A stretch of DNA of 64,000 nucleotides from Heterodontus francisci (taxonomy: Eukaryota), in NCBI RefSeq assembly GCF_036365525.1, contig NC_090387.1, forward strand, positions 88,887,691-88,951,690. The letters are read 5' to 3'. Numbering within the stretch: the first letter of the stretch is position 1; the number at the start of each line of letters is the position of its first letter. Positions 1 through 64,000 of this stretch are shown piece by piece. The translations under genes were made by a program, and so were the position numbers. The notes under the pieces were generated by a model that saw only the letters and a program-made list of their open reading frames with translations, did no database searches and was not told the origin of the DNA.

Positions 1-1075
1 AAATCATGTTGGATGAACCTGTTGGAGTTTTTTGAGGATGTTAGTAACAAAATTGATAAAGGGGAGTCGGTGGACGTGATATACTTGGATATTCAGAAGG
101 CTTTTGATAAAGTCTCCCACAAGAGGTTGGTTAGCAAAATTGGAGCACATGTGATAGGAGGTAATATACTGGCATAGGTTGGTTAACAGGCAGAAAACAG
201 AGAGCAGGTATGAACCGTTCATTCTCACGTTGGCAGGCTGCGACTAGCAGTGCTTGGGCCCCAGCTGTTCACAATACATATCAATTACTTGGATATGGGG
301 ACCAAAAGTAATATTTCCAAGTTCGTGGATGACATAAAACTGGATGGGAATGTGTGTTGTGAGGAAGATATAAACTGGCATCAAGGGGATTTGGACAGAC
401 CTAGTGAGTGGGAATAACGTGGCGGATGGATTATAATGTGTAAAAATGTGAGGCTGTCCACGTTGGTAGGAGGAACGGATGTGCAGAGTATTCCTTTAAT
501 GGTAAGAGATTAGAAGGTGTAGATGTACAAACGGACCTGGGTGTCCTCGTCAATAAGTCACTGAAAGCAAACATGTAGGTGCAGCAAGCAATTAGGAATG
601 CTAATGGTACGTTAGCCTTTATCGCAAGAGGATTGTGGGGAAGTCCTATAAAGAGAGATTGGGAAAACTGGGCGTGTATTCTCTACAGTTTCGAAAAATA
701 AGATGTGATCTCTTGAAACCGACAGCATACTTAAACGGATAGACAAGGGAGATGCAGCTATGATGATTCCCCCGGTTGGGGAAGAAAGAACCAGGGGACA
801 CCATTTCAAAATAAGTGGGAAGCCACTTAGGACAGAGATGAGGAAAGATTTCTTTACTCAGAGGTTTGTGAATATTTGGAATTCTCTACTTAGGTGGACT
901 GCAGAAGCTCAGTCATTGAGTATGTTTAAAGCCCATATTGACAGATTTCTAAATACAAATGACAAAAGAGGATACTGTGGGGGGAAAAACATTGAAGTGG
1001 ATGATCAGCCGTGATTTGTTGAATGGCGGGGTAGGTTCGATTGGATGAATATCCTACTCCTGCTCCTATGTTCCG
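1..1075 (+). mobile_element. CR1-clade LINE, decayed 3' part of ORF2 plus tail
   Basis: Broken-frame NLLEFFED..DKGESVDVIYLD.QKAFDKV RT motifs. ORF 760-1014 (RTRGHHFKI..FFTQRFVNIWNSL) is the typical CR1 ORF2 C-terminus. Confidence 0.85.
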
Positions 1076-1089
1076 ACTGCATGGGCGGC

Positions 1090-2930
1090 CGAAACAGATA
1101 TTTTTATATCGTCAGCATAAGGTCCCTGTTTTTATGCTCTGTGCCTCTTTTTATAAATCCACGGATCCTGTGTGATTTTGGAACAGCTTTATCCTCCTGT
1201 CCTGGCACCTCCAAAGCTGTGCGTATGCGAACCCCCATCCCTCTCCATTCCTGCACCCCTTTTAAAATTGTACTTTTTAGTTTATATTTAATTGCCACAT
1301 GCTTCCAAAGATCATTACTTCATACCTCTCTGCGTTAAATGTCATCTGCTTGTGTCTGCTCTTTCACAAGTTTCTCTATGTGCCGTGAAGTCTGGACTAT
1401 CCTCCTCATCATGTGTTGGATTTGCAACTTTGTCACGTCTACGAATTTTGAAATGATTCTCTCATTACCAAGTGAAGTTCTTTAAATATAGCAAAAGGAT
1501 CAGATTTGCTAATACTGACCCCTGTGGGGCAACGCTACTTCCTTCCCTTCAGTCTGAAAATTCAGATTTCAACACTAATCGCCGTATTCTGTCTCTTAGT
1601 CACGATCCTACCGTTGATACCTCTGTCCCTATAATCCATTGTCTACAATTTTGCCAAGACGCCTATTATTTGTCATTTTAGCTATCGCCTATTGAAAGTT
1701 TAAATGCGCACATCAATAGAACTACCTTAATCAAACCATTCCATGATATAACTACAGCAGTCAATCAAATCAAACTGGTCAGACACCATGTACCTATAAC
1801 AAATCTAGGTTGGGTTTTATTTCCTAGCATATTTCTTCCAATTGAAAGGTAAATTTGCTCTGAAGTATTCAGAGGATTCTCCGCGACCAACGTTAGGCCG
1901 ACTGCCAGAGTTGGTTTACCTTTCTACCCTTTTGTCAGAACACCGGTGTTACATTTGCAATTCTCCATCCTCTGTCATCAAACTCATAATTAAAGAGGAC
2001 CGAAAGCATGCAGCCACAGACTTCGCTATTGCTACTTAAAATTCCTTCTATAACTGAAGATGAATCACATCAGTACAGGAACGTTTGTACTTTGAACACG
2101 GCCAACCTTTGTAGATACTTCTTCGTTATGAATTGTATCCTATTTGCTAATGTATCAGCTACTTCCTCCTTAACTCTGGCATTGGCAGCATCCTCTTCTT
2201 TGGTGAAGACAGATGGAAAGTATTAATTTAGGAATTTAATTCAGCAGCAAAATCTCCTTTCTATTCCCCAATCAGCCAAGCACTTCTTTTGACTATCTTT
2301 TTTACGTTTTCTATGTTTATAAAGGACTTTTGTGTTCCCTGTTATGTTACACGGTAATCCAATCTCATACTTTCTCCTTGTTTATCTGAATTTCTTCGTT
2401 TCCTGCTTCAGTTTCAATGTGCTTAGTCATAAAGAGAGTTGGTGTTTTTGAAACCCTTCCTATCCCTCTCATGGGAATGTCTATTCTGCACTCAAACTAC
2501 TTCACACTTTAATGATTCGTATTGTTCATTTATTCTTATTGTCTGCCATCAATTGTTTAATCCAGCTGGGGAAGATCTCTCAAATTAGCTCTTTCAAATA
2601 TATAACTTCACCTTTGATTGTTCCCTTTCCCATTGCATTCCTACACTAACCGAAAATTGACCACAGTTTCTGAGATCCTCTACTACTGAAACTGGTTCCA
2701 CCTACTCCTCTGCATAACTCTGTATTTTCTAGTTGGGCTGTAAACATAATAATACATTTAATTGTTATGTACTTATATCAGGAACGCATCCCTCTCCTTA
2801 CGCTTCATACTGTTTAGGATAGTTGACCCCCCAGTAACACTACTGTATTATTTGCATCATCTTTGACATATGTCAAATAATTTACATTAGTCACTGGTAT
2901 TCGTTATACAAGACACGTGCATCCCCGGTA
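1090..2930 (-). mobile_element. Old, heavily decayed CR1 LINE
   Basis: Minus ORF 1104-1298 resembles CR1 'GV.IH.SL.V..QVDKAV.K..GIL.FI.RG.EYK'. The reverse of PQGSVL lies near 1515-1530. Boundaries are approximate. Confidence 0.55.
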
Positions 2931-4880
2931 AATGTGCCACTTATTGCGGCTTCCTCGAATTAGAAATAGAAATTTATGACACAGAAGGAGGCCATTCGGC
3001 CCATCATGTTTGTGCTGACCAAAAGAACCATCCAGTCGAATGTCATTTTTCAGCTCTTGGACTGTAGCCTTTCAGGTTACTGCACTTCAAGTGCATAGTC
3101 AAGTTTTGTTTAATGCATTGAGGGTTTCAGCCAGGATCTGAGGCAATAGGAGAACAAGTTTGGAAGGCTAAAGTGCAGCCTCATGTCCCTGTTCTCGGCT
3201 TCTGCAGTTACTGTAGCTTAGAATTTACAGTATTTCAGGACACTACTGGCGAATTATGAACCAGCCCGGTTCATTGGATTCTTCCCACTCAACTAGAGAT
3301 AATTCGGCAAGTCAATGTCCCAACAAATACAGGGTGGAATTGATGCAATAGCAACAAGAATATTTCCAGTTCTGTGCCGACAAGCCGCATGATTTTTGTG
3401 GCGTGCAGCCTGTTGGCAGCCTTCCGACTTGAGACAACAATTTCCCAAGGGCTACTTGTGTAGCTGTTACGTTTTTCCTTCATTAGCGGATAAACACACC
3501 TCCTCCTCCCCACCGCCACCCCCACCGTCACCGTCTCTGTTAGAGAACATTGGGAATGTGGAAAATGTAGTTTATGTGTTTCGCATGGAATCCCTAGAAA
3601 AAGGTCAAAGTGTTGACTCTGCTATGTAGATATCCTCATCATTCATTTTCTTCTTTGGCAAATGAACGATTCTTACCTCACTTCTCTTCATTTTTCCCAG
3701 TAATTACTTTCCATGCGGAAAACACTGTAAGCTAGAAATGGCAGCTCCACAGAAGTATTGCCAAGAAAATCCAAACGGCGAACCATTACCCCTGCTGCAG
3801 CCGTCTCCAGTTCATAAAGAAGAAACGACCACTAATGCCTTATTTAATTTTGTCATGTTTTTAGAAGTGGTGTGAACTTAATTTCTCACCATGAAGTGGG
3901 TTAAATGCTTAGCAGCACATTTAAATTAGCAAGCGTGACGCTAACACGCATTTGAAAACTGTTCTGCTTTGGAAGAATTTTGCCACAGTTATCGAGTAAC
4001 TTTCATCTTTTTCGTAAGGTATCTATGGTCCCTCTATATGATGCGTTCAGAACTAAGTCAGTGCGCTGACCATCACTGAGAATTCCGCTCACACTGACAA
4101 ATAAAAAGGGAAACCGCCACTGCTCTGTTGATATGAGACGTGGGAAGGATCTTAAGCATAGTTTGCTCTGATATCGATTTGCAACTTTAAAAAAAAATCT
4201 TCCTTTCCATATAAACAAAACAAAGCGCCTTACAGACTGCTACTGCTGAAGAGTTGTATATTCTTCGCAGTTTCAGTGTGGAAACAGCAAAAAAAGCATT
4301 CTTTTGGTGATAATACTGAATTTATGTTCCGATTCAGAATTTTGAAAGGCACACTGAGATCTACGTCAAGCTTTTTGTTTCCATCGTTCTTCGTGGTTCA
4401 ATCTCTTATTCGTAGCAACAATCTATTGGAACTTTACAGGACGTCTTCAAAGGCATTATGATACATTGTTATAAGGTATGGCCAGAGCAGCACGCAATAT
4501 TCCAAATGTGACAACATTGTGCAAATTCAACGCGGCTCCATTTCTTTTATATTTAGTTTTCGAATGTATACAATCTCAAATTCCACATGCCTTTTTTAGA
4601 GCCTTTTCCATCTGCAGGTCTACAGTCAAAGCATTACATGAGAGATGCCAAATGGGTACACAGAATTTCCGATGTATGCAAGAACCGCTGCTCGAAGACC
4701 ACAAAGGTAAAATAAAAATATCCCATTTTTTAAGAACATACTGTTAACAGACGTCAAATAATATGATAAGCGTATAATACAATCTTACATTCCGGCGCAG
4801 GCGAGTGCGGTTTGAAATGTATATAAACAATGCACGAGCAAATAACATTCAATGTCTATTGGCATAACTGAACCACAGGA

Positions 4881-6937
4881 TTACTTTTTATCAGTGTTCA
4901 TTATGGAGAAGGACGATGTAGGTACAGAGATTAGGGAGGGGGATTGTGATATACTTGAACAGATTAGCTTTGAAAGAGAGGATGTATTAGCTGTTTTAGT
5001 GGGCTTAAAATTGGACAAATCCCCAGGCCCAGATGAGATGTATCTCAGGTTGTTATGTGAGACAAAGGAGGAAATTGCAGGGCTTTGACACAAATTTTCA
5101 AATCTTCTTTGGCCACAGGAGAGGTACCAAAGGAATGGTGGACAGCGAACGTGGTCCTATTATTCAAGAAGTGTAGCAGGGATAAAACAGGTAATTATAG
5201 GCCGGTGAGTCTAATATCAGTGATTGGGAAACTAGTGGAAAAAAATCTGAGGGGCAGGATTAATCCTCCACTTGGAGAGGCAAGAATAAAACAGAGATAG
5301 TCAGCATGGTTTTGTCAGGGGGAGATCGTGTCTAACTAACTTGACTGAATTTTTAGAGGAGGTGACTAGATGTGTAGACGAGGGTAAAGCAGTTGATGTA
5401 GTCTAGATGGACTTCAATAAGGCTTTTTAGTTTAGTTTAGAGATACAGCACTGAAACAGGCCCTTCAGCCCACCAAGTCTGTGCCGACCATCAACCACCC
5501 ATTTATACTAATCCTACACTAATCCCATATTCCTACCACATCCCCACCTGTCCCTATATTTCCCTACCACCTACCTATACTAGGGGCAATTTATAATGGC
5601 CAATTTACCTACCAACCTGCAAGTCTTTGGCATGTGGGAAGAAACCGGAGCAACCGGAGGAAACCCACGCAGACACAGGGAGAACTTGCAAGCTCCACAC
5701 AGGCAGTACCCAGAATTGAACCCGGGTCGCTGGAGCTGTGAGGCTGCGGTGCTAACCACTGCGCCGCTGTTCCGCCCTTTTGATAAGGTTCCACATGGGA
5801 GATTGGTTAAGAAGGTAAGAGCCCATGGGATCCAGGGAAATTTGGCGAATTTGATCCAACTTAGTATAGTGGCAGGAGGCAGAGGGTGATGGTCGAGGGT
5901 TGTTTTTGTGAGTGGAAGCCTGTCACCAGTGTTGTACCATAGGGATTGGTGCAGGGATCCTTGCTGTTTGTAGTGTATATTAATGATGTAGATGTGAATA
6001 TAGGTCGTATGATCAGTAAGTTCGCAGATCACACGAAAATTGATGGTGTTCTAAATAGTGAGGAGGAAAGTCTTCGATTACAGGATGATGTAGATGGGCT
6101 GATAAGATGGGTGGAGCAGTGGCAGATGGAATTTAATCCTGAGAATTGTGAGGTGATGCATTTTGGGCGGACTAATAAGGCAAGGGACCATACAATCGAC
6201 GGTAGAACCGAAGGATGTACAAAGGGTCAGAGAGAACTTGGTATACTTGTCCATAGATTACTGAAGCCAGCAGCACAGGTAGATAAAGTGGTTAGCAAGG
6301 CATTTGGGATACTTGCCTTTATTAGCCGAGGCATAGAATATAAGAGTAGGGAGGTTGTGATGGAGCTGTATAAAAGGCTAGTTAGGCCACAGCTGGAGTA
6401 TTGTGTACAGTTCTGGTCGCCACACGACAGGAAGGATGTGATTGCACTGGAGAGGGTGCAGAGGAGATTCACCAGGATGTTGCCTGGGCTGGAGCGTATC
6501 AGCTATGAAGAGACTGAAAAGGCTCGGGTTGTTTTCCTTAGAACAGAGAATGCTGAGCAGGGAACATGATTGAGGTATATAAAATTATGAGGGGCATTGA
6601 TAGGTTAGATAGGAAGAAACTTTCTTTTTCCTTAGCAAAGGAATTAATAACAAGGGGGCATAAATTTCAGTTAAGGGGCAGGAGGTTCAGAGGGGATTTG
6701 ATGAAAAACAATTTCAACTTAGAGGTTTTTTGAATCGGGCGCGTACTGCCTGAAGAGGTGGTAGAGGCAGGAACCCTCACAACATTTATTAAGTATCTAG
6801 ATGCGCACTTGAAGCGCCATGGCATACAAAGCTAAGGGCCAAGTGCTAGAAAATGGGATTAGTAAAATTAGGTGCTCGATGGCCAGCACAGACACGATTG
6901 GCCGAGGGGCCTCTTTCGGTGCTGTATAATTCTATGA
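4881..6937 (+). mobile_element. CR1 LINE ORF2 3' half, interrupted by a SINE at 5428-5777
   Basis: KSPGPDEMY, NYRPVSL, DFNKA(F)...FDKVPHG, QGSLL..YINDV..SKFADH and LEYCVQFWSP motifs. The RT motif DFxKAFDKVPH is split by the SINE. Confidence 0.9.
5428..5777 (-). mobile_element. tRNA-derived SINE (shark HE1-like)
   Basis: Head GGCGCAGTGGTTAGCACCGCAGCCTCACAGCTCCAG..GGGTTCAATTC (A/B boxes), a CR1-derived tail and (CTAAA)n end. Short TTTT/CTTTT target duplication. Near-identical to the copy at 45167. Confidence 0.9.
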
Positions 6938-7499
6938 CCGGATGACTCTCGGACCCAACTTACAGCAGCAGCTTATTGTGCAATACGTCAAATGTAGCCA
7001 AACGTAAAACCATGCATCAAACCAAATTGAACCATTCTCGAGCTGACCTCCCATTAACAGGGACAGTTGAGTTTTGCACGAGGTATTTCATACCTTTGTT
7101 CGACGATAGTACATATCATGTGACAAGCTAAGCTTCCCGACATGTGCAGAGTTTGTCGGTAAACGCTCTTTGCATTCAGCCTTAAAATAAGCCAGCTCTT
7201 CCGTCAAACGGATAATGTTAATTCAAGAGCAGGCTCAGCTCAGACATTAGCGTATTGATATGCTGCAACAAAGAGAAGTCATCGCTGATTCACTCCTTGT
7301 CACGCCTCCTGTGACCTTCCTAATGCTGCACCGATGCATGGAATGCTTAAAAATGAATGCTCGCTGTAGTTTTCATGGGATTTCCCAGTAATGTTTCACC
7401 CATGTTACTGCACAAGTTGGGAACAAATGCTACGAAAGTTGCAGGAGAATCAATTCAAACAAACGCTCAGCAATGGTCTGTTATGCGGAGCCATTTTGT

Positions 7500-8245
7500 T
7501 AATCATTCATGGGATGTGGGCGTCACTAGCTCTGCCAGCATTCATTGCCCATCCCTAATTGCCCTTGGGCAGGTGGTGCTGAGCTGCCTTTTTAAACCTC
7601 AGCAGTCCATGTGGGGTCGGTGCACCCACAGTGCTGTTAGGAAGGGAGTTGCAGGATTTTCACCCAGCTTCAGTGAAAGAACGGCGATACAGTTCCCAGT
7701 CAGGATGGTGCATGACTTGGACGGGAGCTTGCAGGTGCTGATGTCCCCATGCATCTGCTGCTCTTGTCCTTCGAGGTGGCAGAGGTCGCAGGTTTGGAAG
7801 ATCCTGTCTAAGGAGCCTTGGTGCGTTGCTGCTGTGCATCTTGCAGATGGAACACACTGCTGCCATTGTGCGTCGGTGGCGTAGGGAGTGAATGTTTGTG
7901 AATGGTGTGCCAATGAAGCGGGTTGTTTTGTTTTCAATGTTGTCGAGCTTCTTGAGTGTTATTGGAGCTGCAGCCATCCCGACAAGTGGAGAGTATTCCA
8001 TCACACTCCTGACTTGTGCTTTGAAGATGATGGACAGGCTGTGGGGAGTCAGGAGGTGAGTTACTCGCCACAGGATTCCTAGCCTCTGACCTGTTCTTGC
8101 AGCCACGGTATTTATATGGCTACTCCAGTTCAGTTAATGGTCAATGGTAGCCCCTAGGATGTTGATAGTGGGTGATTCAGCAATGGAGATGGTCATTGCC
8201 TAGCACTTGTGTGGTGAAAATGTTATCAGCCTAAGCCTGGATTTC
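7500..8245 (-). mobile_element. LINE family B (CR1/L2 group), 3' fragment
   Basis: Minus ORF GQRLGIL.RV.HLLTP..L..IFKAQVRSVMEYSPL, shared with the copies at 13.4, 16.7 and 25.5 kb. Confidence 0.85.
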
Positions 8246-9404
8246 GTCCCGGTCTTGCTGCATTTCTCAATTAACTCTACTGGACCACTAATTACGATAA
8301 ATAACAGTACCGTTTTAAGTAAAAGTTCGCTAATGCAAGTACTTTTGAATTTAAATGTGTGACTGATGTCAGTTGCTAAGTAAGCCATGGTGTATGATTA
8401 GCTGCAACTAAATTGCTTTTATCTTAACGTCTTGGCGAAACGGCCTACGTTGGCATTGACAGCGACATGTAGACAGACATTTTTCAATGAAATGGACCCA
8501 AAATTGGGTATCCATCTGGGAAACCTTTGAATATAACAAAGAATAGAATGTTGGACGGTTTTAAGCGGTTATTCTTTCGAAGTTAGGTTGGGACATCGAG
8601 GGAGGAAACATAAACATGTTATCGTACTTCCGCGTTCAGATTACTGACGAAAGGGGCAATTTCAAATTTTGGCGATAGCACACAAAATGTAATATATTTT
8701 TTAAGCGGCAGATTACAGAGCTTTAGATTGGCTATAGTGAATCAAATGTGATAAATCTGCAACTCAATTTTACTATAATAATTTATTTCGCTTCCGGCCG
8801 ATGTCGCTGACCTTTTAGAATCAACTTCTTGTCTCAGCGCGCATTGATTTTCCGGGAACGCGAAATTTCACATTGACGGTGCTTGTCTCTTTTAAGTCAA
8901 TTGCGAATATAACGGATGGGTTACGCTGAAAATGTGTCCCCGAATCTGATGTAACAGTAGTCGCAGACTTCATAACAATATGGAAGCAGCTGGAAGAAGA
9001 TTAACTTGAATTAACTTGCAACTATTGCACACGTTTTGCAATTACCTTCTCCCACATAGTCGAACTGCGTCAACAAACCATGCAATTGTAAGACATTCCT
9101 CCAATCTATGGTGATCTTTCCTTCAAAGACGTGTTGCGAAATTCAACCACATGGATCGGACCTATAGGTCAACAATACCCATTAAAAAGACTTTGCAGAA
9201 ACAGAAAGACCGTAATCGACCAATATTCGTCCTTCCTGGCAGGTAAGGAAACGATGAATTATGGACTTGTAAACTTCTCTTTTTTTGTTGTAACTAAAAG
9301 CACCTAATTTCTGGTACCGGTTTCTGGTACCGTTTCTGCTCGCAGCACCACTCGTAGTTCTTACTCAAAAGGAGTATTTCGCCGCTCCGCAATTTAAAAA
9401 AAAA

Positions 9405-9421
9405 TGTGGTTCCTGACGTCA
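9405..9421 (+). promoter_or_regulatory. Overlapping RUNX/ETS/CRE motif cluster in the putative promoter of gene 1
   Basis: TGTGGTTCCTGACGTCA contains TGTGGTT (RUNX), TTCCT (ETS core GGAA on the minus strand) and TGACGTCA (full CRE), about 110 bp upstream of the ATG. Confidence 0.5.
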
Positions 9422-9532
9422 CACGTAAGGCTGAGATTATGTTAGACCTGGTGCCGCCCATTCCAAAATCTTCATCCACCTCGTTTACATTTGCAAAGAG
9501 TGATCTACAGTGTTTTAATCCCCGATGTAGTT

Positions 9533-9581
9533 ATGAGTGGAGTACTTTGGAGCATGTGTTTCCTCGGAATTTTGTATCCAG
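9533..9581 (+). CDS. IgSF receptor gene 1, exon 1 (signal peptide)
   Basis: ATG at 9533 gives MSGVLWSMCFLGILYP followed by a phase-1 donor CCAG|GTAGCT. The peptide is hydrophobic and leader-like, and the phase matches the V exon acceptor at 9852-9853. Confidence 0.75.
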
Positions 9582-9853
9582 GTAGCTTTTTTATGTTTGG
9601 TGTACATTAACCTTTCCTGAAAAAGAAACGGAATATGACATCGATCTTACAGTAAATATACAACGGAACATTGTTTATTTAGGTAGACTTTTATGTAATA
9701 TTACCAGCATCCTTGCGGAGGGAAATATGTGTGAGAAAGCAAATGTTATTTAACTTTACTTAGACAATAATTGTGATAGTTCGGTAAATCCCATTACTAT
9801 TATATTAATGTGCTGCACGCACAGTAATATTTGGTGGTTTCTTTCGTTGATAG

Positions 9854-10165
9854 TTCCCGTGGACACCTCGGGCAAGGTGACTCCAGGCATGGCACAAATG
9901 AAGGCGCTCAGAGGTACAAACATTACCTTGAAATGCCCTTTCCCCTTTCACTTGGACTATTCAAACGTAAAAGTTTACTGGTTGAGAAAGGAAAACGGTA
10001 CCTTACTGCAAGAAGATAGAAGAACACTGTTTCAGGTAAAGAAAGGTGGCGCCTACCTTCACCTTCTGAATGTGACTATGCAGGATGCCGGAACGTATCA
10101 GTGTGGAGCCAAATATCACGATCAAATGGTTGTAAAAGGAACTCTGGTGCAACTTGTTGTATATG
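9854..10165 (+). CDS. IgSF receptor gene 1, V-set Ig domain exon
   Basis: Acceptor TTGATAG| and donor TATG|GTAAG, phase 1/1. Translation VPVDTSGKVTP...NITLKC...VYW...LHLLNVTMQDAGTYQC...KGTLVQLVVY shows the B-strand Cys, C-strand Trp and DxGxYxC of a V-set domain. Sequons NIT, NGT, NVT. Confidence 0.92.
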
Positions 10166-10976
10166 GTAAGAGCCAGTGGAACAAGTATCTTCAGGAGTAT
10201 GGTTGGTATGAAGTTAATGCTGATTTTCACAAGCAATTTCAATAGGGAAATGCCCTGCCTGTAAAACAGTACGGCGTTCTATTGTTGAAAGAAAAACGTA
10301 TTCCAAAATATGGAACAGTTCCCATTTCCAGAATCTTTGGAAAAAACTGACCTCAGACCGACATCATTAACTTTACTTTAATTCTAAGTGTCAGGGTGAA
10401 CAATCTTGTGGTTATTTGCAATGTTATAAATGTTCAAAGACCAATGCATTATTCTGAAAGAAGTAGAAAGTTTCATTCCTACCATTTGGACGGTGCGCTT
10501 ACAGTTTCTGAGATTTAGATAAAATTCCTGAACCGACATTCGCTGAAACGGGAAAAGAGGTACACCATAAAACAAGTGAAGCAGTTCAGACTGAGGATCT
10601 AACTGGAACATTTCTGTTCGGAAGCAGAACGTTTTCTCTATCGAACCACAGGCCGCATGTTGTACTATTACTATAGCTTTAGCACATCATACATATAACT
10701 AGCACGTGGATATTGATTTTTTAAAAAGTCCTATTGTTCATACATGTTTGAGCATAACTGTAATAGAGCCATACTGTAGTGGAGACAACTCTAAAAATCA
10801 GGTCTCTGCTTAGAGTGAAGAATTATTTGATTTGGCTCCAGCGAGAATCAATAATAATTATTAATGCAACTACCACGCTCAGACACATGTGCAGGTTAAT
10901 TTTTTTAAAAAAGCAATGAGGAGATGGAGTACGGTCAAATAATTTGTATTATTTCCTTACGCTCTTTTCCATTTAG

Positions 10977-11282
10977 CTGCACCCGCTCCCCTCAATATTG
11001 TCTGCATGCCATCCGAACGAGCTTCGTCAATCTTTCTGAGACTCCAGTGCCGAACCGCTGCATTTTACCCGAAGGAATTTAACCTCACCTGGCATAAAAA
11101 TGCGACGGAAATAGTGGCAGGATTTCGAACTGAACAAAAGGCAACGGAAGAGGGGCTGTATAAAGTGATCAGCTCTTTCGACGAGACACAACCGATCGAG
11201 CACGGCACTGTTTACACCTGCCACGTGTATCACATTTCAAATTCAATTCCAACAAATGCCAGCTACATTGTTGCTAACACAG
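10977..11282 (+). CDS. IgSF receptor gene 1, C1-set Ig domain exon
   Basis: Acceptor CTTTTCCATTTAG| and donor ACAG|GTACT, phase 1/1. LQCRTAAFYPKEFNLTWHKN...GLYKVISS...YTCHVYH matches the C1-set CxxxxFYP, W and YxCxVxH pattern. Sequons NLT, NAT, NAS. Confidence 0.92.
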
Positions 11283-12633
11283 GTACTGTTATATCACACG
11301 TGCTACATTTATCGATTTTTACGCAGTTCTCGGCTTTCTATCGCACTTCATGTGTTATTGCAAACAAATGTGGAAAGAGTTTTTTTTACCCGAAATAACT
11401 TTACTGCGGTTGTATCACAGCTGCGATTTTTCAGTTATAGACGGAAACAAACTGAGAAAGGTTTAGGGCTATATTGTATTGCGTTAAGACAGTTTAGACG
11501 ATACTTAATTGAAATTGTTCGAAATTGTAAAGGCGAATGACCTAGTAAATGGGGAAACAAGTATTTGCTGCTTAGAGAATCTGTTACAAGATGGCATACA
11601 TTCAGGATACTCACCAACAGGAGGAAGAGAGCAGAAATGTTTCATTTTACCGACACCAAAAGTGATGTCCCTAACAACTATATAGAGCAGGACCGATCAC
11701 ATCTCTCAAATGCCTCGTGACTCTCAATTCCAGTTAGTCTCAACTGAATGGGCTCTTTTTAGGTTCACAATAAATTATCATCGATTCTAGCGGATGTGTA
11801 AATATGTTGGCTGCCTGCCACAACTACCGACTATATTCTCCTTTAGTCCCAAATCCTGAGTCTAACTCTGTTCAAAGTAAAGGAAGGAGCATACTGTCGT
11901 TACGGGGTGTTGGCAAAGATTCCCTGATAAGCCATAGGAACCAAGCATAACCAACTGCGTACGACCATTTTTTAAGTTATTAGGTTGGCAGTTCAGACAA
12001 ACCACATTTGCACCAATCAGAAGATCATCCGGCTCACTTCAAAATTATTTCATAAAGCTAATTAAAAGCCTAATTAAATGTGTTTCAAATACTTGCGAGT
12101 ACAGTTTAAGCAGAAAGGTCATAGTGGCTTCTGACCTGAGATTTAGTAACTTCAAAATATAGCAGTACAAGCAGCTGGAAGGTTTTCCGGGGACACAGTG
12201 CGAAGCGAATTAAGACATTTACCATTTGGAGTTAGAAAGAACTACCAGGTCGGGTTCAGCACGGATTCTAACTATAATATTTATTGAACATGTTCAGTTA
12301 TTTATCAGCCGTAGTCTCTAATCATTCAGAAACATTTCGTTTGAATTATGTTCTTCAGATTGTATTTCTAGTACCGCTAAATGCAACGCAAAGGGGCTGT
12401 CTTTACCAAAGCGTTGACGATTTCTTAACAAATAAAAATCAGGAAAATTCTTATCCCAGTGTCTTTGACCTTAAAACGATATATTGAGCAGTTCTGATAT
12501 GCAAAACGTAAAATAGATTTATAAACCATCAAGTGTATACATTTTGGCTCCGGGTTCGAATTAAAAGTATTATCAAAGTGGTATGACTTCTGCCTCTGAG
12601 CTGTGAATTAATGATTACCGATACCTTTTCTAG

Positions 12634-12748
12634 ATTATCGCTCAGTCCTCCCCGTCCACTTGATTTATCGAACCGCAGTTGGGATATTGGTAATTATTAC
12701 ACTAATGGTGATCATGGTCAACCACATTACATCAGAAAACGTCCATAG
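12634..12748 (+). CDS. IgSF receptor gene 1, transmembrane exon
   Basis: Acceptor CCTTTTCTAG| (phase 1) and donor ATAG|GTAAG (phase 2). Translation DYRSVLPVHLIYRTAVGILVIITLMVIMVNHITSENVH contains a ~20-aa hydrophobic helix with Arg (CGA 12669-12671) at its N-terminal part. Confidence 0.85.
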
Positions 12749-13404
12749 GTAAGAGAATTTTAAGACCGAATTAAGACAGAATTTTAAGACAGAACATCAT
12801 TGGTGAATTTACAACATGGAAGGAAGATGCGATATTTGCTCATCAATTTGAGAGATTATTACTCAATAAAAGATGATTATGAATGCCCTGAAACCATGCA
12901 AAAATCCAAGAAGTGATATCAGAGTCGGTGTAATTTTGGATGAAAGCAGCAGTTAAAACCGGCTATCATTTTGTACTCAATTCCTAAATGGGACATTGCG
13001 TGTAACCAGCGAATCACAGCTCAGAAGGAGCACACCAAGCCCATCAATCCACCACTTTCTCTTTGAAAGTGCGAGCAGTTTATTCCCAATACCCTGCTCT
13101 TTCACCATAGTATTGCTTCTTTTTCCTGCTCACGTATTAGTCCAATTCCTTTGGAAACTTACAATTGAATCTGCTTCCACCTCCAAATCTGTCAGTGTTT
13201 TCCAGATAATAAAATCTTGCTGCCTGAAACAAAACTCCAAACAAAACTCTCTTATTTGCACAATTACATTGAGACTGTACCCACTGGTTGTCGATCCTCC
13301 TGTCAATGGAAGTATTTTTTTTTCATATTGACTCCATTAAATAAAAAAAACATTTTGAAATGTGAACATCTCATTTTTTTTATTGTTCTTTCATGTGAAC
13401 ATCT

Positions 13405-16400
13405 CTTTTTTTATTATTCTTTCATGGGATGTGGGCGTCTCTGGCTAGGCCAGCATTTATTGCCCATCACTAATTGCCCTTGAGAAGGTGGTGGTGAGTT
13501 GCGTTCTTGAACCGTTGCATTTCAATGTGAGGTAGGCACACCCACAGTGCTGTTAGGAAGTGAGTTCCAGGATTTTGACCCAGTGACAGCGAAGGAACGG
13601 CAATTTAGTTCCAAGTCAGGATAGTCTGTGGCTTGGAGGGGAACTTGCAGGTGGTGGTGTTCCTATGCATTTGCTGCCCTTGTCATTCTCGTTGGTAGAG
13701 GTCGCGGGTTTGGAAGGTGCTGTCTAAGGAACCTTGGTGCGTTGCTGCAGTGCATCTGGTAGATGCTACACACTTTGCCACTGTACATCAGTGGTGGAGT
13801 GAGTGAATATTTTTGGATGGGGTGCCAATCAAGCAGGCTGCTTTGTCCTGGATGGTGTCGAGCTTCTTGAGTTTTGTTGGAACTGCACCCATCCAGGCAA
13901 GTGGAGAGTATTCCATCACACTCCTGACTTGTGCCTTCAAGATGGTGAACAGGCTTTGGGGATTCAGGAGATGAGCTACTCGGTACAGGATTCCTAGCCT
14001 CTGACCTGGTCCTGCAGCCACGGTATTTATAAGGCTACTCCAGTTCAGTTTGTGGTCAATGGCAACCCTAGGATGTCGATAGTGGGCAATTAAGCGATGG
14101 TAATGCCATTGAATGTCAAGGGAGATGGGTAGATTCTCTCTTGTTGGAGATGGTCATTGCCTGGCACCTGTGTGGCACAAATGTTACTTGCCACTTATTA
14201 GCCAAAGCTTAGACATTGTCCCGGTCTTGCTGCATTTCTACACAAAGTGCTTCAGTATCTGAGGAGTCGTGAATGGTGCTGAACATTGTGCAATCATCAG
14301 CGAACATCCCCACTTCAGACCGTATGATTGAAAGAAGGTTATTGATGAAGCAGCTGAAGATGGTAGACCGAGGGCACAACCCTGAGGAATACTTACAGTG
14401 ATGTCCTGGAGCTCAGATGATTGATCTCCAACAACCAAAACCATCTTCCTTTGTGTTAGGTATGACTCCAAACAGCGGAGTGTTTTCCCCCTGATTCCCA
14501 TTGACTCCAGTTTTGCTGGGGCTCATTGATGCCTTGATCGGTCAAAGGCTGCCTTGATGTCAAGGGCAGTCACTCTCACCTCACCTCTTGAGTTCAGCTT
14601 TTTTATCCATGATTGAGCCAAGGTGGTAATGAGGTCAGCAGCTGAGAGGCCATGGTGGAACCCAAACTGAGTGTCAATGAGCAGATTATTGCTAAGCAAG
14701 TGCTGCGTGATGCCACTGTTGATGACACCTTCCATCAGTTTACTGATGAGTGAGAGCAGACTGATGGGGCGATAATTGGCCGGGTTGGACTTGTCCTGCT
14801 TTTTGCGTACAGGACATACCTGGGCAACTTTCCACATTGCCGGGTAGATGCCAGTGTTGTAGCTGCACTGGAACAGCTTGGGGCGCAGCAAGTTCTGGAG
14901 CACAGGTCTTCAGTACTATTGCCAGCACATTGTCAGGACCCATAGCCTTTGCAGTATCCAGTGCCTTCAGTCGTTTCTTGATATCACGCAGAGTGAATCG
15001 AATAGGCTGACGTCTGGCACCTGTGATGCTGGGGCCGTCAGGAGGAGGCCGAGATGGATCATCAACTCGGTACTTCTGGCTGCAGATTGTTGCACATCCT
15101 TCAGCTTTATCTTTCACACTGATGTGCTGGGCTCCCCCATCATTGAGGATGGGGATATTTGTGGCGCCACCTCCTCCAGTTAGTTGTTTAATTGCCCATC
15201 AACATTCACGGCTGGATGTGGTAGGGCTGCAGAGCTTAGATCTGATCCATTAGTTATGGGACTGCTTAGCTCTGTCTATCGCATGCTGCTTATGCAATTT
15301 GGCATTCAAGTAGTCCTCTGTGTAGCTTCACCAGGCTGACACCTTATTTTGAGGTCTGCTTGGTGCTGCTCCTGACATGCCCTCCTGCACTCTTCATTGA
15401 ACCAGGATTGGTCTCCTGGCTTGATGGGAATGGTAGAGAGGGGGATATGTCGGGCCATGAGGTTACAGATTGTGGTTGAGTATAATTTTGTTGCTTCTGA
15501 TAGCCCACACCGCTTCATGGATGTCCAGTTTTGCATTTCTAGACTTGTTCGAAATCTATCTCATTTAGCACGGTGATAGTGCCACACAACACGATGGACG
15601 GTATCCTCAAAGTGAAGGCAGGAACTCATCTTCACAAGGACAGTGCGGTGGTCACTCCTACCAATATTGACATGGACAGATGCATCTGTGGCATGTAGAT
15701 TGTTGAGGACGAAGTCAAGTATGTTTTTTCCTGTTGCTGGTCCCCTCATCAGGTGCAACAGACTCAGTCTAGCAGCTATGTCCTTTAGGACTCGGCCAGC
15801 TCGGTCAGTTGTGGTGTTACCGAGCCACTCTTGGTGATGTACATTGAAGTCCCCCACCCACAGTACATTCTGCGCCCTTGCCACCCTCAGTGGTTCCTCC
15901 AAGTGGTGTTCAACATGGAGGAGCACTGACGCATCAGCAGAGGTAGGGCGATAGGTGGTAATCAGCAGGAGGTTTCCTTGCCCATTTTTGACCTGATGCC
16001 ATGAGACTTCATGGGGTCGAAGTCAATGCCGAGGACTCCCGGGGCAACTCTCTCCCGACTGTATACCACTGTGCCGCCAATTCTGCTGGCTCTGTCCTGC
16101 CAGTGTGACAGGACATACCTGAGGATAGCAACGGCAGTGTCTGGTACATTGTCTATCAGTTATGATTCCGTGAGTGTGATTATGTCGGGCTGTTGCTTGA
16201 CTAGTCTGTGAGACAGCTCTTCCAACTTTGGCACAAGCCGCCAGATGTTAGTAAAGCGGACTTGCAGGGTCGACAGTGCTGGGTTTACCATTGTCGTTTC
16301 CGGTGCCCAGGTCAATGCCGGGTGGTCTGTCCAGTTTCATTCCTTTTTATTGACTTCGTACAACTGAGTGGCTTGATGGGCCATTTCAGAGGGCATGTAA

Positions 16401-16650
16401 GAGTCAACGGCATTGCTATGGATCTGGAGTCACGTGTCGGCCAGACCAGGTAAGGACAGTAGGTTTCCTTCCCTAAAGGAAAACAGTGAACCAGATTTTT
16501 TTTTTTTATAACAATCGACCATGGTTTCATGAGACTAGCTTGCTTTTTAAATCCAGATTTATGTGGTGGGATTTGAACCCATGCCCCCAGAGCAATATTT
16601 TGGCTCTATGGGTTATTAGTCTAGTTACAATACTACTACACCACTGCCTC
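13405..16650 (-). mobile_element. LINE family B, near full-length decayed copy (tRNA-like head, APE, RT, tail)
   Basis: APE motifs (TNI.GL..PDII.LTES, GDFNVHH, LDFVL, SDH) and RT motifs (NYRPISLL, LDIKAAFD, PQG). Pol III A/B-box-like head at 16560-16650. Confidence 0.85.
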
Positions 16651-16729
16651 CTCTCATCACCTTCCAGATTTTCTGCGCTATGAAGAGCACTCGCAGCTTC
16701 TTCATTTTCTGAACATAGCTGAAGTTCCT

Positions 16730-17505
16730 CCAAGTAACATTCACGCCACACAAGTGCCAGGCAATGACCATCTCCAACAAGAGACAATCTAACCATCTTC
16801 CCTTGACATTCAACGGCATTACTATCGCTGAATCCCCCACTATCAACATCCTAGCGGCTGCCATTGACCACAAACTGAACTGGAGTAGCCACATTAATAC
16901 CTTAACTACAAGAGCAGGTCAGAGGCTAGGAATCGTGAGGCAAGTAGCTCACCTCCTGACTCCCCAAATCCTGTCCACCATCTACTCGACACAAGTCAAG
17001 AGTGTGATGGAATACTCTCCACTTGCCGGGATGGGTGCAGCTACAACACTCAAGAAGCTCGACACCATCCAGGGCAAAGCAGCCCGCTTGATTGGTACAA
17101 ACATTCACTCCCTCCACCATCGACGCACAGTGGCAGCAGTGTGTACCATCTACAAGATGCACTGCAGCAATTCACTAAGGCTCCTTCAACAGCACCTTCC
17201 AAACCCGCGACCTCTGCCAACTAGAAGGACAAGGGCAGCAAATGCATGGAAACACCACCACCTGAAAATTGCCCTCCAAGTCACCCACCATCCTGACTTG
17301 GAACTATATCGCCGTTCCTTCACTGTCGTTGGGACAAAATCTTGGAACTCCCTTGCTAACAGCACTGTGAGTATACCAACCCCAAATGGACTGCAGCGGT
17401 TCAAGAAGGCAACTCACCACCACCTTCTCAAGGGTAATTAGGGATGGGCAATAAATGCTGGCCTGGCCAGCGACGCCTACATCCCATGAAGGAATTAAAA
17501 AAAAC
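16730..17505 (+). mobile_element. LINE family B, 3' fragment
   Basis: ORF 16764-17441 matches the family B C-terminus. Ends CCCATGAAGGAATTAAAAAAAA. Confidence 0.88.
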
Positions 17506-18125
17506 AGGTGTTACTTTCGTAAACTCCCTTTGATATTTCCCGAAGTCCTAGTGTACTTCCAAAAGTGTGTTATTTAGAAATGTGCTCTAGCTGACGCTTA
17601 GCCGGTGATTTATAAAGGTGATGTATCGCTGATTTGCTTTTGTAATCTATGCCTCTATTTAAAAAGCCCATGATCCTCTATGTTTTAATAGCTTTACCAA
17701 CTTGTCTTGTCACACATATTTCTCACGAATTCGTTGAGCACCCATTTATACTAACTCAAATTCTCTATTAATTTTCAGCCTGTAATTTATTTTTGGTTTT
17801 CATTTTTTTGTTTGTTTTCTTATAGAATCATTTCCATTGTCTGGGTTCCCTGCCAATTTACAATGTAATTCAGGGTATACATTGGTCCGAAAAAATCAAA
17901 GCGCTGCCACCAGTTTTCCGCCTTAGGCTCGAGAAGAGAGAACCAGTGAACAAGCCATAAAAAGTCGTAAATTCAAAAAATGGTCATTTCCATCTAGTTT
18001 TACTGGGAATTACCATGGCGGTGCATATAAATAAGAATAGGGGTTACTAGAATATGATTTTTTAAGACGTCTATCCATGATAATTCCGAAAGGTCTCTCC
18101 TGATTTTGCACTTTTATTTGAACAG

Positions 18126-18210
18126 GAGTCCAGACGAAGAGAGCAGGAAAGACGATGTAAAATGTGGATAGTTAAGCCGGAACGGCGGGAGAGTCCAGCG
18201 AAATATGAAG
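18126..18210 (+). CDS. IgSF receptor gene 1, putative cytoplasmic exon containing an in-frame stop
   Basis: Acceptor CTTTTATTTGAACAG|. Read in phase 2: (R)SPDEESRKDDVKCG*LSRNGGRVQRNMK, with TAG at 18169-18171, ending at a phase-0 donor AAG|GTCATA. The exon is purine-rich and charged. Exons 1-5 give a 275-aa product to the stop. Confidence 0.55.
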
Positions 18211-21200
18211 GTCATAGTTGAAAAGAACAGTTCATTGAGATTCTAAATGTTAATTTCCACGAACGGTTGAATTTGGTCCTCAAACAGTTGGGCGGTTTTT
18301 AGTTTGGGATTATTTCCTTGACTGATGAAGTATGATAGTGAACTCTAAATTCTGTATTTGCGAATTCCTGCTGTTTGCTCACGATGGTCCAGTGAAAACC
18401 CCACTGTAAAGGCTCAAACGCGATTTATCTCACTTCTCCCGAGTTCTGGCGTCTCCTGTCAGAGTTAGGACTGGAGATCAGGAGAATGGCGCGAAATTTT
18501 ATCTTGAAGTTTAGAATCTGGTTTGTTATGTTCTTCAAATAAAAATGTATGTGAAAGAATATACCACTACCAAGAAGATACTGAACACACAAATCAAATG
18601 GTACTTAGGCAAGGCAAAATATGTGAAAACTTTGTAACAGAAGCACTAACCATTAAAAAAAATGGGCAATCTTCCGGAACAAGAATCACAATACTAGCTG
18701 AGTAATTCGCAAAAATTTGGTTCCCATTATCAATCCAAAAATATATCTGACAATGAATGGTGGAATACATTCTACGATATAGAGATGGCTGACGAACTAA
18801 TTAGTGACACATCAATTTGATTAAACTACTTTCCTGAAATACTATAATAATAGCCTTCTCAGTGAAACGTAATTGGCTCATTCAAGAAGTCTCTGTTTGC
18901 TGTGAGGCACAAGACTGACAATCGGGATTGATTCTATGCTGATGAAAGCGAGCCACCTAGATTATTCTGAGAGCTAAAATGAAAAGGCAATTTCTCCGTA
19001 TGAAAGGGATTACAGCGTCCTGGTGAGACCGATCCTGGAAACATCTCGAGGGATGTGCAATGGGATCCAATGGTTGTAGGAAATCTGATATGTTAATACT
19101 TAAGAAAAAAATATATTCATAACAGTCCCGCAGCTTATGGAAATTATGCCAAATGCGATGCAAGAAGCTATAGGAGGATTTTCTGTTGTTTTCATTATTA
19201 GCAAATGTTACATTCCAATAAACTGACAACAAATCAATTGCCTATAGAGAAATATTTACAAATAATAGTAATTTACCTGGAAAACAATTATCCAATACAT
19301 CTTTGAACAACAAACGACAGATGTAGTATGGAAGATAATTTAAAACAATAAATCTGTAAGGAAATCATAGGCGAAATTTAGATAGAAAGGGGGATTCCTA
19401 CGAAAAGAAAAAAAATAACTCTAAATCTTCCCAATACGTTAGACGTGAAAAGTTCGGAAACTATGCATTAGGCTTGCCAACAATGGAGTGAGCATCGCGT
19501 TTAATAAGATCTCGATATTTGTTACCCAATACAGGGAAGGGGACCTATGGTTTGGGAGCATCGTTCTTCTATATGCAAATAGAAAGAGAGCAGAGGTGTA
19601 GCTGTTGGTAATGCTACAGAATCGCTGAATGCTAGGCTGTATGTTTGGTCAAGTTACGATTTATTTCAAGTAGACAAATGGTGCAATTCCAGATACTTTG
19701 AAAGGTGGAAACTGAAATCAATTTATCACTCAGCATTGTGTACAAGTAGTGCAAGTCTGAGATACAAAATGGACCTGTATGTCAGAATCACATATAATCA
19801 TTGGTGAAGACTACAGTAAAAAAACATTTAATAAGAGTGTGTCATGATTGGTGGGTTGTTCAGGCGAATGCATGTTATAAATTGCGTGCTAATTGTGAAA
19901 ACAATGAAAGTCCGGAAAGGAACAGTTATGTATCATCTAATAGCTAGTCCGTCTTTATGAGACATGCCTTAAGTACTGTGTCATGTCTCTCTTATTGTTG
20001 GTAACTGATCGGTTGCGTATTTCTAGTGTTTCCTGTTTTTAAGTGAGATTTGGAAGGTCTTTTTTCTCTTTAATTGTACTGCAGAAATTCTGCTTATTTG
20101 GAGTACTATTGTACATCATGGGAGACGCTGACAATTAAAGTAAAGGGATCGGCTTTGAAAAGAAGCTTCAGATGAGGAAGGTGTTGTCCTTTGATCATGA
20201 CTGCAAGATTCTTAAACAGTTAGCTAAATACTTTGAGCATTATGTGGCCTTACAGCCGTTAATATGTTGGTTTCTGGGTGGAAAGCCATAAGTTGCAAAC
20301 ATCCATGCAGTCAACCACACACTTAACTGGTTGTTCAACCATGAGTGCACTGAGTTGCAGTATGTACGTGCACAAAGGAAGGACTGGCGGGGCGACAGCT
20401 GAATAGACGCATATTTCTATTATTATCTATCAATTGTGTAATGTCTTGGCGGAGAAATACTGAACGAGATGCTGTGTAAATGACCAAGGCCTGAAACAAG
20501 CATTACAAAAACTGCAGCAGAACTATTTATTGAACATAATGTACACCTACATAATGTAGTAGAAATAGCAGCCTCAAGCAATCCAGTACCTAGACACAAG
20601 ACATTGCGAAAGTTACAATTGTACAAAAGATCCAGGATGTGGCAAAAACATACCGCGTATCTATTGGGCAACATCCGTGATAAATAAGTTTTGCTTTCCA
20701 CAAAGCTTGCTGAATTCAATGGAACTAATTGAAGCAGGCTTGCCTGTGGCTAATATATAGTCGCAGGTTGACTGGTAACACATCGTGGCAGGGAAGCTTG
20801 GAGTTTGGTGACGAGCCTGCCAAACAGTTTAATTATTTCTTACCTTGGCAGCTTTCTTTCTCTATCTCATTGTTTCTACATTTTTCAAAGGTCTTTCACC
20901 TCGGCTACATCGCTTTGGGTTATGTGCTAATGGCTTCCATGTCAATATTGGAATTATGAGACAAGAAAAGGTTTATGGTCTATCTTCTATTACCCTTGTA
21001 ATAGATTCAATTCAATGATAATAGAATTATTGAAAAATCGTAGCAGTCAATATCTAGAAATTAGTCAACAACAAATCTGACATGACGCGAGAAATTATTG
21101 GAATGTTTTGGAAAACTCGAAAAGATTAAGCATGAGGAGAATAGCTAATGTGGCCGATGTGTAAATTAAATATTTAGGAGAAGCAGTTAATTACTGTCGA

Positions 21201-21252
21201 GTTCGGGAAAGCAACAAAAGGCATCTGGCATTGCTTCCTCTTCACTTTTTTC

Positions 21253-22132
21253 AAAGAACAAAGAAAGGACAAAGAAAATTATAGCACAGGAACAGGCCCT
21301 TCGGCCCTCCAAGCCTGCGCCGATCCAGATCCTCTATCTAAACATGACGCCTATTTTCTAAGGGTCTGTATCTCTTTACTTCTTGCCCATTCATGTATCT
21401 GTCTAGATACATCTTAAAAGACACTATCATGCCCGCATCTACCACCTCCGCTGGCAACGCATTCCAGGCACCCACCACCCTCTGCGTAAAGAACTTTCCA
21501 CGCATATCCCCGCTAAACTTTTCCCCTTTCACTTTGAACTCGTGACCCCTAGTAATTGAATCCCCCACTCTGGGAAAAAGCTTCTTGCTATCCAACCTGT
21601 GTATACCTCTCATGATTTTGTACACCTCAATCAGGTTCCCCCTCAACCTCCGTCTTTCTAATGAAAATAATCCTAATCTACTCAACCTCTCTTCATAGCT
21701 AGCGCCCTCCATACCAGGCAACATCCTGATGAACATCCTCTGCACCCTCTCCAAAGCATCCACATCCTTTTGGTAATGTGGCGACCAGAACTGCACGCAG
21801 TATTCCAAATGTGGCCGAACCAAAGTCCTATACAACTGTAACATGACCTGCCAACTTTTGTACTCAATACCCCGTCCGATGAAGGAAAGCATGCCGTATG
21901 CCTTCTTGACCACTCTATTGACCTGCGTTGCCACCTTCAGGGAACAATGGACCTGAACACCCAAATCTCTCTGTACATCAATTTTCCCCAGGACTTTTCC
22001 ATTTACTGTATAGTTCACTCTTGAATTGGATCTTCCAAAATGCATCACCTCACATTTGCCTGGATTGAACTCCATCTGCCATTTCTCTGCCCAACTCTCC
22101 AATCTATCTATATTCTGCTGTATTCTCTGACA
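21253..22132 (-). mobile_element. Young CR1 LINE, 5'-truncated (3' ~880 bp)
   Basis: ORF 21338-22159 is nearly identical to the C-terminus of ORF 51628-52731. Tail (AAAGAAC)n. Confidence 0.93.
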
Positions 22133-23744
22133 TATATCATATATTTTGTTCCCTCCCACTTCTAGGAGATACTCATTGTTTAAAATAAAATGAAAATGAT
22201 GTCGGGCTGTCTGAAGTATTATGTAAAAATAAAGATCGTCAATCGAATTTTACAACATAGTATAGCGAGTAGAACATCCAGTACTTTCACCAACAAAGCT
22301 ATGCTCCATTGATTACACACTGGATCCAAAGTGAACGATCCCACACAGACCCACTGTGCACTTCATCTGCCATCGTTATAAATCAGCTATTCTGTATATG
22401 TCTCGTCATAACTTGCTGTTCTCATCGATATGACTAAATATGCATCCTCATCTACTGTAATTTGTGACTATAATGAAAGTCACTGTCATGTATGGGGAAA
22501 AGCTGAAGTGTCAACAATATCCTGGGGGAAATCAACTTGTCACACCCCGCCAATCAGTGAACATTTCCTTTATGCTGACCTCCAGTAAGCTATTAATTAC
22601 CAATGGATGGTATCAACGGTCATCTACATCCGGGCTTGTTTTTTTGCAAACAATCTTTTGAGTGGATTATTTTAAAATGAGAGCATTGAAGCTATACATC
22701 AGAGTCATATATCAAAATGTGCAACTGTAATTGCACACATCAATCTATGTCAAACTAACATATAAATAGAATCATTTCTGTACCTGCAGTGGAAAAATAT
22801 AACAATATTCAACTGGTGACATACGCAACGAATTGTTAAGAAAGAACAGAAAGTGAGGCATGAGCAGAATTTTGGCTTCCTGGCTCTGAGAATATCATTA
22901 AATACAAATGTTAGTGAAAGTAGAGTTGACCATTCACATCATGATATGTTTGAAACGATTCACACTGTCGGTTAAGGGTTTTTTTTCTCAGCTGATTAAG
23001 GTACATGTTTTATGAACTCGTATTACATTTTGAGACGTTCCTACCTCCACCCACCACCTCCACCCACCACCTCCACCACAACCAGCCGCACCCCCACCCC
23101 CCGGCCCAGCCCTCGCCACTCCGATAATTGTAAGCAATGTGGATGAAAACATATAATTAAACAGAAGTAATGGTCCGAAATTTGTGGTTGTTAATATTAC
23201 GAAACTGTAAACATCGCCATCATCACTGCAGAAAATTGATAGCAACGTCCTGGTATCTGCACATGCACAGCTAAACGCGGAAATTTGTAAGTGGTATCCT
23301 GGGACTCAATAGATTTGGCAGTCTTCGCAGATGCAATCGACACAGAATCAGTGTTTTGAGGTTAACTACAACTTTGTATGCTCTATTCTCGCGGTACAAA
23401 CCAATGAAAAAGTTAAGCCATGTTGAAAGATGTGTAACTGTTTTTCTTTTATGACATACTATTTCATAATTTCTGCTGAACCACCTCTCAGGTACCGAGT
23501 AACTAATATTACGTGTGGAGTGTCATCAGCTCATTCCATGAGAAAAATTCCGTAACTTCTTAAACTATGAACAAATAATTTTCATTTGTTTTGTTTCTGA
23601 TATTTCAGTATCTACCTTAATCCCATGTGCATGCCTTCATTGTTAATTTTCTTTTCTGTAAAATAATTTAAAACGTGAGTGATTATACCTGTTTTTTTAC
23701 TTCCTGGTTTGCTGTCTGCGAATACTCCTCACTCTGTAACAGAT

Positions 23745-25130
23745 AGGCATTGCTGAGGCAGGTGACGTGAATCCAGGATTCTATGTTGCCACGCTGCTGC
23801 CAGACTTAAAGAGACCAATAAGCGACTGTAGAGCACTCTGAAGGAGGAGGTTGAACTGCCAGTGGTCGTGGTCGATATCGTCACTAACGACATAGGTAGA
23901 AAGAGAGATGAGGTCCTTCAGGCAGATTTAAGGAAGCTGGGAAGGACACCAGTAACAGAACCTCGAAGGTTGCCATCTCTGGATTTCGCCTGGTGTCAAG
24001 CACTGGTGAGCGTAGAAATAGGATAACAGAACAGGAAAATGTGTGAATGGAGAGATGGTGCAGGAGGGAGAGTTTTAGACTACTGGAACATTGGGATCGG
24101 TTCTGGGGCAGGTGATACTAATACAGGTCAGATAGATAGCACTTCAATGGAACCAGGACCAATGTGCTTGTGCGGTGGTTTGCGAGTGCTCTTCGGGAGG
24201 GTTTAAACTAATTTGATCAGGGAGTGGGAAACCAAGTGCAGCATTACAAAGGAGAAACACGATGCATAAAGGATGGGTGGAGAAAGATAGCAGTAGGTTG
24301 AGGCATAGTAAGTATCACAGGGGCCAGAGTAAGAGGGAATGCAGTAAGGTCTAAATTAGGTTCACAATACATGTGTTGAAACCCCAAACATGGTATCTGA
24401 GGTTCATGAGCTGGAGGAACAGAAAGCCACATGGAAATATGATGTTGTTCCAATAACAGAGACCTGCCTCATAAACGGGCAGGCCTGGGTTCTACATAAG
24501 GTGGATATAATGTATATAAGGGGCTCAAGAAAGATAGGGAAGGAAAGAAAGAAGGAGTAGAAGCAGAGTTGATGAACGAAATAATATAGAGCTGGAGAGA
24601 GTGGTGGCGTAGAGCCGTTAAAAGACAGCATCAATTTGGTTAGATCTAAAAAAAATAGAAGTACCATCAAAATGCTGTGTGTATTTTATACGCCAACAAC
24701 AAGTGGCAAAGAAACAGTGGAGCAAATTTGCTGGTAAGTTATAGAAAGGTGCAAAAACTGTACAACAGTGATAACGGGCACTTCAATTATCCTCCTACAA
24801 ACTGGGATGTTAATCGTGTAAAGGGCATAAGGGGGAAGCATTTTTGAAGTGTGTTCAGGAGATTTTTCATGATAACTATGTTTTTGGCTGATCGAGCTGG
24901 CAAAGGTAAATGTGTGTGCGTTAGAAGATAAAAGAGGATGAATTATCCTGAGGAATAAGGAAATTGCACAGTCGTTAAACAAATATTTTGCATCTGGCTT
25001 AATGGTAGAAGACACAAATAATAGCGGAACTAATGGAAAACCAATGGACAAATGAGAGTGAGGAACTTAAGGTAATTAAGACTAGTAATGCACTGTAAAA
25101 AAATCGTGGGATTAAAAGAGGCTGTAGCCA
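23745..25130 (+). mobile_element. Decayed CR1 LINE (ORF1 esterase and EN remnants)
   Basis: Degenerate matches to LKEEVE.PVVVV.IVTNDIGRKRDEVL and later EN motifs, with many stops. Confidence 0.7.
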
Positions 25131-25496
25131 AAATCTCACCCCCTCCCCCCCCCCCCACCCCCCCCCACCACCCCCCCCCCCCCCCCCCAACCCCCACCGG
25201 TGAATGTGAGAGTGGTGGCAGGTGACTAGATGGCTTCATAGGATTTTAGAATCATAGAACGTTTATGGCACAGAAAATGGCCACTTGGTCCATCGTGTCT
25301 GTGCCGACCATCAAACAGCCACCCAACCTAAACCCTTCCAGCATTTGCTCCGTAGCCCTGCAGGTTATGGCACTTCAGGTGCGTATCCAGACACCTTTTA
25401 AGTCAGTTGAAAAGTTTCTGCCTCTACTACCCTTACAAGCAGTGATTTACAGAACTCTACCACCCTCTGTGCAAAAAAGCTTTATCTCATCTCATC

Positions 25497-26522
25497 TGGC
25501 TGTGGTTGTTGGAGGTGAATCATCTGAGCTCCAGGACATCACTGCAGGAGTTCTTCAGGGTATTGTCCTAGGCCCAACCATCTTCAGCTGCTTCATCAAT
25601 GACCTTCCTTCAATCATAAGGTCAGAAGAGAGGCTTTTCGCTGATGATTGCACAATGTTCAGCACCATTCGCGACTCCTCAGATACTGAAGCAGTCTGTG
25701 TAGAAATGCAGCAAGACCTGGATAATATTCAGGCTTGGGCTGATAAGTGGCAAGTAATATTTGCGCCACACAAGTGCCAGGCAATGACCATCTCCAACAA
25801 GAGAGAATCCAACCATCTCCCCTTGACATTCAATGGCATTACCATCACTGAATCCCCCACTATCAACATCTTAGGGGCTACCATTGCCAGAATCTTAACT
25901 GGAGTAGCCATATAAATACCGTGGCTACAAGAACAGGTCAGAGGCTAGGAATCCTGCGGCGAGTAACTCACCTCCTGACTCCCCAAGGCCCGTCCACCAT
26001 CTTCAAGGCACAAGTCAGGAGTGTGATGGAATACACTCCACTTGCCTGGATGGGTGCCGCTCCAACAACACTCAAGAAATTCGACACCATCCAGGACAAA
26101 GTAGCCCACTTGATTGGCACACCATCCACAAACATTCACTCCCTCCACCACCGATGCACGGTGACAGCAGTGTGTACTATCTACAAGATGCACTGCAGCA
26201 ATGCACCAAGGCGCCTTAGAACGCACCTTCCAACCTGCGACCTCTACCACCTAGAAGGACAAGAGCTGCAGATGCATGAAAAAACCACCACCTGCAAGTT
26301 CCCATCCAAGTCACACACCATCCTGTCTTGGAGCTATATTGCCATTCCTTCATTGTCGCTGGGTCAAAATCCTGGAACTCACTTCCTAACAGTACTGTGA
26401 GTGTACCTACCTCACATGGACTGCAGCAGTTCAAGAAGGCAGCTCACTACCATTAATTAGGGATGGGCAATAAATGCTGGCATGGCCAGTGACGTCCACT
26501 TCCCTTGAATGAATTTTTTTTT
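25497..26522 (+). mobile_element. LINE family B, 3' fragment inserted in a CR1 tail remnant
   Basis: GVLQGIVLGPTIFSCFINDLP..LFADD, followed by KAQVRSVMEY. Confidence 0.88.
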
Positions 26523-26886
26523 TAAATCTCCCCTGCAATCTTTCTACCAATCGCCTGGAGCTCCGAGATGAATGGGCTGAGTTTGCCTATAAAAGTCCAT
26601 TATTATATCAGATAAAGCAGTCAGGCATTCATTGAGACCCTGCTTCGCTCGTGGGCAGGTACCTAACATGTCTATATGTTAATGCTGAAGACACATACAA
26701 TCTCCTTAACAACGTAAATGCTATTGGTGCTGATTGTCATTACAGGAAGCTCGGCAGTGGCCTAACTCCCGAATTAAGTGCATCCCAAATTACACTTTTC
26801 AGTTCTTCGTCCTCCAGGTCTGTGTGAACCTGGATGGATGTTTCGATCCGGGTGTTTCTATCGATGGGTCCGACACGAATTGTAAT

Positions 26887-27820
26887 AAAGAACAAAGAAC
26901 AAAGAAAATTACAGCACAGGAACAGGCCCTTCGGCCCTCCAAGCCTGCGCCGATCCAGATCCTCTATCTAAACATGTTGCCTATTTTCTACGGGTCTGTA
27001 TCTCTCTGCTTCCTGCCCATTCATTTATCTGTCTAGATACATCTTAAAAGACACTATCGTGCCCGTGTCTACCACCTCTGCTGGCAACGCATTCCAGGCA
27101 CCCACCACCCTCTGTGTAAAGAACTTTCCATGCATATCCCCTCTAAACTTTTCCCCTCTCACTTTGAACTCGTGACCCCTAGTAATTGAATCCCCCACTC
27201 TGGGAAAAAGCTTCTTGCTATCCACCCTGTCTATATGTTGGAGAATTTTCTGAGCTTTGCTAATTATTACTTAACTTTGTAGAAGCAGAAAAGCAGGACA
27301 CAGCTTGTAGCTAATCTAACCACAACCAACGGTCATAAATTGTAGACAGAGCAGATAACCACAATCAGACATTACGGCCAGATATGGTGTCTGGGGTGGG
27401 GATTGAATTAAGGAACTAGCTTGTTATTGTTGAAACTGATGTTTTGCTGACCTCGGACCCTGCATGGTGCACCGTTACGTAGGCAGTCTTGTGGGTGTTT
27501 ATCTAATTGTGAAACTGTTAGCTCTGCCTCTTTTATACTATATAAATCCACGGCGATCTGTAGCTCTTTGGGAGTAGCACTGAACCGCATTTAGGTAAGG
27601 TGTTATTCCCCATGATATCATGCAATAAAGGGTTTGATTCTCAACGTCTGAGTCCGGTGAATTTGTTCAACAATTGGGCACAATCTGGATTTTCTCCAAC
27701 ACTATACCTCTCATGATTTTGTACACCTCAATCAGGTCCCCCCTCAACCTCCGTCTTTCTAATGAAAATAATCCTAATCTACTCAACCTCTCTTCATAGC
27801 TAGCGCCCTCCATGCCAGGA
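26887..27820 (-). mobile_element. Young CR1 3' fragment split by a solo LTR
   Basis: Colinear with the copy at 21253-21720 on both sides of the 27236-27701 insert. Confidence 0.9.
27236..27701 (+). mobile_element. Solo LTR (466 bp)
   Basis: Ends TGTTGGAGAA...TTCTCCAACA (10-bp inverted termini, TG..CA). 5-bp TSD CTATA at 27231-27235 and 27702-27706. Internal TATATAAA near 27539 and AATAAA at 27624. Confidence 0.85.
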
Positions 27821-27824
27821 AATA

Positions 27825-28715
27825 TTCCCTGACTCTTGACACAGGGCTTCAGCCTGCTCCGCCCTTAAAGGAATTGAGACCGTAGCCGAGGTAACAGCGT
27901 CTGGGGTATCCATTGCCCACCCAGAATGACTGTTCTCAGATGTGGAACCACATTAACAGGTCGCTGTCCGTGAGATGGTATCTCCGGATAAATGCCGCCA
28001 TTATTATCATCACGCTCTGCCCCTAGACTTACCGTGCGCATTTACAGCCAAGACCGCAGTGTCGTGCTGCTTCAGCTGACCCTGTAGCTCATAGATCTTT
28101 AACTTACACGCAGAAGGCTCAGCTTCCTGTGTCGGCTGGCTAACCGTCATCTGGATGCCGCCTTGGCCGTCCTCCAAGTCTTGCTGAAGGTTTCGAACTT
28201 GGACCTCTAACATCTGAGGTCGGTCCTTTATTTGCGGGGTCCGCAGCGCTTGCGCATCTGTCACTGCAGTACTCGCCCTACATTTGTCAGTCGACCTTTG
28301 AAATCACTCAATTTGTCCTTTACCTTCAGGCGTTCTAATACCCACTTTCCTTTGCTTTGGTAAAACTTTTATTTAACTGCTTATTCTCTTCCTGGAACGT
28401 TTCCTCTCTCATATCACCGCGCTGTGTACACAAATGGGCCGCATACTGTAATAGACGCATTTTTTAAAAAAAATTAATCTTGCGCAGGTTAATCTGTTCC
28501 TGGATCCCAACAACTGCTCCTTTTCACGAATCCCGCACCCACCCCCCCCCCCCCACCCCCCCACCGCCACCCCCAACCCTTAGCCCTTAGCAACAAAACT
28601 GATGTAGGGGACACTGTGAAACCACCTTCTCAATTTCCCCTCGCCACCTCTCTTGGTTTCCTTTGCTAAATGGCAATTAGACTCGGCCCTCCCTGCACAT
28701 GTGATTTCTCTGAGG
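27825..28715 (-). mobile_element. Probable LTR-retrotransposon gag-like remnant
   Basis: Coiled-coil-like ORF 28010-28264 and a degenerate Cys/His knuckle-like stretch near 27920-27960. It seems to continue at 32370-32500 beyond the Tx1 insert. Confidence 0.35.
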
Positions 28716-28717
28716 GA

Positions 28718-31700
28718 TTTTTTTTTTATTACCAAAATATACTTCATTCATAAAATTCTGTAGAAATTACATTACCAGTTTCAAACAGCACCAAGTCGAA
28801 AAATACAAACAGTGCAAAGGAGGTCTGTTTGCTTCATTACAATCATGAGTTGCCTCACAAACCTTCCATTTCACATCTGTCATGCCAATTACATTTTAAC
28901 ATTTTACAGCAAATGAAAATTTTCCCGATACAGTTCGATGGGTTTCCCATGGATCCAGCCACTCAATTCAGCTTGAATGGGGGACCTTACACTGTGGTCT
29001 TTCCCCATTGAGCCTTTGCTGCGGCTGCCCCAAGCTTTAGTGCGTCCCTCAGCACATAGTCCTGGACCTTGGAATGTGCCAGTCTGCAATATTCGGTCGT
29101 GGACAACTATTTGCTCTGGAAGACCAGCACGTTTCGGGCAGACCAAAGGGTGGCTTTCACCCAATTGATAGTCCTCCAGCAGTAGTTGATGTTTGTCTCG
29201 GTGTGCATCCCTGGGAACAGCCCGTAGAGCACAGACTCCTGTGTTGCAGAGCTGCTTGGGATGAACCTCGACAAAAACCACTGCATCTCTTTCCACACTG
29301 CTTTGCAAAAACACATTCCAGGAGGAGGTGGGCAACTGCCTCTTCCCCACCACAGCCACTGCAGGGGAATTTCGCAGAGGGGGCGAGACTTCGGGCATGC
29401 AGGAAGGATCTGACGGGGAGGGCTCTTCTCACCACCAGCCAAGCTACGTCTTGGTGCTTGTTTGAAAGTTCTGGTGATGAGGCATTCCGCCAAATGACTT
29501 TGGCGGTCTGCTCAGGGAACCATCTGACAGGATCCACCGTCTCCTTTTCCCGTAAGGCCTTGAGGACATTCCCTGCAGACCACTGCCTGATGGATCGGGG
29601 GTCAAAGGTGTTTTCCCGCAGAAAATGCTCCACGAAGGATAGGTGGTATGGCACGGTCCAGCTGCATGGAGCATTCCGCGGCAATGTGAGCAGGCCCATC
29701 ATTCACAACACCGGAGACAGATAGAACCTCATCACGTAGTGAGACTTGGAGTTTGTGTACTGGTGGTCGACACACAGCTTGATGCAGCCGCACACGAAAG
29801 TGGTCATCAGGATGAGGGCCACGTTGGGTACATTTTTCCCTCCCTTATCCAGAGATTTGAACATCATGTCCCTCCGGACCCGGTCCATTTTGGATCCCCA
29901 GATGAAGCGGAAAATGGCTCGGGTGACTGCCACAGCGCAGGAGTGGGGTATGGACCAGACATGAGCCACATACAGCAACAACGTGAGCGCCTCGCACCTG
30001 ATGAGCAGGCTCTTACCCACAATAGAGAGAGATCGCTGCCCCCACATGCTCAACTTTTGTTGTACCTTGGCTACTCGCTCCTCCCAGGTTTTGGTGCACG
30101 CTCCAGCCCTTCAGAACCATATCCCCAGCACCTTCAGGTAGTCTGACCTGACGGTAAAGGGGACAAAGGATCGGTCAGCCCAGTTCCCAAAGAACATGGC
30201 CTTGCTCTTGCCGTGGTTAACTTTGGCTCCCGAGGCCAGTTCGAACTGGTCACAGATGCTCATCAGTCTGTGCACGGACAGCGGATCCGAGCAGAAGACG
30301 GCGACGTCATCCATCTACAGAGAGGTTTTAACCTGAGTGCCTCCACTGCCTGGGATTGTCACCCCTCTTATGCTCGCATCCTTATAATAGACTCCGCAAA
30401 GGGTTCAATACAGCAAGCAAACAAGACTGGGGAGAGAGGACAGCTCTGTCTGACTCCAGATTGGATCTGGAAACATTCCGATTCCCACCCATTGATTGAG
30501 ACTGCCTTACTGATGTTTGCGTAGAGCAGTTTGATCCAATTGCAGATTCCCTCTCCAAACCCCATTTTGGAAAGCACGTCCATCATGTAGGTGTGCGATA
30601 TCCCATCAAAAGCCTTCTCCTGGTCCAGGCTGATGAGGCAGGTGTCCACCCTCCTGTCCCATACATAGGCGATCGTATCCCTGAGTAGCGCGAGACTATC
30701 AGAGATCTTTCTGCTGGGTACAGTGCAGGTCTGATCAGGGTGTATCACCAACTCCAGAGAAGACTTGACTCAACTGGCTATTACTTTGGACAGAATCTTG
30801 TAGTCAATATTAAGCAGTGAGATGGGCAGCCAATTTCTGATTTCAGCCCTCTCCCCCTTCCGCTTGTAGATAAAGGTGATGATGCCTTTCCTCATGGATT
30901 CTGGCATGTTGCAGGCCAGGAGCATACTCACGTATACTTCCAGCAGGTCCGGGCCGACCCAGTCCCACAGGGTCGAATACAACTCGACCGGTAAGCCATC
31001 GCATCCGGGAGTTTTACTCATCTTGTAGGACTCAACGGACTTTGTCAGCTCATCCAGAGTTAGCGGCTTGTCCAGTCTCCGCCTCGTGCTGTCATCTAAG
31101 ACCTCTGTGATAGATGACAGGAAGGACTGGGAGGCTCTGCTCATACAGCCCAGCATAAAAGGATTTGCTGATCCTTAGTATGTCAGCCTGCGAAGACGTT
31201 ACCGAGCCATCCTCTTTCTTCAGGCTGCTGATAACAGAACTCTCTCTGTGTACATTTTGGAAGAAGTAACGCTAGCACGTCTCATCCTGCTCGATGGAGC
31301 GGACTCTGGACCGGAAGATGATATTGGAGGCTTCAGTGGCAAAGAGCGAGACCTGCTGGCTCTTCACCTCTTGGAGGTCCTCCTTGACCTCGACCCCCAT
31401 AACTGTAGCCGGAGCAGATTTTGCATACTTTTCTGGAGTCGGGACATTTCCCTCTGTCTCTCTCTCGCTCTTTGAACACCTTTTTGGATGAAGAACCTCT
31501 TGATATTCTCCTTGATCGCTTCCCACCAGTGAACTGGAGACTCAAAGAGGGGTTTCACGGTCCTCCAACCTTTGTAATCCTTTTTGAGTTCCTCAACGTT
31601 CTCTGGGGTCAGCAGTGTAGCATTGAGCTTCCACGTCCCTCTGCCAACCCGCTGGTCGTCCTGTAAGTGACAGTCGGCCAATAAGAGGCAGTGGTTGGAG

Positions 31701-32369
31701 AAGAACACCGGCTTGATATCGGTGGATCGGACTACTTTTTATTTACTCACCTATCCTGGAACGGACCGACCCATCCGATCTTGACTATGTGTATCTGCAC
31801 TGCGCTCTGTCAGCAGGTTTGCTGCAGACGTCGTGCAGTTTGGCATCTTTAACTGTTTCTATTAGGAATCTGGACGTAGCGTCCAGTTTGCTATCGTCTC
31901 TGCCGGATCGTCCAGCCGCATCATTGATGCAGTTGAAGTCACCGCCTAGGATGACCGGCCTGGACGTCAGCAGCAGCAGTGGAGCTGCTGGAAGATGGTG
32001 AGCCGCTCGCTGCGTTGTACCTGGGCGTACACGTTGATCAACCAGAGTGGAGCATTGTTGTACATTACGTCTGCTACGAGGAGGCGACCGCCCACCACCT
32101 CCCTAACTTCAGGGATGGTGAAATTACCTCCCCGCAGCTGAATACCCAGGCCGGAGAAACGGCAATCATTACCCCCTGACTTGATCGATGGTTCGTGGGA
32201 CCACCATCGCGACCAGTGCCTGTAGGTGCTGAGGTGTGGTATTCCACACTCCTGCAGAAACAGTAGGTCGGTTTTGACCTTGGCGAGGTAATCCAAGGTT
32301 GAAACACATCGCGTAGTGGATTTAATGCTACGTACATTCATGGAAGCAATTCTTACACCCATTTTTTTT
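28718..32369 (-). mobile_element. Tx1-clade (L1 group) LINE, ORF2 only, frameshifted
   Basis: MGVRIASMNVRS..FLQEC (APE), KTPGCDGLPVELY, PISLLNIDYKIL, LDQEKAFD, GVRQSCPLSP, MDDV (RT), and a C-terminal C..CGGEE..AHLLLEC zinc knuckle. Poly(A) tail at 28718-28727. Confidence 0.88.
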
Positions 32370-32933
32370 AAAGTTAGTTGTTGCTTCCCAGACCATTTAG
32401 GGATAACTTCACTTTGGAGAAAATTATCCAAAAAATCCTCCCCTGTTATTTTTTGCCGGAATGGCCCCAACTCGCAATCCAGCACAAACACTCACAACAC
32501 TGCCATACTAGTTTTTATTTACTCACCTATCTGGTCGTCATTTCTTACTAGTAATTTGGTTATATAGCTAAACTATAACTTTAACTACCACTGTAGTTGT
32601 CGTAATAACATTTCTTAAGATCTAGTGTAAAGTTAGTAGCTTGATTTTAAATTAGTTGTTAATTACGCTGATTATTTATGTAACTCATTATATACATGTG
32701 AATTAGAAGAAAGGCTGACTATAGTAAATTAAATGACCGCAATTGTTGACAACGCGATCGGTAGGTGGCGCTGTTTTGGCACATGCGCAGATACAGCATG
32801 TGCCACGAAAACGTCACAGCCTGCGACTGTTGCAGCTGCCAGGACTAAAGATGGCGCTGCTCAAAAAATCACAGAGATGAAACCTAACAAACACGTGGCA
32901 GAAATCAATGGCCGGAGTGAGAGAGTGGAGCGG

Positions 32934-33038
32934 GCCGGGGAGAGCAGCGCGGGGGCCGGGGAGATCAGCGCGGGGGCCGGGGAGATCAGCGCGGGGGCCG
33001 GGGACAGCAGCGCGGGGGCCGGGGAGAGCAGCGCGGGG
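32934..33038. repeat. GC-rich minisatellite, 5 x 21 bp
   Basis: Unit GCCGGGGAGA(G/T)CAGCGCGGGG repeated five times. Confidence 0.9.
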
Positions 33039-33059
33039 AAACCAGCGGTAGCAGTGCCG

Positions 33060-33497
33060 GGGAGGGGGGGGGAGAAAGAGGGAGGGGAGGAGAAAGAGGG
33101 AGAGAAAGAGGGAGGGGAGAGGGGGAGAAAGAGGGAGGGGAGAGGGGGAGAAAGAAGGAGGGGAGAGGGGGAGAAAGAAGGAGGGGAGAGGGGGAGAAAG
33201 AGGGAGAGGTCAGGAAGGGGGGAGGGGGAGAAAGAGGGAGGGGGAGAAAGAGGGAGAGGGAGGGGGGAGAAAGAGGGAGAGGGAGGGGGAGGAGAAAGAG
33301 GGAGAGGGAGGGGGGAGAGAGAGGGAGGGGGGAGAAAGAGGGAGAGGGGAGAAAGAGGGAGAGGGGGAGAAAGAGGGAGAGAAAGGGGGAGGGGGAGAGA
33401 AAGGGAGAGGGGGGTGAAAGAGGGAGAGGGAGGGGTAAGGAAGGGGGAGGGGGAGAGCTGGGGAGAGAGGGAGGAAGGGGAGAGAGTGGGGGGGGGA
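33060..33497. repeat. Polypurine (G/A) low-complexity tract
   Basis: About 440 bp almost entirely G/A, with GGGGGAGAAAGAGGGA-like units. Confidence 0.9.
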
Positions 33498-34239
33498 GCA
33501 GCGGAACGGAAGAGGAGCACCTTTATCTGTGCATGCGCCATAAACACAACAGCAAAAGACTTACTGGCCAGTCCCTGGACCCGGTGACACCAAGGTCTTC
33601 GCACGCTCGCTCCCCCCGGCTCTCTACGGCCTCTCGCTTCCGGCCCTCTCCATTCAGCCGTTCCCTCCAGCTGCGGATGCCCAATCCAGTTGCTTTCTCC
33701 CCTACCCAGTTGCTTTCTCTACTTCTCCTCAGTACTTCAGGCATTGCAACTGTTTGGTCCCTGCATTTTGCATGCTCCCTCTCCCCACCCCTCCCCGCAC
33801 TCCCCACCCCTCCCCCTCTTCAAACACCCCTCCCTCTACCCCCCCCCCCCCCCCCCCCACCATAGTTGAATATCTGAAGTGCAGTTGCAAAGTCGGGGAA
33901 ATAGCATGCAAAACAAAACCTCAACAATTCTGGGTTTAATTATTGAAAAGTTTTATTAAGTTCATTAAGTATCCGAGGAACTGCTGTGCATGGATACATG
34001 AGTGTTGTGTCCAGCATTCCCGTTAGACAGACAGGCCGATTCTCTGCTATGCACAGCTAAAGAGATTGTTCCTGGAGAGCCTTGTGGTGAATAAACGCTT
34101 GGCTCTCTATTCCACTACTGTATTGTCCATGTGAAGAAGGCAAAGTCACAAGAGTCTGTGCATGTGCGCACCGCGGCGCATCCTGATGACGTTCTCCGAT
34201 GAAGTAGCGTTGTCATGAATTACTTTGTACTTCATAACA

Positions 34240-35930
34240 TTGCCAGTGCTGTCACTGAACTGCAACAGCTTAGCTAACGGTGCGACTAGTTCTCAAGAAC
34301 TAATCTTCAATGCGAAAGCGGGGATGTTGTCAGAGCCCAGAGCCTTTGATGCCTCCAGCGACTTCAGCCTTTTCTTGAAATCAAGTGGAGTTAACTAAAT
34401 TGGCTGAAAGCGGACATCTGTGATGCTGGAGAACAACATAGATCATCACTGGGCACTTCCAATTGAAGATGATTGTAAATGCTTCAACCTTGTCTTTTGC
34501 ACTGACGTGCTCCCATTAAGAATGGGGATGTTTGTGGCGCCTCCTTCTCTGAATAGGTGTTTAATGGCCAACGCCATTCACCACTGGAGGCGAAAGGACT
34601 GTAAAGCTTTGACCTGATTCATTTGTGTTGGATCACTTAGCTCTGGCAATAGAATGTTGCTTCCGCTGTTTAGCATGCGCATAGTCCCGTGCCCTAGCTG
34701 CGCCAGGTTGCATCCCAGTTTAAATATGTCTGGTGTTGCTCCTGGCATGCTCTTCTACATTTTTTTTGATTGAACCAGGAATGGTCACCTGACTTGATGG
34801 CAATGATCGACTGAGGAGTATACCAGTCCATGATGTTACAGATTGCGATTGCATACAATTCCAGTGTTGCTGTTGGCCCACAGTGCCTACTGGATGCCAA
34901 GTTGTAAGCTGTTAGATCTGTTTACCAGGTGGTAATGTCACTCAACACGACGCAAAGTATCCTCAGTGTGAAGATGGGACTTTGGCTCCACGAGGACTGT
35001 GCGATAGTCACTCCTAACAAGTCTTACATTGACAAATGCATCTACAAGTGGATTGGTGAGGACAAGTTCAAATACGTTTCTCCCTCACCACCTGCTGCAG
35101 GCCATGTCTAGCATATATTTCCTTCAGACCTCGGCCTGCAGTGGTTCTAAAGAGCAGCTCTTCATGCTGGACATTGAAGTCCTTGCTCCAAATGGTGTTA
35201 AACATGGAGGAGCACTTATTCATTAGCTGAAGGACGGCGCTAGGTGGTATTCATCAGGAGGTTTCCTTGTCCAGATTTGACCTGATGCCATGAGTCAATG
35301 TTGAGAACCCACAGGTCACCTCCTCCCGAGTGTATACCTCTGTGCCAGCACCTCTGGTAGGTATGGCCTGACAATGGAACAAGACATAACCAGATATGGA
35401 GACGGAGAAGTCTGGGACAATAGCTGTAAGGTATGATTCAGTCTGTATGACTGTGTCAGGTGGTTGCCTTATTAGTCCGTGCCAACCCTCCCAATGTTGG
35501 CACAAACCACCAGAAGTTAATGAGCTGGAACCTGTAGGGTCCACTGGGCAGGTTGCGCTGCTGTGATTTCTGGGCCCTCGGTCGCTGCCAGGTGGTCCAT
35601 CGCTTTTGTCTTCATTTAACTTTTCTGTAGTGGTGCAATTGAGAGGCTGTTTAGGCATTTCATAGGGCAATTAAGAGTCAATCACTTTGCTTTGAGTCTG
35701 GAGTTATACGGCAACCAGACTTGGGCTGGACGGCAGATTTCCGTTCCTGAAGGGCATGGATGGACCAGATGGGGTTTTGCAGCAATCCGGTAATTCGACT
35801 ATTTTTCTTTTCTTTTATATATTCCAGATTTATTAATTAATTGATTAAAATGATTTGAACTCATGATCCCAGGCCATTAGATGAGGCTTCTGGATGACTT
35901 GCCGAGCAGCATTACCGCTATGCTACCGTC
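34240..35930 (-). mobile_element. LINE family B, older copy (tRNA-like head and APE region)
   Basis: Colinear with 14850-16650. ORF 35254-35670 contains QPPDTVIQTESYL..SGYVLFH. Confidence 0.75.
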
Positions 35931-36431
35931 TTCCTCCTACTTACACAATACTTAATCGTGAATTGCCCCTTCGATTCAATTTTTATAAAATTGATGTAAA
36001 CCATTCATCAACAGGATAGTGTTTTCACAGTGAGATTTGCATTTTATCTGTGCTCTTAAGACAAAATTTTAAATTATTCAACTTTAGACTGGCATCGCAA
36101 ATCGGGACTGCCGTTGGAACAGTCAGACTCACCTGCCAGCCAGGTCGGCTAAAAGCAAGAGTTCGCAATGTCGGGGCTAACGGAGCGGAATGTCTATCTA
36201 TCTGATTTAATGGTCGTTACCGCTTCATTAACTCCAATTTCAAGTCGCTGCAATCAGCCACAATAAAGGAAAAGCAAACTTCCAATTTTTGCAGGCATGC
36301 TAGTTCTAAGTATCGAGTGCAGATTCACCAAACCGGCAATTAAAACATTTGATAAGAAACCATCACTGCCCATGTTATAAATCTGCTGACTGGTAAAAAA
36401 CAGAATATAACACTATATCTAAATATTCCAG

Positions 36432-36575
36432 ATTCCCCAAATGGAAGCTAAAGAAGGACTGATCTACTGTGCTCTAGATTTCGTCGGTCAGAAGAAAGGT
36501 CCCAGACCTACGCGGCACGAAGACACCTTAGTATATGTCCACGTGCAGTTCAAGAAACAGAACAGCATGCTCTGA
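36432..36575 (+). CDS. Terminal cytoplasmic exon with two ITIM-like motifs (probably the last exon of receptor gene 1 or a relic of it)
   Basis: Acceptor TTCCAG|, phase 0: IPQMEAKEGLIYCALDFVGQKKGPRPTRHEDTLVYVHVQFKKQNSML*. LIYCAL and LVYVHV fit (I/V/L/S)xYxx(L/V). AATAAA follows at 36808 and 36896. Confidence 0.7.
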   Translation: MPQMEAKEGLIYCALDFVGQKKGPRPTRHEDTLVYVHVQFKKQNSML

Positions 36576-38874
36576 ACCCAAGGCCATGTAAGAAAATTAA
36601 GGCGTCAATAGAATCTTCTCCTCATCAAGTCACTTCATCGAGAGCTTCGGTCTCGGGCTATGAAGAATTTTTGGTCTATTGCATTTTTCTGCTTCCGTGC
36701 TTCACAAAAATGTTTTATCCGATGTAAAAGATATTTGTAAATACCCACGATGTTCGTAAAAGTTCATGTAGCATGTGCACACCAGACCGTCTGCTGTCGA
36801 ATCTGAAAATAAAGGTTCTCAAGTTCGACCAGGGAACATAATCAGATGTTATTCTTAGTCTTGGAATGCGTCTCAACATTGTCAGAACTAAGTTAAATAA
36901 AAGGCTAAAATGTTAAGTATTTTCTGAATACGTTGACAATCTTTGCACTTATATTCGAACGGTACCCTGTATAGCTGTGCGAAAAATATTTCTCATTTAC
37001 TGAATTGCTCCAATAAAAAAAAAGAAATACAAAAGCTTTGCTGAAACTAAAGTGCTCTCAATTAGAAACGTAACCTTGACTGAAGTATTCAAACATTGGA
37101 ATTCTCGTCAAACATGACTGAATTACACAATTAAGTAACTCGTCGGACAGCTTCCTTTGGAGCTGCGATCAGTTTTGTCGTAATACGGCTGTTCGATTTG
37201 TCTTCAACGTCAGCTTTCCCTGACATTCTCACATTCCGCGTTTATCATAAAGGTTTCTATTTTCAACGTAATTTATTGCAGGGACCATTCTGCAAACGTG
37301 CTCGCATATAATTCTATTCCCTAACGATGGCTGGAACTGTGTTTCTACATAATGTGTGTTTATGACTGTTTGCTTTACATTATACATCGTTCAATCACAG
37401 TACTGCAAAAAGAAAATCGCTATTCGGTATTGCCAGAATTAATGAACAGTCATCATTACTATGGTGGCTATGCTTTCCCAGCATTGAACATTCAATGGAG
37501 AAAGGACAATGAATGTGCTAAATATTAACTTTCACCTGATTGACCTTAACTCTAGCCCAAGACATGACTCTCCTTACGCAAGGTACCTGATATTCATGAG
37601 GGTCATGTTGATGGGGGCCCAGGGTATGACGATCGGGACTTGGGAAGGCCAGGGAAAGGGAGGCCCGAGGTTTTATTGCATGGCCCTGAGCAGCACTTCT
37701 CCACCCCCTCCCCCCACCCCCCAGTACCTCAACAAAACTTAAAATGACTGTGAGCTTACTTGCCCTCTTCTGTCCCTCAAAGCTGTCATCCGAACCTGAT
37801 TTGCATATTTAAAGTGAAGGCTCACACTCGAGTCGACAATACTCTAACAGAAATATACGAAGAAGGATGATAATTTCCATTGTGTTATATGAGGTTATAG
37901 TATAATTGTTTAGATCCTTCCCCTTATGAATTATAATTTATGTTAACGAGGAAGTTGACAGTTTCGTTGCTGTTGTATTGCGTTTCAGCATTAAATTTCA
38001 ATGTATAATGTACTCAGTGAATTATTCGGCGTCGTCGGTTTCGGAAGTGACAAAGGCATGGATGAGGGTTTCAGAAGCGGATGGTCTCAGGTAGATGTAG
38101 AGATGGTTCACATAACACTTAATAAATGTGGTATTTGTTTAACTGGCATCAGTGAAGCTCGATCTCATGCCCAGCACACAAGCAAACGAGAAGTCAAAAA
38201 ATGGACTGCCGAGAGTTGGCTATATGCTAATCATTCTAATCATATGGTAGGACCAATCCTACTTGGGATGTGCATCGCGAGCCAAAGTCCATGCCGGATT
38301 TTTGTCATGAACAATTTTTGAGGCCTATAACAACCTAGGTAGCCAATAACTTTCCATCCAGTCGACAACTCTGCAGCCCTCAATTTACACAACTATTCTA
38401 TCGGCTCTAATTTGATGTGCCAGTCTCGAGCAAATCTTTCACTGCCGTGTATCATGATTGTTCCCCTTAGCACGCTGCTCACCTTTGCACCGTCAAGTGA
38501 AAAAGACTTAGACTTAAGCGCACCTGGCACCCGACTGACATGGACATCCATCACCAGGTCCCCCAAATGTTATGCTCCATCCGCCTGCAAAGAAGGCCAA
38601 CATTCCATTTACCTTCTTAATTACTTGTTGTACCTGCATGCTAATTGTTATGACTCTTGAACGAGGACACCTAGATCCCTCTGTAACGCAGCATTCTGTA
38701 GTCCCTCTCCATGTAGATAATATTCTGTTTTGATATTCTTCCTGCCAAAGTGGATAACCTCACATTTTTCCACATCATCCTCCCACTACCTATTTTTTGT
38801 CCATTCACTTAACCTATTTATATATCTTTGCAGATACGTGTGCCTTCCTCATAACTTGCTTTCTTCGCTATCAT

Positions 38875-41800
38875 GGTAGGGAATCTGTACCGAATTTGAA
38901 AATAAAACTGATAAAAATTGATTAAAACACTAATTAACTAATTAATAAGTAGAGTAACTAAACCAGAGGGAGGAGATTACTGTATTTAGACAGCATTTAA
39001 TATTTATTGTAGAAATCTAGCACTAGGGACCACATAGTGAAGTGTATCATAATTTAGTAAGGATTTAATAAGTATTTACTTATTTTACATCAATTAACTA
39101 ATTAGTGATAGAAATGACAGTTAGAGGGGTGAAGTGCTTCACCTGTGAGATGTGGGAGGTGCGTGACGCTTCCAGCGTTCCGGGCGACTTCATCTGCAGG
39201 ATGGATCGGTTGGAGCGGCAACTGGATGCACTTAGCAGCATGCAGGTGGCGGAAAGCGTCATAGGCAGGAGTTTTAGAGAAGTGGTTACACCCAAGGTGC
39301 AGGCAGATAAATGGGTGACCGCTAGAAGGGGCAGGCATTCAGTGCAGGAATCCCCTGTGGCTATCCCCCTCTCTAACAAGTATACCGTTTTGGATACTGT
39401 TGAGGGGGATGGCCTATCAGGGGAAAACAGCAGCACCACGGCTGGCACTGTTGTTCAGCAGGGAGGGACAAAGCGCAGAAGAGCAATAGTTATAGGGAAC
39501 TCTCTAGTCAGGGGCACAGATAGGCGCTTCTGTGGACGTGAAAGAGACCACAGGAAGGTATGTTGCCTCCCTGGTGCCAGGGTCAAGGATGCCTCTAAAC
39601 GGACAGAGGGCATTCTGAAGGGGGAGGGTGAACAGCCAGAGGTTGTGGTACACATCGGTACCAACGACATAGGCAGGAAGAGTGATGAGGTCCTGCAGGG
39701 GGAGTATAGGCAGTTAGGTAGTAAGTTAAAAAACAGGACTTCGAGGGTTGTAATCTCTGGATTACTCCCTGTGCCACGTGCCAGTGAGGCTAGAAATAGG
39801 AAGATAGTGCAGCTAAGCACGTGGCTGAGCAGCTGGTGTAGAAGGCAGGGTTTCAGATATCTGGACCATTGGGCTCTCTTCAGGGACAGATGGGACCTGT
39901 ACAAGAAGGACGGGTTGCATCTAAACTGGAAGGGCACTAATATCCTGGCTGCAAGGTTTGCTAGCGTCACTCGGGAGGGTTTAAACTAGTGTGGCAGGGG
40001 GGTGGGAACCAGAGCAGTAGGACTGCTAGTGAAGTAAATGAGGAGGACATAGTAAATAAGGCCAGTAGGACTAAGAAGAAGAGCAGGCAGGGAGATGTTG
40101 CTGAGCACAGCGGGACTGAAGTGCATTTGTTTCAATGCGAGAAGTATAACAGGTAAGGCAGATGAACTTAGAGCTTAGATTGGTACTTGGAAATATGATG
40201 TTGTTGCTATTACAGAGACTTGGTCGAGGGAAGGGCAGGATTGGCAGCTAAATGTTCCAGGCTTCAGAAGCCTCAGGCGGGATAGAGGGGGATGTAAAAG
40301 GGGTGGAGGAGTTGCATTACTGGTTCAAGAGAATATCACAGCTGTACTGCGGGAGGACACCTCGGAGAGGTCATGAGGCGAGGCAATATGGGTGGAGCTC
40401 AGGAATAGGAAGGGTGCAGTCACGATGTTGGGGGTTTACTACAGGCCTCCCAACAGCCAGTGGGAGGTAGAGGAGCAGATATGTAGACAGGTTTTAGAAA
40501 GATGTAAAGGTAACAGGGTTGTAGTGGTGGGTGATTTTAACTTCCCCAATATTGACTGGGACTCACTTAGTGCTAGGGGCTTGGATGGGGCAGAATTTGT
40601 GAGGAGCATCCAGGAGGGCTTCTTGAAACAGTATGTAGATAGTCCAACTAGGGATGGGGCCACTCTGGACCTGGTATTGGGGAATGAGCCTGGCCAGGTG
40701 GTCGAGATTTCAGTGGGGGAGCATTTCGAGAGCAGTGACCACAATTCCATAAGTTTTAAGGTACTTGTGGATAAGGATAAGAGTCGTCCTCGGGTGAAGG
40801 TGCTTAATTGGGGGAAGGCTAAATATAACAACATTCGGCAGGAACTGAAGAATTTAGATTGGGGGCGGCTGTTCGAGGGTAAATCAACATCTGACATGTG
40901 GGAGTCTTTCAAACGTCAGCTGATTAGAATCCAGGACCAGCATGTTGCTGTGAGGAAGAAAGACAAGTTTGGCAAGTTTCGGGAAGCTTGGATAACATGG
41001 GATATTGTGAGCCGAGTCAAAAAGAAAAAGGAAGAATTTGTAAGGGCTGGAAGGCTAGGAACAGATGAAGCACTTGAGAAATATAAAGACAGTAGGAAGG
41101 AACTTAAGCAAGGAGTTAGGAGGGCTAAAAGGGGTCATGAAAAGTCATTGGCAAACAGGATTAAGGAAAATTTTATACATATATAAAGAGCAAGAGGGTA
41201 ACCAGGGAAAGGGTTGGCCCACTGAAGGGCAGAAATGGGAATCTATGTGTGGAGCCAGAGGAAATGGGTGAGGTGATAAATGAGTACTTTTATTCCGTAT
41301 TCACCAAGGAGAAGGACTTGGTGGATGATGAGCCTAGGGAAGGGAGTGCAGATAGTCTCAGTCATCTCATTATCAAAAAGGAGGAGGTGTTGGGTGTCTT
41401 GCAAAGCATTAAGGTAGATAAGTCCCCAGAACCTGATGGGATCTACCCTAGAATACTGAGGGAGGCAAGGAAAGAAATTGCTGGGGCCTTGACAGAAATC
41501 TTTGCATCCTCATTGGCTACAGCTGAGGTCCCAGAGGACTGGAGAATAGCCAATGTTGTTCCTTTGTTTAAGATGGGTGGTAAGGATAATCCAGGAAATT
41601 ATAGGCCGGTGAGCCTTATGTCAGTGGTAGGGAAACTATTAGAGAGGATTCTTCTGCACAGGATTTATTCCCATTTGGAAACAAACGAACTTATTAGCGA
41701 GCGACAGCATGGTTTTGTGAAGGGTAGGTCGTGTCTTACTAATTTGATTGAGTTTTTTGAAGAAGTGACGAAGATGATTGATGAGGGAAGGGCAGTGGAT

Positions 41801-42991
41801 GTTGTCTATATGGACTTTAGTAAAGCCTTTGACAAGGTTCTGCATGGCAGACTGGTGCAAAAGGTGAATCACATGGGATCAGAGGTGAGCTGGCAAGATG
41901 GATACAGAACTGGCTCAGTCACAGAAGACAGAGGGTAACAGTGGATGGGTGTTTTTTTCTGAATGGAGGGATGTGACTAGTGATGTTCCGCAGGGATCAG
42001 TGCTGGGACCTTTTCTGTTTGTAGTATATATAAATGATTTGGAGGAAAATGTAGCTGGTCTGATTAGTAAGTTTGCAGATGACACAAAGGTTGGTGGAGT
42101 TGCGGATAATGATGAGGACTGTCAGAGGATACAGCAGGATATAGATCGGTTGGAAACTTGGGCGGAGAAATGGCAGATGGCGTTTAGTCTGGACAAATGT
42201 GAGGTAATGCATTCTGGAAGGTCTAATGCAAGTGGGAAGTATACAGTAAATGGCAGAACCCTTAGGAGTATTGACAGGCAGAGAGATCGAGGTGTACAGG
42301 TCCACAGGTCACCGAAAGTGGCAACGCAGGTGGATAAGGTAGTCAAGAAAGCATACGGCATTCATCGGTCAGGGCACAGACTATAAAAATTGGCAAGTCA
42401 TGTTGCAGCTATACAGAACCTTAGTTAGGCCACACTTAGAATATTGCGTGCAATTCTGGTCGCCACACTACCAGAAGGATGTGGAGGTTTTGGAGAGGGT
42501 ACAGAGGAGGTTTACCACGATGTTGCCTGGTCTGGAGGCCATTAGCTATGAGGAGAGGTTGGATAAATTCGTGAGTGTTTTCACTGGAACGACAGAGGTG
42601 GAGGGGCGACATGATAGAGGTTTACAAAGATATGAGCGGCATGGACAGAGTTGATAGTCAGAAGCTTTTTCCCAGGGTGGAAGAGTCAGTTACTAGGGGA
42701 CATAGGTTTAAGGTGAGAGGGGCAAAGTTTAGAGGGGATGTGCGAGGCAAGTTTTTTACACAGAGGGTGGTGAGTGCCTGGAACTTGCTTCCAGGGGAAG
42801 TGGTGGAATCAGATACGATAGCGACGTTTAAGAGGCATCTTGACAAATACATGAATAGGAAGGGAATAGAGAGATACGGGCCCCGGAAGTGCAGAAGGTG
42901 TTAGTTTCGGCAGGCATCAAGATCGGCGCAGGCTTGGAGGGCCGAATGGCCTGTTCCTGTGCTGTACTGTTCTTTGTTCTTTTTTCTTTGT
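38875..42991 (+). mobile_element. Near full-length CR1 LINE (ORF1 ZnF+SGNH esterase, ORF2 APE-RT, frameshifted)
   Basis: ORF 39105-39989 (C..C, GNS, GTND, DGLH) and ORF2 fragments 40392-42904. TSD TATCAT at 38869-38874 and 42992-42997. It is inserted into an older minus-strand CR1 (38660-44352). Confidence 0.92.
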
Positions 42992-42997
42992 TATCAT

Positions 42998-44352
42998 TGT
43001 ATCGTCTGAAAATGTAATTAATTAGTTAAAACACAATCTGACCCTTCATCCAAATCATTAATCTGGATAGAAAATAGTTCAGACCCCAGCACTAATATTT
43101 GTGTCACTCCACTAGTTACATTTTGTTAGCCTAAAAATGCCCATTTATGCTGACTCTGCTTCCTGTTAGTTACCCAATCTTCTATGGGTGCTAGTATATT
43201 AACCCCAACACCATAAGCTCTTATCTTGTGCAGTGACCTATTATGTGACACATCATTGAATGCCTTTTGGAAATTCAAATGCACTACATCTATTGCTTCC
43301 GCTTTAGCCACCTTGCTTGGTGTATCCTCAAAGTACTCTGATGACTTTGTCAAATTACAGATAACAAGCGAACTACCCTTTAGCTTCCTGCTTTCTGTCT
43401 CTTTCCTTTAGTGAATAGGTGTGTTACATTTGTGGTTTGCCAATCTGCTTGGATCTTTTCAGAATCTAGGGAGTCTTGGAAGATTGCAACCAATGCAGCG
43501 ACTATCTCTAAAGCTACTTCTTTGAAAATACTAAGATGTAAGACATCAGTTCCAGGAGACTTGTCAGCTTTTAGCATCATTATTGTTCCTCGTACTTATT
43601 CTCTGGTGATAACGGCTGTTTCAAGTTAATCTACTCTTGAATATCTACTGTTCTTGGGATGATTTTAGTATCTTCTACCATGAAGACAGATACAAAATAC
43701 TTATTGAAAGTCTCTGCCATTTCCTTGTTTCCCATTATTAACTCCCCTGTCTCATTGTCAAAGAAACCAACACTTACGTTCGAGACTCCCTTTCTTTTTA
43801 TATGTTTGTAGAAGCTCTTACTATCTGTTTCTAGATTTCTTGCTGGTTTACTCTCAAGCTAATTTCTCCCTCTGTTTCAGTCATTATTTGCTGGTTTCTG
43901 ATATCTTCCCAATCTTCTAGCCTGCCACTAATCTATGCAGCATTATATACCTTTTCTGTCCATTTGATGCCATCCTTAAATTCCTTAGATAGTCATGGAT
44001 GGTTAATGATTCTCGTCGAGTCTTTCTTTCTCAATCGTGTATAGCGCTAAGGGTTATGAAATACCTCCATAAAGGCTTACCCCTTCTTATAAACCAATAA
44101 ATCTTTTAACCTTTTGCCCAGTCTACGTTAGCCAATTCTAGTTTCCTACATTTGTGAATGTCATACTTTAAGTTTAAGACACACTGTTTTGAGATCCATG
44201 TAACTCTTACCCAAACTGAATGAGAAATTCTATCACGTTAATATCACTCATCCCTAGGTGATCCTATCATCTGAGATCATTAATCAATCTGTCTCAATAC
44301 ATATTAACAGGTTTAATATAGCCTGTTTCTTGGTTGGTTCCACGATGTATTG
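42998..44352 (-). mobile_element. Older decayed CR1 (host of the 38875 insertion; continues at 38660-38868)
   Basis: Minus ORFs DVVHLNFQKAFNDVSH and ADKSPGTD.LH..IFKEVA. Confidence 0.75.
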
Positions 44353-44785
44353 TTCTACGAAATTGTGCCGAATACACAAGAACACAAGAAATAGGAGCAG
44401 GGTGTCGATCATATGGCCCATAGACACTGCTCCGCCATTCAATACGATCACGAATGATCTTAAACTTCAACTCCACTTTCCCACCTGCTCGCCATATCCC
44501 TTGATTCTCCAAGAGACTAAAATTCTGTCTATCCCAGCCTTAAATGGATTCAACGATGAAGCATCTGCAACCCTCTGGGGCAGAGAATTCCAAAGATTCA
44601 CAACCATTTGATTTCTCCTTATCTCAGTTGCTAATGGTCTGCCCCTTATCCTGAGATAATGCCCCCTTGTTTTAGATACACCGACCAGTGGAAACAATCT
44701 CTCAACTTCTACCGTATCAAGACCATTCAGCATCTTGTATGTTTCAATGAGATCACCTCTCACTCTTCTAAACGCCAGAGAATAT

Positions 44786-46085
44786 TGTTACGAAAGTGAT
44801 GCTTTTTTTTGTTTAATATATGTGTTGAGGATTCATAGTCATCAACTGAAGAAATTTCTTTTTCAAGATGGCCATCAAGAGGACCCTGAAAGGACTTGTT
44901 TGACAATAACATTTACTGGTTGTCACATGACACAAGTTAAAAATAGAGCAGAAATCCTGGTCACTGGGGAAGATGTGTACAGAGAAGTGGCAGGTCAGAG
45001 GTTGGACTTTCTCTTTCCTGTTTCTCTTTTGAATTGCATGGAGTTGGGAACGAACTGTTTAAAATGGGTTAAAGTATTAAAATGTAAAGCTGAAGGACAG
45101 AACATCAGCTCCGTCCAGCCTGTTCCATCTCTAAAAAGACTACAGAAGAAGAAGAAGAGAACTTCTGGGGCGGCACAGTGGCGCAGTGGTTAGCACCGCA
45201 GCCTCACAGCTCCAGGGACCCGGGTTCGATTCCGGGTACTGCCTGTGTGGAGTTTGCAAGTTCTCCCTGTGTCTGCGTGGGTTTTCTCCGGGTGCTCCGG
45301 TTTCCTCCCACAAGCCAAAAGACTTGCAGGTTGATAGGTAAATTGGCCATTATAAATTGTCACTAGTATAGGTAGGTGGTAGGGAAATATAGGGACAGGT
45401 GGGGATGTTTGGTAGGAATATGGAATTAGTGTAGGATTAGTATAAATGGGTGGTTGATGTTCGGCACAGACTCGGTGGGCCGAAGGGCCTGTTTCAGTGC
45501 TGTATCTCTAATCAAATCTAATCAAACTTCCAAGAAGAGAAGAGAAGAGAATGACCAAAGAAGGAGATAGGGCCACAAACCAGCTCAACTTTCCAGCACT
45601 CATCTAAAAGACCTTGCGTAGTCCACTGTGTCAAATTATCTTATTTCCTGTCATTGAAGAAAAGCCTGCCAAATCAATTTTCAATGCCACCTGAAAAGAA
45701 TTGTCCTAAAATATTGCAATGACCCGTCTATGTCAGTTTTGGAACACAACATATTGCATCTGCTGTGTCTTCAAGAATGAGCAAGTATTCAGCCCAAGTG
45801 CTTTTTTGTCTGGAACAGAGACTTAAACCAATTTTTTTTTAATAAAAAAAAACTATGTGTTAACCTGTGTGTGTGTGAGTGTCAGGGGCTAAGATATAGA
45901 GGTAACTGTAATGTATCAATTTGTGTGCGATGCTTTACTTCAATACTGTTTAAGGTTTGTTTTGTAATAAACCAATAATTTTGCTGTTTATTAAAGAAAC
46001 CTGGTGGTGTTTTATATTCCAGGAAAGTGGAGTATATGGTTGACCGTATTGATAAGTGGAAGATTGTACGTATATGTTGCGACCT
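44786..46085. mobile_element. Solo-LTR-like insert (~1.3 kb including a nested SINE)
   Basis: Starts TGTTACG, with a 4-bp TSD ATAT at 44782-44785 and 46086-46089 inside a CR1. The right end is not a clean CA. Confidence 0.55.
45167..45524 (+). mobile_element. tRNA-derived SINE (HE1-like)
   Basis: A box TGGCGCAGTGG, B box GGTTCGATTCC and a CR1-type tail. Probable TSD AACTTC at 45160-45165 and 45525-45530. Confidence 0.9.
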
Positions 46086-47249
46086 ATATAGGCCCAATTT
46101 AGTCAACCTCTCATCATAGGACAACGCTTTCATCCCATGGACTAATTTACTGAACCTTGGCTGCACCGCCTCCAATGCAAGTTATCACTTCATGACAGAA
46201 ACTGCACACTGTATGCCAGATGTGGTCTCACCAAAACGCTGTACAATTGTGGCAAAACTTCCTTATTCCTGTACTCCAATCCTCTTGCAATAAAGGCCAA
46301 CATACAAGTTGCCTTACTAATCGCTTGTTGTACATGCATGCTAACTTCCTGCATTCATTGTACAAGCACAGCTAACTCTGTTTGAATATATTCTATGAAC
46401 TCGTCCTCAAGGCTCCCTTTGCCAATTTAATTTGCCCAATCTATATGAAGATTAAACTCAGGCACCATTATTGCAGTACCTATCTTACAAGCCTCCATTA
46501 TGTCTTCATTCATTCTTTGTCCTACAGTGTAGCTATTGTTATGGGGCCTATAAACTACTCCAAACAGTGAATTATTTCCCTTCCTATTATTTGTCTCCAC
46601 GCAAACTGATTCTACATCTTGATCTTCCCAGCAAAGATCATTTCGCACTACAAGAGCTGCAGCAGCATTTCTTTTCCTTTCCTCCTATCCTTTCAAAATA
46701 TCAAATATCCTTGAATGTTCAGCTCCATACTTGGTCATTTTGCAACCACGTCTCTGTAATGGCTATCAGATCATACCCGCGCATTTCTATTTATTGTATC
46801 AATTCATCTATCCTGTTATGAATGTTCTGTGCATACAGAACAAGAGATTTTAATTATGCCTTTAACCATTGTTCCATACTCTGATCTTGTTGCTGGTACA
46901 CTCTTAAGTTTGTATGTTCTTGTCCTTTCCTGTCACACTCTGATTCTCAGTACCCATATCGCTACCCTGAACTATTTCTTGTCCTTTCTCTTTAATTTTT
47001 AAATTTCCCCTTACACGAACCCTGTCACTCCTACTATATAGTTTAAAGCCCTTTCTGCAGCCCTAGTTATTCCAAGAACCATGTCTCAGCACCTTTCAAG
47101 CGAAGCCTATCCCAGTGGAACAGTTTCCTCTTTTCCCTGTCCTGGGAACAGTACCCCATGAATTGAAACTCATTTCTCCCAAACCAATCTTTTTAGCGAT
47201 GCATTCAACATTCAACACACGTCGTAATCCAGAGATCTTTGTGGTTCTG

Positions 47250-50200
47250 CTGTTTTGGATACTGCTGAGGGTTCCTCAAGGGAGGGCAATCTGTTCAATG
47301 TCCGTGACTGCACACTAGGGGAGGAAGAACAGTGGAAGAGCAATGGTGATATGGGTTTCGATAGTCAGGGGATTAAACAGGCGTTTTTGCATTTGCAAAA
47401 GTGAGTCCAGGACGGTGTGTTGCCTCCCCGCTGCCCGGGTCAAGGATGTCCCAGAGCAGCTGCAGGGCATCCTTCTGGGGGAGGGTGAGCAGCCAGAGGT
47501 CGTGATCCACATTAGTACCAGAGACATAGGTAGAAAGAGGGATAAGGTCCTGAACGCAAATTTTAGAGAGTTAGGAAGGAAATTAAAAAGCGGGGCCTCC
47601 AAAACAGTAATCTCCGGATTACTCGCAGTCCCACGTGCGAGCAAGCATAGGATTAGGAGGATTGATCGATTGAACACCTGGCTGGAGAATTGTTGTCGGA
47701 GGGAGGGCATCAGATTTCCGAGGTACTGGAACCAGTTCTGGGGCTATACCTTCACAGGACCGTAACTAATATCCTCCAAGGGGGACTTGCTAGTGCTGTT
47801 GGGTAGGGTTTAACCTAGCTTGCCAGGGGATTGGGAACCTGAGGCATAGCTCAAATTAGAAGGAAATGAAGCTATTAACAGGAGGTACAAAAGTAACAAG
47901 TGACAGTAGAAGGCAGGCGAAACAAAGGCGAGCATCAACGAGGTTGAGAATTCAGAATATCAAGAAGACAAAGTTAAGGGAACTCTACCTGAATGCACGC
48001 AGCATTCTCAACCGTGTAAATGATTTAAAGGTCCAAATAGAGGTAAATGGGTATGATCTTATTGCCATAACGGAAACGTGGCTACAGGGTGATCAAGGCA
48101 GGGAACTAAATATTCATGGATATTCGATATTCAGGAACGACAGGCAAAAAGGGAAAGGAGGTGGTGTTGCACTGATAATAAGGGAGGATCTCAGATCGGA
48201 AGAACAAAATTATAAATCTGTTTGGCAAAGCTTAGAAACAGCAAGGGACAGCAAACATTGGAGGGGGTAGGAGTTGTTTATAGGCCATCAAACAGTAGTG
48301 GTAGTGTGGGGCATGGTATTAATCAGGAGATTAGAAAAGCATGTAGCATGTGCCATACAGTATTCATGGGAGACGTCAATCTGTACAAAGACTGGGAAAC
48401 TAAATGAGCACCAATGCTGTGGAGGACGAGTTTCTGGAGTGTGTTAGGGATGGTTTTCTAGAGCAGTATATTGAGGAACCGACAAGAGAACAGGCTATTT
48501 CATTGCAGCAGCTTTTTCGGGAGCAGAGAGTGCGAGCGAGTGAGCAGCTGGGAAGGTCAGTTTAAAGTAAACTTAATTTCTTTTTGTTTTCGGCAGAGAC
48601 CAGGGGGCTGCTGGGTAAGTAAAACCCTATATATTTGGGCCGTTTCTGAACCCGAGACACTACACCTGTAGTGTCTCCCACCCGCCCTCCTCCTCTAACC
48701 AAAAAAAAAGGACTCGGTGGTGTGTAGATAAGGTAAGGCTTTTTCTATTTCTCTTTTTTTTAATCGTGTGATTGGTAAAAAACTTTTCGTTCCTTTTTCA
48801 CTTAACTAAGTTTAAGCTTAAGATTAAAAATGGCAGGAGATCTCAGACCCGTGACATGCTCCTCTTGCTCAATGTGGGAGCTCAGGGACATGGCTGATGT
48901 CCCTGACTCCTTCACGTGCAGGAAGTGTGTCCAGCTGCAGCTCTTGTTAGACCGCATGACGGCTCTGGAGCTGCGGATGGACTCACTTTGGAGCATCCGC
49001 GATGCTGAGGAGGTCGTGGATAGCACGTTTAGCGAATTGGTCACACCGCAGATTAGGATCGCTGAGGGAGAAAGGGAATGGGTGACCAAAAGGCAGAGAA
49101 AGAGCAGGAAGGCAGCGCAGGTGTCCCCTGCGGTCATCTCCGTCCAAAACAGGTATACCGTTTTGGATACTGTTGAGGGAGATGGCTCACCAGGGGAAGG
49201 CAGCAGTAGCCAGGTTCATGGCACCGTGGCTGGCTCTGCTGTTCAGAAGGGCGGGAAAAAGAGTGGAAGGGCTATAGTCATAGGGGATTCGATTATAAGG
49301 GGAGTAGATAGGCGGTTCTGTGGTCGAAAACGAGACTCCCGAATGGTATGTTGCCTCCCAGGTGCACGGGTCAGGGATGTCTCAGATCGGCAGCAGAACA
49401 TTCTGAAGGGGGAGGGTGAACAGCCAGTTGTCGTTGTGCACATAGGCACCAATGATATAGGTAAAAAACGGGATGAGGTCCTACAAGCAGAATTTAGGGA
49501 GTTAGGAGCCAAGTTAAAAAGTAGGACCTCAGAGGTAGTAATCTCCGGATTGCTACCAGTGCCATGTGATAGTCAGAGTAGAAATGAAAGAATAGTCAGG
49601 ATGAATGCGTGGCTTGAGAGATGGTGCAGGAGGGAGGGGTTCAGATTTTTGGGACATTGGGACCGGTTCTGGGGGAGGTGGGACTATTACAAATTGGACG
49701 GTCTACACCTGGGCCGGACTGGAACCAATGTCCTTGGGGGTGCTTTTGCTAATGCTGTTAGGGAGGGTTTAAACTAATGTGGCAGGGGGATGGGAACCAA
49801 ATGAGGTCAGTAGAGACTAAGGATGTAGTAACTAAAGCCTGTAAGGAACTAGATAATGAAGTCAGCGTGACTAAGGGAAAGAGTAGGCAGGGAGCAGATG
49901 ATGACAGCAAAGGGACTGGTGGTCTGAGGTGTATTTGTTTTAATGCAAGCAGTGTAGTAGGTAAGGCAGATGAACTTATGGCTTGGATTAGTACCTGGGA
50001 GTATGATGTTATTGCTATTACTGAGACTTGGTTAAGGGAAGGGCATGATTGGCAAATAAATATCCCAGGATACCGATGCTTCAGGCGGGATAGAGAGGGA
50101 GGTAAAAGGGGTGAAGGAGTTGCATTACTGGTCAAAGAGGATATCACAGCTGTGCTGAAGTAAGGCACTATGGAGGCCACGAGCTGTGAGGCAATATGGG

Positions 50201-53200
50201 CAGAACTCAGAAATAGGAAGGGTGCGGTAACAATGTTGGGGCCGAACTAAGGGCCTCCCAACAGCGAGCGTGAGATAGTGGTACAAATATGTAAACAGAT
50301 TATGGAAAGCTGTAGGAGCAACAGGGTGGTGGTGATTGGAGATTTTAATTTTCCCAACATTGACTGGGATTCACTTAATGTTAGAGGTCTAGATGGAGCA
50401 GAATTTGTTTGGAGCATACAGGAGGTTTTTTTACAGCAGTATGTAAATAGTCCAACTCGGGAAGGGGCCATACTGGACCTGATGTTGGGAAATGAGCCGG
50501 GCCAGGTGGTTGACGTTTCAATAGGGGACTACTTTGGGAATAGTGATCACAATTCCGTAAGTTTTAGAATACTCATGGACAAAGACGAGAGTGGTCCTAA
50601 AGGAAGAGTGCTAAATTGGGGGAAGGCCAACTATACCAAAATTCGGCAGGAGCAGGGGAACGTAGATTGGGAGCAGCTGTTTGAAGGGAAATCCACATTT
50701 GATATGTGTGAGGCTTTTAAAGAGAGGTTGATTAGCGTGCAGGTGAGACATGTTCCTGTGAAAATGAGGGGTAGAAATGGCAAGATTAGGGAACCATGGA
50801 TGACAGGTGAAATTGTGAGACTAGCGAAGAGGAAAAAGGAAGCATACATAAGGTCTAGGCGGCTGAAGAAAGACGAAGCTTTGAATGAATATCGGGATTG
50901 TAGGCACAATCTGAAACGAGGAATTAAGAGGGCTCAAAGGGGTCATGAAATGTCTTTAGCAAACAGGGTTAAGGAAAATCCCAAAGCCTTTTATTCATAT
51001 ATAAGGAGCAAGAGGGTAACTAGAGAAAGGATTGGCCCACTCAAGGACAAAGGAGGAAAGTTATGCGTGGAATCAGAGAAAATGGGTGAGATTCTAAACG
51101 AGTACTTTGCATCGGTATTCACCGAGGAGAGGGACATGACGGATGTTGAGGTTAGGGACAGATGTTTGATTACTCTAGGTCAAGTCGGCATAAGGAGGGA
51201 GGAAGTGTTGGGTATTCTAAAAGGCATTAAGGTGGACAAGTCCCCAGCTCCGGATGGGATCTATTCCAGGTTAGTGTGGGAAGCGAGAGAGGAAATAGTT
51301 GGGGCTTTAACAGATATCTTTGCAACATCCTTAAACACGGGAGAGGTCCCGGAGGACTGGAGAATTGCTAATGTTGTCCCCTTGTTTAAGAAGGGTAGCA
51401 GGGATAATCCAGGTAAATATAGACCGGTGAGCCTGACGTCAGTGGTAGGGAAGCTGCTGGAGAAGATACTGAGGGATAGGATCTATTCCCATTTGGAAGT
51501 AAATGGACTCATCAGTGATAGGCAACATGGTTTTGTGCAGGGAAGGTCATGTCTTACCAACTTAATAGAATTCTTTGAGGAAGTGACAAAGTGAATTGAT
51601 GAGGGAAGGGCTGTAGATGTCATATACATGGACTTCAGTAAGGCGTTTGATAAGGTTCCCCATGGTAGGCTGATGGAGAAAGTGAAGGTGCATGGGGTCC
51701 AAGGTGTACTAGCTAGATGGATAAAGAACTGGCTGGGCAACAGGAGACAAAGAGTAGCAGTGGAAGGGAGTTTCTCAAAATGGAGACGTGTTACCAGTGG
51801 TGTTCCACAGGGATCCGTGCTGGGACCACTGTTGTTTGTGACATACATAAATGATTTGGAGGAAAGTATAGGTGGTCTGATTAGCAAGTTTACAGACGAC
51901 ACTAAGATTGGTGGAGTAGCAGATAGTGAAGGGGACTGTCAGAGAATACAGCAGAATATAGATAGATTGGAGAGTTGGGCAGAGAAATGGCAGATGGAGT
52001 TCAATCAGGGAAAATGCGAGGTGATGCATTTTGGAAGATCCAATTCAAGAGTGAACTATACAGTAAATGGAAAAGTCCTGGGGAAAATTGATGTACAGAG
52101 AGATTTGGGTGTTCAGGTCCATTGTTCCCTGAAGGTGGCAACGCAGGTCAATAGAGTGGTCAAGAAGGCATACGGCATGCTTTCCTTCATCGGACGGGGT
52201 ATTGAGTACAAGAGTTGGCAGGTCATGTTACAGTTGTATAGGACTTTGGTTCGGCCACATTTGGAATACTGCGTGCAGTTCTGGTCGCCACATTACCAAA
52301 AGGATGTAGATGCTTTGGAGAGGGTGCAGAGGAGATTCACCAGGATGTTGCCTGGTATGGAGGGCGCTAGCTATGAAGAGGGGTTGAGCAGATTAGGATT
52401 ATTTTCATTAGAAAGACGGAGGTTGAGGGGGGACCTGATTGAGGTGTACAAAATCATGAGAGGTATAGACAGAGTGGATAGCAAGAAGCTTTTTCCCAGA
52501 GTGGGGGATTCAATTACAAGGGGACACGAGTTCAAAGTGAAAGGGGAAATGTTTAGGGGGGATATGCGTGGCAATTTCTTTATGCAGAGGGTGGTGGGTG
52601 CATGGAACGCTTTGCCAGTGGAGGTGGTAGACGCGGGCACGATAGCGTCTTTTAAGATGTATCTAGACAGATACATGAATGGGCAGGAAGTAAAGAGATA
52701 CAGACCCTTAGAAGATAGGCGACAGGTTTAGATAGAGGATTTGGATCAGCGTAGTCTTGTCGGGCCGAAGGGCCTGTTCCTGTGCTGTAATTTGCTTTGT
52801 TCTTTGTTCTTTAGATCTCGCATTATACAATGAGAAAGGTTCATTAATAATCTTGTGAAAGAACCTTTAGGGATGAGTGACCATAATATGATAGAATTTT
52901 ACATTAAGTTTGAAAGAGAGCTGGTTCAATCTGAAGCCAGGGTGTTAAATTTGAACAAAGGAAAATAGAAGGTATGAGGGGCAAATAGCTGAGGTGGTTT
53001 GGGGAAATATATTAAAAGGTATGACAGTACATAGACAATAGATAGTCTTCAAATAATTATTCCATAGTTTACAGCAACTATTCATTCCTTCATCGCACAA
53101 AAATCCCAAAAGTTAAGGCAGTTAACCGTGGCTAAAAAGGGGAGTTAAGGATTGTATGAGATAAAAAAAAAGAAAAGGCCTATAACATTTGCAGAAATAT

Positions 53201-54075
53201 TCGTAAACCCGAGAATTGGGAGGATTTTACAATAAGGCATAAGAGTACGAAGAAACCTATACATAAAGGGCGAATAGAATATGAATGTAACCTAGTAAAA
53301 ATTCTAAATACAGAGTGTAACAGCATCTATAGGTACGTAAAAAGGAAACATTTGTCTCTGGCAAATGTGGGTCCATTACACGCTGAAAGAGGAGAATTTA
53401 TAATGGGGAATAGAGAAATGGCACAGAAGATAAATGATTATTTTGTGGCTGTCTTCACTGAGGCAGATACAAGAAATCTCCCAGAAGTAGAGATCCAAGA
53501 GTTTTGGAAGAATTAGGAATTGAGGTAAGTTAGTATGAGTCATAAGGTTGTGTTGGAGAAATTAATATGGCTAAAGGTTGATAAGTCCCCGCAATCTGAT
53601 ATTCTATATCCCACAGTGTTTAAAAAGGTAGCTATGTAGAGAAAGGATGCATTGGTGATCATCTTCCAAAATTCTATAGATTCTGCAGCATCCAATCCTA
53701 TAGATTGGAAGGTAGAAAATGTCACCCCACTATTTAAGAAGGGAGGGAGAGAGAAAACAGGGAATTACATACCTGTTAGCCTTTCATCAGCCGTTGGGAT
53801 AATGCTAGAATCTATTCTAAAGGATGTGATAAATGAACACGGATAATAATGATCAGATTGGGCATAGTCAACATGGATTTATCAATGGGAAATCGTGTTT
53901 GACGAACCTGTTGGAGCTTTTTGAGGATGTGACTAACAGAATTGATAAACGGGAATCAGTGGACGTTGTGTGATCGGATTTTCAGAAGGCTTTTGATAAA
54001 GTCCTGCACAGGAGGTAGGTTAGCACAATTGAAGCACATGAGATAGGAGATAATATACTGGCATGGATTAAAGAT
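47250..54075 (+). mobile_element. Older CR1 LINE (47250-48500 plus 52813-54075), split by a young full-length CR1
   Basis: The EN motif EQAI|LDL is split exactly at the insertion. An esterase ORF remnant lies at 47343-47765. Confidence 0.8.
48501..52812 (+). mobile_element. Full-length young CR1 LINE (intact ORF1; ORF2 with a few stops)
   Basis: 5'UTR, then ORF1 48830-49777 (CxxC..CxxC plus GDS/GTND/DGLH esterase), then ORF2 49777-52731 broken by stops at ~50161, ~50248 and 51592. Tail (TTTGTTC)n. Confidence 0.95.
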
Positions 54076-54993
54076 TCATAAATGTGAGGTTGTCCACTTT
54101 GGTCGGAGTAATAGATGTGAAGAGTATTTTTTAAATGGTAAGAGATTAGAAAGTGTTGATATACAAAGGGACCTGTATGTTCTTGCCAATAAGAGGATAG
54201 ATAGCCAGAGGAAAGATATTTTCAGATAATGGGGGGGCGGGGGGGGAGGGGGTGGGGGGAAACCAGGGGATAATGACAAGAATGTGTTTTACTCATCGAT
54301 TTGTTATGACCTGGAATAGAGTCATAGTGACATTTACGGCAGACAAGGAGGCCATTTGGCCCATCCAGTCTACGCTGGCTCTTCATGTTGATGAAAGAGT
54401 CGGGGAAGTGGATTCAATCGTCATTCAAATTATGTAAATACTTGAAAAAGGAAACATTTTCAGGCTGGCATTAAGATTATATGTTTGAATGAATTGGTAG
54501 CTTTTTCGGACAGCCAGCACAGCACCATACGCCAAAACGCCAAATACCTAACTATTGAGCTGTATGATTCTATGTTTGGCAATTAATGACCAAAGCTCAT
54601 CAGCCAGCAGTAACTGTTTGGGGGGGGGAGTATATTAATCACAAAGAATGTGCGACAAAACCTTGTCGTGCAAGATAACCTAGTCAACCAATGGACACAA
54701 ACATTAACTAGTGACGCTGAGGTCCAAACGCCAAGATATTCTATTTGCTATTGCGAATGCTACTGGTTTGCAGATATCATAGACGGAAATATATGTGAAC
54801 AATATTCTATGAAAAACAAAAGCCTTTAGAGGAATGTGCTGAGTGGCTTTTGAAGTTCAAAAAGATTTAACAATCTTTGTAACTATCTTGAATAGTGTAA
54901 TTCATTGTGATGGGCAATTGAGACCTTTATCGCAAGGATTGCGAGTGGATTTTTTTTTATAAACTGGGTTCCTTAAGCCTTAAATAATGCAAC

Positions 54994-57900
54994 TAGAACA
55001 TAGAACATAGAACATTACAGCGCAGTACAGGCCCTTCAGCCCTCGATGTTGCGCCGACCTGTGAAACCATCTGACCTACACTATTCCATTTTCATCCATA
55101 TGTCTATCCAATGACCACTTAAATGCCCTTAAAGTTGGCGAGTCTACTACTGTTGCAGGCAGGGCGTTCCACGCCCCTACTACTCTCTGTGTAAAGAAAC
55201 TACCTCTGACATCTGTCCTATATCTATCACCCCTCAACTTAAAGCTATGTCCCCTCGTGTTTGCCATCACCATCCGAGGAAAAAGGCTCTCACTATTCAC
55301 CCTGTCCAGCCCTCTGATTATCTTATATGTCTCTATTAAGTCACCTCTTCTCCTCCTTCTCTCTAACGAAAACAACCTCAAGTCCCTCAGCCTTTCCTCG
55401 TAAGACCTTCCCTCCATACCAGGCAACATCCTAGTAAATCTCCTCTGCACCTTTTCCAAAGCTTCCACTTCCTTCCTATAATGCGGTGACCAGAACTGCA
55501 CGCAATACTCCATGTGCGGCCGCACCAGAGTTCTGTACAGCTGCAGCATGACCTCGTGGCTCCTAAACACGATCCCCCTACTAATAAAAGCTAACACACC
55601 ATATGCCTTCTTAACAGCTCTATTAACCTGGGTGGCAACTTTCAGGGATTTATATACCTGGACACCAAGATCTCTCTGCTCATCTACACTACCAAGAATC
55701 TTCCCATTAGCCCAGTATTCTGCAATCCTGTTACTCCTTCCGAAGTGAATCACCTCACACTTTTCCGCATTAAACTCCATTTGCCATCTCTCAGCCCAGC
55801 TCTGCAGCCTATCTATGTCCCTCTGTACCCTGCAACATCCTTCGGCACTATCCACAACTCCACCGACCGTCGTGTCATCCGCAAATTTACTAACCCACCC
55901 TTCTGCACCCTCATCCAGGTCATTTATAAAAATGACAAACAGCAGTGGCCCCAAAACAGATCCTTGCGGTACACCACTAGAAACTATACTCCAGGATGAA
56001 CATTTACCATCAACCACCACCCTCTGTCTTCTTTCGGCTAGCCAATTTCTGATCCAAAGCACTAATTCACCTTCAATCCCATACTTCTGTATTTTCTGCA
56101 ATAGCCTACCATGGGGAACTTTATCAAACGCCTTACTGAAATCCATGTAGACCACATCCACGGCTTTACTCTCATCCACCTGTTTGGTCACCTTGTCAAA
56201 AAACTCAATGAGGTTTGTGAGGCACGACCTACCCTTCACAAAACCGTGCTGACTATCTCTAATGAACTTATTCTTTTCAAGATGATTATAAATCCTATCT
56301 CTTATAACCTTTTCCAACATTTTACCCACAACCGAAGTAAGGCTCACAGGTCTATAATTACCAGGGCTGTCTCTACTCCCCTTCTTGAACAAGGGGACAA
56401 CATTTGCTATCCTCCAGTCTTCCGGCACTATTCCTGTCGACAATGGCGACATACAAATCAAGGACAAAGGCTCTGCAATCTCCTCTCTGGCTTCCCAGAG
56501 AATCCTAGGATAAATCCCATCTGGCCCAGGGGACTTATCTATTTTCACACTTTCCAAAATTGCTAACACCTCCTCCTTGTGAACCTCAATCCCATCTAGC
56601 CTAGTAGTCTGTATCTCAGTATTCTCCTCGACAACATTTTCTTTCTCCACTGTAAATACTGACGAAAAATATTCATTTAACACTTTCCCTATCTCCTCCG
56701 ATTCCACACACAACTTCCCACTACTATCCTTGATTGGCCCTAACCTATCTCTCGTCATTCTTTTATTACTGATATACCTATAGAAAGCCTTAGGGTTTTC
56801 TTTGATCCTATCCGCCAATGACTTCTCGTGTCCTCTCCTTGCTCTTCTTTTCTCTCCCTTTAGATCCTTCCTGGCTAGCTTGTAACTCTCAAGCGCCCTA
56901 ACTGAGCCTTCACGTCTCATCCTAACATAAGCCTTCTTCTTCCTCTTGACAAGCGCTTCAACTTCTTTAGTAAACCACGGCTCCCTCGCTCGACAACTTC
57001 CTCCCTGCCTGACAGGTACATACTTATCAAGGACACGCAGTAGCTGCTCCTTGAATAAGCTCCACATTTCGATTGTGCCCATCCCCTGCAGTTTCCTTCC
57101 CCATCCTACGCATCCTAAATCTTGCCTAATCGCATCATAATTTCCTTTCCCCCAGCTATAATTCTTGCCCTGCTGTATATGCCTGTCCCTGCCCATCGCT
57201 AAGGTAAACCTAACCGAATTGTGATCACTATCACCAAAGTGCTAACCAACTTCTAAATCTAACACCTGGCCGGGTTCATTACCCAGTACCAAATCCAATG
57301 TGGCATCGCCCCTGGTTGGCCTGTCTACATACTGTGTCAGAAAACCCTCCTGCACACACTGGACAAAAACAGACCCATCTAAAGTACTCGAACTATAGTA
57401 TTTCCAGTCAATATTTGGAAAGTTAAAGTCCCCCATAACCACTACCCTGTTACTCTCGCTCCTGTCAAGAATCATCTTTGCTATCCTTTCCTCTACATCT
57501 CTGGAACTATTTGGAGGTCGATAGAAAACTCCCAACAGGGTGACCTCTCCTCTCCTGTTTCTAACCTCGGCCCAGACTACCTCAGTAGACGAGTCCTCAA
57601 ACGTCCTTTCTGCCGCTGTAATACTTTCCTTGATTAACAATGCCACACCACCGCCCCCCCCCCCCGCCCTCTTTTACCCTCTTCTCTGTTCTTAGTCAAA
57701 CATCTAAATCCCGGCACCCGCAACATCCATTCCTGTCCCTGCTCTACCCATGTCTCTGAAATGGCCACAACATCGAGATCCCAGGTACCAACCCATGCTG
57801 CAAGCTCACCCACCTTATTCCGGATGCTCCTGGCGTTGAAGTAGACACATTTTAAACCAAGCTCTTGCTTGCCAGTGCCCTCTTGTGTCCTTATAACCTT

Positions 57901-59283
57901 ATCTCTGCCCTCACTACTCTCAACATCCTGCACACTGGAACTACAATTTAGGTTCCCATCCCCCTGCTGAATTAGTTTAAACCTCCCCCCCCCCCCGCCC
58001 CCCCGAAGAGCACTAACAAACCTCCCCCCCAGGATATTGGTACCCCTCTGGTTCAGGTGAAGACCATCCTGTTTGTAGAGGTCCCACCTACCCCAGAAAG
58101 AGCCCCAATTATCCAGGAAACCAAAATGCTCCCTCCTACACCATCCCTGCAGCCACGTGTTCAACTCATCTCTCTCCCTATTCCTCACTTCGCTAGCACG
58201 TGGCACGGGCAACAACCCAGAGATAACAACTCTGTTTGTTCTCGCTCTAAGCTTCCACCCTAGCTCCCTGAATTTCTGCCTTAAATCCCCATCTGTCTTC
58301 CTACCTATGTCGTTGGTGCCTATGTGTACCACGACTTGGGGCTGCTCCCCCTCCCCCTTGAGGATCCCAAAAACACGATCCGAGACCTCACGTACCCTGG
58401 CACCTGGGAGGCAACACACCAACCGTGAGTCTCTCTCGTTCCCACAAAACCTCCTATCTGTTCCCCTAACTATGGAGTCCCCAATGACTAATGCTCTGCT
58501 CCTCTTACCCCTTCCCTTCTGAGCAACAGGGACAGACTCTGCGCCAGAGACCTGTATCCCATTGCCTACCCCTGGTAAGTCGTCTCCCCCAACAGTATCC
58601 AAAACGGTATACCTGTTGTTGAGGGAAACGGCCACAGGGGATCCCTGCACTGCCTGCTGGTTCCCTCTCCTTCCCCTAACGGTAACCCATCTACCTTCTT
58701 CTTTTACCTGAGGTGTGACTGCCTCTCGATAACTCCTCTCAATAATACCCTCCACCTCCCGAATGATCCGAAGTTCCTCCAGCTCCAGCTCCAGTCCTCG
58801 AGGAGCTGGAGCTGGGTGCACTTCCCGCAGATGCAGTCAGCAGGGACACCCTTGGCGACCCTTACCTCCCACATTCTGCAGGAGGAACATTCAACTGCCT
58901 TAACCTCCATTCCCACTATTCTAAATTCCCAAGTTTTTAACCAATCACACGATAAAACAAAAAGAGAAATAGAAAAAGCCTTACCTTACCTACACACAAC
59001 CGAGTCCTTTTTTTGGTAAGAGGAGGAGGGCGGGTGGGAGACACTACAAGAGTAGTGTCTCGGGTTCAGAAACAGCCCAAATATATAGGTTTCTACTTAC
59101 CCAGCAGTCCCTGCTCCACCGAAACTCCCGATGAAATTGACTTCCCAGCTGTTCACTCCTCGCTCGCAATGCCTGTGCTCCTGGAAAAGCCAGCAGTCCC
59201 TGCTCCACCGAAACTCCCGATGAAATTGACTTCCCAGCTGTTCACTCCTCGCTCGCAATGCCTGTGCTCCTGGAAAAGCTGCA
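54994..59283 (-). mobile_element. Full-length CR1 LINE, second subfamily
   Basis: 706-aa RT ORF 55076-57196 (PQGSVLGP, FADD), EN 57242-57646, ORF1 esterase 57634-58916 with frameshifts. (AGAACAT)n tail. Its 5'UTR is homologous to that of the 48501 copy. Confidence 0.95.
59101..59278. repeat. Two exact 89-bp tandem monomers at the 5' end of the CR1
   Basis: CCAGCAGTCCCTGCTCCACCGAAACTCCCG...CTGGAAAAG occurs at 59101 and again at 59190. Confidence 0.9.
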
Positions 59284-59599
59284 CAACGAAAACTGAGGCG
59301 ATCGATTGCAGAGTTACTTCCTCAGTCGTGCGCGGCATCCCCCTGGCCTTCCATGACGTTTGGTACAGTTCAGTGTCCGCAACTCCTCCGCAAACTATTC
59401 TCTCCTGTGCCGGTTTTGTATTTGGTTGAACTTCTATCAGGCCCGTAGTAGGTTGTTTACTTTCGGCATTGCTAATTTACATATTGCTGCAGCTTGTCAA
59501 TGGCCTTCCATCTAATTCCTTTCTAGATCCACCCTTTCCCATACTCGATGTTTCGACGTTGGCTACTTCGTAACCCTCCGTTACTGGCAATTGATGGAA

Positions 59600-59880
59600 T
59601 TATGGAAACCATGGGATAACTTCCATATGTATGCTGAAGACTCCCAGCGTTACGACACCATGTCCATCTTAGTGTTGTCTACCTACTTGACTGTTTGCTG
59701 CCGTGGGTTAATCAGAATATTTTAAATTTAAGGTTTGTCAAACTAAAACTATCCATTTTGCCTCCAACCGCGAAGTCCACATTGTAGCTCCAATGTGACT
59801 CGGTGCAACTGAACTGGCAAGTGAGCACTCTCGTAATCAGTTTCACCATGAACTGCGCTTGAGACTTATATATTACACGA
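59600..59880 (+). mobile_element. Ancient L2-like RT remnant
   Basis: TTCCATATGTATGCTGAAGACTCCCAG translates to FHMYAEDSQ (compare L2 FHxYADDTQ). Confidence 0.45.
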
Positions 59881-60494
59881 CGTGAATTTTGATAGATGTT
59901 TCTATCTGCTTCAACATTGAAGAGTACTTCTCTGAGAAGTCAGGTTCAGGATGCATGAAAAGAGTTTCTCTTGTTGATTGAAGCATTGTTCTTTACCAGA
60001 AGATCCATTCTTTAATGAGTTTAGCTTCAGTTCCATTGTATGTGAAATTACCCCCTTTCCCATTGCGATAATTGAGGATTCTTTTAGACTGACGTAAAGC
60101 TGGTTCCTCTTCTAACCATGTACCAGTTGGACATAGCATGTTGTCATGTGTTAATTGACAACGCATAGTATTATCTCACGTGTACACAAAGCGACCAGAA
60201 GAACAGCAGTAGATTGGAATTCAAATTGTTATTTATCTAAAGATTAATATAAAATATTGTAAGTCTCTAAGGTACATCGCTTTCTGAAGTAATGATGGTT
60301 TGTTCGTGCAGTCAACAAATTGGTACTTTGTATTTTTAATGAGTGCGAGTTGCATGAATGGAACACCAAACGGAAACGCTCCGCATTGGAGGAGGAGTTC
60401 ATTCGAGGGATGCAACTTGGTTTAAGAGTATTAAAACGTAATACGTCACTGTAACAGTTGTCAGATTGGAGTAACGAAAACCTTGATCTCAGTG

Positions 60495-60561
60495 ATGCGT
60501 TTAATCTTGGTTCTAAACGTCCTGTTTCAGTATTGTGCCACACTGGGGATTTTCTGCAGAG
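60495..60561 (+). CDS. IgSF receptor gene 2, signal-peptide exon
   Basis: MRLILVLNVLFQYCATLGIFCR followed by a phase-1 donor AGAG|GTACGT. The layout matches gene 1 (short intron before the V exon). Confidence 0.75.
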
Positions 60562-60768
60562 GTACGTGACTGATTTTATACAACAGGTTCGCTTCTGCAG
60601 TAGAGAGTTTTCTGAAATTGAACAACATTTTTTTGTTCTCTTTGTTCTGTTTTATTGGTCACATTTTAAATTTTGTGATTTATCTTCCTCCTCTGCTTTC
60701 TTCTGATTTTAACTGCTCGAATCCTGTGTTTCATGTAAATATTCTGCTACAATATCTATTTCCCATAG

Positions 60769-61089
60769 CTGCCCAAGATGGTTCTCTGACAGTCACACAG
60801 TTACCTGATTTTATAGCGGTGCACAGGGGTGAAAACGTTACCCTATACGGCAACGTATCTGGATTGCAGGCGAACGAGGACATAATTGTTTACTGGAGCA
60901 AGACAGTTTCCAATTCATCCGAAGCAATAAGGCCTGACACCCAAAAAATATCTCGTGGTCTACAGAATGGAGATTTTTTCCTTCATCTGCGTAGTGTGAG
61001 TGTCCAAGATTCTGGAGTCTACATCAGTAGAGTGATGGCCGGGGGATCCAAAATTTCTGATGGATGCGGCACAGAACTTGTTGTATGTG
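60769..61089 (+). CDS. IgSF receptor gene 2, V-set domain exon lacking both canonical Cys (possibly a pseudogene)
   Basis: Acceptor TTTCCCATAG| and donor TGTG|GTAAG. AAQDGSLTVTQ..RGENVTLYG..VYW..FLHLRSVSVQDSGVYIS..GCGTELVVC is paralogous to the gene 1 V exon (shared VYW, LHL..V..QD.G.Y, LVV, G|GTAAG). Confidence 0.8.
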
Positions 61090-63099
61090 GTAAGCAGCAT
61101 TCCATAAGATTGTAAATGTCGCTTAAACTCAGAAATCACGAAGGATAACCAGATAGGTAGATAGTTGGATGCATGCATGGATGGATTGTCGACGGACGCA
61201 TGATTGAATGAACAAACACAGAAAGAGAGAAATTCAAATATAAGCAGATATGGCCGTTCAGTTTCAGAATCAGCCTCCGACTGCTTAGTCAGATTCCATG
61301 ACCCGTATTTTGCAATCAGTGGAAAAAGAACCGTGATTGCCGTTCATTGCCCTTGCAGCTCTCAACAGATTTTTCGTGAACTTTTAAGGAGCAATATACG
61401 ATTACTGGTGATCGTTTTCATTCTGGCGCCTATTGAGGCAATCTTTGGCGTGTCTGTCTGTGTGTGCGCGCGTGCAGAGCAAGCGTGTCTTTTTAACCAG
61501 TTTGATTCAAGCATCCTCAATGAAGCATGCAGGGTCCAAGGAAGGAAGAATTGATTAGAATATTTAATCTATTGTAAAATCAAGAATACAAATTGAAATA
61601 AAGCTAGTGATAAAAGATGACCTAAAGAGCTAGATAAGGCAGAAAGAAAAGGAAAAATATGTTTCACTTTATTTTGAATGTTAGTGAAAACTTTGACAAT
61701 AATTGCATTCAGATGGAACAAGATTTTACACTTGGAAAATATAAATTTCAGAGTCAGAGAGATGATGTGGAAGTAATTAATTCTTATCATGCCAGAAAAA
61801 AAATCAGTTGAACCTTAAATAACCAGACCTAACGTTTTATGACAGGCTAATGGGTTACGAGGGAGCAAATGCGGCAGATTCACGCCTTTCATGCATTTTA
61901 ATGCTGAGTCAATCAGTGAAATACCAGTAGAGCAAAGCTTGTAGAGTAGCAGGAATAATTGGAAAGGAATGTCCGTCTTTCCCTCATGAACTGTGTATGG
62001 GTGCAAGCTGACGTTCTTCTCTCATTTACTCCATAATAATGATGACAGCTGATATCCTCATCCTTACTCCTGTCGCACAGCCCAGGCATTTGTGCGTGAA
62101 AATTTGCGGATATACTCAGAAACTAATCACATAACACAAATCCACAATGTGTTCAGTTCCTAACTGTTTAAATAAATACATATTACCTCAACATGAAAAA
62201 ATAACAAACTTCCAGAAAATGAAATTCTGAAATCTAAATTGGATATTAAACCACTCTTATGAGTTCTCCATTAATTTGCCGATGCAATTAACAGGCTGTT
62301 TTGTTGTCCGTGTTTCCATAGCTCTTCAGACCAATTTAAAGCGGTTAAGTGGAAGAATTTCTAATAGAATTCTAGGGCGCAACACATGCTGGCGACGTGA
62401 GTTCGAAGGCAACATTGCCAAATAGTAAAGTCCTCCACAATATTTAACTGCACATTTACCCCAATGATCCCATTTTAAATCTGTAATATAAATTAATATT
62501 CCCAAATATTTTGACTAACTGATATTTCATCTTGTTGGAGAATGACATCAAAAAGTTGGTGCAGAAATCATTTAGGTAGACTTTCAAGTTGCGGAAATGG
62601 TCTAAACCTGACACCGTATATGGTCGACCTGTTATGGAAACTGCTTGAAGCTTACTTCCATTGAAATCAATGGGTTGCATTTTCCGTTAGCCCTGTGTAA
62701 AACTGTAGAAATATCTCCTCGCTGTCACTTGCTGCTTCTTTTTAGGAGGAGGAATAAGATCAAATACAGTAGAGACTGTGGTGTATCATAGAAATGCAGA
62801 ACATTTACGGCACAGAAGTAAACCATTCGACCCACGTGTCTGTGCCAGCCGAAAATAGCTACGCAGTCTAATCCCACCTTCTACCTCTTTGTCCTTCGCC
62901 ATGCAGATTACAGCACTTAAGCATATATCACTTTTTTAAATCAAAATGCGATTAGTGTTTGTGCCTATGTTACATCTTCAGGTACTGATTTTCAAAAACT
63001 CATCACCCTCTGGGTGAACAAAAAATCTTCTCACGCCCCACTAATGCTTATTGATTTCGCTGCTGAGGGAAACAGTTCCTTCCTATCCACTCTATCAAG

Positions 63100-63490
63100 G
63101 GTGGCTACGTTGCTTGCCAAGTAACCCAAGGCCTGGAATAATGCTGAGGAGGATGGACGCTGAAAGACCTATCTTGTGAATTTGACTTTATTTTAACGAC
63201 ATGGAAATAAATGCTGGTAGTAGAAAACTGAATACAAATCTGCCCTTCTCTCTAAAAACTGAACTGGATAATTAATGGCCTGTAAAGAAGGAAATCAGTT
63301 GCCCTTACAGTATCTGCTCTGTATGCGACTTGAGTTCCACTCCAGTATGGTTGACTCTTGACAGCCCTTTGAAACGACTTCGGAAGCCATTTATTCTTTT
63401 GATTATGAAAAAGGCGATCCACACTGACGTTGTTAAGGGCCATTAGCGATAACCCACATTAGTGATGCCCACATGCCGAGAATGTGTTAG
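63100..63490 (+). mobile_element. Decayed SINE sharing head/body and tail with LINE family B (SacSINE/DeuSINE-like)
   Basis: GAAGGAAATCAGTTGCCCTTAC..GGTTGACTCTTGACAGCCCTTTGAAA matches the family B 5' region (16370-16480, minus). It is followed by AAGGGCCATTAG..GATGCCCACAT, which matches the family B 3' tail. Confidence 0.55.
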
Positions 63491-64000
63491 AAAATGAAAG
63501 GGAAAAAAATTAAAGGTGCTGAAGATCGGTTTAAGACTTTAAATAAACATTGATAATAGTTGCAACAACAAGAAATGGATTACGAAGCCCCGACTTGCGT
63601 GAAAATTCTCTGGCCTCCCGCCACAACTTTGGCAGGAATTCTAACTAAAACACAAGTGAAGAGATCTAAATGACAGCTCCAGGCAGTTCACACAATTTGA
63701 ATGTCCATTTGCAGATGGAAGTAAAACATGGAACGATCGAACACCTGCGTAATTGCAGGGTTCTCCGTTGCATGTAGAGCTACAGAGTCGTCTTAATCGC
63801 AGAAGGAGGCCATTCGATCCATCGAGTCCATGCCGGATCTCCATGGAGCTATGCAGTCAGTTCCACTTCCCGGCTCGATCCACTTAGCCGTGCAAGTCAT
63901 AGAGGCATAGACTTATTCAGCACAGAAACAGGCCCTTGGGCCCAACGGGTCCGTATCGGTTATCAAGTAACCATCTATTCAAATCCCATTTTCCAGCACT

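Follow-up and report, generated by a model that had tools for sequence, protein, structure and literature searches.

A non-rearranging V(J)-C1-TM gene of Heterodontus francisci, a probable activating-type partner in a paired receptor family of cartilaginous fish with SIRP-like architecture

SIRP molecules consist of a V domain followed by two C1 domains and are linked to the antigen receptors (PMC2785349). UrIg and UrIg2 are non-rearranging shark genes with a V-C1-C2-C3... organisation (PMC12227049, PMC10751288; PDB 9dmx); UrIg2 is built of ten Ig domains and pairs with itself in Fc-like dimers (PMC12227049). Among paired receptors, KIR, LILR, PILR and CEACAM1/3 combine common ligand-binding domains with opposite signalling modules, and their ectodomain exons are exchanged or homogenised between partners; the CEACAM pairs of Xenopus are a further example (PMC5112662). 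Here, we describe a V(J)-C1-TM gene (gene 1) and associated sequences in a 64,000-nucleotide stretch of the genome of Heterodontus francisci (GCF_036365525.1, NC_090387.1:88887691-88951690), referred to below as the window, and compare them with these systems.

Gene 1 lies on the plus strand and has five exons with GT-AG borders, the summed product of which is 275 amino acids long. The leader exon (9533..9581) encodes MSGVLWSMCFLGILYP and ends in a phase 1 donor; its support comes from homology, with 75% identity to the leader of a sister gene of H. francisci (P0160, described below) and 69% to those of P0008 and P0180. The V(J) exon (9854..10165; 312 nt, phase 1 to 1) matches the Pfam V-set family at 4.6e-11, above the gathering score, and contains the G strand KGTLVQLVVY with the J-like motif KGTLVQLVV. 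The C1-set exon (10977..11282; 306 nt, phase 1 to 1) scores 36.6 bits against Pfam C1-set (PF07654; cut-off 21, E 5.7e-9), with C2-set_3 as the runner-up family at 3e-3, and carries the C1 hallmark motifs FYPKEFNLTW and YTCHVYH; its top PDB matches are Ig constant, MHC alpha-3, UrIg2 (1.6e-7), IgNAR and SIRP C1 domains. The stalk and transmembrane (TM) exon (12634..12748) reads D-YRSVLPVHLIYRTAVGILVIITLMVIMVNHITSENVH; the outer portion of the TM segment contains an arginine (LIYRTAVG...), and N-H is found at its inner end. The first three introns are bordered by AG/GT signals, all in phase 1 (gt after 9581, ag before 9854; gt after 10165, ag before 10977; gt after 11282, ag before 12634), and the junction codons, ...LYP-V-PVDT and ...VANT-D-YRSV, are alike in relatives. 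The TM exon has a phase 2 donor (gt after 12748), for which the acceptor partner is the ag before 18126, the start of the last coding exon (18126..18171). The C-terminus then reads ...ENVH-R-SPDEESRKDDVKCG-stop, with the stop codon at 18169-18171, giving a tail of 25 residues without tyrosine motifs that is weakly similar to the tail of S. torazame P0166. The 3' untranslated region continues past the stop, and an AATAAA is located at 18538-18543. Borders, phases and Pfam assignments thus agree with an earlier, sequence-only reading of this DNA, which had proposed phase-consistent leader, V, C1, TM and cytoplasmic exons for a 275-residue protein. The TM arginine lies near the outer membrane edge, where it might serve as a stop-transfer residue and not as an adaptor contact.

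As a V(J)-C1-TM gene, gene 1 is of the non-rearranging kind. The complete V domain, including the G strand, is contained in a single exon, and scans for RSS with heptamer-12-nonamer and 23-spacer patterns found none beside the V exon of gene 1 or that of the downstream gene 2, both as the sequence-only reading had stated; over the window, the former pattern gave a single chance-level match at 46915 and the latter zero. In rearranging Ig and TCR genes, the V segment stops short of the G strand and is flanked by an RSS, with J encoded apart. Such a segment was considered here and rejected, because the V exon itself encodes the G strand, no RSS is nearby and the V exon is spliced straight to C1 in RNA, as seen in the sister gene transcript. 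The product of gene 1 itself was not found among the annotated proteins searched, being either unannotated or missed by the searches.

Spliced RNA was found at two borders, one in gene 1 and one in the sister gene, in the form of assembled contigs from one sample with a guessed library type. One contig joins the TM exon of gene 1 at 12748 to the tail at 18126 with 0 mismatches; gene 1 is transcribed and spliced. Its leader-to-V and C1-to-TM junctions are modelled from homology. The second contig joins V to C1 over a GT..AG intron, equivalent to the junction of 10165 with 10977, and originates from a transcript of the sister gene, H. francisci XP_067906072 (isoforms XP_067906071-74; rows P0001 and P0160). 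This assignment is based on 22 listed base differences, which give the residue changes seen in P0160 at the same positions; the P0160-type substitutions in the contig are R55S and H69Q, and R14P, A42G, A55T, V63A and F67L. The ends of the contig encode SAGPLITINY and AVNKDVIPT, both of which are found in the XP_067906071-74 isoforms. Gene 1 and the sister gene are 98% identical in V (P0001/P0160) and 87% identical in C1 (P0160), and 10 of the 15 changed C1 codons listed are synonymous, which fits purifying selection on the two copies. The description of the cluster as "diversifying" is not supported, given this near-identity of the V domains and the mostly synonymous C1 differences listed. The two genes may be haplotype alleles (compare KIR3DL1/S1).

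The V, C1 and TM exons of gene 1 are each closest to those of chondrichthyan V(J)-C1 family members, in which the exon order is identical. Such members are present in the NCBI automatic annotation of several sharks (e.g., XP_067906072 and S. torazame scyTo_0012035), under the automatic names SIRP-alpha-like, NCR3LG1-like, CD276 homolog and tapasin-related; a paper describing the family was not found in the literature. Among the single-V matches that were looked up and all word-index matches, every protein was chondrichthyan, save one rodent SIRP-alpha (1.5e-11 in the word-index search, covering 35% of the query at 30% identity). Relatives at useful scores thus appear confined to Chondrichthyes (sharks, rays and chimaeras). 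These results support the earlier view of a SIRP/NKp30/VJC1-like and possibly lineage-specific group, with SIRP-alpha as the nearest bony-vertebrate match, and place the genes in an expanded family as opposed to a clean single-copy orthologue set. Neither a single-copy orthologue nor a lack of spliced RNA, the two outcomes that would have spoken against that view, was thus encountered. A profile of the family searched against the PDB matched UrIg2 (1.2e-26), SIRP-alpha (2.6e-23), CD276 (3.5e-22) and B7-H6 (7.5e-19), and did not separate SIRP-alpha from UrIg2, CD276, B7-H6 and Ig chains.

The likeness to SIRP is one of architecture and need not reflect orthology. In both, a single exon encodes the N-terminal V domain together with its J-like G strand, a C1-set domain follows, and near-identical paired ectodomains are joined either to an ITIM tail or to a TM segment that bears a basic residue and is followed by a short tail. 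However, the shark family and gene 1 have one C1 domain whereas SIRP has two, the TM residue of gene 1 is an arginine instead of the lysine through which SIRP-beta pairs with DAP12, and the identity is just about 30%, across one third of the protein. With UrIg and UrIg2, the family has in common a non-rearranging V exon spliced to a C1-set exon and an apparent restriction to cartilaginous fish, and among non-repetitive PDB entries it is UrIg2 that matches the family profile best; unlike these, gene 1 consists of just V and C1, and the family has ITIM tails or charged TM segments. Membership of UrIg/UrIg2 was rejected, as the C1 exon of gene 1 is followed by the TM exon without further C domains. 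The KIR, LILR, PILR and CEACAM receptors resemble the family in their shared ectodomains and opposed signalling parts, but are built from C2, I or V domains and lack C1-set domains.

In the sister gene (P0160), the TM segment is uncharged and the tail is long, with repeated ITIMs (LTYAAL); inhibitory members of the family carry ITIMs of the LxYAAL type. Since its ectodomain is near-identical to that of gene 1 while the TM and tail are of the opposite type, gene 1, with its TM arginine and 25-residue tail, and the sister gene probably constitute a paired activating/inhibitory system. Gene 1 is likely to be the activating-type partner in this system, within a multigene V(J)-C1-TM family that appears to be found in cartilaginous fish only. 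The TM exon of gene 1 shares 85% identity with its counterpart in P0166 of the cat shark S. torazame, 67% and 64% with those in Heptranchias P0180 and P0164, respectively, and 61% with that in Chiloscyllium P0022, all of which have an R...(D/N)H TM segment and short tails. The activating form is judged to be old from this retention of an R-bearing TM exon and short tail in Scyliorhinus, Heptranchias and Chiloscyllium. The ectodomains group differently. Gene 1 is sister to P0160 in both the V tree (100/99) and the C1 tree (100/97), in each case inside a supported 14-row elasmobranch clade, and forcing the activating-type ectodomains into one clade was rejected by the AU test (p-AU 3.7e-8 for V and 1.2e-4 for C1, with groups chosen after the tree was known). 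The conservation of the TM exon across shark orders, together with the grouping of ectodomains by gene pair, indicates that activating and inhibitory forms have traded, or homogenised, their ectodomain and signalling exons.

Taking SIRP-beta, NKp46 and similar receptors as a model, the V domain of gene 1 would bind ligand through its loops, and the TM arginine would pair with an aspartate-bearing ITAM adaptor of the DAP12, FcR-gamma or CD3-zeta type. The inhibitory partner would recruit SHP-type phosphatases through its phosphorylated ITIMs, and gene 1 would signal in the opposite sense, on the same or a mimicking ligand. The proposed activating/inhibitory pairing, the central biological point here, was absent from the earlier reading.

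Further family-type sequences lie downstream of gene 1. An exon at 36432..36575 on the plus strand encodes two ITIMs (LIYCAL and LVYVHV) followed by a stop; it scores 71 against the ITIM unit of P0160 (shuffles, 25 +/- 4.3) and matches the family by blastp at 5.5e-6. A TM exon adjoining it was looked for and not found, and it is probably an inhibitory tail exon that was left behind or that belongs to no assigned gene. Gene 2, also on the plus strand, comprises a leader exon (60495..60561; MRLILVLNVLFQYCATLGIFCR, phase 1) with a good signal peptide and a V(J) exon (60769..61089; 321 nt, phase 1 to 1) with intact AG/GT signals. Its J-like motif, DGCGTELVVC, contains the GCGTELVV reported earlier, just as that of gene 1 contains GTLVQLVV. 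The V exon is most similar to Callorhinchus family members (36-38% identity, 7e-17), and gene 2 is likely to be a very divergent gene within this wider family, present here as its 5' half. The tandem paralogue that had been proposed is thus retained as a leader and V of the wider family that follow about 51 kb further along the plus strand, but not as a close paralogue, given 25% V identity to gene 1 and the loss of its cysteines; likewise, a V(J)-C1 organisation holds for gene 1 but a C1 exon of gene 2 was not seen within the window. The genes do lie among LINEs, as had been noted: at least three copies, in which esterase ORF1, endonuclease and RT domains were recognised, separate them, at 39105..42386 (plus strand; esterase ORF1, endonuclease), 48830..52731 (plus strand; esterase ORF1, endonuclease, RT) and 55076..58821 (minus strand; esterase ORF1, endonuclease, RT at 3e-37). 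The ITIM exon and gene 2 probably mark a gene cluster under remodelling by LINE insertion.

Several NCBI names (NCR3LG1-like, CD276 homolog), the profile matches to CD276 and B7-H6 and a match of the V exon by itself to PD-L1 would also fit B7-type ligands, B7-H6/NCR3LG1- or CD276-like, that engage receptors of the CD28 or NKp30 type on other cells. B7-H6 and CD276 have the same plan of a V and a single C1-like domain in phase-1 exons. Nevertheless, UrIg2 and SIRP-alpha score at least as well as the B7 proteins, most family members keep the G-x-G of the J-like G strand, a point of difference from B7, and ITIM-tailed and charged-TM, short-tailed forms with common ectodomains are a hallmark of paired receptors; B7 proteins are ligands and are not known to occur as activating/inhibitory pairs. 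We regard a ligand function as unlikely. The presence of a family-type ITIM exon downstream of gene 1 on the same strand raises another reading, in which gene 1 started as an inhibitory receptor and was disabled recently by acquiring an arginine and a premature stop, its own ITIM exon being left stranded at 36432-36575. The acceptor of that exon is in phase 0, mismatched with the phase 2 TM donor of gene 1, and joining the two out of phase gives FPKWKLKKD-stop; no uncharged TM exon lies between them. As the TM-to-tail splice is used in RNA and the arginine-bearing TM exon with its short tail is kept in three other shark genera, recent disablement seems distinctly improbable.

The standing of gene 2 is less secure. 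It could be a dead or dying leader and V relic, leaving one functional family gene in the window and no tandem pair. Both canonical cysteines, the invariant C44 and C100 of the family alignment A1, are replaced (TLYGNV and VYISRV), the Pfam V-set match (4e-5, 24.2 bits) falls just below the gathering score of 26, and gene 2 forms a long, deep branch in no supported clade of the V tree; moreover, no C1 or TM exon was found in the 2.9 kb between the V exon and the window end, nor a matching protein of 100-316 amino acids. On the other hand, the V exon is open over 106 codons, for which the chance of as many sense codons in a row is about 0.006, its splice signals, phase and signal peptide are in order, and further exons may sit past the window end. 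Ig domains without the disulfide exist in CD2 and the SLAM family. A relic is a serious possibility, if a somewhat doubtful one. A germline-encoded heterodimer of the TCR or CD79 kind, in which the products of gene 1 and gene 2 are linked by the G-strand and hinge cysteines of gene 2, is highly improbable. Both genes belong to one cluster and share its orientation, and the DGCGTELVVC of gene 2 resembles QGCGTELRV of CD79b, its best full-length PDB match, but PDB matches of the gene 2 V reach just 2e-5 to 6e-4 (CD79b, 6e-4), the V(J)-C1 family fits far better (7e-17) and gene 1 has no corresponding free cysteine.

More tentatively, the chondrichthyan V(J)-C1 family might represent a lineage, so far undescribed, that is sister to SIRP, B7-H6 and UrIg and derives from the pre-RAG V(J)-C1 ancestor. 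If so, receptors would already have been evolving as activating and inhibitory pairs, with ectodomain exons passing between partners, at the base of the jawed vertebrates, and the family would offer a direct model for the non-rearranging relatives of antigen receptors that existed before or beside Ig and TCR.

Upstream of gene 1, at 8276..8306 on the plus strand, the window contains a homologue of the alternative first exon of the sister gene, which encodes SAGPLITINY in XP_067906071/74. The window copy has no in-frame ATG, and the loose 5' end of an RNA contig aligns to it with 2 mismatches. N-termini of the SAGPLITINY type are present in P0001 and P0175.

Gene 1, the complete V-C1-transmembrane receptor gene of the window, consists of five exons on the forward strand, all with canonical AG/GT borders: a leader exon (9533-9581, sequence MSGVLWSMCFLGILYP), a V exon (9854-10165), a C1 exon (10977-11282), a stalk/transmembrane (TM) exon (12634-12748) and the last coding exon (18126-18171). 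Introns 1-3 are in phase 1 and intron 4, between the TM exon and 18126, is in phase 2; the two final exons together read ...ENVH-R-SPDEESRKDDVKCG-stop. The five exons add up to 275 residues, the length proposed in the sequence-only reading of this region. Domain types were assigned from Pfam and sequence evidence, and similarity searches were run exon by exon. The V exon matches the Pfam V-set family at 4.6e-11 and the C1 exon the C1-set family at 5.7e-9, with the second-best family for the C1 exon at only 3e-3. Both C1 hallmarks, FYPKEFNLTW and YTCHVYH, are present in the C1 exon, and its nearest solved chains in the PDB are Ig constant, MHC alpha-3, UrIg2, IgNAR and SIRP C1 domains. Outside antigen receptors, MHC molecules and a small number of their relatives, C1-set domains are hardly found (PMC2785349).

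The G strand is located inside the V exon both in gene 1 (KGTLVQLVVY) and in gene 2 (DGCGTELVVC), a leader and V exon pair further downstream, as the sequence-only reading had held. It had also reported no RSS, and window scans for RSS-like heptamer-spacer-nonamer sites agree, yielding a single chance-level match far from the V exons. Gene 1 does not belong to the rearranging receptors. Published work treats germline-joined V(J)-C1 genes as relics of the gene invaded by the RAG transposon (PMC12227049, PMC10751288).

RNA evidence was taken from three runs of one sample, as assembled contigs rather than raw reads and with the RNA library type presumed. Two informative contigs, both from the same run, align to positions 9400-13300, while the other two runs contain no matching contigs on this interval. 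The shorter contig (record 2, 326 nt, 0 mismatches) covers 12711-12748, where it reaches the donor, and its next letters are found from 18127 on; as it crosses from this donor to the last exon, the splice between the TM and last exons of gene 1 is in use. In the longer contig (record 1, 1063 nt), a V exon is spliced to a C1 exon over a GT..AG intron. Six mismatches to the window fall in V and 23 in C1; the match ends 15 nt short of the C1 exon end, and the 5' start of the contig matches 8276-8305, not the leader of gene 1. The amino-acid changes obtained by translating the listed differences (R55S and H69Q in V; R14P, A42G, A55T, V63A and F67L in C1) all give the residues of XP_067906072 (P0160), the ITIM-tailed sister gene of gene 1, and the loose ends of the contig encode SAGPLITINY and AVNKDVIPT, segments of the sister-gene isoforms XP_067906071-74. 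Record 1 is therefore a sister-gene transcript from the same animal, and the V>C1 exon borders are true splice sites in the lineage of gene 1. The leader>V and C1>TM junctions are predicted from homology, with junction residues as in P0160, in the Heptranchias members P0164 and P0180 and in the Chiloscyllium member P0022. In the junction chain proposed earlier, 9581>9854>10165>10977>11282>12634, the V>C1 step has thus been seen in the sister-gene contig, and the other two steps stand on homology.

A homologue of the alternative first coding exon of the sister gene (MVCYAELIKSAGPLITINY in XP_067906071/74) is present at 8249-8306 (+); the window copy is without a start codon and adjoins a repeat copy at about 7900-8250. 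The MVCYAELIKSAGPLITINY N-terminus is not of signal-peptide type and could be an artefact of annotating a 5' exon borne by a transposon. By eye, 7900-8250 and 13405-14200 have a repeat in common (..ccatcacactcctgacttgtgc..gatggt..caggct..), probably a SINE/LINE head.

Two signalling forms can be distinguished among the aligned members of the family. The inhibitory form, which includes P0160, has an uncharged TM segment (..IAGCAAGA..) and a long tail with repeated LxYAAL ITIMs and xVYAE motifs. The other, which includes gene 1, has a short tail and a TM segment made up of an arginine, 17-19 hydrophobic residues and (D/N)H. The TM exon of gene 1 is 85% identical to that of P0166 from Scyliorhinus torazame, and 67%, 64% and 61% identical to those of P0180, P0164 and P0022, respectively. 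In both the V and the C1 tree, the sister of gene 1 is the conspecific, inhibitory P0160 (V 100/99; C1 100/97). Forcing the activating-type ectodomains, a group chosen after the tree was seen, into one clade was rejected with p-AU values of 3.7e-8 (V) and 1.2e-4 (C1). As the TM exon groups by form and the V and C1 exons group with P0160, the ectodomain and signalling exons have had separate histories. This pattern suggests that the partners have undergone gene conversion or exchanged exons, processes also known from mammalian paired receptors. Between gene 1 and the sister gene, 10 of the 15 changed C1 codons are synonymous, so both copies look constrained. Gene 1 and its ITIM partner would have one V(J) ligand-binding face in common, the partner inhibiting via SHP-type phosphatases and gene 1 activating via an ITAM adaptor held by the TM arginine. 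The family combines conserved activating and inhibitory signalling exons with shuffled ectodomains, and gene 1 and XP_067906072 offer immunologists a concrete expressed pair for questions of ligand, adaptor and cell type.

A HMMER scan with the V exon against 1.84 billion representatives gave 473 hits, and the single-domain full-length V matches that were looked up come from cartilaginous fish only (Heterodontus, Heptranchias, Chiloscyllium, Scyliorhinus, Mustelus and Callorhinchus). When a horn-shark member and a family alignment served as queries in word-index searches, Stegostoma, Hemiscyllium, Rhincodon and Cetorhinus joined the list, as did the rays Pristis, Hemitrygon and Mobula; the sole match in these searches from outside the cartilaginous fish was a rodent SIRP-alpha (1.5e-11). 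Every annotated horn-shark member seen is carried by one 99.65-Mb record, and at least four V lineages of the family are found on one horn-shark chromosome. Database names of the members vary (uncharacterized, SIRP-alpha-like, SIRP-beta-1-like, NCR3LG1-like, tapasin-related, CD276 homolog, lambda light chain-like), an inconsistency that results from automatic naming meeting an unplaced V-C1 protein. The N-terminal part of one member, P0101 (XP_067905015; about residues 1-130), matches transposon copies across the window, at 6003, 14164-14747, 22052, 25436, 41958, 51733 and 55616; this gene model has probably taken in transposon sequence.

Several known proteins resemble the family. It is like the SIRPs in placing a V(J) domain on C1-set sequence and in having an ITIM partner and a charged-TM partner, but neither gene 1 nor the family has the V-C1-C1 architecture that defines SIRP, and the likeness established is one of architecture. 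UrIg and UrIg2 differ from the shark proteins in their additional C domains (PMC12227049). B7-H6 and CD276 have the domain order in common with the family, but probably not their ligand-type biology. In a PDB search with an 18-member family profile, UrIg2 (1.2e-26), SIRP-alpha (2.6e-23), CD276 (3.5e-22) and B7-H6 (7.5e-19) score close together, with Ig chains near, so by sequence the family stands by itself among V-C1 families.

We found no published description of the family in the literature searched. Its members were already present, unnoticed and under misleading names, in automatic annotation, and no new principle is involved; what emerges is that a whole family of germline-joined V(J)-C1 genes, spread over sharks, rays and chimaeras, forms a paired receptor system of SIRP-like type. 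Paired-receptor evolution is commonly interpreted as an arms race with pathogens, and the family suggests that it began no later than in early cartilaginous fish.

Gene 2 lies on the same strand as gene 1, as first described, with a phase-1 leader exon (60495-60561) and a 321-nt V exon (60769-61089). Its V exon is only 25% identical to that of gene 1 and 36-38% identical to Callorhinchus family members (7e-17). In the V tree it forms a long, deep branch without support, and both family-invariant cysteines are absent. Its PDB matches, the best being to an engineered TCR scFv (2e-5) and CD79b (6e-4), are far weaker than those to the family; the CD79b match, with the QGCGTELRV likeness, had made CD79b a candidate identity, which the family matches at 7e-17 overrule. 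No C1 or TM exon was found in the 2.9 kb up to the window end, where 61090-64000 contains only an unconvincing hydrophobic stretch at 61396. A word-index search with region 68-173 of the stop-free frame 60570-61112 gave no matching protein, a weak null. We consider it somewhat less likely than not, though quite plausible, that gene 2 is a relic.

An orphan exon at 36432-36575 (+) has 47 intact codons, a phase-0 acceptor, two ITIMs (LIYCAL and LVYVHV) and a stop. Homology to the ITIM unit of the inhibitory tails is supported by an alignment score about 10 SD above shuffles and by blastp at 5.5e-6. Its acceptor phase is incompatible with the TM donor of gene 1, and no uncharged TM exon was found near it; a WAGCAA match at 35545 lies in a closed frame and is due to chance. 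The likeliest reading of the exon is either a remnant of an inhibitory member since lost or a part of an unrecognised gene.

No further Ig exons were found in the window by regex scan and by tblastn with about 45 family proteins. Two Y(T/S)CSVSH stretches considered as C1 exons, 48661-48681 (+) and 59034-59054 (-), are no Ig exons but lie in short open frames within inverted copies of one repeat, the translation of which mimics the C1-set motif. The LINE-rich setting described earlier is borne out by at least three copies between gene 1 and gene 2, with GDSL-esterase ORF1, AP endonuclease and reverse transcriptase (39105-42386 and 48830-52731, both +, and 55076-58821, -); the minus-strand copy contains the longest open reverse transcriptase frame (706 aa). 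At 33050-33490 (+), a purine-rich simple repeat with RGRGEGEKEGGERGRK units in open frame matches basic receptor tails spuriously.

What the first reader, a model, noticed from the sequence alone, without database searches (positions are those of the whole stretch)
12634..36575. Possible inhibitory-to-activating receptor switch: TM arginine, premature stop and stranded ITIM exon
Seen in sequence: the TM helix begins LIYRTAVGILVII (Arg codon at 12669-12671). The next exon has TAG at 18169, yet the frame stays open to a phase-0 donor at 18210, which joins in frame to the two-ITIM exon at 36432 (336 aa if the TAG were a sense codon). Established: activating paired receptors (NKp30, NKp46, LILRA, FcaRI) use an N-terminal TM Arg to recruit FcRgamma/CD3zeta and have short tails, and activating KIR/Ly49 arose from ITIM-bearing ancestors by tail truncation. 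The stop lies 39 nt before the predicted last junction, so under the 50-55-nt rule it would escape NMD. Inference: gene 1 is an activating derivative that retains its old ITIM exon as 3'UTR.
Basis: partly seen in the sequence, partly recalled or inferred. Interest (0 to 1): 0.85.

Follow-up and report, generated by a model that had tools for sequence, protein, structure and literature searches.

The report
Shark activating receptor; ITIM exon orphaned
Gene 1 is an ordinary member of an old shark lineage of activating-type immune receptors (arginine in the membrane helix, short tail), and the ITIM exon 18 kb downstream shows no link to it, so no recent inhibitory-to-activating switch is seen here.

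Summary

- **Gene 1 structure.** Leader, V, C1, Arg-TM, short tail. It belongs to a large cartilaginous-fish V-C1 receptor family that NCBI names 'SIRP-alpha-like'.
- **The Arg-TM is old.** The same TM exon (61-85% identical, Arg invariant) occurs in Scyliorhinus, Chiloscyllium and Heptranchias. There it always carries a short tail that lacks the family's ITIM module.
- **The stop is not unusual.** The S. canicula orthologue stops two codons after the gene-1 TAG position.
- **RNA evidence.** An RNA-derived contig joins the TM exon to 18126. It then runs unspliced through the proposed donor at 18210. A poly(A) signal lies at 18538.
- **The open frame is chance-level.** Staying open for 13 codons up to a phase-0 GT has P about 0.46, and three phase-0 GTs are available.
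- **The ITIM exon.** It is a true homologue of the family's terminal ITIM module, but it stands alone. No other inhibitory exon lies anywhere in the window, and no listed protein contains it.
- **A paired partner exists.** A Heterodontus francisci inhibitory protein has a V domain 98% and a C1 domain 88% identical to gene 1.

Verdict: a new member of a known kind, of modest interest.

The parts
9533..9581 (+). Gene 1 leader exon (16 codons + 1 nt, donor CAG|GTAGCT)
   Evidence: The peptide is 75% identical to the leader of H. francisci XP_067906072 and 69% to Heptranchias P0162.
9854..10165 (+). Gene 1 V(J)-type Ig exon, phase 1 to 1
   Evidence: Pfam V-set, E 1.3e-10. It is 98% identical to the V domain of H. 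francisci P0163/P0001. The end has a J-like motif, VKGTLVQLVVY.
10977..11282 (+). Gene 1 C1-set Ig exon, phase 1 to 1
   Evidence: Pfam C1-set, E 1.3e-8. It is 88% identical to P0163 and 60-70% to the Arg-type orthologues.
12634..12748 (+). Gene 1 stalk/TM exon with Arg (CGA 12669-71), phase 1 to 2
   Evidence: It is 82-85% identical to Scyliorhinus orthologues and 61-67% to Chiloscyllium and Heptranchias, with Arg invariant. Spliced to 18126 in an RNA contig.
18126..18560 (+). Gene 1 last coding exon of the TM form: 14 codons, TAG at 18169-71, then 3'UTR. The 3' end is inferred from AATAAA at 18538.
   Evidence: X5 contig record 16 lies colinear on 18124-18300 and runs on about 113 nt further. 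Poly(A) signal. Homology to orthologue tails. The end coordinate is an inference.
18211..18212 (+).
18907..18977 (+). Candidate alternative last exon (..HLDYSES, then stop) for a TM-less isoform; phase-1 acceptor behind a pyrimidine tract
   Evidence: 8 of 15 residues and the stop codon match the last exon of S. canicula isoform X3, P0181. Splicing not shown here.
36432..36575 (+). Solitary family-type terminal ITIM exon (LIYCAL ... LVYVHV, TGA); not linked to any gene by evidence
   Evidence: It is 33-43% identical to ITIM modules of inhibitory family members, with the same 24-residue Tyr-Tyr spacing and a matching C-terminal end. No other inhibitory-type exon lies in the window.

Best explanation
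Gene 1 (leader 9533, V 9854, C1 10977, TM 12634, last coding exon from 18126) is the activating-type member of a cartilaginous-fish V(J)-C1 paired-receptor family. Its TM helix carries a conserved Arg near the outer end, and its tail is 24 aa with no tyrosine motif.

By analogy with NKp46, FcalphaRI, LILRA and SIRP-beta, it most likely signals through an ITAM adaptor that binds the Arg. That step is inferred, not shown.

The exon at 18126 is the normal last coding exon of this lineage. TAG 18169 is a lineage-specific stop that shortens an already ITIM-less tail.

The ITIM exon at 36432 is a leftover or unlinked terminal exon of an inhibitory family member. It lies in a transposon-rich tandem cluster that evolves by gene birth and death. 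It is not part of gene 1's message, as far as the evidence goes.

An inhibitory gene in Heterodontus francisci has an almost identical ectodomain and supplies the opposing partner.
For: **Splicing and 3' end.**
- X5 contig record 16 is 326 nt at depth 5.25.
- Its first 36 nt account exactly for the depth of 0.99 in the bin that holds the TM exon (5.25 x 36 / 191).
- The rest lies on 18124-18300 with no differences and runs on past the stretch.
- So TM-to-18126 splicing is real, and 18210 is read through.
- AATAAA lies at 18538.

**Orthologues.**
- They are S. torazame P0160/P0184, S. canicula P0183 (275 aa), C. punctatum P0022/P0151 and Heptranchias P0161/P0162.
- All have the same TM motif with Arg and tails of 8-47 aa without the family's ITIM module.
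- In an ungapped alignment from the exon start, the TAG position is Lys in three orthologues.
- S. canicula stops two codons later.
- Gene 1's read-through frame ends at TAA 18244 after 39 codons. S. torazame has 37 and C. punctatum 41, which fits one ancestral terminal ORF.

**Age of the Arg module.** A second Arg-TM, short-tail lineage includes the chimaera Callorhinchus.

**Paired partner.**
- P0163 is 98% identical in V and 88% in C1. It has an uncharged TM and four ITIM modules.
- In both domain trees, gene 1 and P0163 pair with 100% support inside a clade that holds the Arg-type genes.

**ITIM exon.** It is homologous to family modules but solitary.
Against: - Transcript evidence is a single low-depth contig from one run of one animal. 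Contigs drop rare isoforms, so occasional use of the 18210 donor is not excluded.
- I could not lay reads on the ITIM exon, so whether it is expressed is unknown.
- In C. punctatum two gene models part exactly after codon 28 of the homologous exon. The unspliced model reads Gly-Glu-Cys there, which fits a G|GTGAGT donor. A donor near this place may therefore be old, with a further 3' exon in that species.
- Gene 1's product is not in the protein collection searched, so it may be unannotated or judged non-coding.
- Adaptor binding is untested.
Confidence: 0.68

Rival explanations
1. Gene 1 was an ITIM-bearing receptor, TAG 18169 truncated it, and the ITIM exon is still spliced on as 3'UTR. That would make it a recent inhibitory-to-activating switch.
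For: - The frames fit. The 18210 donor is phase 0 and the ITIM exon is read in phase 0, giving 336 codons in all.
- The ITIM exon is intact, lies on the same strand, and has no upstream exons of its own.
- Three orthologues have Lys where gene 1 has TAG.
- A donor may exist at the same place in C. punctatum.
Against: - The contig reads through 18210, and the donor is weak.
- The frame fit is at chance level.
- No Arg-TM orthologue carries the family's ITIM module, and their tails beyond the TAG position are unrelated to the ITIM exon.
- The Arg-TM, short-tail form predates the split of the shark orders.
- A conserved alternative last exon at 18907 marks the gene's end about 17 kb before the ITIM exon.
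Confidence: 0.1
2. The ITIM exon is the working last exon of an inhibitory gene or isoform whose upstream exons I failed to recognise. They may be too diverged, or the exon may be reached from a distant gene by long-range splicing.
For: - The ORF is 47 codons (P about 0.06 by chance) with both ITIMs intact.
- It has an AG acceptor and its stop at the family's usual place.
- Poly(A) signals lie 230-440 nt downstream.
Against: - No inhibitory-type TM or juxtamembrane exon lies anywhere in the 64 kb at relaxed thresholds.
- None of the fetched annotated family proteins contains the exon. The best match is 43% identical over 28 aa.
- The nearest upstream inhibitory receptor noted by the scan is more than 100 kb away, with gene 1 in between.
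Confidence: 0.1
3. Gene 1 is a decaying gene. The TAG is a disabling mutation in a receptor that is no longer used.
For: - Its product is absent from the protein collection.
- Expression is low and was seen in one of three runs guessed to be RNA.
- The stop comes earlier than in S. torazame and C. punctatum.
Against: - All five exons are open and have good splice sites.
- The message is spliced correctly.
- The S. canicula orthologue has the same 275-aa length.
- The lost tail segment is not conserved among orthologues.
- The V domain is kept 98% identical to its inhibitory partner.
Confidence: 0.1

Closest known systems
Mammalian paired activating receptors with an N-terminal TM arginine (NKp46, FcalphaRI, LILRA, NKp30)
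   Same: Arg lies a few residues into the TM helix, the tail is short and motif-free, and an ITIM-bearing counterpart has a near-identical ectodomain. The analogy rests on established knowledge of these receptors; the anatomy is shown.
   Different: The ectodomain here is V(J) plus one C1-set domain. It is not C2/I-set (LRC receptors) or V alone (NKp30). No orthology is claimed and the adaptor is unknown.
SIRP family (SIRP-alpha with ITIMs; SIRP-beta with TM Lys and DAP12)
   Same: It has a VJ-like V domain followed by a C1-set domain, with paired inhibitory and activating forms. NCBI's automatic names for the shark relatives are 'tyrosine-protein phosphatase non-receptor type substrate 1-like' and 'signal-regulatory protein beta-1-like'.
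   Different: - It has one C1 domain, not two.
- The charged residue is Arg near the outer end, not a central Lys.
- The ITIM tail is built of repeated LTYAALD...TVYAE modules.
- Orthology to SIRP was not tested.
Activating KIR/Ly49 that arose from inhibitory ancestors by tail truncation
   Same: Activating and inhibitory forms share ectodomains, and exchange between them is evident. P0163 pairs an Arg-lineage ectodomain with an inhibitory TM and tail.
   Different: Here the activating TM and tail form a separate, ancient exon set, not a truncated ITIM tail. If anything, the recent exchange gave an inhibitory gene the gene-1-type ectodomain.
Non-rearranging VJ-C1 receptors of lower vertebrates (PRARP, UrIg)
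   Same: Both are non-rearranging VJ-C1 architectures in an old vertebrate lineage. PRARP is listed among VJ-type IgSF genes in PMC10751288 and PMC11599192, and UrIg2 appeared as a weak C1 match.
   Different: I could not read a primary description of PRARP in the held library. UrIg has more C domains. Relationship was not tested.

Membership tests
Adaptor-coupled activating paired receptor (functional class) | Basic residue inside the TM helix | tested here: met
   CGA Arg at 12669-71. The best 19-21-aa hydrophobic window includes it, and only 16 apolar residues follow. It is invariant in 7 orthologue models.
Adaptor-coupled activating paired receptor (functional class) | Short cytoplasmic tail without ITIM or ITAM | tested here: met
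   The tail is 24 aa (NHITSENVHR + SPDEESRKDDVKCG) with no Tyr. The stop is present in an RNA contig.
Adaptor-coupled activating paired receptor (functional class) | Inhibitory counterpart with a closely similar ectodomain | tested here: met
   H. francisci XP_067906072 (P0163) is 98% identical in V and 88% in C1, with an uncharged TM and four ITIM modules.
Adaptor-coupled activating paired receptor (functional class) | Physical association with an ITAM adaptor through the Arg | not testable with these tools
Chondrichthyan V(J)-C1 receptor family, Arg-TM lineage | V-set plus one C1-set domain, and TM motif LPVHLIYR[TS]..G.LVII...(N/D)H | tested here: met
   Pfam, TM alignments, and a clade with 100/99 support in both the V and C1 trees.
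SIRP family | V domain followed by two C1-set domains | tested here: not met
   Only one C1 exon lies between V and TM, and there are no further Ig exons in the window. Relatives also have a single C1.
NKp30 (NCR3) | Single V domain directly followed by stalk and TM | tested here: not met
   A C1-set exon at 10977-11282 lies between V and TM.
   The X5 contig runs colinear from 18124 to beyond 18300. This is one contig from one sample, so rare isoforms are not excluded.
   All Arg-TM orthologues have tails of 8-47 aa unrelated to the ITIM module.
   The position is Lys in three orthologues, but S. canicula stops two codons later, and tails range from 8 to 47 aa.

The most novel reading that the evidence does not exclude
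The solitary ITIM exon behind an Arg-TM gene and the H. francisci chimera are two products of recent recombination between neighbouring activating and inhibitory genes. The chimera pairs an Arg-lineage ectodomain with an inhibitory TM and tail. Together they would show tail swapping caught in the act in a shark paired-receptor cluster. The ITIM exon might still be reachable by gene 1 transcripts in some tissues.
Probability: 0.12. Interest if true: 0.6.

Novelty: new member of a known kind. Interest (0 to 1): 0.35.

Why it matters
It places a textbook paired-receptor arrangement in sharks. An activating form with a TM arginine and an ITIM-bearing form share an almost identical binding domain. 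The activating TM module also dates back at least to the common ancestor of sharks and chimaeras. That is useful for the history of innate immune receptor signalling, and it gives a concrete pair to test for a shared ligand.

Tried and rejected
I could not fetch the genomic loci of P0001/P0163 or of the orthologues. Their exon structures and any downstream ITIM exon therefore stay unchecked.
- **Run X4** (DNA) had no cover at 17948-18300. It gives no second look at the TAG.
- **The spliced gene-1 model** was never joined or searched as one protein.
- **Other inhibitory-family exons** (TM, juxtamembrane, further ITIM modules) were sought across the whole window at relaxed thresholds. Only chance-level hits came back.
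- **Paper searches** for a description of this shark family found nothing specific.
- **Mustelus P0110** (Arg plus ITIM) was considered as a refuter and rejected. Its orthologues have Gly at that place in an inhibitory-type TM.
- **No complex prediction** was sent, because no shark adaptor sequence was on hand.
Full report
**1. The observation**

- The TM exon (12634-12748, AG...GT) reads ..LPVHLIYRTAVGILVIITLMVIMVNH.., with CGA at 12669-71.
- The next exon opens at 18126 behind a good acceptor. It has TAG at 18169-71, then 13 sense codons and GT at 18211.
- The exon at 36432-36575 encodes 47 aa with LIYCAL and LVYVHV, then TGA.
- With the upstream exons that I mapped, the count is 336 codons if TAG is read as sense, and 275 aa with the stop. 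Those exons are the leader 9533-9581, V 9854-10165 and C1 10977-11282.
- Only 16 apolar residues follow the Arg, so any membrane-spanning window must include it near its outer end.

The 'frame stays open to a phase-0 donor' part is not beyond chance.
- Thirteen open codons have P about 0.46 with this window's base composition.
- Three phase-0 GTs precede the next stop, TAA at 18244.
- AAG|GTCATA is a weak donor.

**2. What the gene is**

Pfam gives V-set and C1-set for the two Ig exons.

An all-against-all HMMER search with the V exon found a cartilaginous-fish family. Word-index searches extended it. NCBI's automatic names for its members vary: SIRP-alpha-like, SIRP-beta-1-like, NCR3 ligand 1-like and tapasin-related-like.

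Members fall into two tail types.
- **Inhibitory type.** The TM is uncharged, of the ..AGC.GG.. kind. The tail is long and built of repeated modules of the form LTYAALD...KK...P....E.STVYAE.
- **Arg type.** The TM has Arg near its start and (D/N)H at its end, followed by a short tail.

**3. Gene 1 belongs to an old Arg-type lineage**

Its TM exon is 82-85% identical to S. torazame and S. canicula proteins. It is 61-67% identical to C. punctatum and Heptranchias perlo proteins. The Arg is invariant.

None of these proteins has the family's ITIM module. Their tails run from 8 to 47 aa.

A second Arg-TM, short-tail lineage (..LI[PH]RF.LGFLVIL..DH..) is found in several shark orders and in the chimaera Callorhinchus. 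It aligns with gene 1's TM at 50% identity.

The activating-type TM module is therefore ancient, not a recent derivative in this gene.

**4. The 18126 exon and its stop**

In an ungapped alignment from the exon start, gene 1 reads SPDEESRKDDVKCG then stop.
- S. canicula reads CRGEEARKNDVKGGKS then stop.
- S. torazame reads CRGEETRKNDVKGRKV...
- C. punctatum reads YRNEETKRNSVTIGKL....

The TAG position is Lys in all three. S. canicula ends two codons later, at the same total length of 275 aa.

Read past the TAG, gene 1's frame ends at TAA 18244 after 39 codons. S. torazame has 37 codons and the unspliced C. punctatum model 41. This fits one ancestral terminal ORF whose poorly conserved end has been cut short more than once. 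The sequence after the TAG has no likeness to the ITIM exon.

**5. Transcript evidence**

Three runs from the same sample as the genome are guessed to be RNA. I laid them on 12600-18300. In X5, record 16 is 326 nt long at depth 5.25.
- It lies on 18124-18300 from its 37th letter, with no differences, and runs on beyond the stretch.
- Its first 36 letters explain exactly the depth of 0.99 in the bin holding the TM exon (5.25 x 36 / 191).
- X5 has no cover over 17757-18123.
- The two-letter overlap (AG) fits the exon junction.

This shows three things: the run holds spliced RNA, TM>18126 splicing is real, and the message continues unspliced through 18210 for at least 90 nt, or about 200 nt by the contig's length.

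AATAAA lies at 18538.

The TAG is present in this contig, so it is not an assembly slip. Other individuals were not checked.

This is one low-depth contig, so a minor spliced form cannot be excluded.

**6. A further exon**

About 0.7 kb downstream, 18907-18977 encodes ..DSMLMKASHLDYSES then stop, behind a pyrimidine-rich phase-1 acceptor. It matches the last exon of S. canicula isoform X3 (..DYVPIKRRHLEYSES then stop), including the stop. That isoform joins C1 directly to this exon.

It is probably the last exon of a TM-less, secreted isoform. It marks the conserved 3' end of the gene about 17 kb before the ITIM exon.

**7. The ITIM exon**

It is a true homologue of the family's terminal module.
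- It is 33% identical over 45 aa to the H. francisci modules and 43% over 28 aa to a Callorhinchus one.
- It has the same 24-residue spacing between the two tyrosines.
- Its end (VYVHVQFKKQNS..) resembles VYAEVNFIKKERS of an H. francisci protein.

It is also alone.
- Tails of 33 family members found no TM, juxtamembrane or second-module exon anywhere else in the 64 kb.
- None of the fetched annotated family proteins contains it.
- The gap between 18.5 and 36.4 kb holds several LINE reverse-transcriptase ORFs.

From gene 1 the ITIM frame can only be reached through the 18210 GT, behind the TAG.
- Joining from the TM donor gives RFPKWKLKKD then stop.
- Joining from the C1 donor gives DSPNGS then stop.

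I read the exon as a remnant, or an unlinked piece, of an inhibitory gene in a tandem cluster that turns over quickly. Its expression is untested.

**8. The paired partner**

H. francisci XP_067906072 (P0163, 444 aa) is 98% identical to gene 1 in V, 88% in C1 and 75% in the leader. It has an uncharged TM and four ITIM modules.

In separate V and C1 trees, gene 1 and P0163 pair with 100% support. They sit inside a 14-member clade (100/99) that holds the Arg-type genes of other species. In the C1 tree the other inhibitory members form their own group.

The inhibitory partner therefore carries an Arg-lineage ectodomain. That is the mark of recent exchange between opposing receptors, as in other paired families.

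The scan also noted an inhibitory V-C1 receptor about 66 kb upstream of this window. I did not test it.

**9. Mechanism**

- **Shown:** the anatomy, the splicing of TM to 18126, the stop, conservation of the Arg, and the existence of the partner.
- **Inferred from established knowledge of NKp46, FcalphaRI, LILRA and SIRP-beta:** the Arg recruits an ITAM adaptor, and gene 1 delivers an activating signal for the same ligand that the ITIM partner senses.

**10. Limits**

- In C. punctatum the two models part after codon 28. The unspliced one reads Gly-Glu-Cys, which fits G|GTGAGT. A donor near that place may be old, and that species may have another 3' exon.
- Gene 1's product is not in the protein collection.
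- The spliced model was not joined or searched as a whole.

**11. Verdict**

The activating-type call is right. The switch-with-stranded-exon story is not supported. This is a new member of a known kind.

Noticed in passing
window 18907-18977 (+): Small exon-like ORF ending ..HLDYSES then stop. It matches the last exon of S. canicula isoform X3 of the orthologous gene, and is likely the last exon of a secreted, TM-less isoform of gene 1.
   Followed up: partly
window 9533-18560 (gene 1 as a whole): No protein matching gene 1 is in the 5.8-billion-protein collection, although close H. francisci paralogues are. The gene seems unannotated, or the window comes from an unannotated assembly.
   Followed up: partly
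P0163 / XP_067906072 (H. francisci), not in the window: This inhibitory receptor has V and C1 domains that group with the Arg-type lineage rather than with other inhibitory genes. It looks like a recent ectodomain exchange between opposing receptors.
   Followed up: partly
P0110 / XP_078066431 (Mustelus asterias), not in the window: Its inhibitory-type TM reads YRS where orthologues read CGS or SGC. Its second ITIM tyrosine is His. It is a better candidate for an inhibitory receptor on its way to something else than gene 1 is.
   Followed up: partly
window 13364-17565: The intron between the TM exon and 18126 is almost all high-copy repeat. Contig depths reach 1e4-2e6 in all four runs, and T>G at 15986 is seen in nearly all contigs, reflecting the repeat family's consensus.
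   Followed up: no
window 60769-61089 (+): The V exon of a second family gene is about 25% identical to gene 1's V. It has Gly/Asn and Ile/Ser where the two canonical cysteines should be. Its C1, TM and tail exons were not found before the window ends.
   Followed up: partly
window 32733-33900: A long GA/GGA-rich low-complexity tract gives 250-280-aa ORFs on both strands. It produced spurious matches to Glu/Arg/Lys-rich tails.
   Followed up: no
P0022 versus P0151 (C. punctatum), not in the window: Two models of the orthologue part exactly after codon 28 of the exon homologous to 18126. The unspliced one reads Gly-Glu-Cys, as a G|GTGAGT donor would.
   Followed up: no

What the first reader, a model, noticed from the sequence alone, without database searches (positions are those of the whole stretch)
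36432..36575. Unlisted 47-aa exon with tandem ITIMs, 18 kb from the nearest receptor exon
Seen in sequence: LIYCAL (Tyr at 36465) and LVYVHV (Tyr at 36534), with the tyrosines 23 residues apart, then a stop and AATAAA at 36808 and 36896. It is too short for the ORF track. Established: this spacing suits tandem-SH2 phosphatases SHP-1/2, as in SIRPalpha, KIR and LILRB. The frame is intact although the acceptor's pyrimidine tract is weak, so the exon is either still used or only recently silenced. It could instead be the remnant of a deleted paralogue.
Basis: partly seen in the sequence, partly recalled or inferred. Interest (0 to 1): 0.7.

Follow-up and report, generated by a model that had tools for sequence, protein, structure and literature searches.

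The report
Orphaned brake exon, deleted shark receptor
This is a real, intact copy of the last 'off-switch' exon of a neighbouring shark immune-receptor gene, but its own front exons are absent, so it is likely a leftover of a recently deleted sister gene, an ordinary event in such gene clusters.

Summary
The exon is real. It is an 81%-identical duplicate of the last exon of the next gene, B (RefSeq 'SIRP-alpha-like', P0001). An RNA-type contig with B's letters splices at the same acceptor. It does not look like gene A's tail: A has an Arg in its transmembrane segment, a gene-A contig runs through the only in-frame donor past a stop into 3' UTR, and A's orthologues have short tails without tandem ITIMs. 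No B-type upstream exons were found for it in the assembly. It is still far better conserved (8% diverged, no indels) than its intron (19%) or a control orphan with similar flank divergence (18%). Homology to B stops at a very young transposon that lacks its usual 9-bp target duplication. Best reading: the tail of an inhibitory paralogue whose 5' exons were deleted recently. Occasional use by gene A is not excluded. The scan has reported this shark paired-receptor family several times on other DNA. Ordinary birth-and-death evolution; low interest.

The parts
36432..36575 (+). Intact 47-codon terminal ITIM exon, duplicate of gene B's last exon; no own upstream exons found
   Evidence: 12/144 substitutions and 0 indels vs gene B
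36459..36476 (+). ITIM 1, LIYCAL (Tyr 36465)
   Evidence: consensus S/I/V/LxYxxI/V/L from PMC8631942
36528..36545 (+). ITIM 2, LVYVHV (Tyr 36534)
   Evidence: same consensus
36386..36431 (+). Branch-point-like CTGAC (recalled consensus) and purine-rich acceptor, both shared with gene B's spliced acceptor
36576..37017 (+). 3' UTR-like stretch with AATAAA at 36808 (shared with B; B's contig ends about 13 nt after it), 36896 (not in B) and 37012 (shared)
34241..38202 (+). Block homologous to gene B's last intron, last exon and 3' flank (74-80% identity)
32735..34227 (.). Very young, internally deleted copy of a 3.3-4.6 kb DNA transposon (Mutator-like by recalled features) without target-site duplication; inferred deletion junction
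27833..32733 (-). Old fragmented non-LTR retroelement (RVT_1, zf-RVT) left of the junction; no homology to gene B's intron
9533..9581 (+). Gene A leader exon
   Evidence: sequence; similar to the P0002 N-terminus
9854..10165 (+). Gene A V-set exon (98% aa identical to gene A', P0002)
10977..11282 (+). Gene A C1-set exon (88% aa identical to gene A')
12634..12748 (+). Gene A transmembrane exon with Arg (IYRTAVG)
18126..18543 (+). Gene A's own terminal exon: short tail, TAG at 18169-18171, AATAAA at 18538; an RNA-type contig runs 18124-18413 through the poor GAT|GTAAAA donor
60495..61089 (+). Gene B leader and V exon (its C1, TM, first tail exon and last exon lie beyond the window, up to G000:C17:88983745)

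Best explanation
The exon is an intact duplicate of gene B's terminal tandem-ITIM exon with no upstream exons of its own, likely left behind when the 5' part of an inhibitory sister gene was deleted recently, probably by recombination at a young transposon. Shown: homology to B's spliced last exon; no B-type V, C1, TM or first tail exon found for it; gene A's own short terminal exon; low divergence confined to exon and UTR; a young transposon without target duplication at the left end of homology. Inferred: a tandem duplication made a second B-type receptor (V-C1-TM-ITIM tail) that worked as an immune brake by recruiting SHP-1/2 to its phosphorylated ITIMs; it stayed under constraint for most of its history; recombination between two transposon copies then removed its promoter and roughly 35 kb of 5' exons, too recently for the tail exon to decay. 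The exon now likely makes no protein.
For: (1) Two close copies at DNA level in G000, this one and B's (2 of 2 candidates, 85%). (2) B's copy ends NCBI protein P0001; contig X1 record 3 carries B's letters at 28 of 28 listed sites and its loose end is B's previous exon. (3) No parent: best other B-C1 match 55% among 150 of 284 candidates scored; the only other B first-tail-exon match is a 70% pseudogene; 116 family proteins gave no tblastn hit in 12750-36430. (4) Gene A ends elsewhere: X1 record 7 (0 other letters) spans 18124-18413, and the depth bins fit its first 36 nt lying on the TM exon (13.1 + 23.1 nt); the six closest TM homologues (4 species) have no tandem ITIM. (5) Recent constraint: coding 12/144 vs intron 216/1128 (p 0.0008), UTR 23/254 (p 7e-5); simulated survival if dead since duplication 7.8%; a control orphan tail with 17% flank divergence shows 37/208 in its exons and a stop (p 0.012 vs this exon); polarised changes 2 on this copy, 6 on B, 3 unresolved. 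(6) Junction: 282 nt of the transposon are 99% identical to 39 other top hits (2907 candidates); 9 of 12 other copies with both ends found have an exact 9-bp duplication, this copy has none.
Against: dN/dS against B is 1.2 (2 synonymous, 9 nonsynonymous) and synonymous divergence (6.7%) is below the intron rate (p 0.057), which fits gene conversion as well as selection; exon-bounded conversion does occur in this cluster (V exon). 2 of 12 other transposon copies also lack a duplication and 1 has only 7 bp, so its absence is only suggestive. The outgroup for polarising is only 62-65% identical. The TM-to-18126 joint was inferred from depth arithmetic because the joint table was cut. All RNA evidence is contigs from one sample, and contigs drop rare isoforms.
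Confidence: 0.68

Rival explanations
1. Gene A uses the exon as an alternative last exon, through the donor after 18156, making a receptor with an Arg transmembrane segment and two ITIMs that could switch between activating and inhibiting.
For: V-C1-TM-31-nt exon-ITIM exon is in frame. The exon is as conserved as B's expressed copy. A GT at that position is implied by a conserved Val in orthologues. One family protein, P0039, has a TM-edge Arg and an ITIM. KIR2DL4 and NKp44-1 are precedents (passages).
Against: GAT|GTAAAA has neither -1 G nor +5 G, while the 5 other donors listed all have -1 G (the compensation rule is recalled). A gene-A contig reads through it past a stop toward an AATAAA. 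0 of the 6 closest TM homologues have a tandem-ITIM tail. The only 2 bridging mini-exon candidates lie in retroelement sequence.
Confidence: 0.12
2. The copy died long ago (or was a 4-kb duplicate dead on arrival) and looks young because gene conversion from gene B refreshed the exon and UTR.
For: Low synonymous divergence, dN about equal to dS, and similar 8-11% divergence over exon and proximal UTR. The V exons of A and A' differ by 1.9% inside exon borders with 15.6% in the flanks, as reported for Xenopus CEACAM pairs (PMC5112662 passages). Simulated survival under this model is 22%.
Against: A dead copy should gain more changes than expressed B, yet polarised changes are 2 vs 6 (p 0.004 if its share were 0.75). 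The low-divergence zone starts at the acceptor and fades after the distal AATAAA, the extent of a mature transcript. The model does not explain the young junction.
Confidence: 0.1
3. The parent gene is whole in the animal and the assembly has mis-joined across the GA-rich young transposon, hiding about 35 kb.
For: The junction lies in a 99%-identical high-copy repeat with a GA-rich tract and an internal deletion.
Against: No N in 344 kb around the locus. No second B-type C1 or tail exon was found on any contig, within the candidates scored.
Confidence: 0.08

Closest known systems
RefSeq XP_067905014.1 (P0001), 'tyrosine-protein phosphatase non-receptor type substrate 1-like', Heterodontus francisci = gene B
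   Same: Last exon 81% identical; same acceptor context, phase, ITIM pair, 23-residue spacing and first AATAAA.
   Different: B keeps leader, V, C1, TM and a first ITIM exon and is spliced in an RNA-type contig; its frame runs 9 codons longer. This copy has no upstream exons.
Cartilaginous-fish V-C1-TM receptor cluster (RefSeq labels vary: SIRP-alpha-like, NCR3LG1-like, tapasin-related, MHC II-like)
   Same: The exon is one copy of the family's tail module (23 matches, all on C17; invariant L-Y-AL..KK..E..Y..V in 4 aligned copies).
   Different: It is an orphan module, not part of a complete gene.
SIRP family (SIRP-alpha/beta/gamma)
   Same: Clustered genes, V-set plus C1-set Ig domains, ITIM-bearing and charged-TM members with similar ectodomains (PMC3716694 passages).
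   Different: Two Ig domains rather than three; no preferential sequence match to SIRP-alpha in the PDB; CD47 binding and synteny untested.
Paired immune receptors in general (KIR, LILR, PILR, CEACAM)
   Same: Inhibitory ITIM member beside a short-tailed Arg-TM member with a near-identical V domain (PMC3533184, PMC5112662 passages). Gene loss by recombination in such clusters (LILRA3, SIGLEC14, KIR haplotypes) is recalled, not from a call.
   Different: No orthology to any of them is shown; ligands and signalling are untested.

Membership tests
ITIM | Consensus S/I/V/LxYxxI/V/L | tested here: met
   LIYCAL and LVYVHV; consensus from PMC8631942
ITIM | Lies in the cytoplasmic tail of an expressed transmembrane protein | tested here: inconclusive
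   True for the paralogue in gene B; no parent or junction found for this copy
ITIM | Phosphorylation and recruitment of SHP-1/SHP-2 | not testable with these tools
   Needs binding assays; the pY+1 Val of ITIM 2 is of the type PMC8631942 found favourable for SHP-1
Cartilaginous-fish V-C1-TM receptor cluster, inhibitory tail module | Sequence homology to the family's 23-spaced tandem-tyrosine module | tested here: met
   81% to P0001; 16 of 116 stored proteins hit at E<=0.01; 23 is the modal spacing, 20 of 58
Cartilaginous-fish V-C1-TM receptor cluster, complete gene | Own leader, V, C1 and TM exons upstream | tested here: not met
   None of B type in 12750-36430 or found elsewhere in G000
SIRP | Three extracellular Ig domains | tested here: not met
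   Genes A, A' and B have one V and one C1 exon; three domains per PMC3716694
SIRP | Closest sequence relative is SIRP | tested here: inconclusive
   SIRP-alpha 4e-9, B7-H6 3e-9, antibody heavy chains up to 3e-10
SIRP | CD47 binding | not testable with these tools
   No assay possible
SIRP | Conserved synteny with the tetrapod SIRP locus | not tested
   Flanking non-family genes were not identified
Paired receptors (genes A and A') | Clustered genes with similar ectodomains | tested here: met
   V 98%, C1 88%, 88 kb apart
Paired receptors (genes A and A') | One ITIM member, one short-tailed member with TM Arg/Lys | tested here: met
   P0002 has 4 ITIM-consensus motifs; gene A has TM Arg and a short ITIM-less tail
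Paired receptors (genes A and A') | Opposite signalling and adaptor coupling shown | not testable with these tools
   Needs cell assays

The most novel reading that the evidence does not exclude
An activating shark receptor (gene A, Arg in the membrane) has captured the ITIM exon of its deleted neighbour as an alternative last exon, giving one gene switchable 'on' and dual-signal isoforms: exon capture caught in the act.
Probability: 0.12. Interest if true: 0.55.

Novelty: new member of a known kind. Interest (0 to 1): 0.22.

Why it matters
Modestly. It is a clean example of birth-and-death evolution in a large shark paired-receptor cluster (47 C1 matches on one contig) for which my paper searches found no description. 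It predicts that an inhibitory receptor gene may be present in some individuals and missing in others. It also warns annotators not to attach this exon to the upstream activating-type gene. Only proven splicing onto gene A would make it surprising.

Tried and rejected
Run search with 36432-37050: no RNA holder listed, only three same-sample runs. No contig with this copy's letters was laid in X1-X3; the one contig on the exon carries B's letters. Neither blank is evidence on expression. A longer-protein search with the peptide gave 1 hit among 2 candidates, weak evidence that no model holds this copy. A search for gene B orthologues, to use as an outgroup, gave only 34-42% matches (3 besides itself among 204 candidates), so dN/dS against orthologous exons could not be done. 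A genome-wide profile search of the tail module could not be run; a single-peptide search was used instead. Pfam has no family for the exon. The upstream B-like pseudogene (G000:C17:88787857-88792881) was rejected as the parent: about 70% identical to B, 130 kb away, two genes between. A direct TM-to-36432 splice is out of frame and gives a 10-residue tail with no ITIM. A dead-since-duplication model was rejected. Paper searches found no description of this family or exon; four papers on shark NCR3 and VJ-C1 genes were not held, so absence from print is not established. No supplements were read. Earlier-findings look-ups by place and by sequence were empty. No structure or complex was predicted, because an unstructured phospho-tail is not informative there.

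Full report
Observation. The exon is as described: acceptor AG at 36430-36431, 47 codons, LIYCAL and LVYVHV with tyrosines 23 codons apart, TGA, and AATAAA at 36808, 36896 and 37012. Both motifs fit the ITIM consensus given in PMC8631942 (passages). The pattern alone is not rare: 2 hits in the window's six frames. Homology settles that it is real.

Setting. The window is G000:C17:88887691-88951690. A search with gene A's C1 exon gave 49 matches, 47 on C17 (150 of 236 candidates scored). In 344 kb around the window the order on the + strand is: an ITIM-tailed gene (P0021); fragments of a B-like pseudogene; gene A' (P0002); a decayed copy of the present exon with two stops; an orphan, decayed A'-type tail; gene A; the present exon; gene B. 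The family's tail module has 23 matches among 37 candidates, all on C17. NCBI names the proteins of B and A' 'tyrosine-protein phosphatase non-receptor type substrate 1-like' from Heterodontus francisci. P0001 maps exon by exon onto gene B, so G000 is likely that species.

It is a copy of gene B's last exon. The second copy lies 59 kb downstream (81% aa; 85% DNA, 2 of 2 candidates) and ends P0001. In run X1 (RNA by the tool's guess; contigs only; one sample) a 781-nt contig lies on 36429-36826. All 28 listed substitutions match B, and its loose end is B's previous exon. So the homologous acceptor is used in B although it is as purine-rich as this one, and B's contig ends just after the first shared AATAAA.

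It is likely not gene A's tail. Gene A's exons can be joined in frame to this exon if a donor after 18156 is used. That donor, GAT|GTAAAA, lacks both -1 G and +5 G, while the 5 other donors listed have -1 G (the rule that one of the two is nearly always present is recalled). X1 record 7 matches 18124-18413 with 0 other letters and runs through the donor and the stop at 18169-18171; an AATAAA follows at 18538. Its first 36 nt fit the TM exon by depth arithmetic (13.1 + 23.1 nt); the joint row itself was cut from the output. The six closest TM homologues (61-85%, four species) have tails of 0-42 residues; none has a tandem ITIM and one has a single terminal motif. The Scyliorhinus canicula protein P0014 ends like gene A. 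Of 165 stored proteins, 116 were at most 520 aa, 109 had a C1 match and 77 a detectable TM. My pattern called a TM Arg in 10 of the 77; 8 had no ITIM/ITSM motif and 2 had one. The pattern missed several Arg-TM proteins visible by eye, and the set holds isoforms. Gene A (Arg, short tail) and A' (4 ITIM motifs) share V at 98% and C1 at 88%, meeting the sequence criteria for paired receptors in PMC3533184 and PMC3716694 (passages).

It has no parent in the assembly. No B-type leader, V, C1, TM or first tail exon lies between gene A and the exon. Genome-wide, the best other match to B's C1 is 55% (150 of 284 candidates scored), and the only other match to B's first tail exon is the 70% pseudogene. 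There are no Ns in the region.

It was constrained until recently. Against B: coding 12/144 substitutions and no indels, proximal UTR 23/254, intron 216/1128 with 13 indels (p 0.0008 and 7e-5). Simulated survival of frame, AG and both ITIMs if neutral since duplication is 7.8%. The orphan A'-type tail has 17% flank divergence, its exons decayed at that rate (37/208) and it has a stop (p 0.012 against this exon). With the decayed third copy as outgroup, 2 changes fall on this copy, 6 on B and 3 are unresolved. Against this reading: dN/dS is 1.2 on 11 changes, synonymous divergence is low (2 of 30 sites, p 0.057), and the outgroup is distant. Exon-bounded conversion is real in this cluster: the A and A' V exons differ by 1.9% while their flanks differ by 15.6%, as described for Xenopus CEACAM pairs (PMC5112662 passages).

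The junction. Homology to B's last intron starts at about 34241. Directly left of it lies a 1493-nt, internally deleted copy of a 3.3-4.6 kb element; 282 nt of it are 99% identical to 39 other top hits of 2907 candidates. I examined 13 other copies (12 plus-strand hits fetched, and L048): 1 lacked an end; of the other 12, 9 have an exact 9-bp target duplication, 1 has 7 bp and 2 have none. The window copy has none. The 9-bp duplication and a SWIM-like motif suggest a Mutator-like transposon (recalled). Its left flank is an old retroelement unrelated to B's intron. The simplest reading is recombination between two young copies that deleted the DNA between them. By analogy with B (leader to that intron position, 33 kb) the loss would include the promoter and all 5' exons. 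About 1% divergence among transposon copies against about 10% per lineage since the duplication would put the loss in roughly the last tenth of the gene's history. This step is inference.

Mechanism and rivals. Best (0.68): recently orphaned tail of an inhibitory paralogue that likely signalled through SHP-1/2 and is likely silent now. Rivals: alternative last exon of gene A (0.12), old pseudo-exon refreshed by conversion (0.10), mis-join (0.08).

Comparison with what is known. The parent type works like an inhibitory paired receptor such as SIRP-alpha, but SIRP membership is not met on domain number (two, against three in PMC3716694) and is inconclusive by sequence. Dual-signal precedents for the novel case are KIR2DL4 and NKp44-1 (passages). 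PMC10751288 (passages) mentions VJ-C1 genes only in general. Other papers were seen as search listings only. Eight searches found no description of this family, but four relevant papers were not held. The scan's earlier notes describe the same family in other genomes, including an orphan ITIM exon; they are unchecked AI notes and not independent support.

Verdict. Observation confirmed, interpretation partly supported, new member of a known kind, interest 0.22.

Noticed in passing
window 9854-10165 vs G000:C17:88809425-88809736: The V exons of genes A and A' differ by 1.9% exactly within exon borders, while introns differ by 15.6% and C1 by 9.2% (dS 0.21): likely exon-confined gene conversion between an activating and an inhibitory partner.
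   Followed up: partly
window 60769-61089: Gene B's V exon is open but lacks both canonical Ig cysteines; NCBI model P0001 skips it, giving a C1-only receptor.
   Followed up: no
G000:C17:88874008-88874364 (L017): A second orphan: a decayed A'-type two-exon ITIM tail with a stop and no V, C1 or TM of its own; used as control.
   Followed up: yes
G000:C17:88821185-88823227 (L004, L005): Gene A' has its two tail exons duplicated in tandem (1018-bp period, 99% identical), doubling its tyrosine motifs in P0002.
   Followed up: partly
G000:C17:88787857-88792881 and 88841265-88841399: 5' fragments of a B-like pseudogene and a decayed copy of the present exon lie on either side of gene A', as if A' sat in the old gene's last intron or several deletions had occurred.
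   Followed up: partly
window 32735-34227: Very young, high-copy DNA transposon family (3.3-4.6 kb, 9-bp target duplications, GA-rich tract, SWIM-like motif), possibly still active.
   Followed up: partly
window 59101-59279: Perfect 90-bp direct repeat about 1.2 kb upstream of gene B's leader.
   Followed up: no
protein P0039 (unnamed source): Family member with an Arg at the TM edge and an ITIM in an 81-residue tail, a possible natural dual-signal receptor.
   Followed up: no
G000:C17:90718824-90791059 (L027, L028): Two weak matches (E 0.3-0.4) to gene A's Arg-TM exon, possibly further activating-type members.
   Followed up: no
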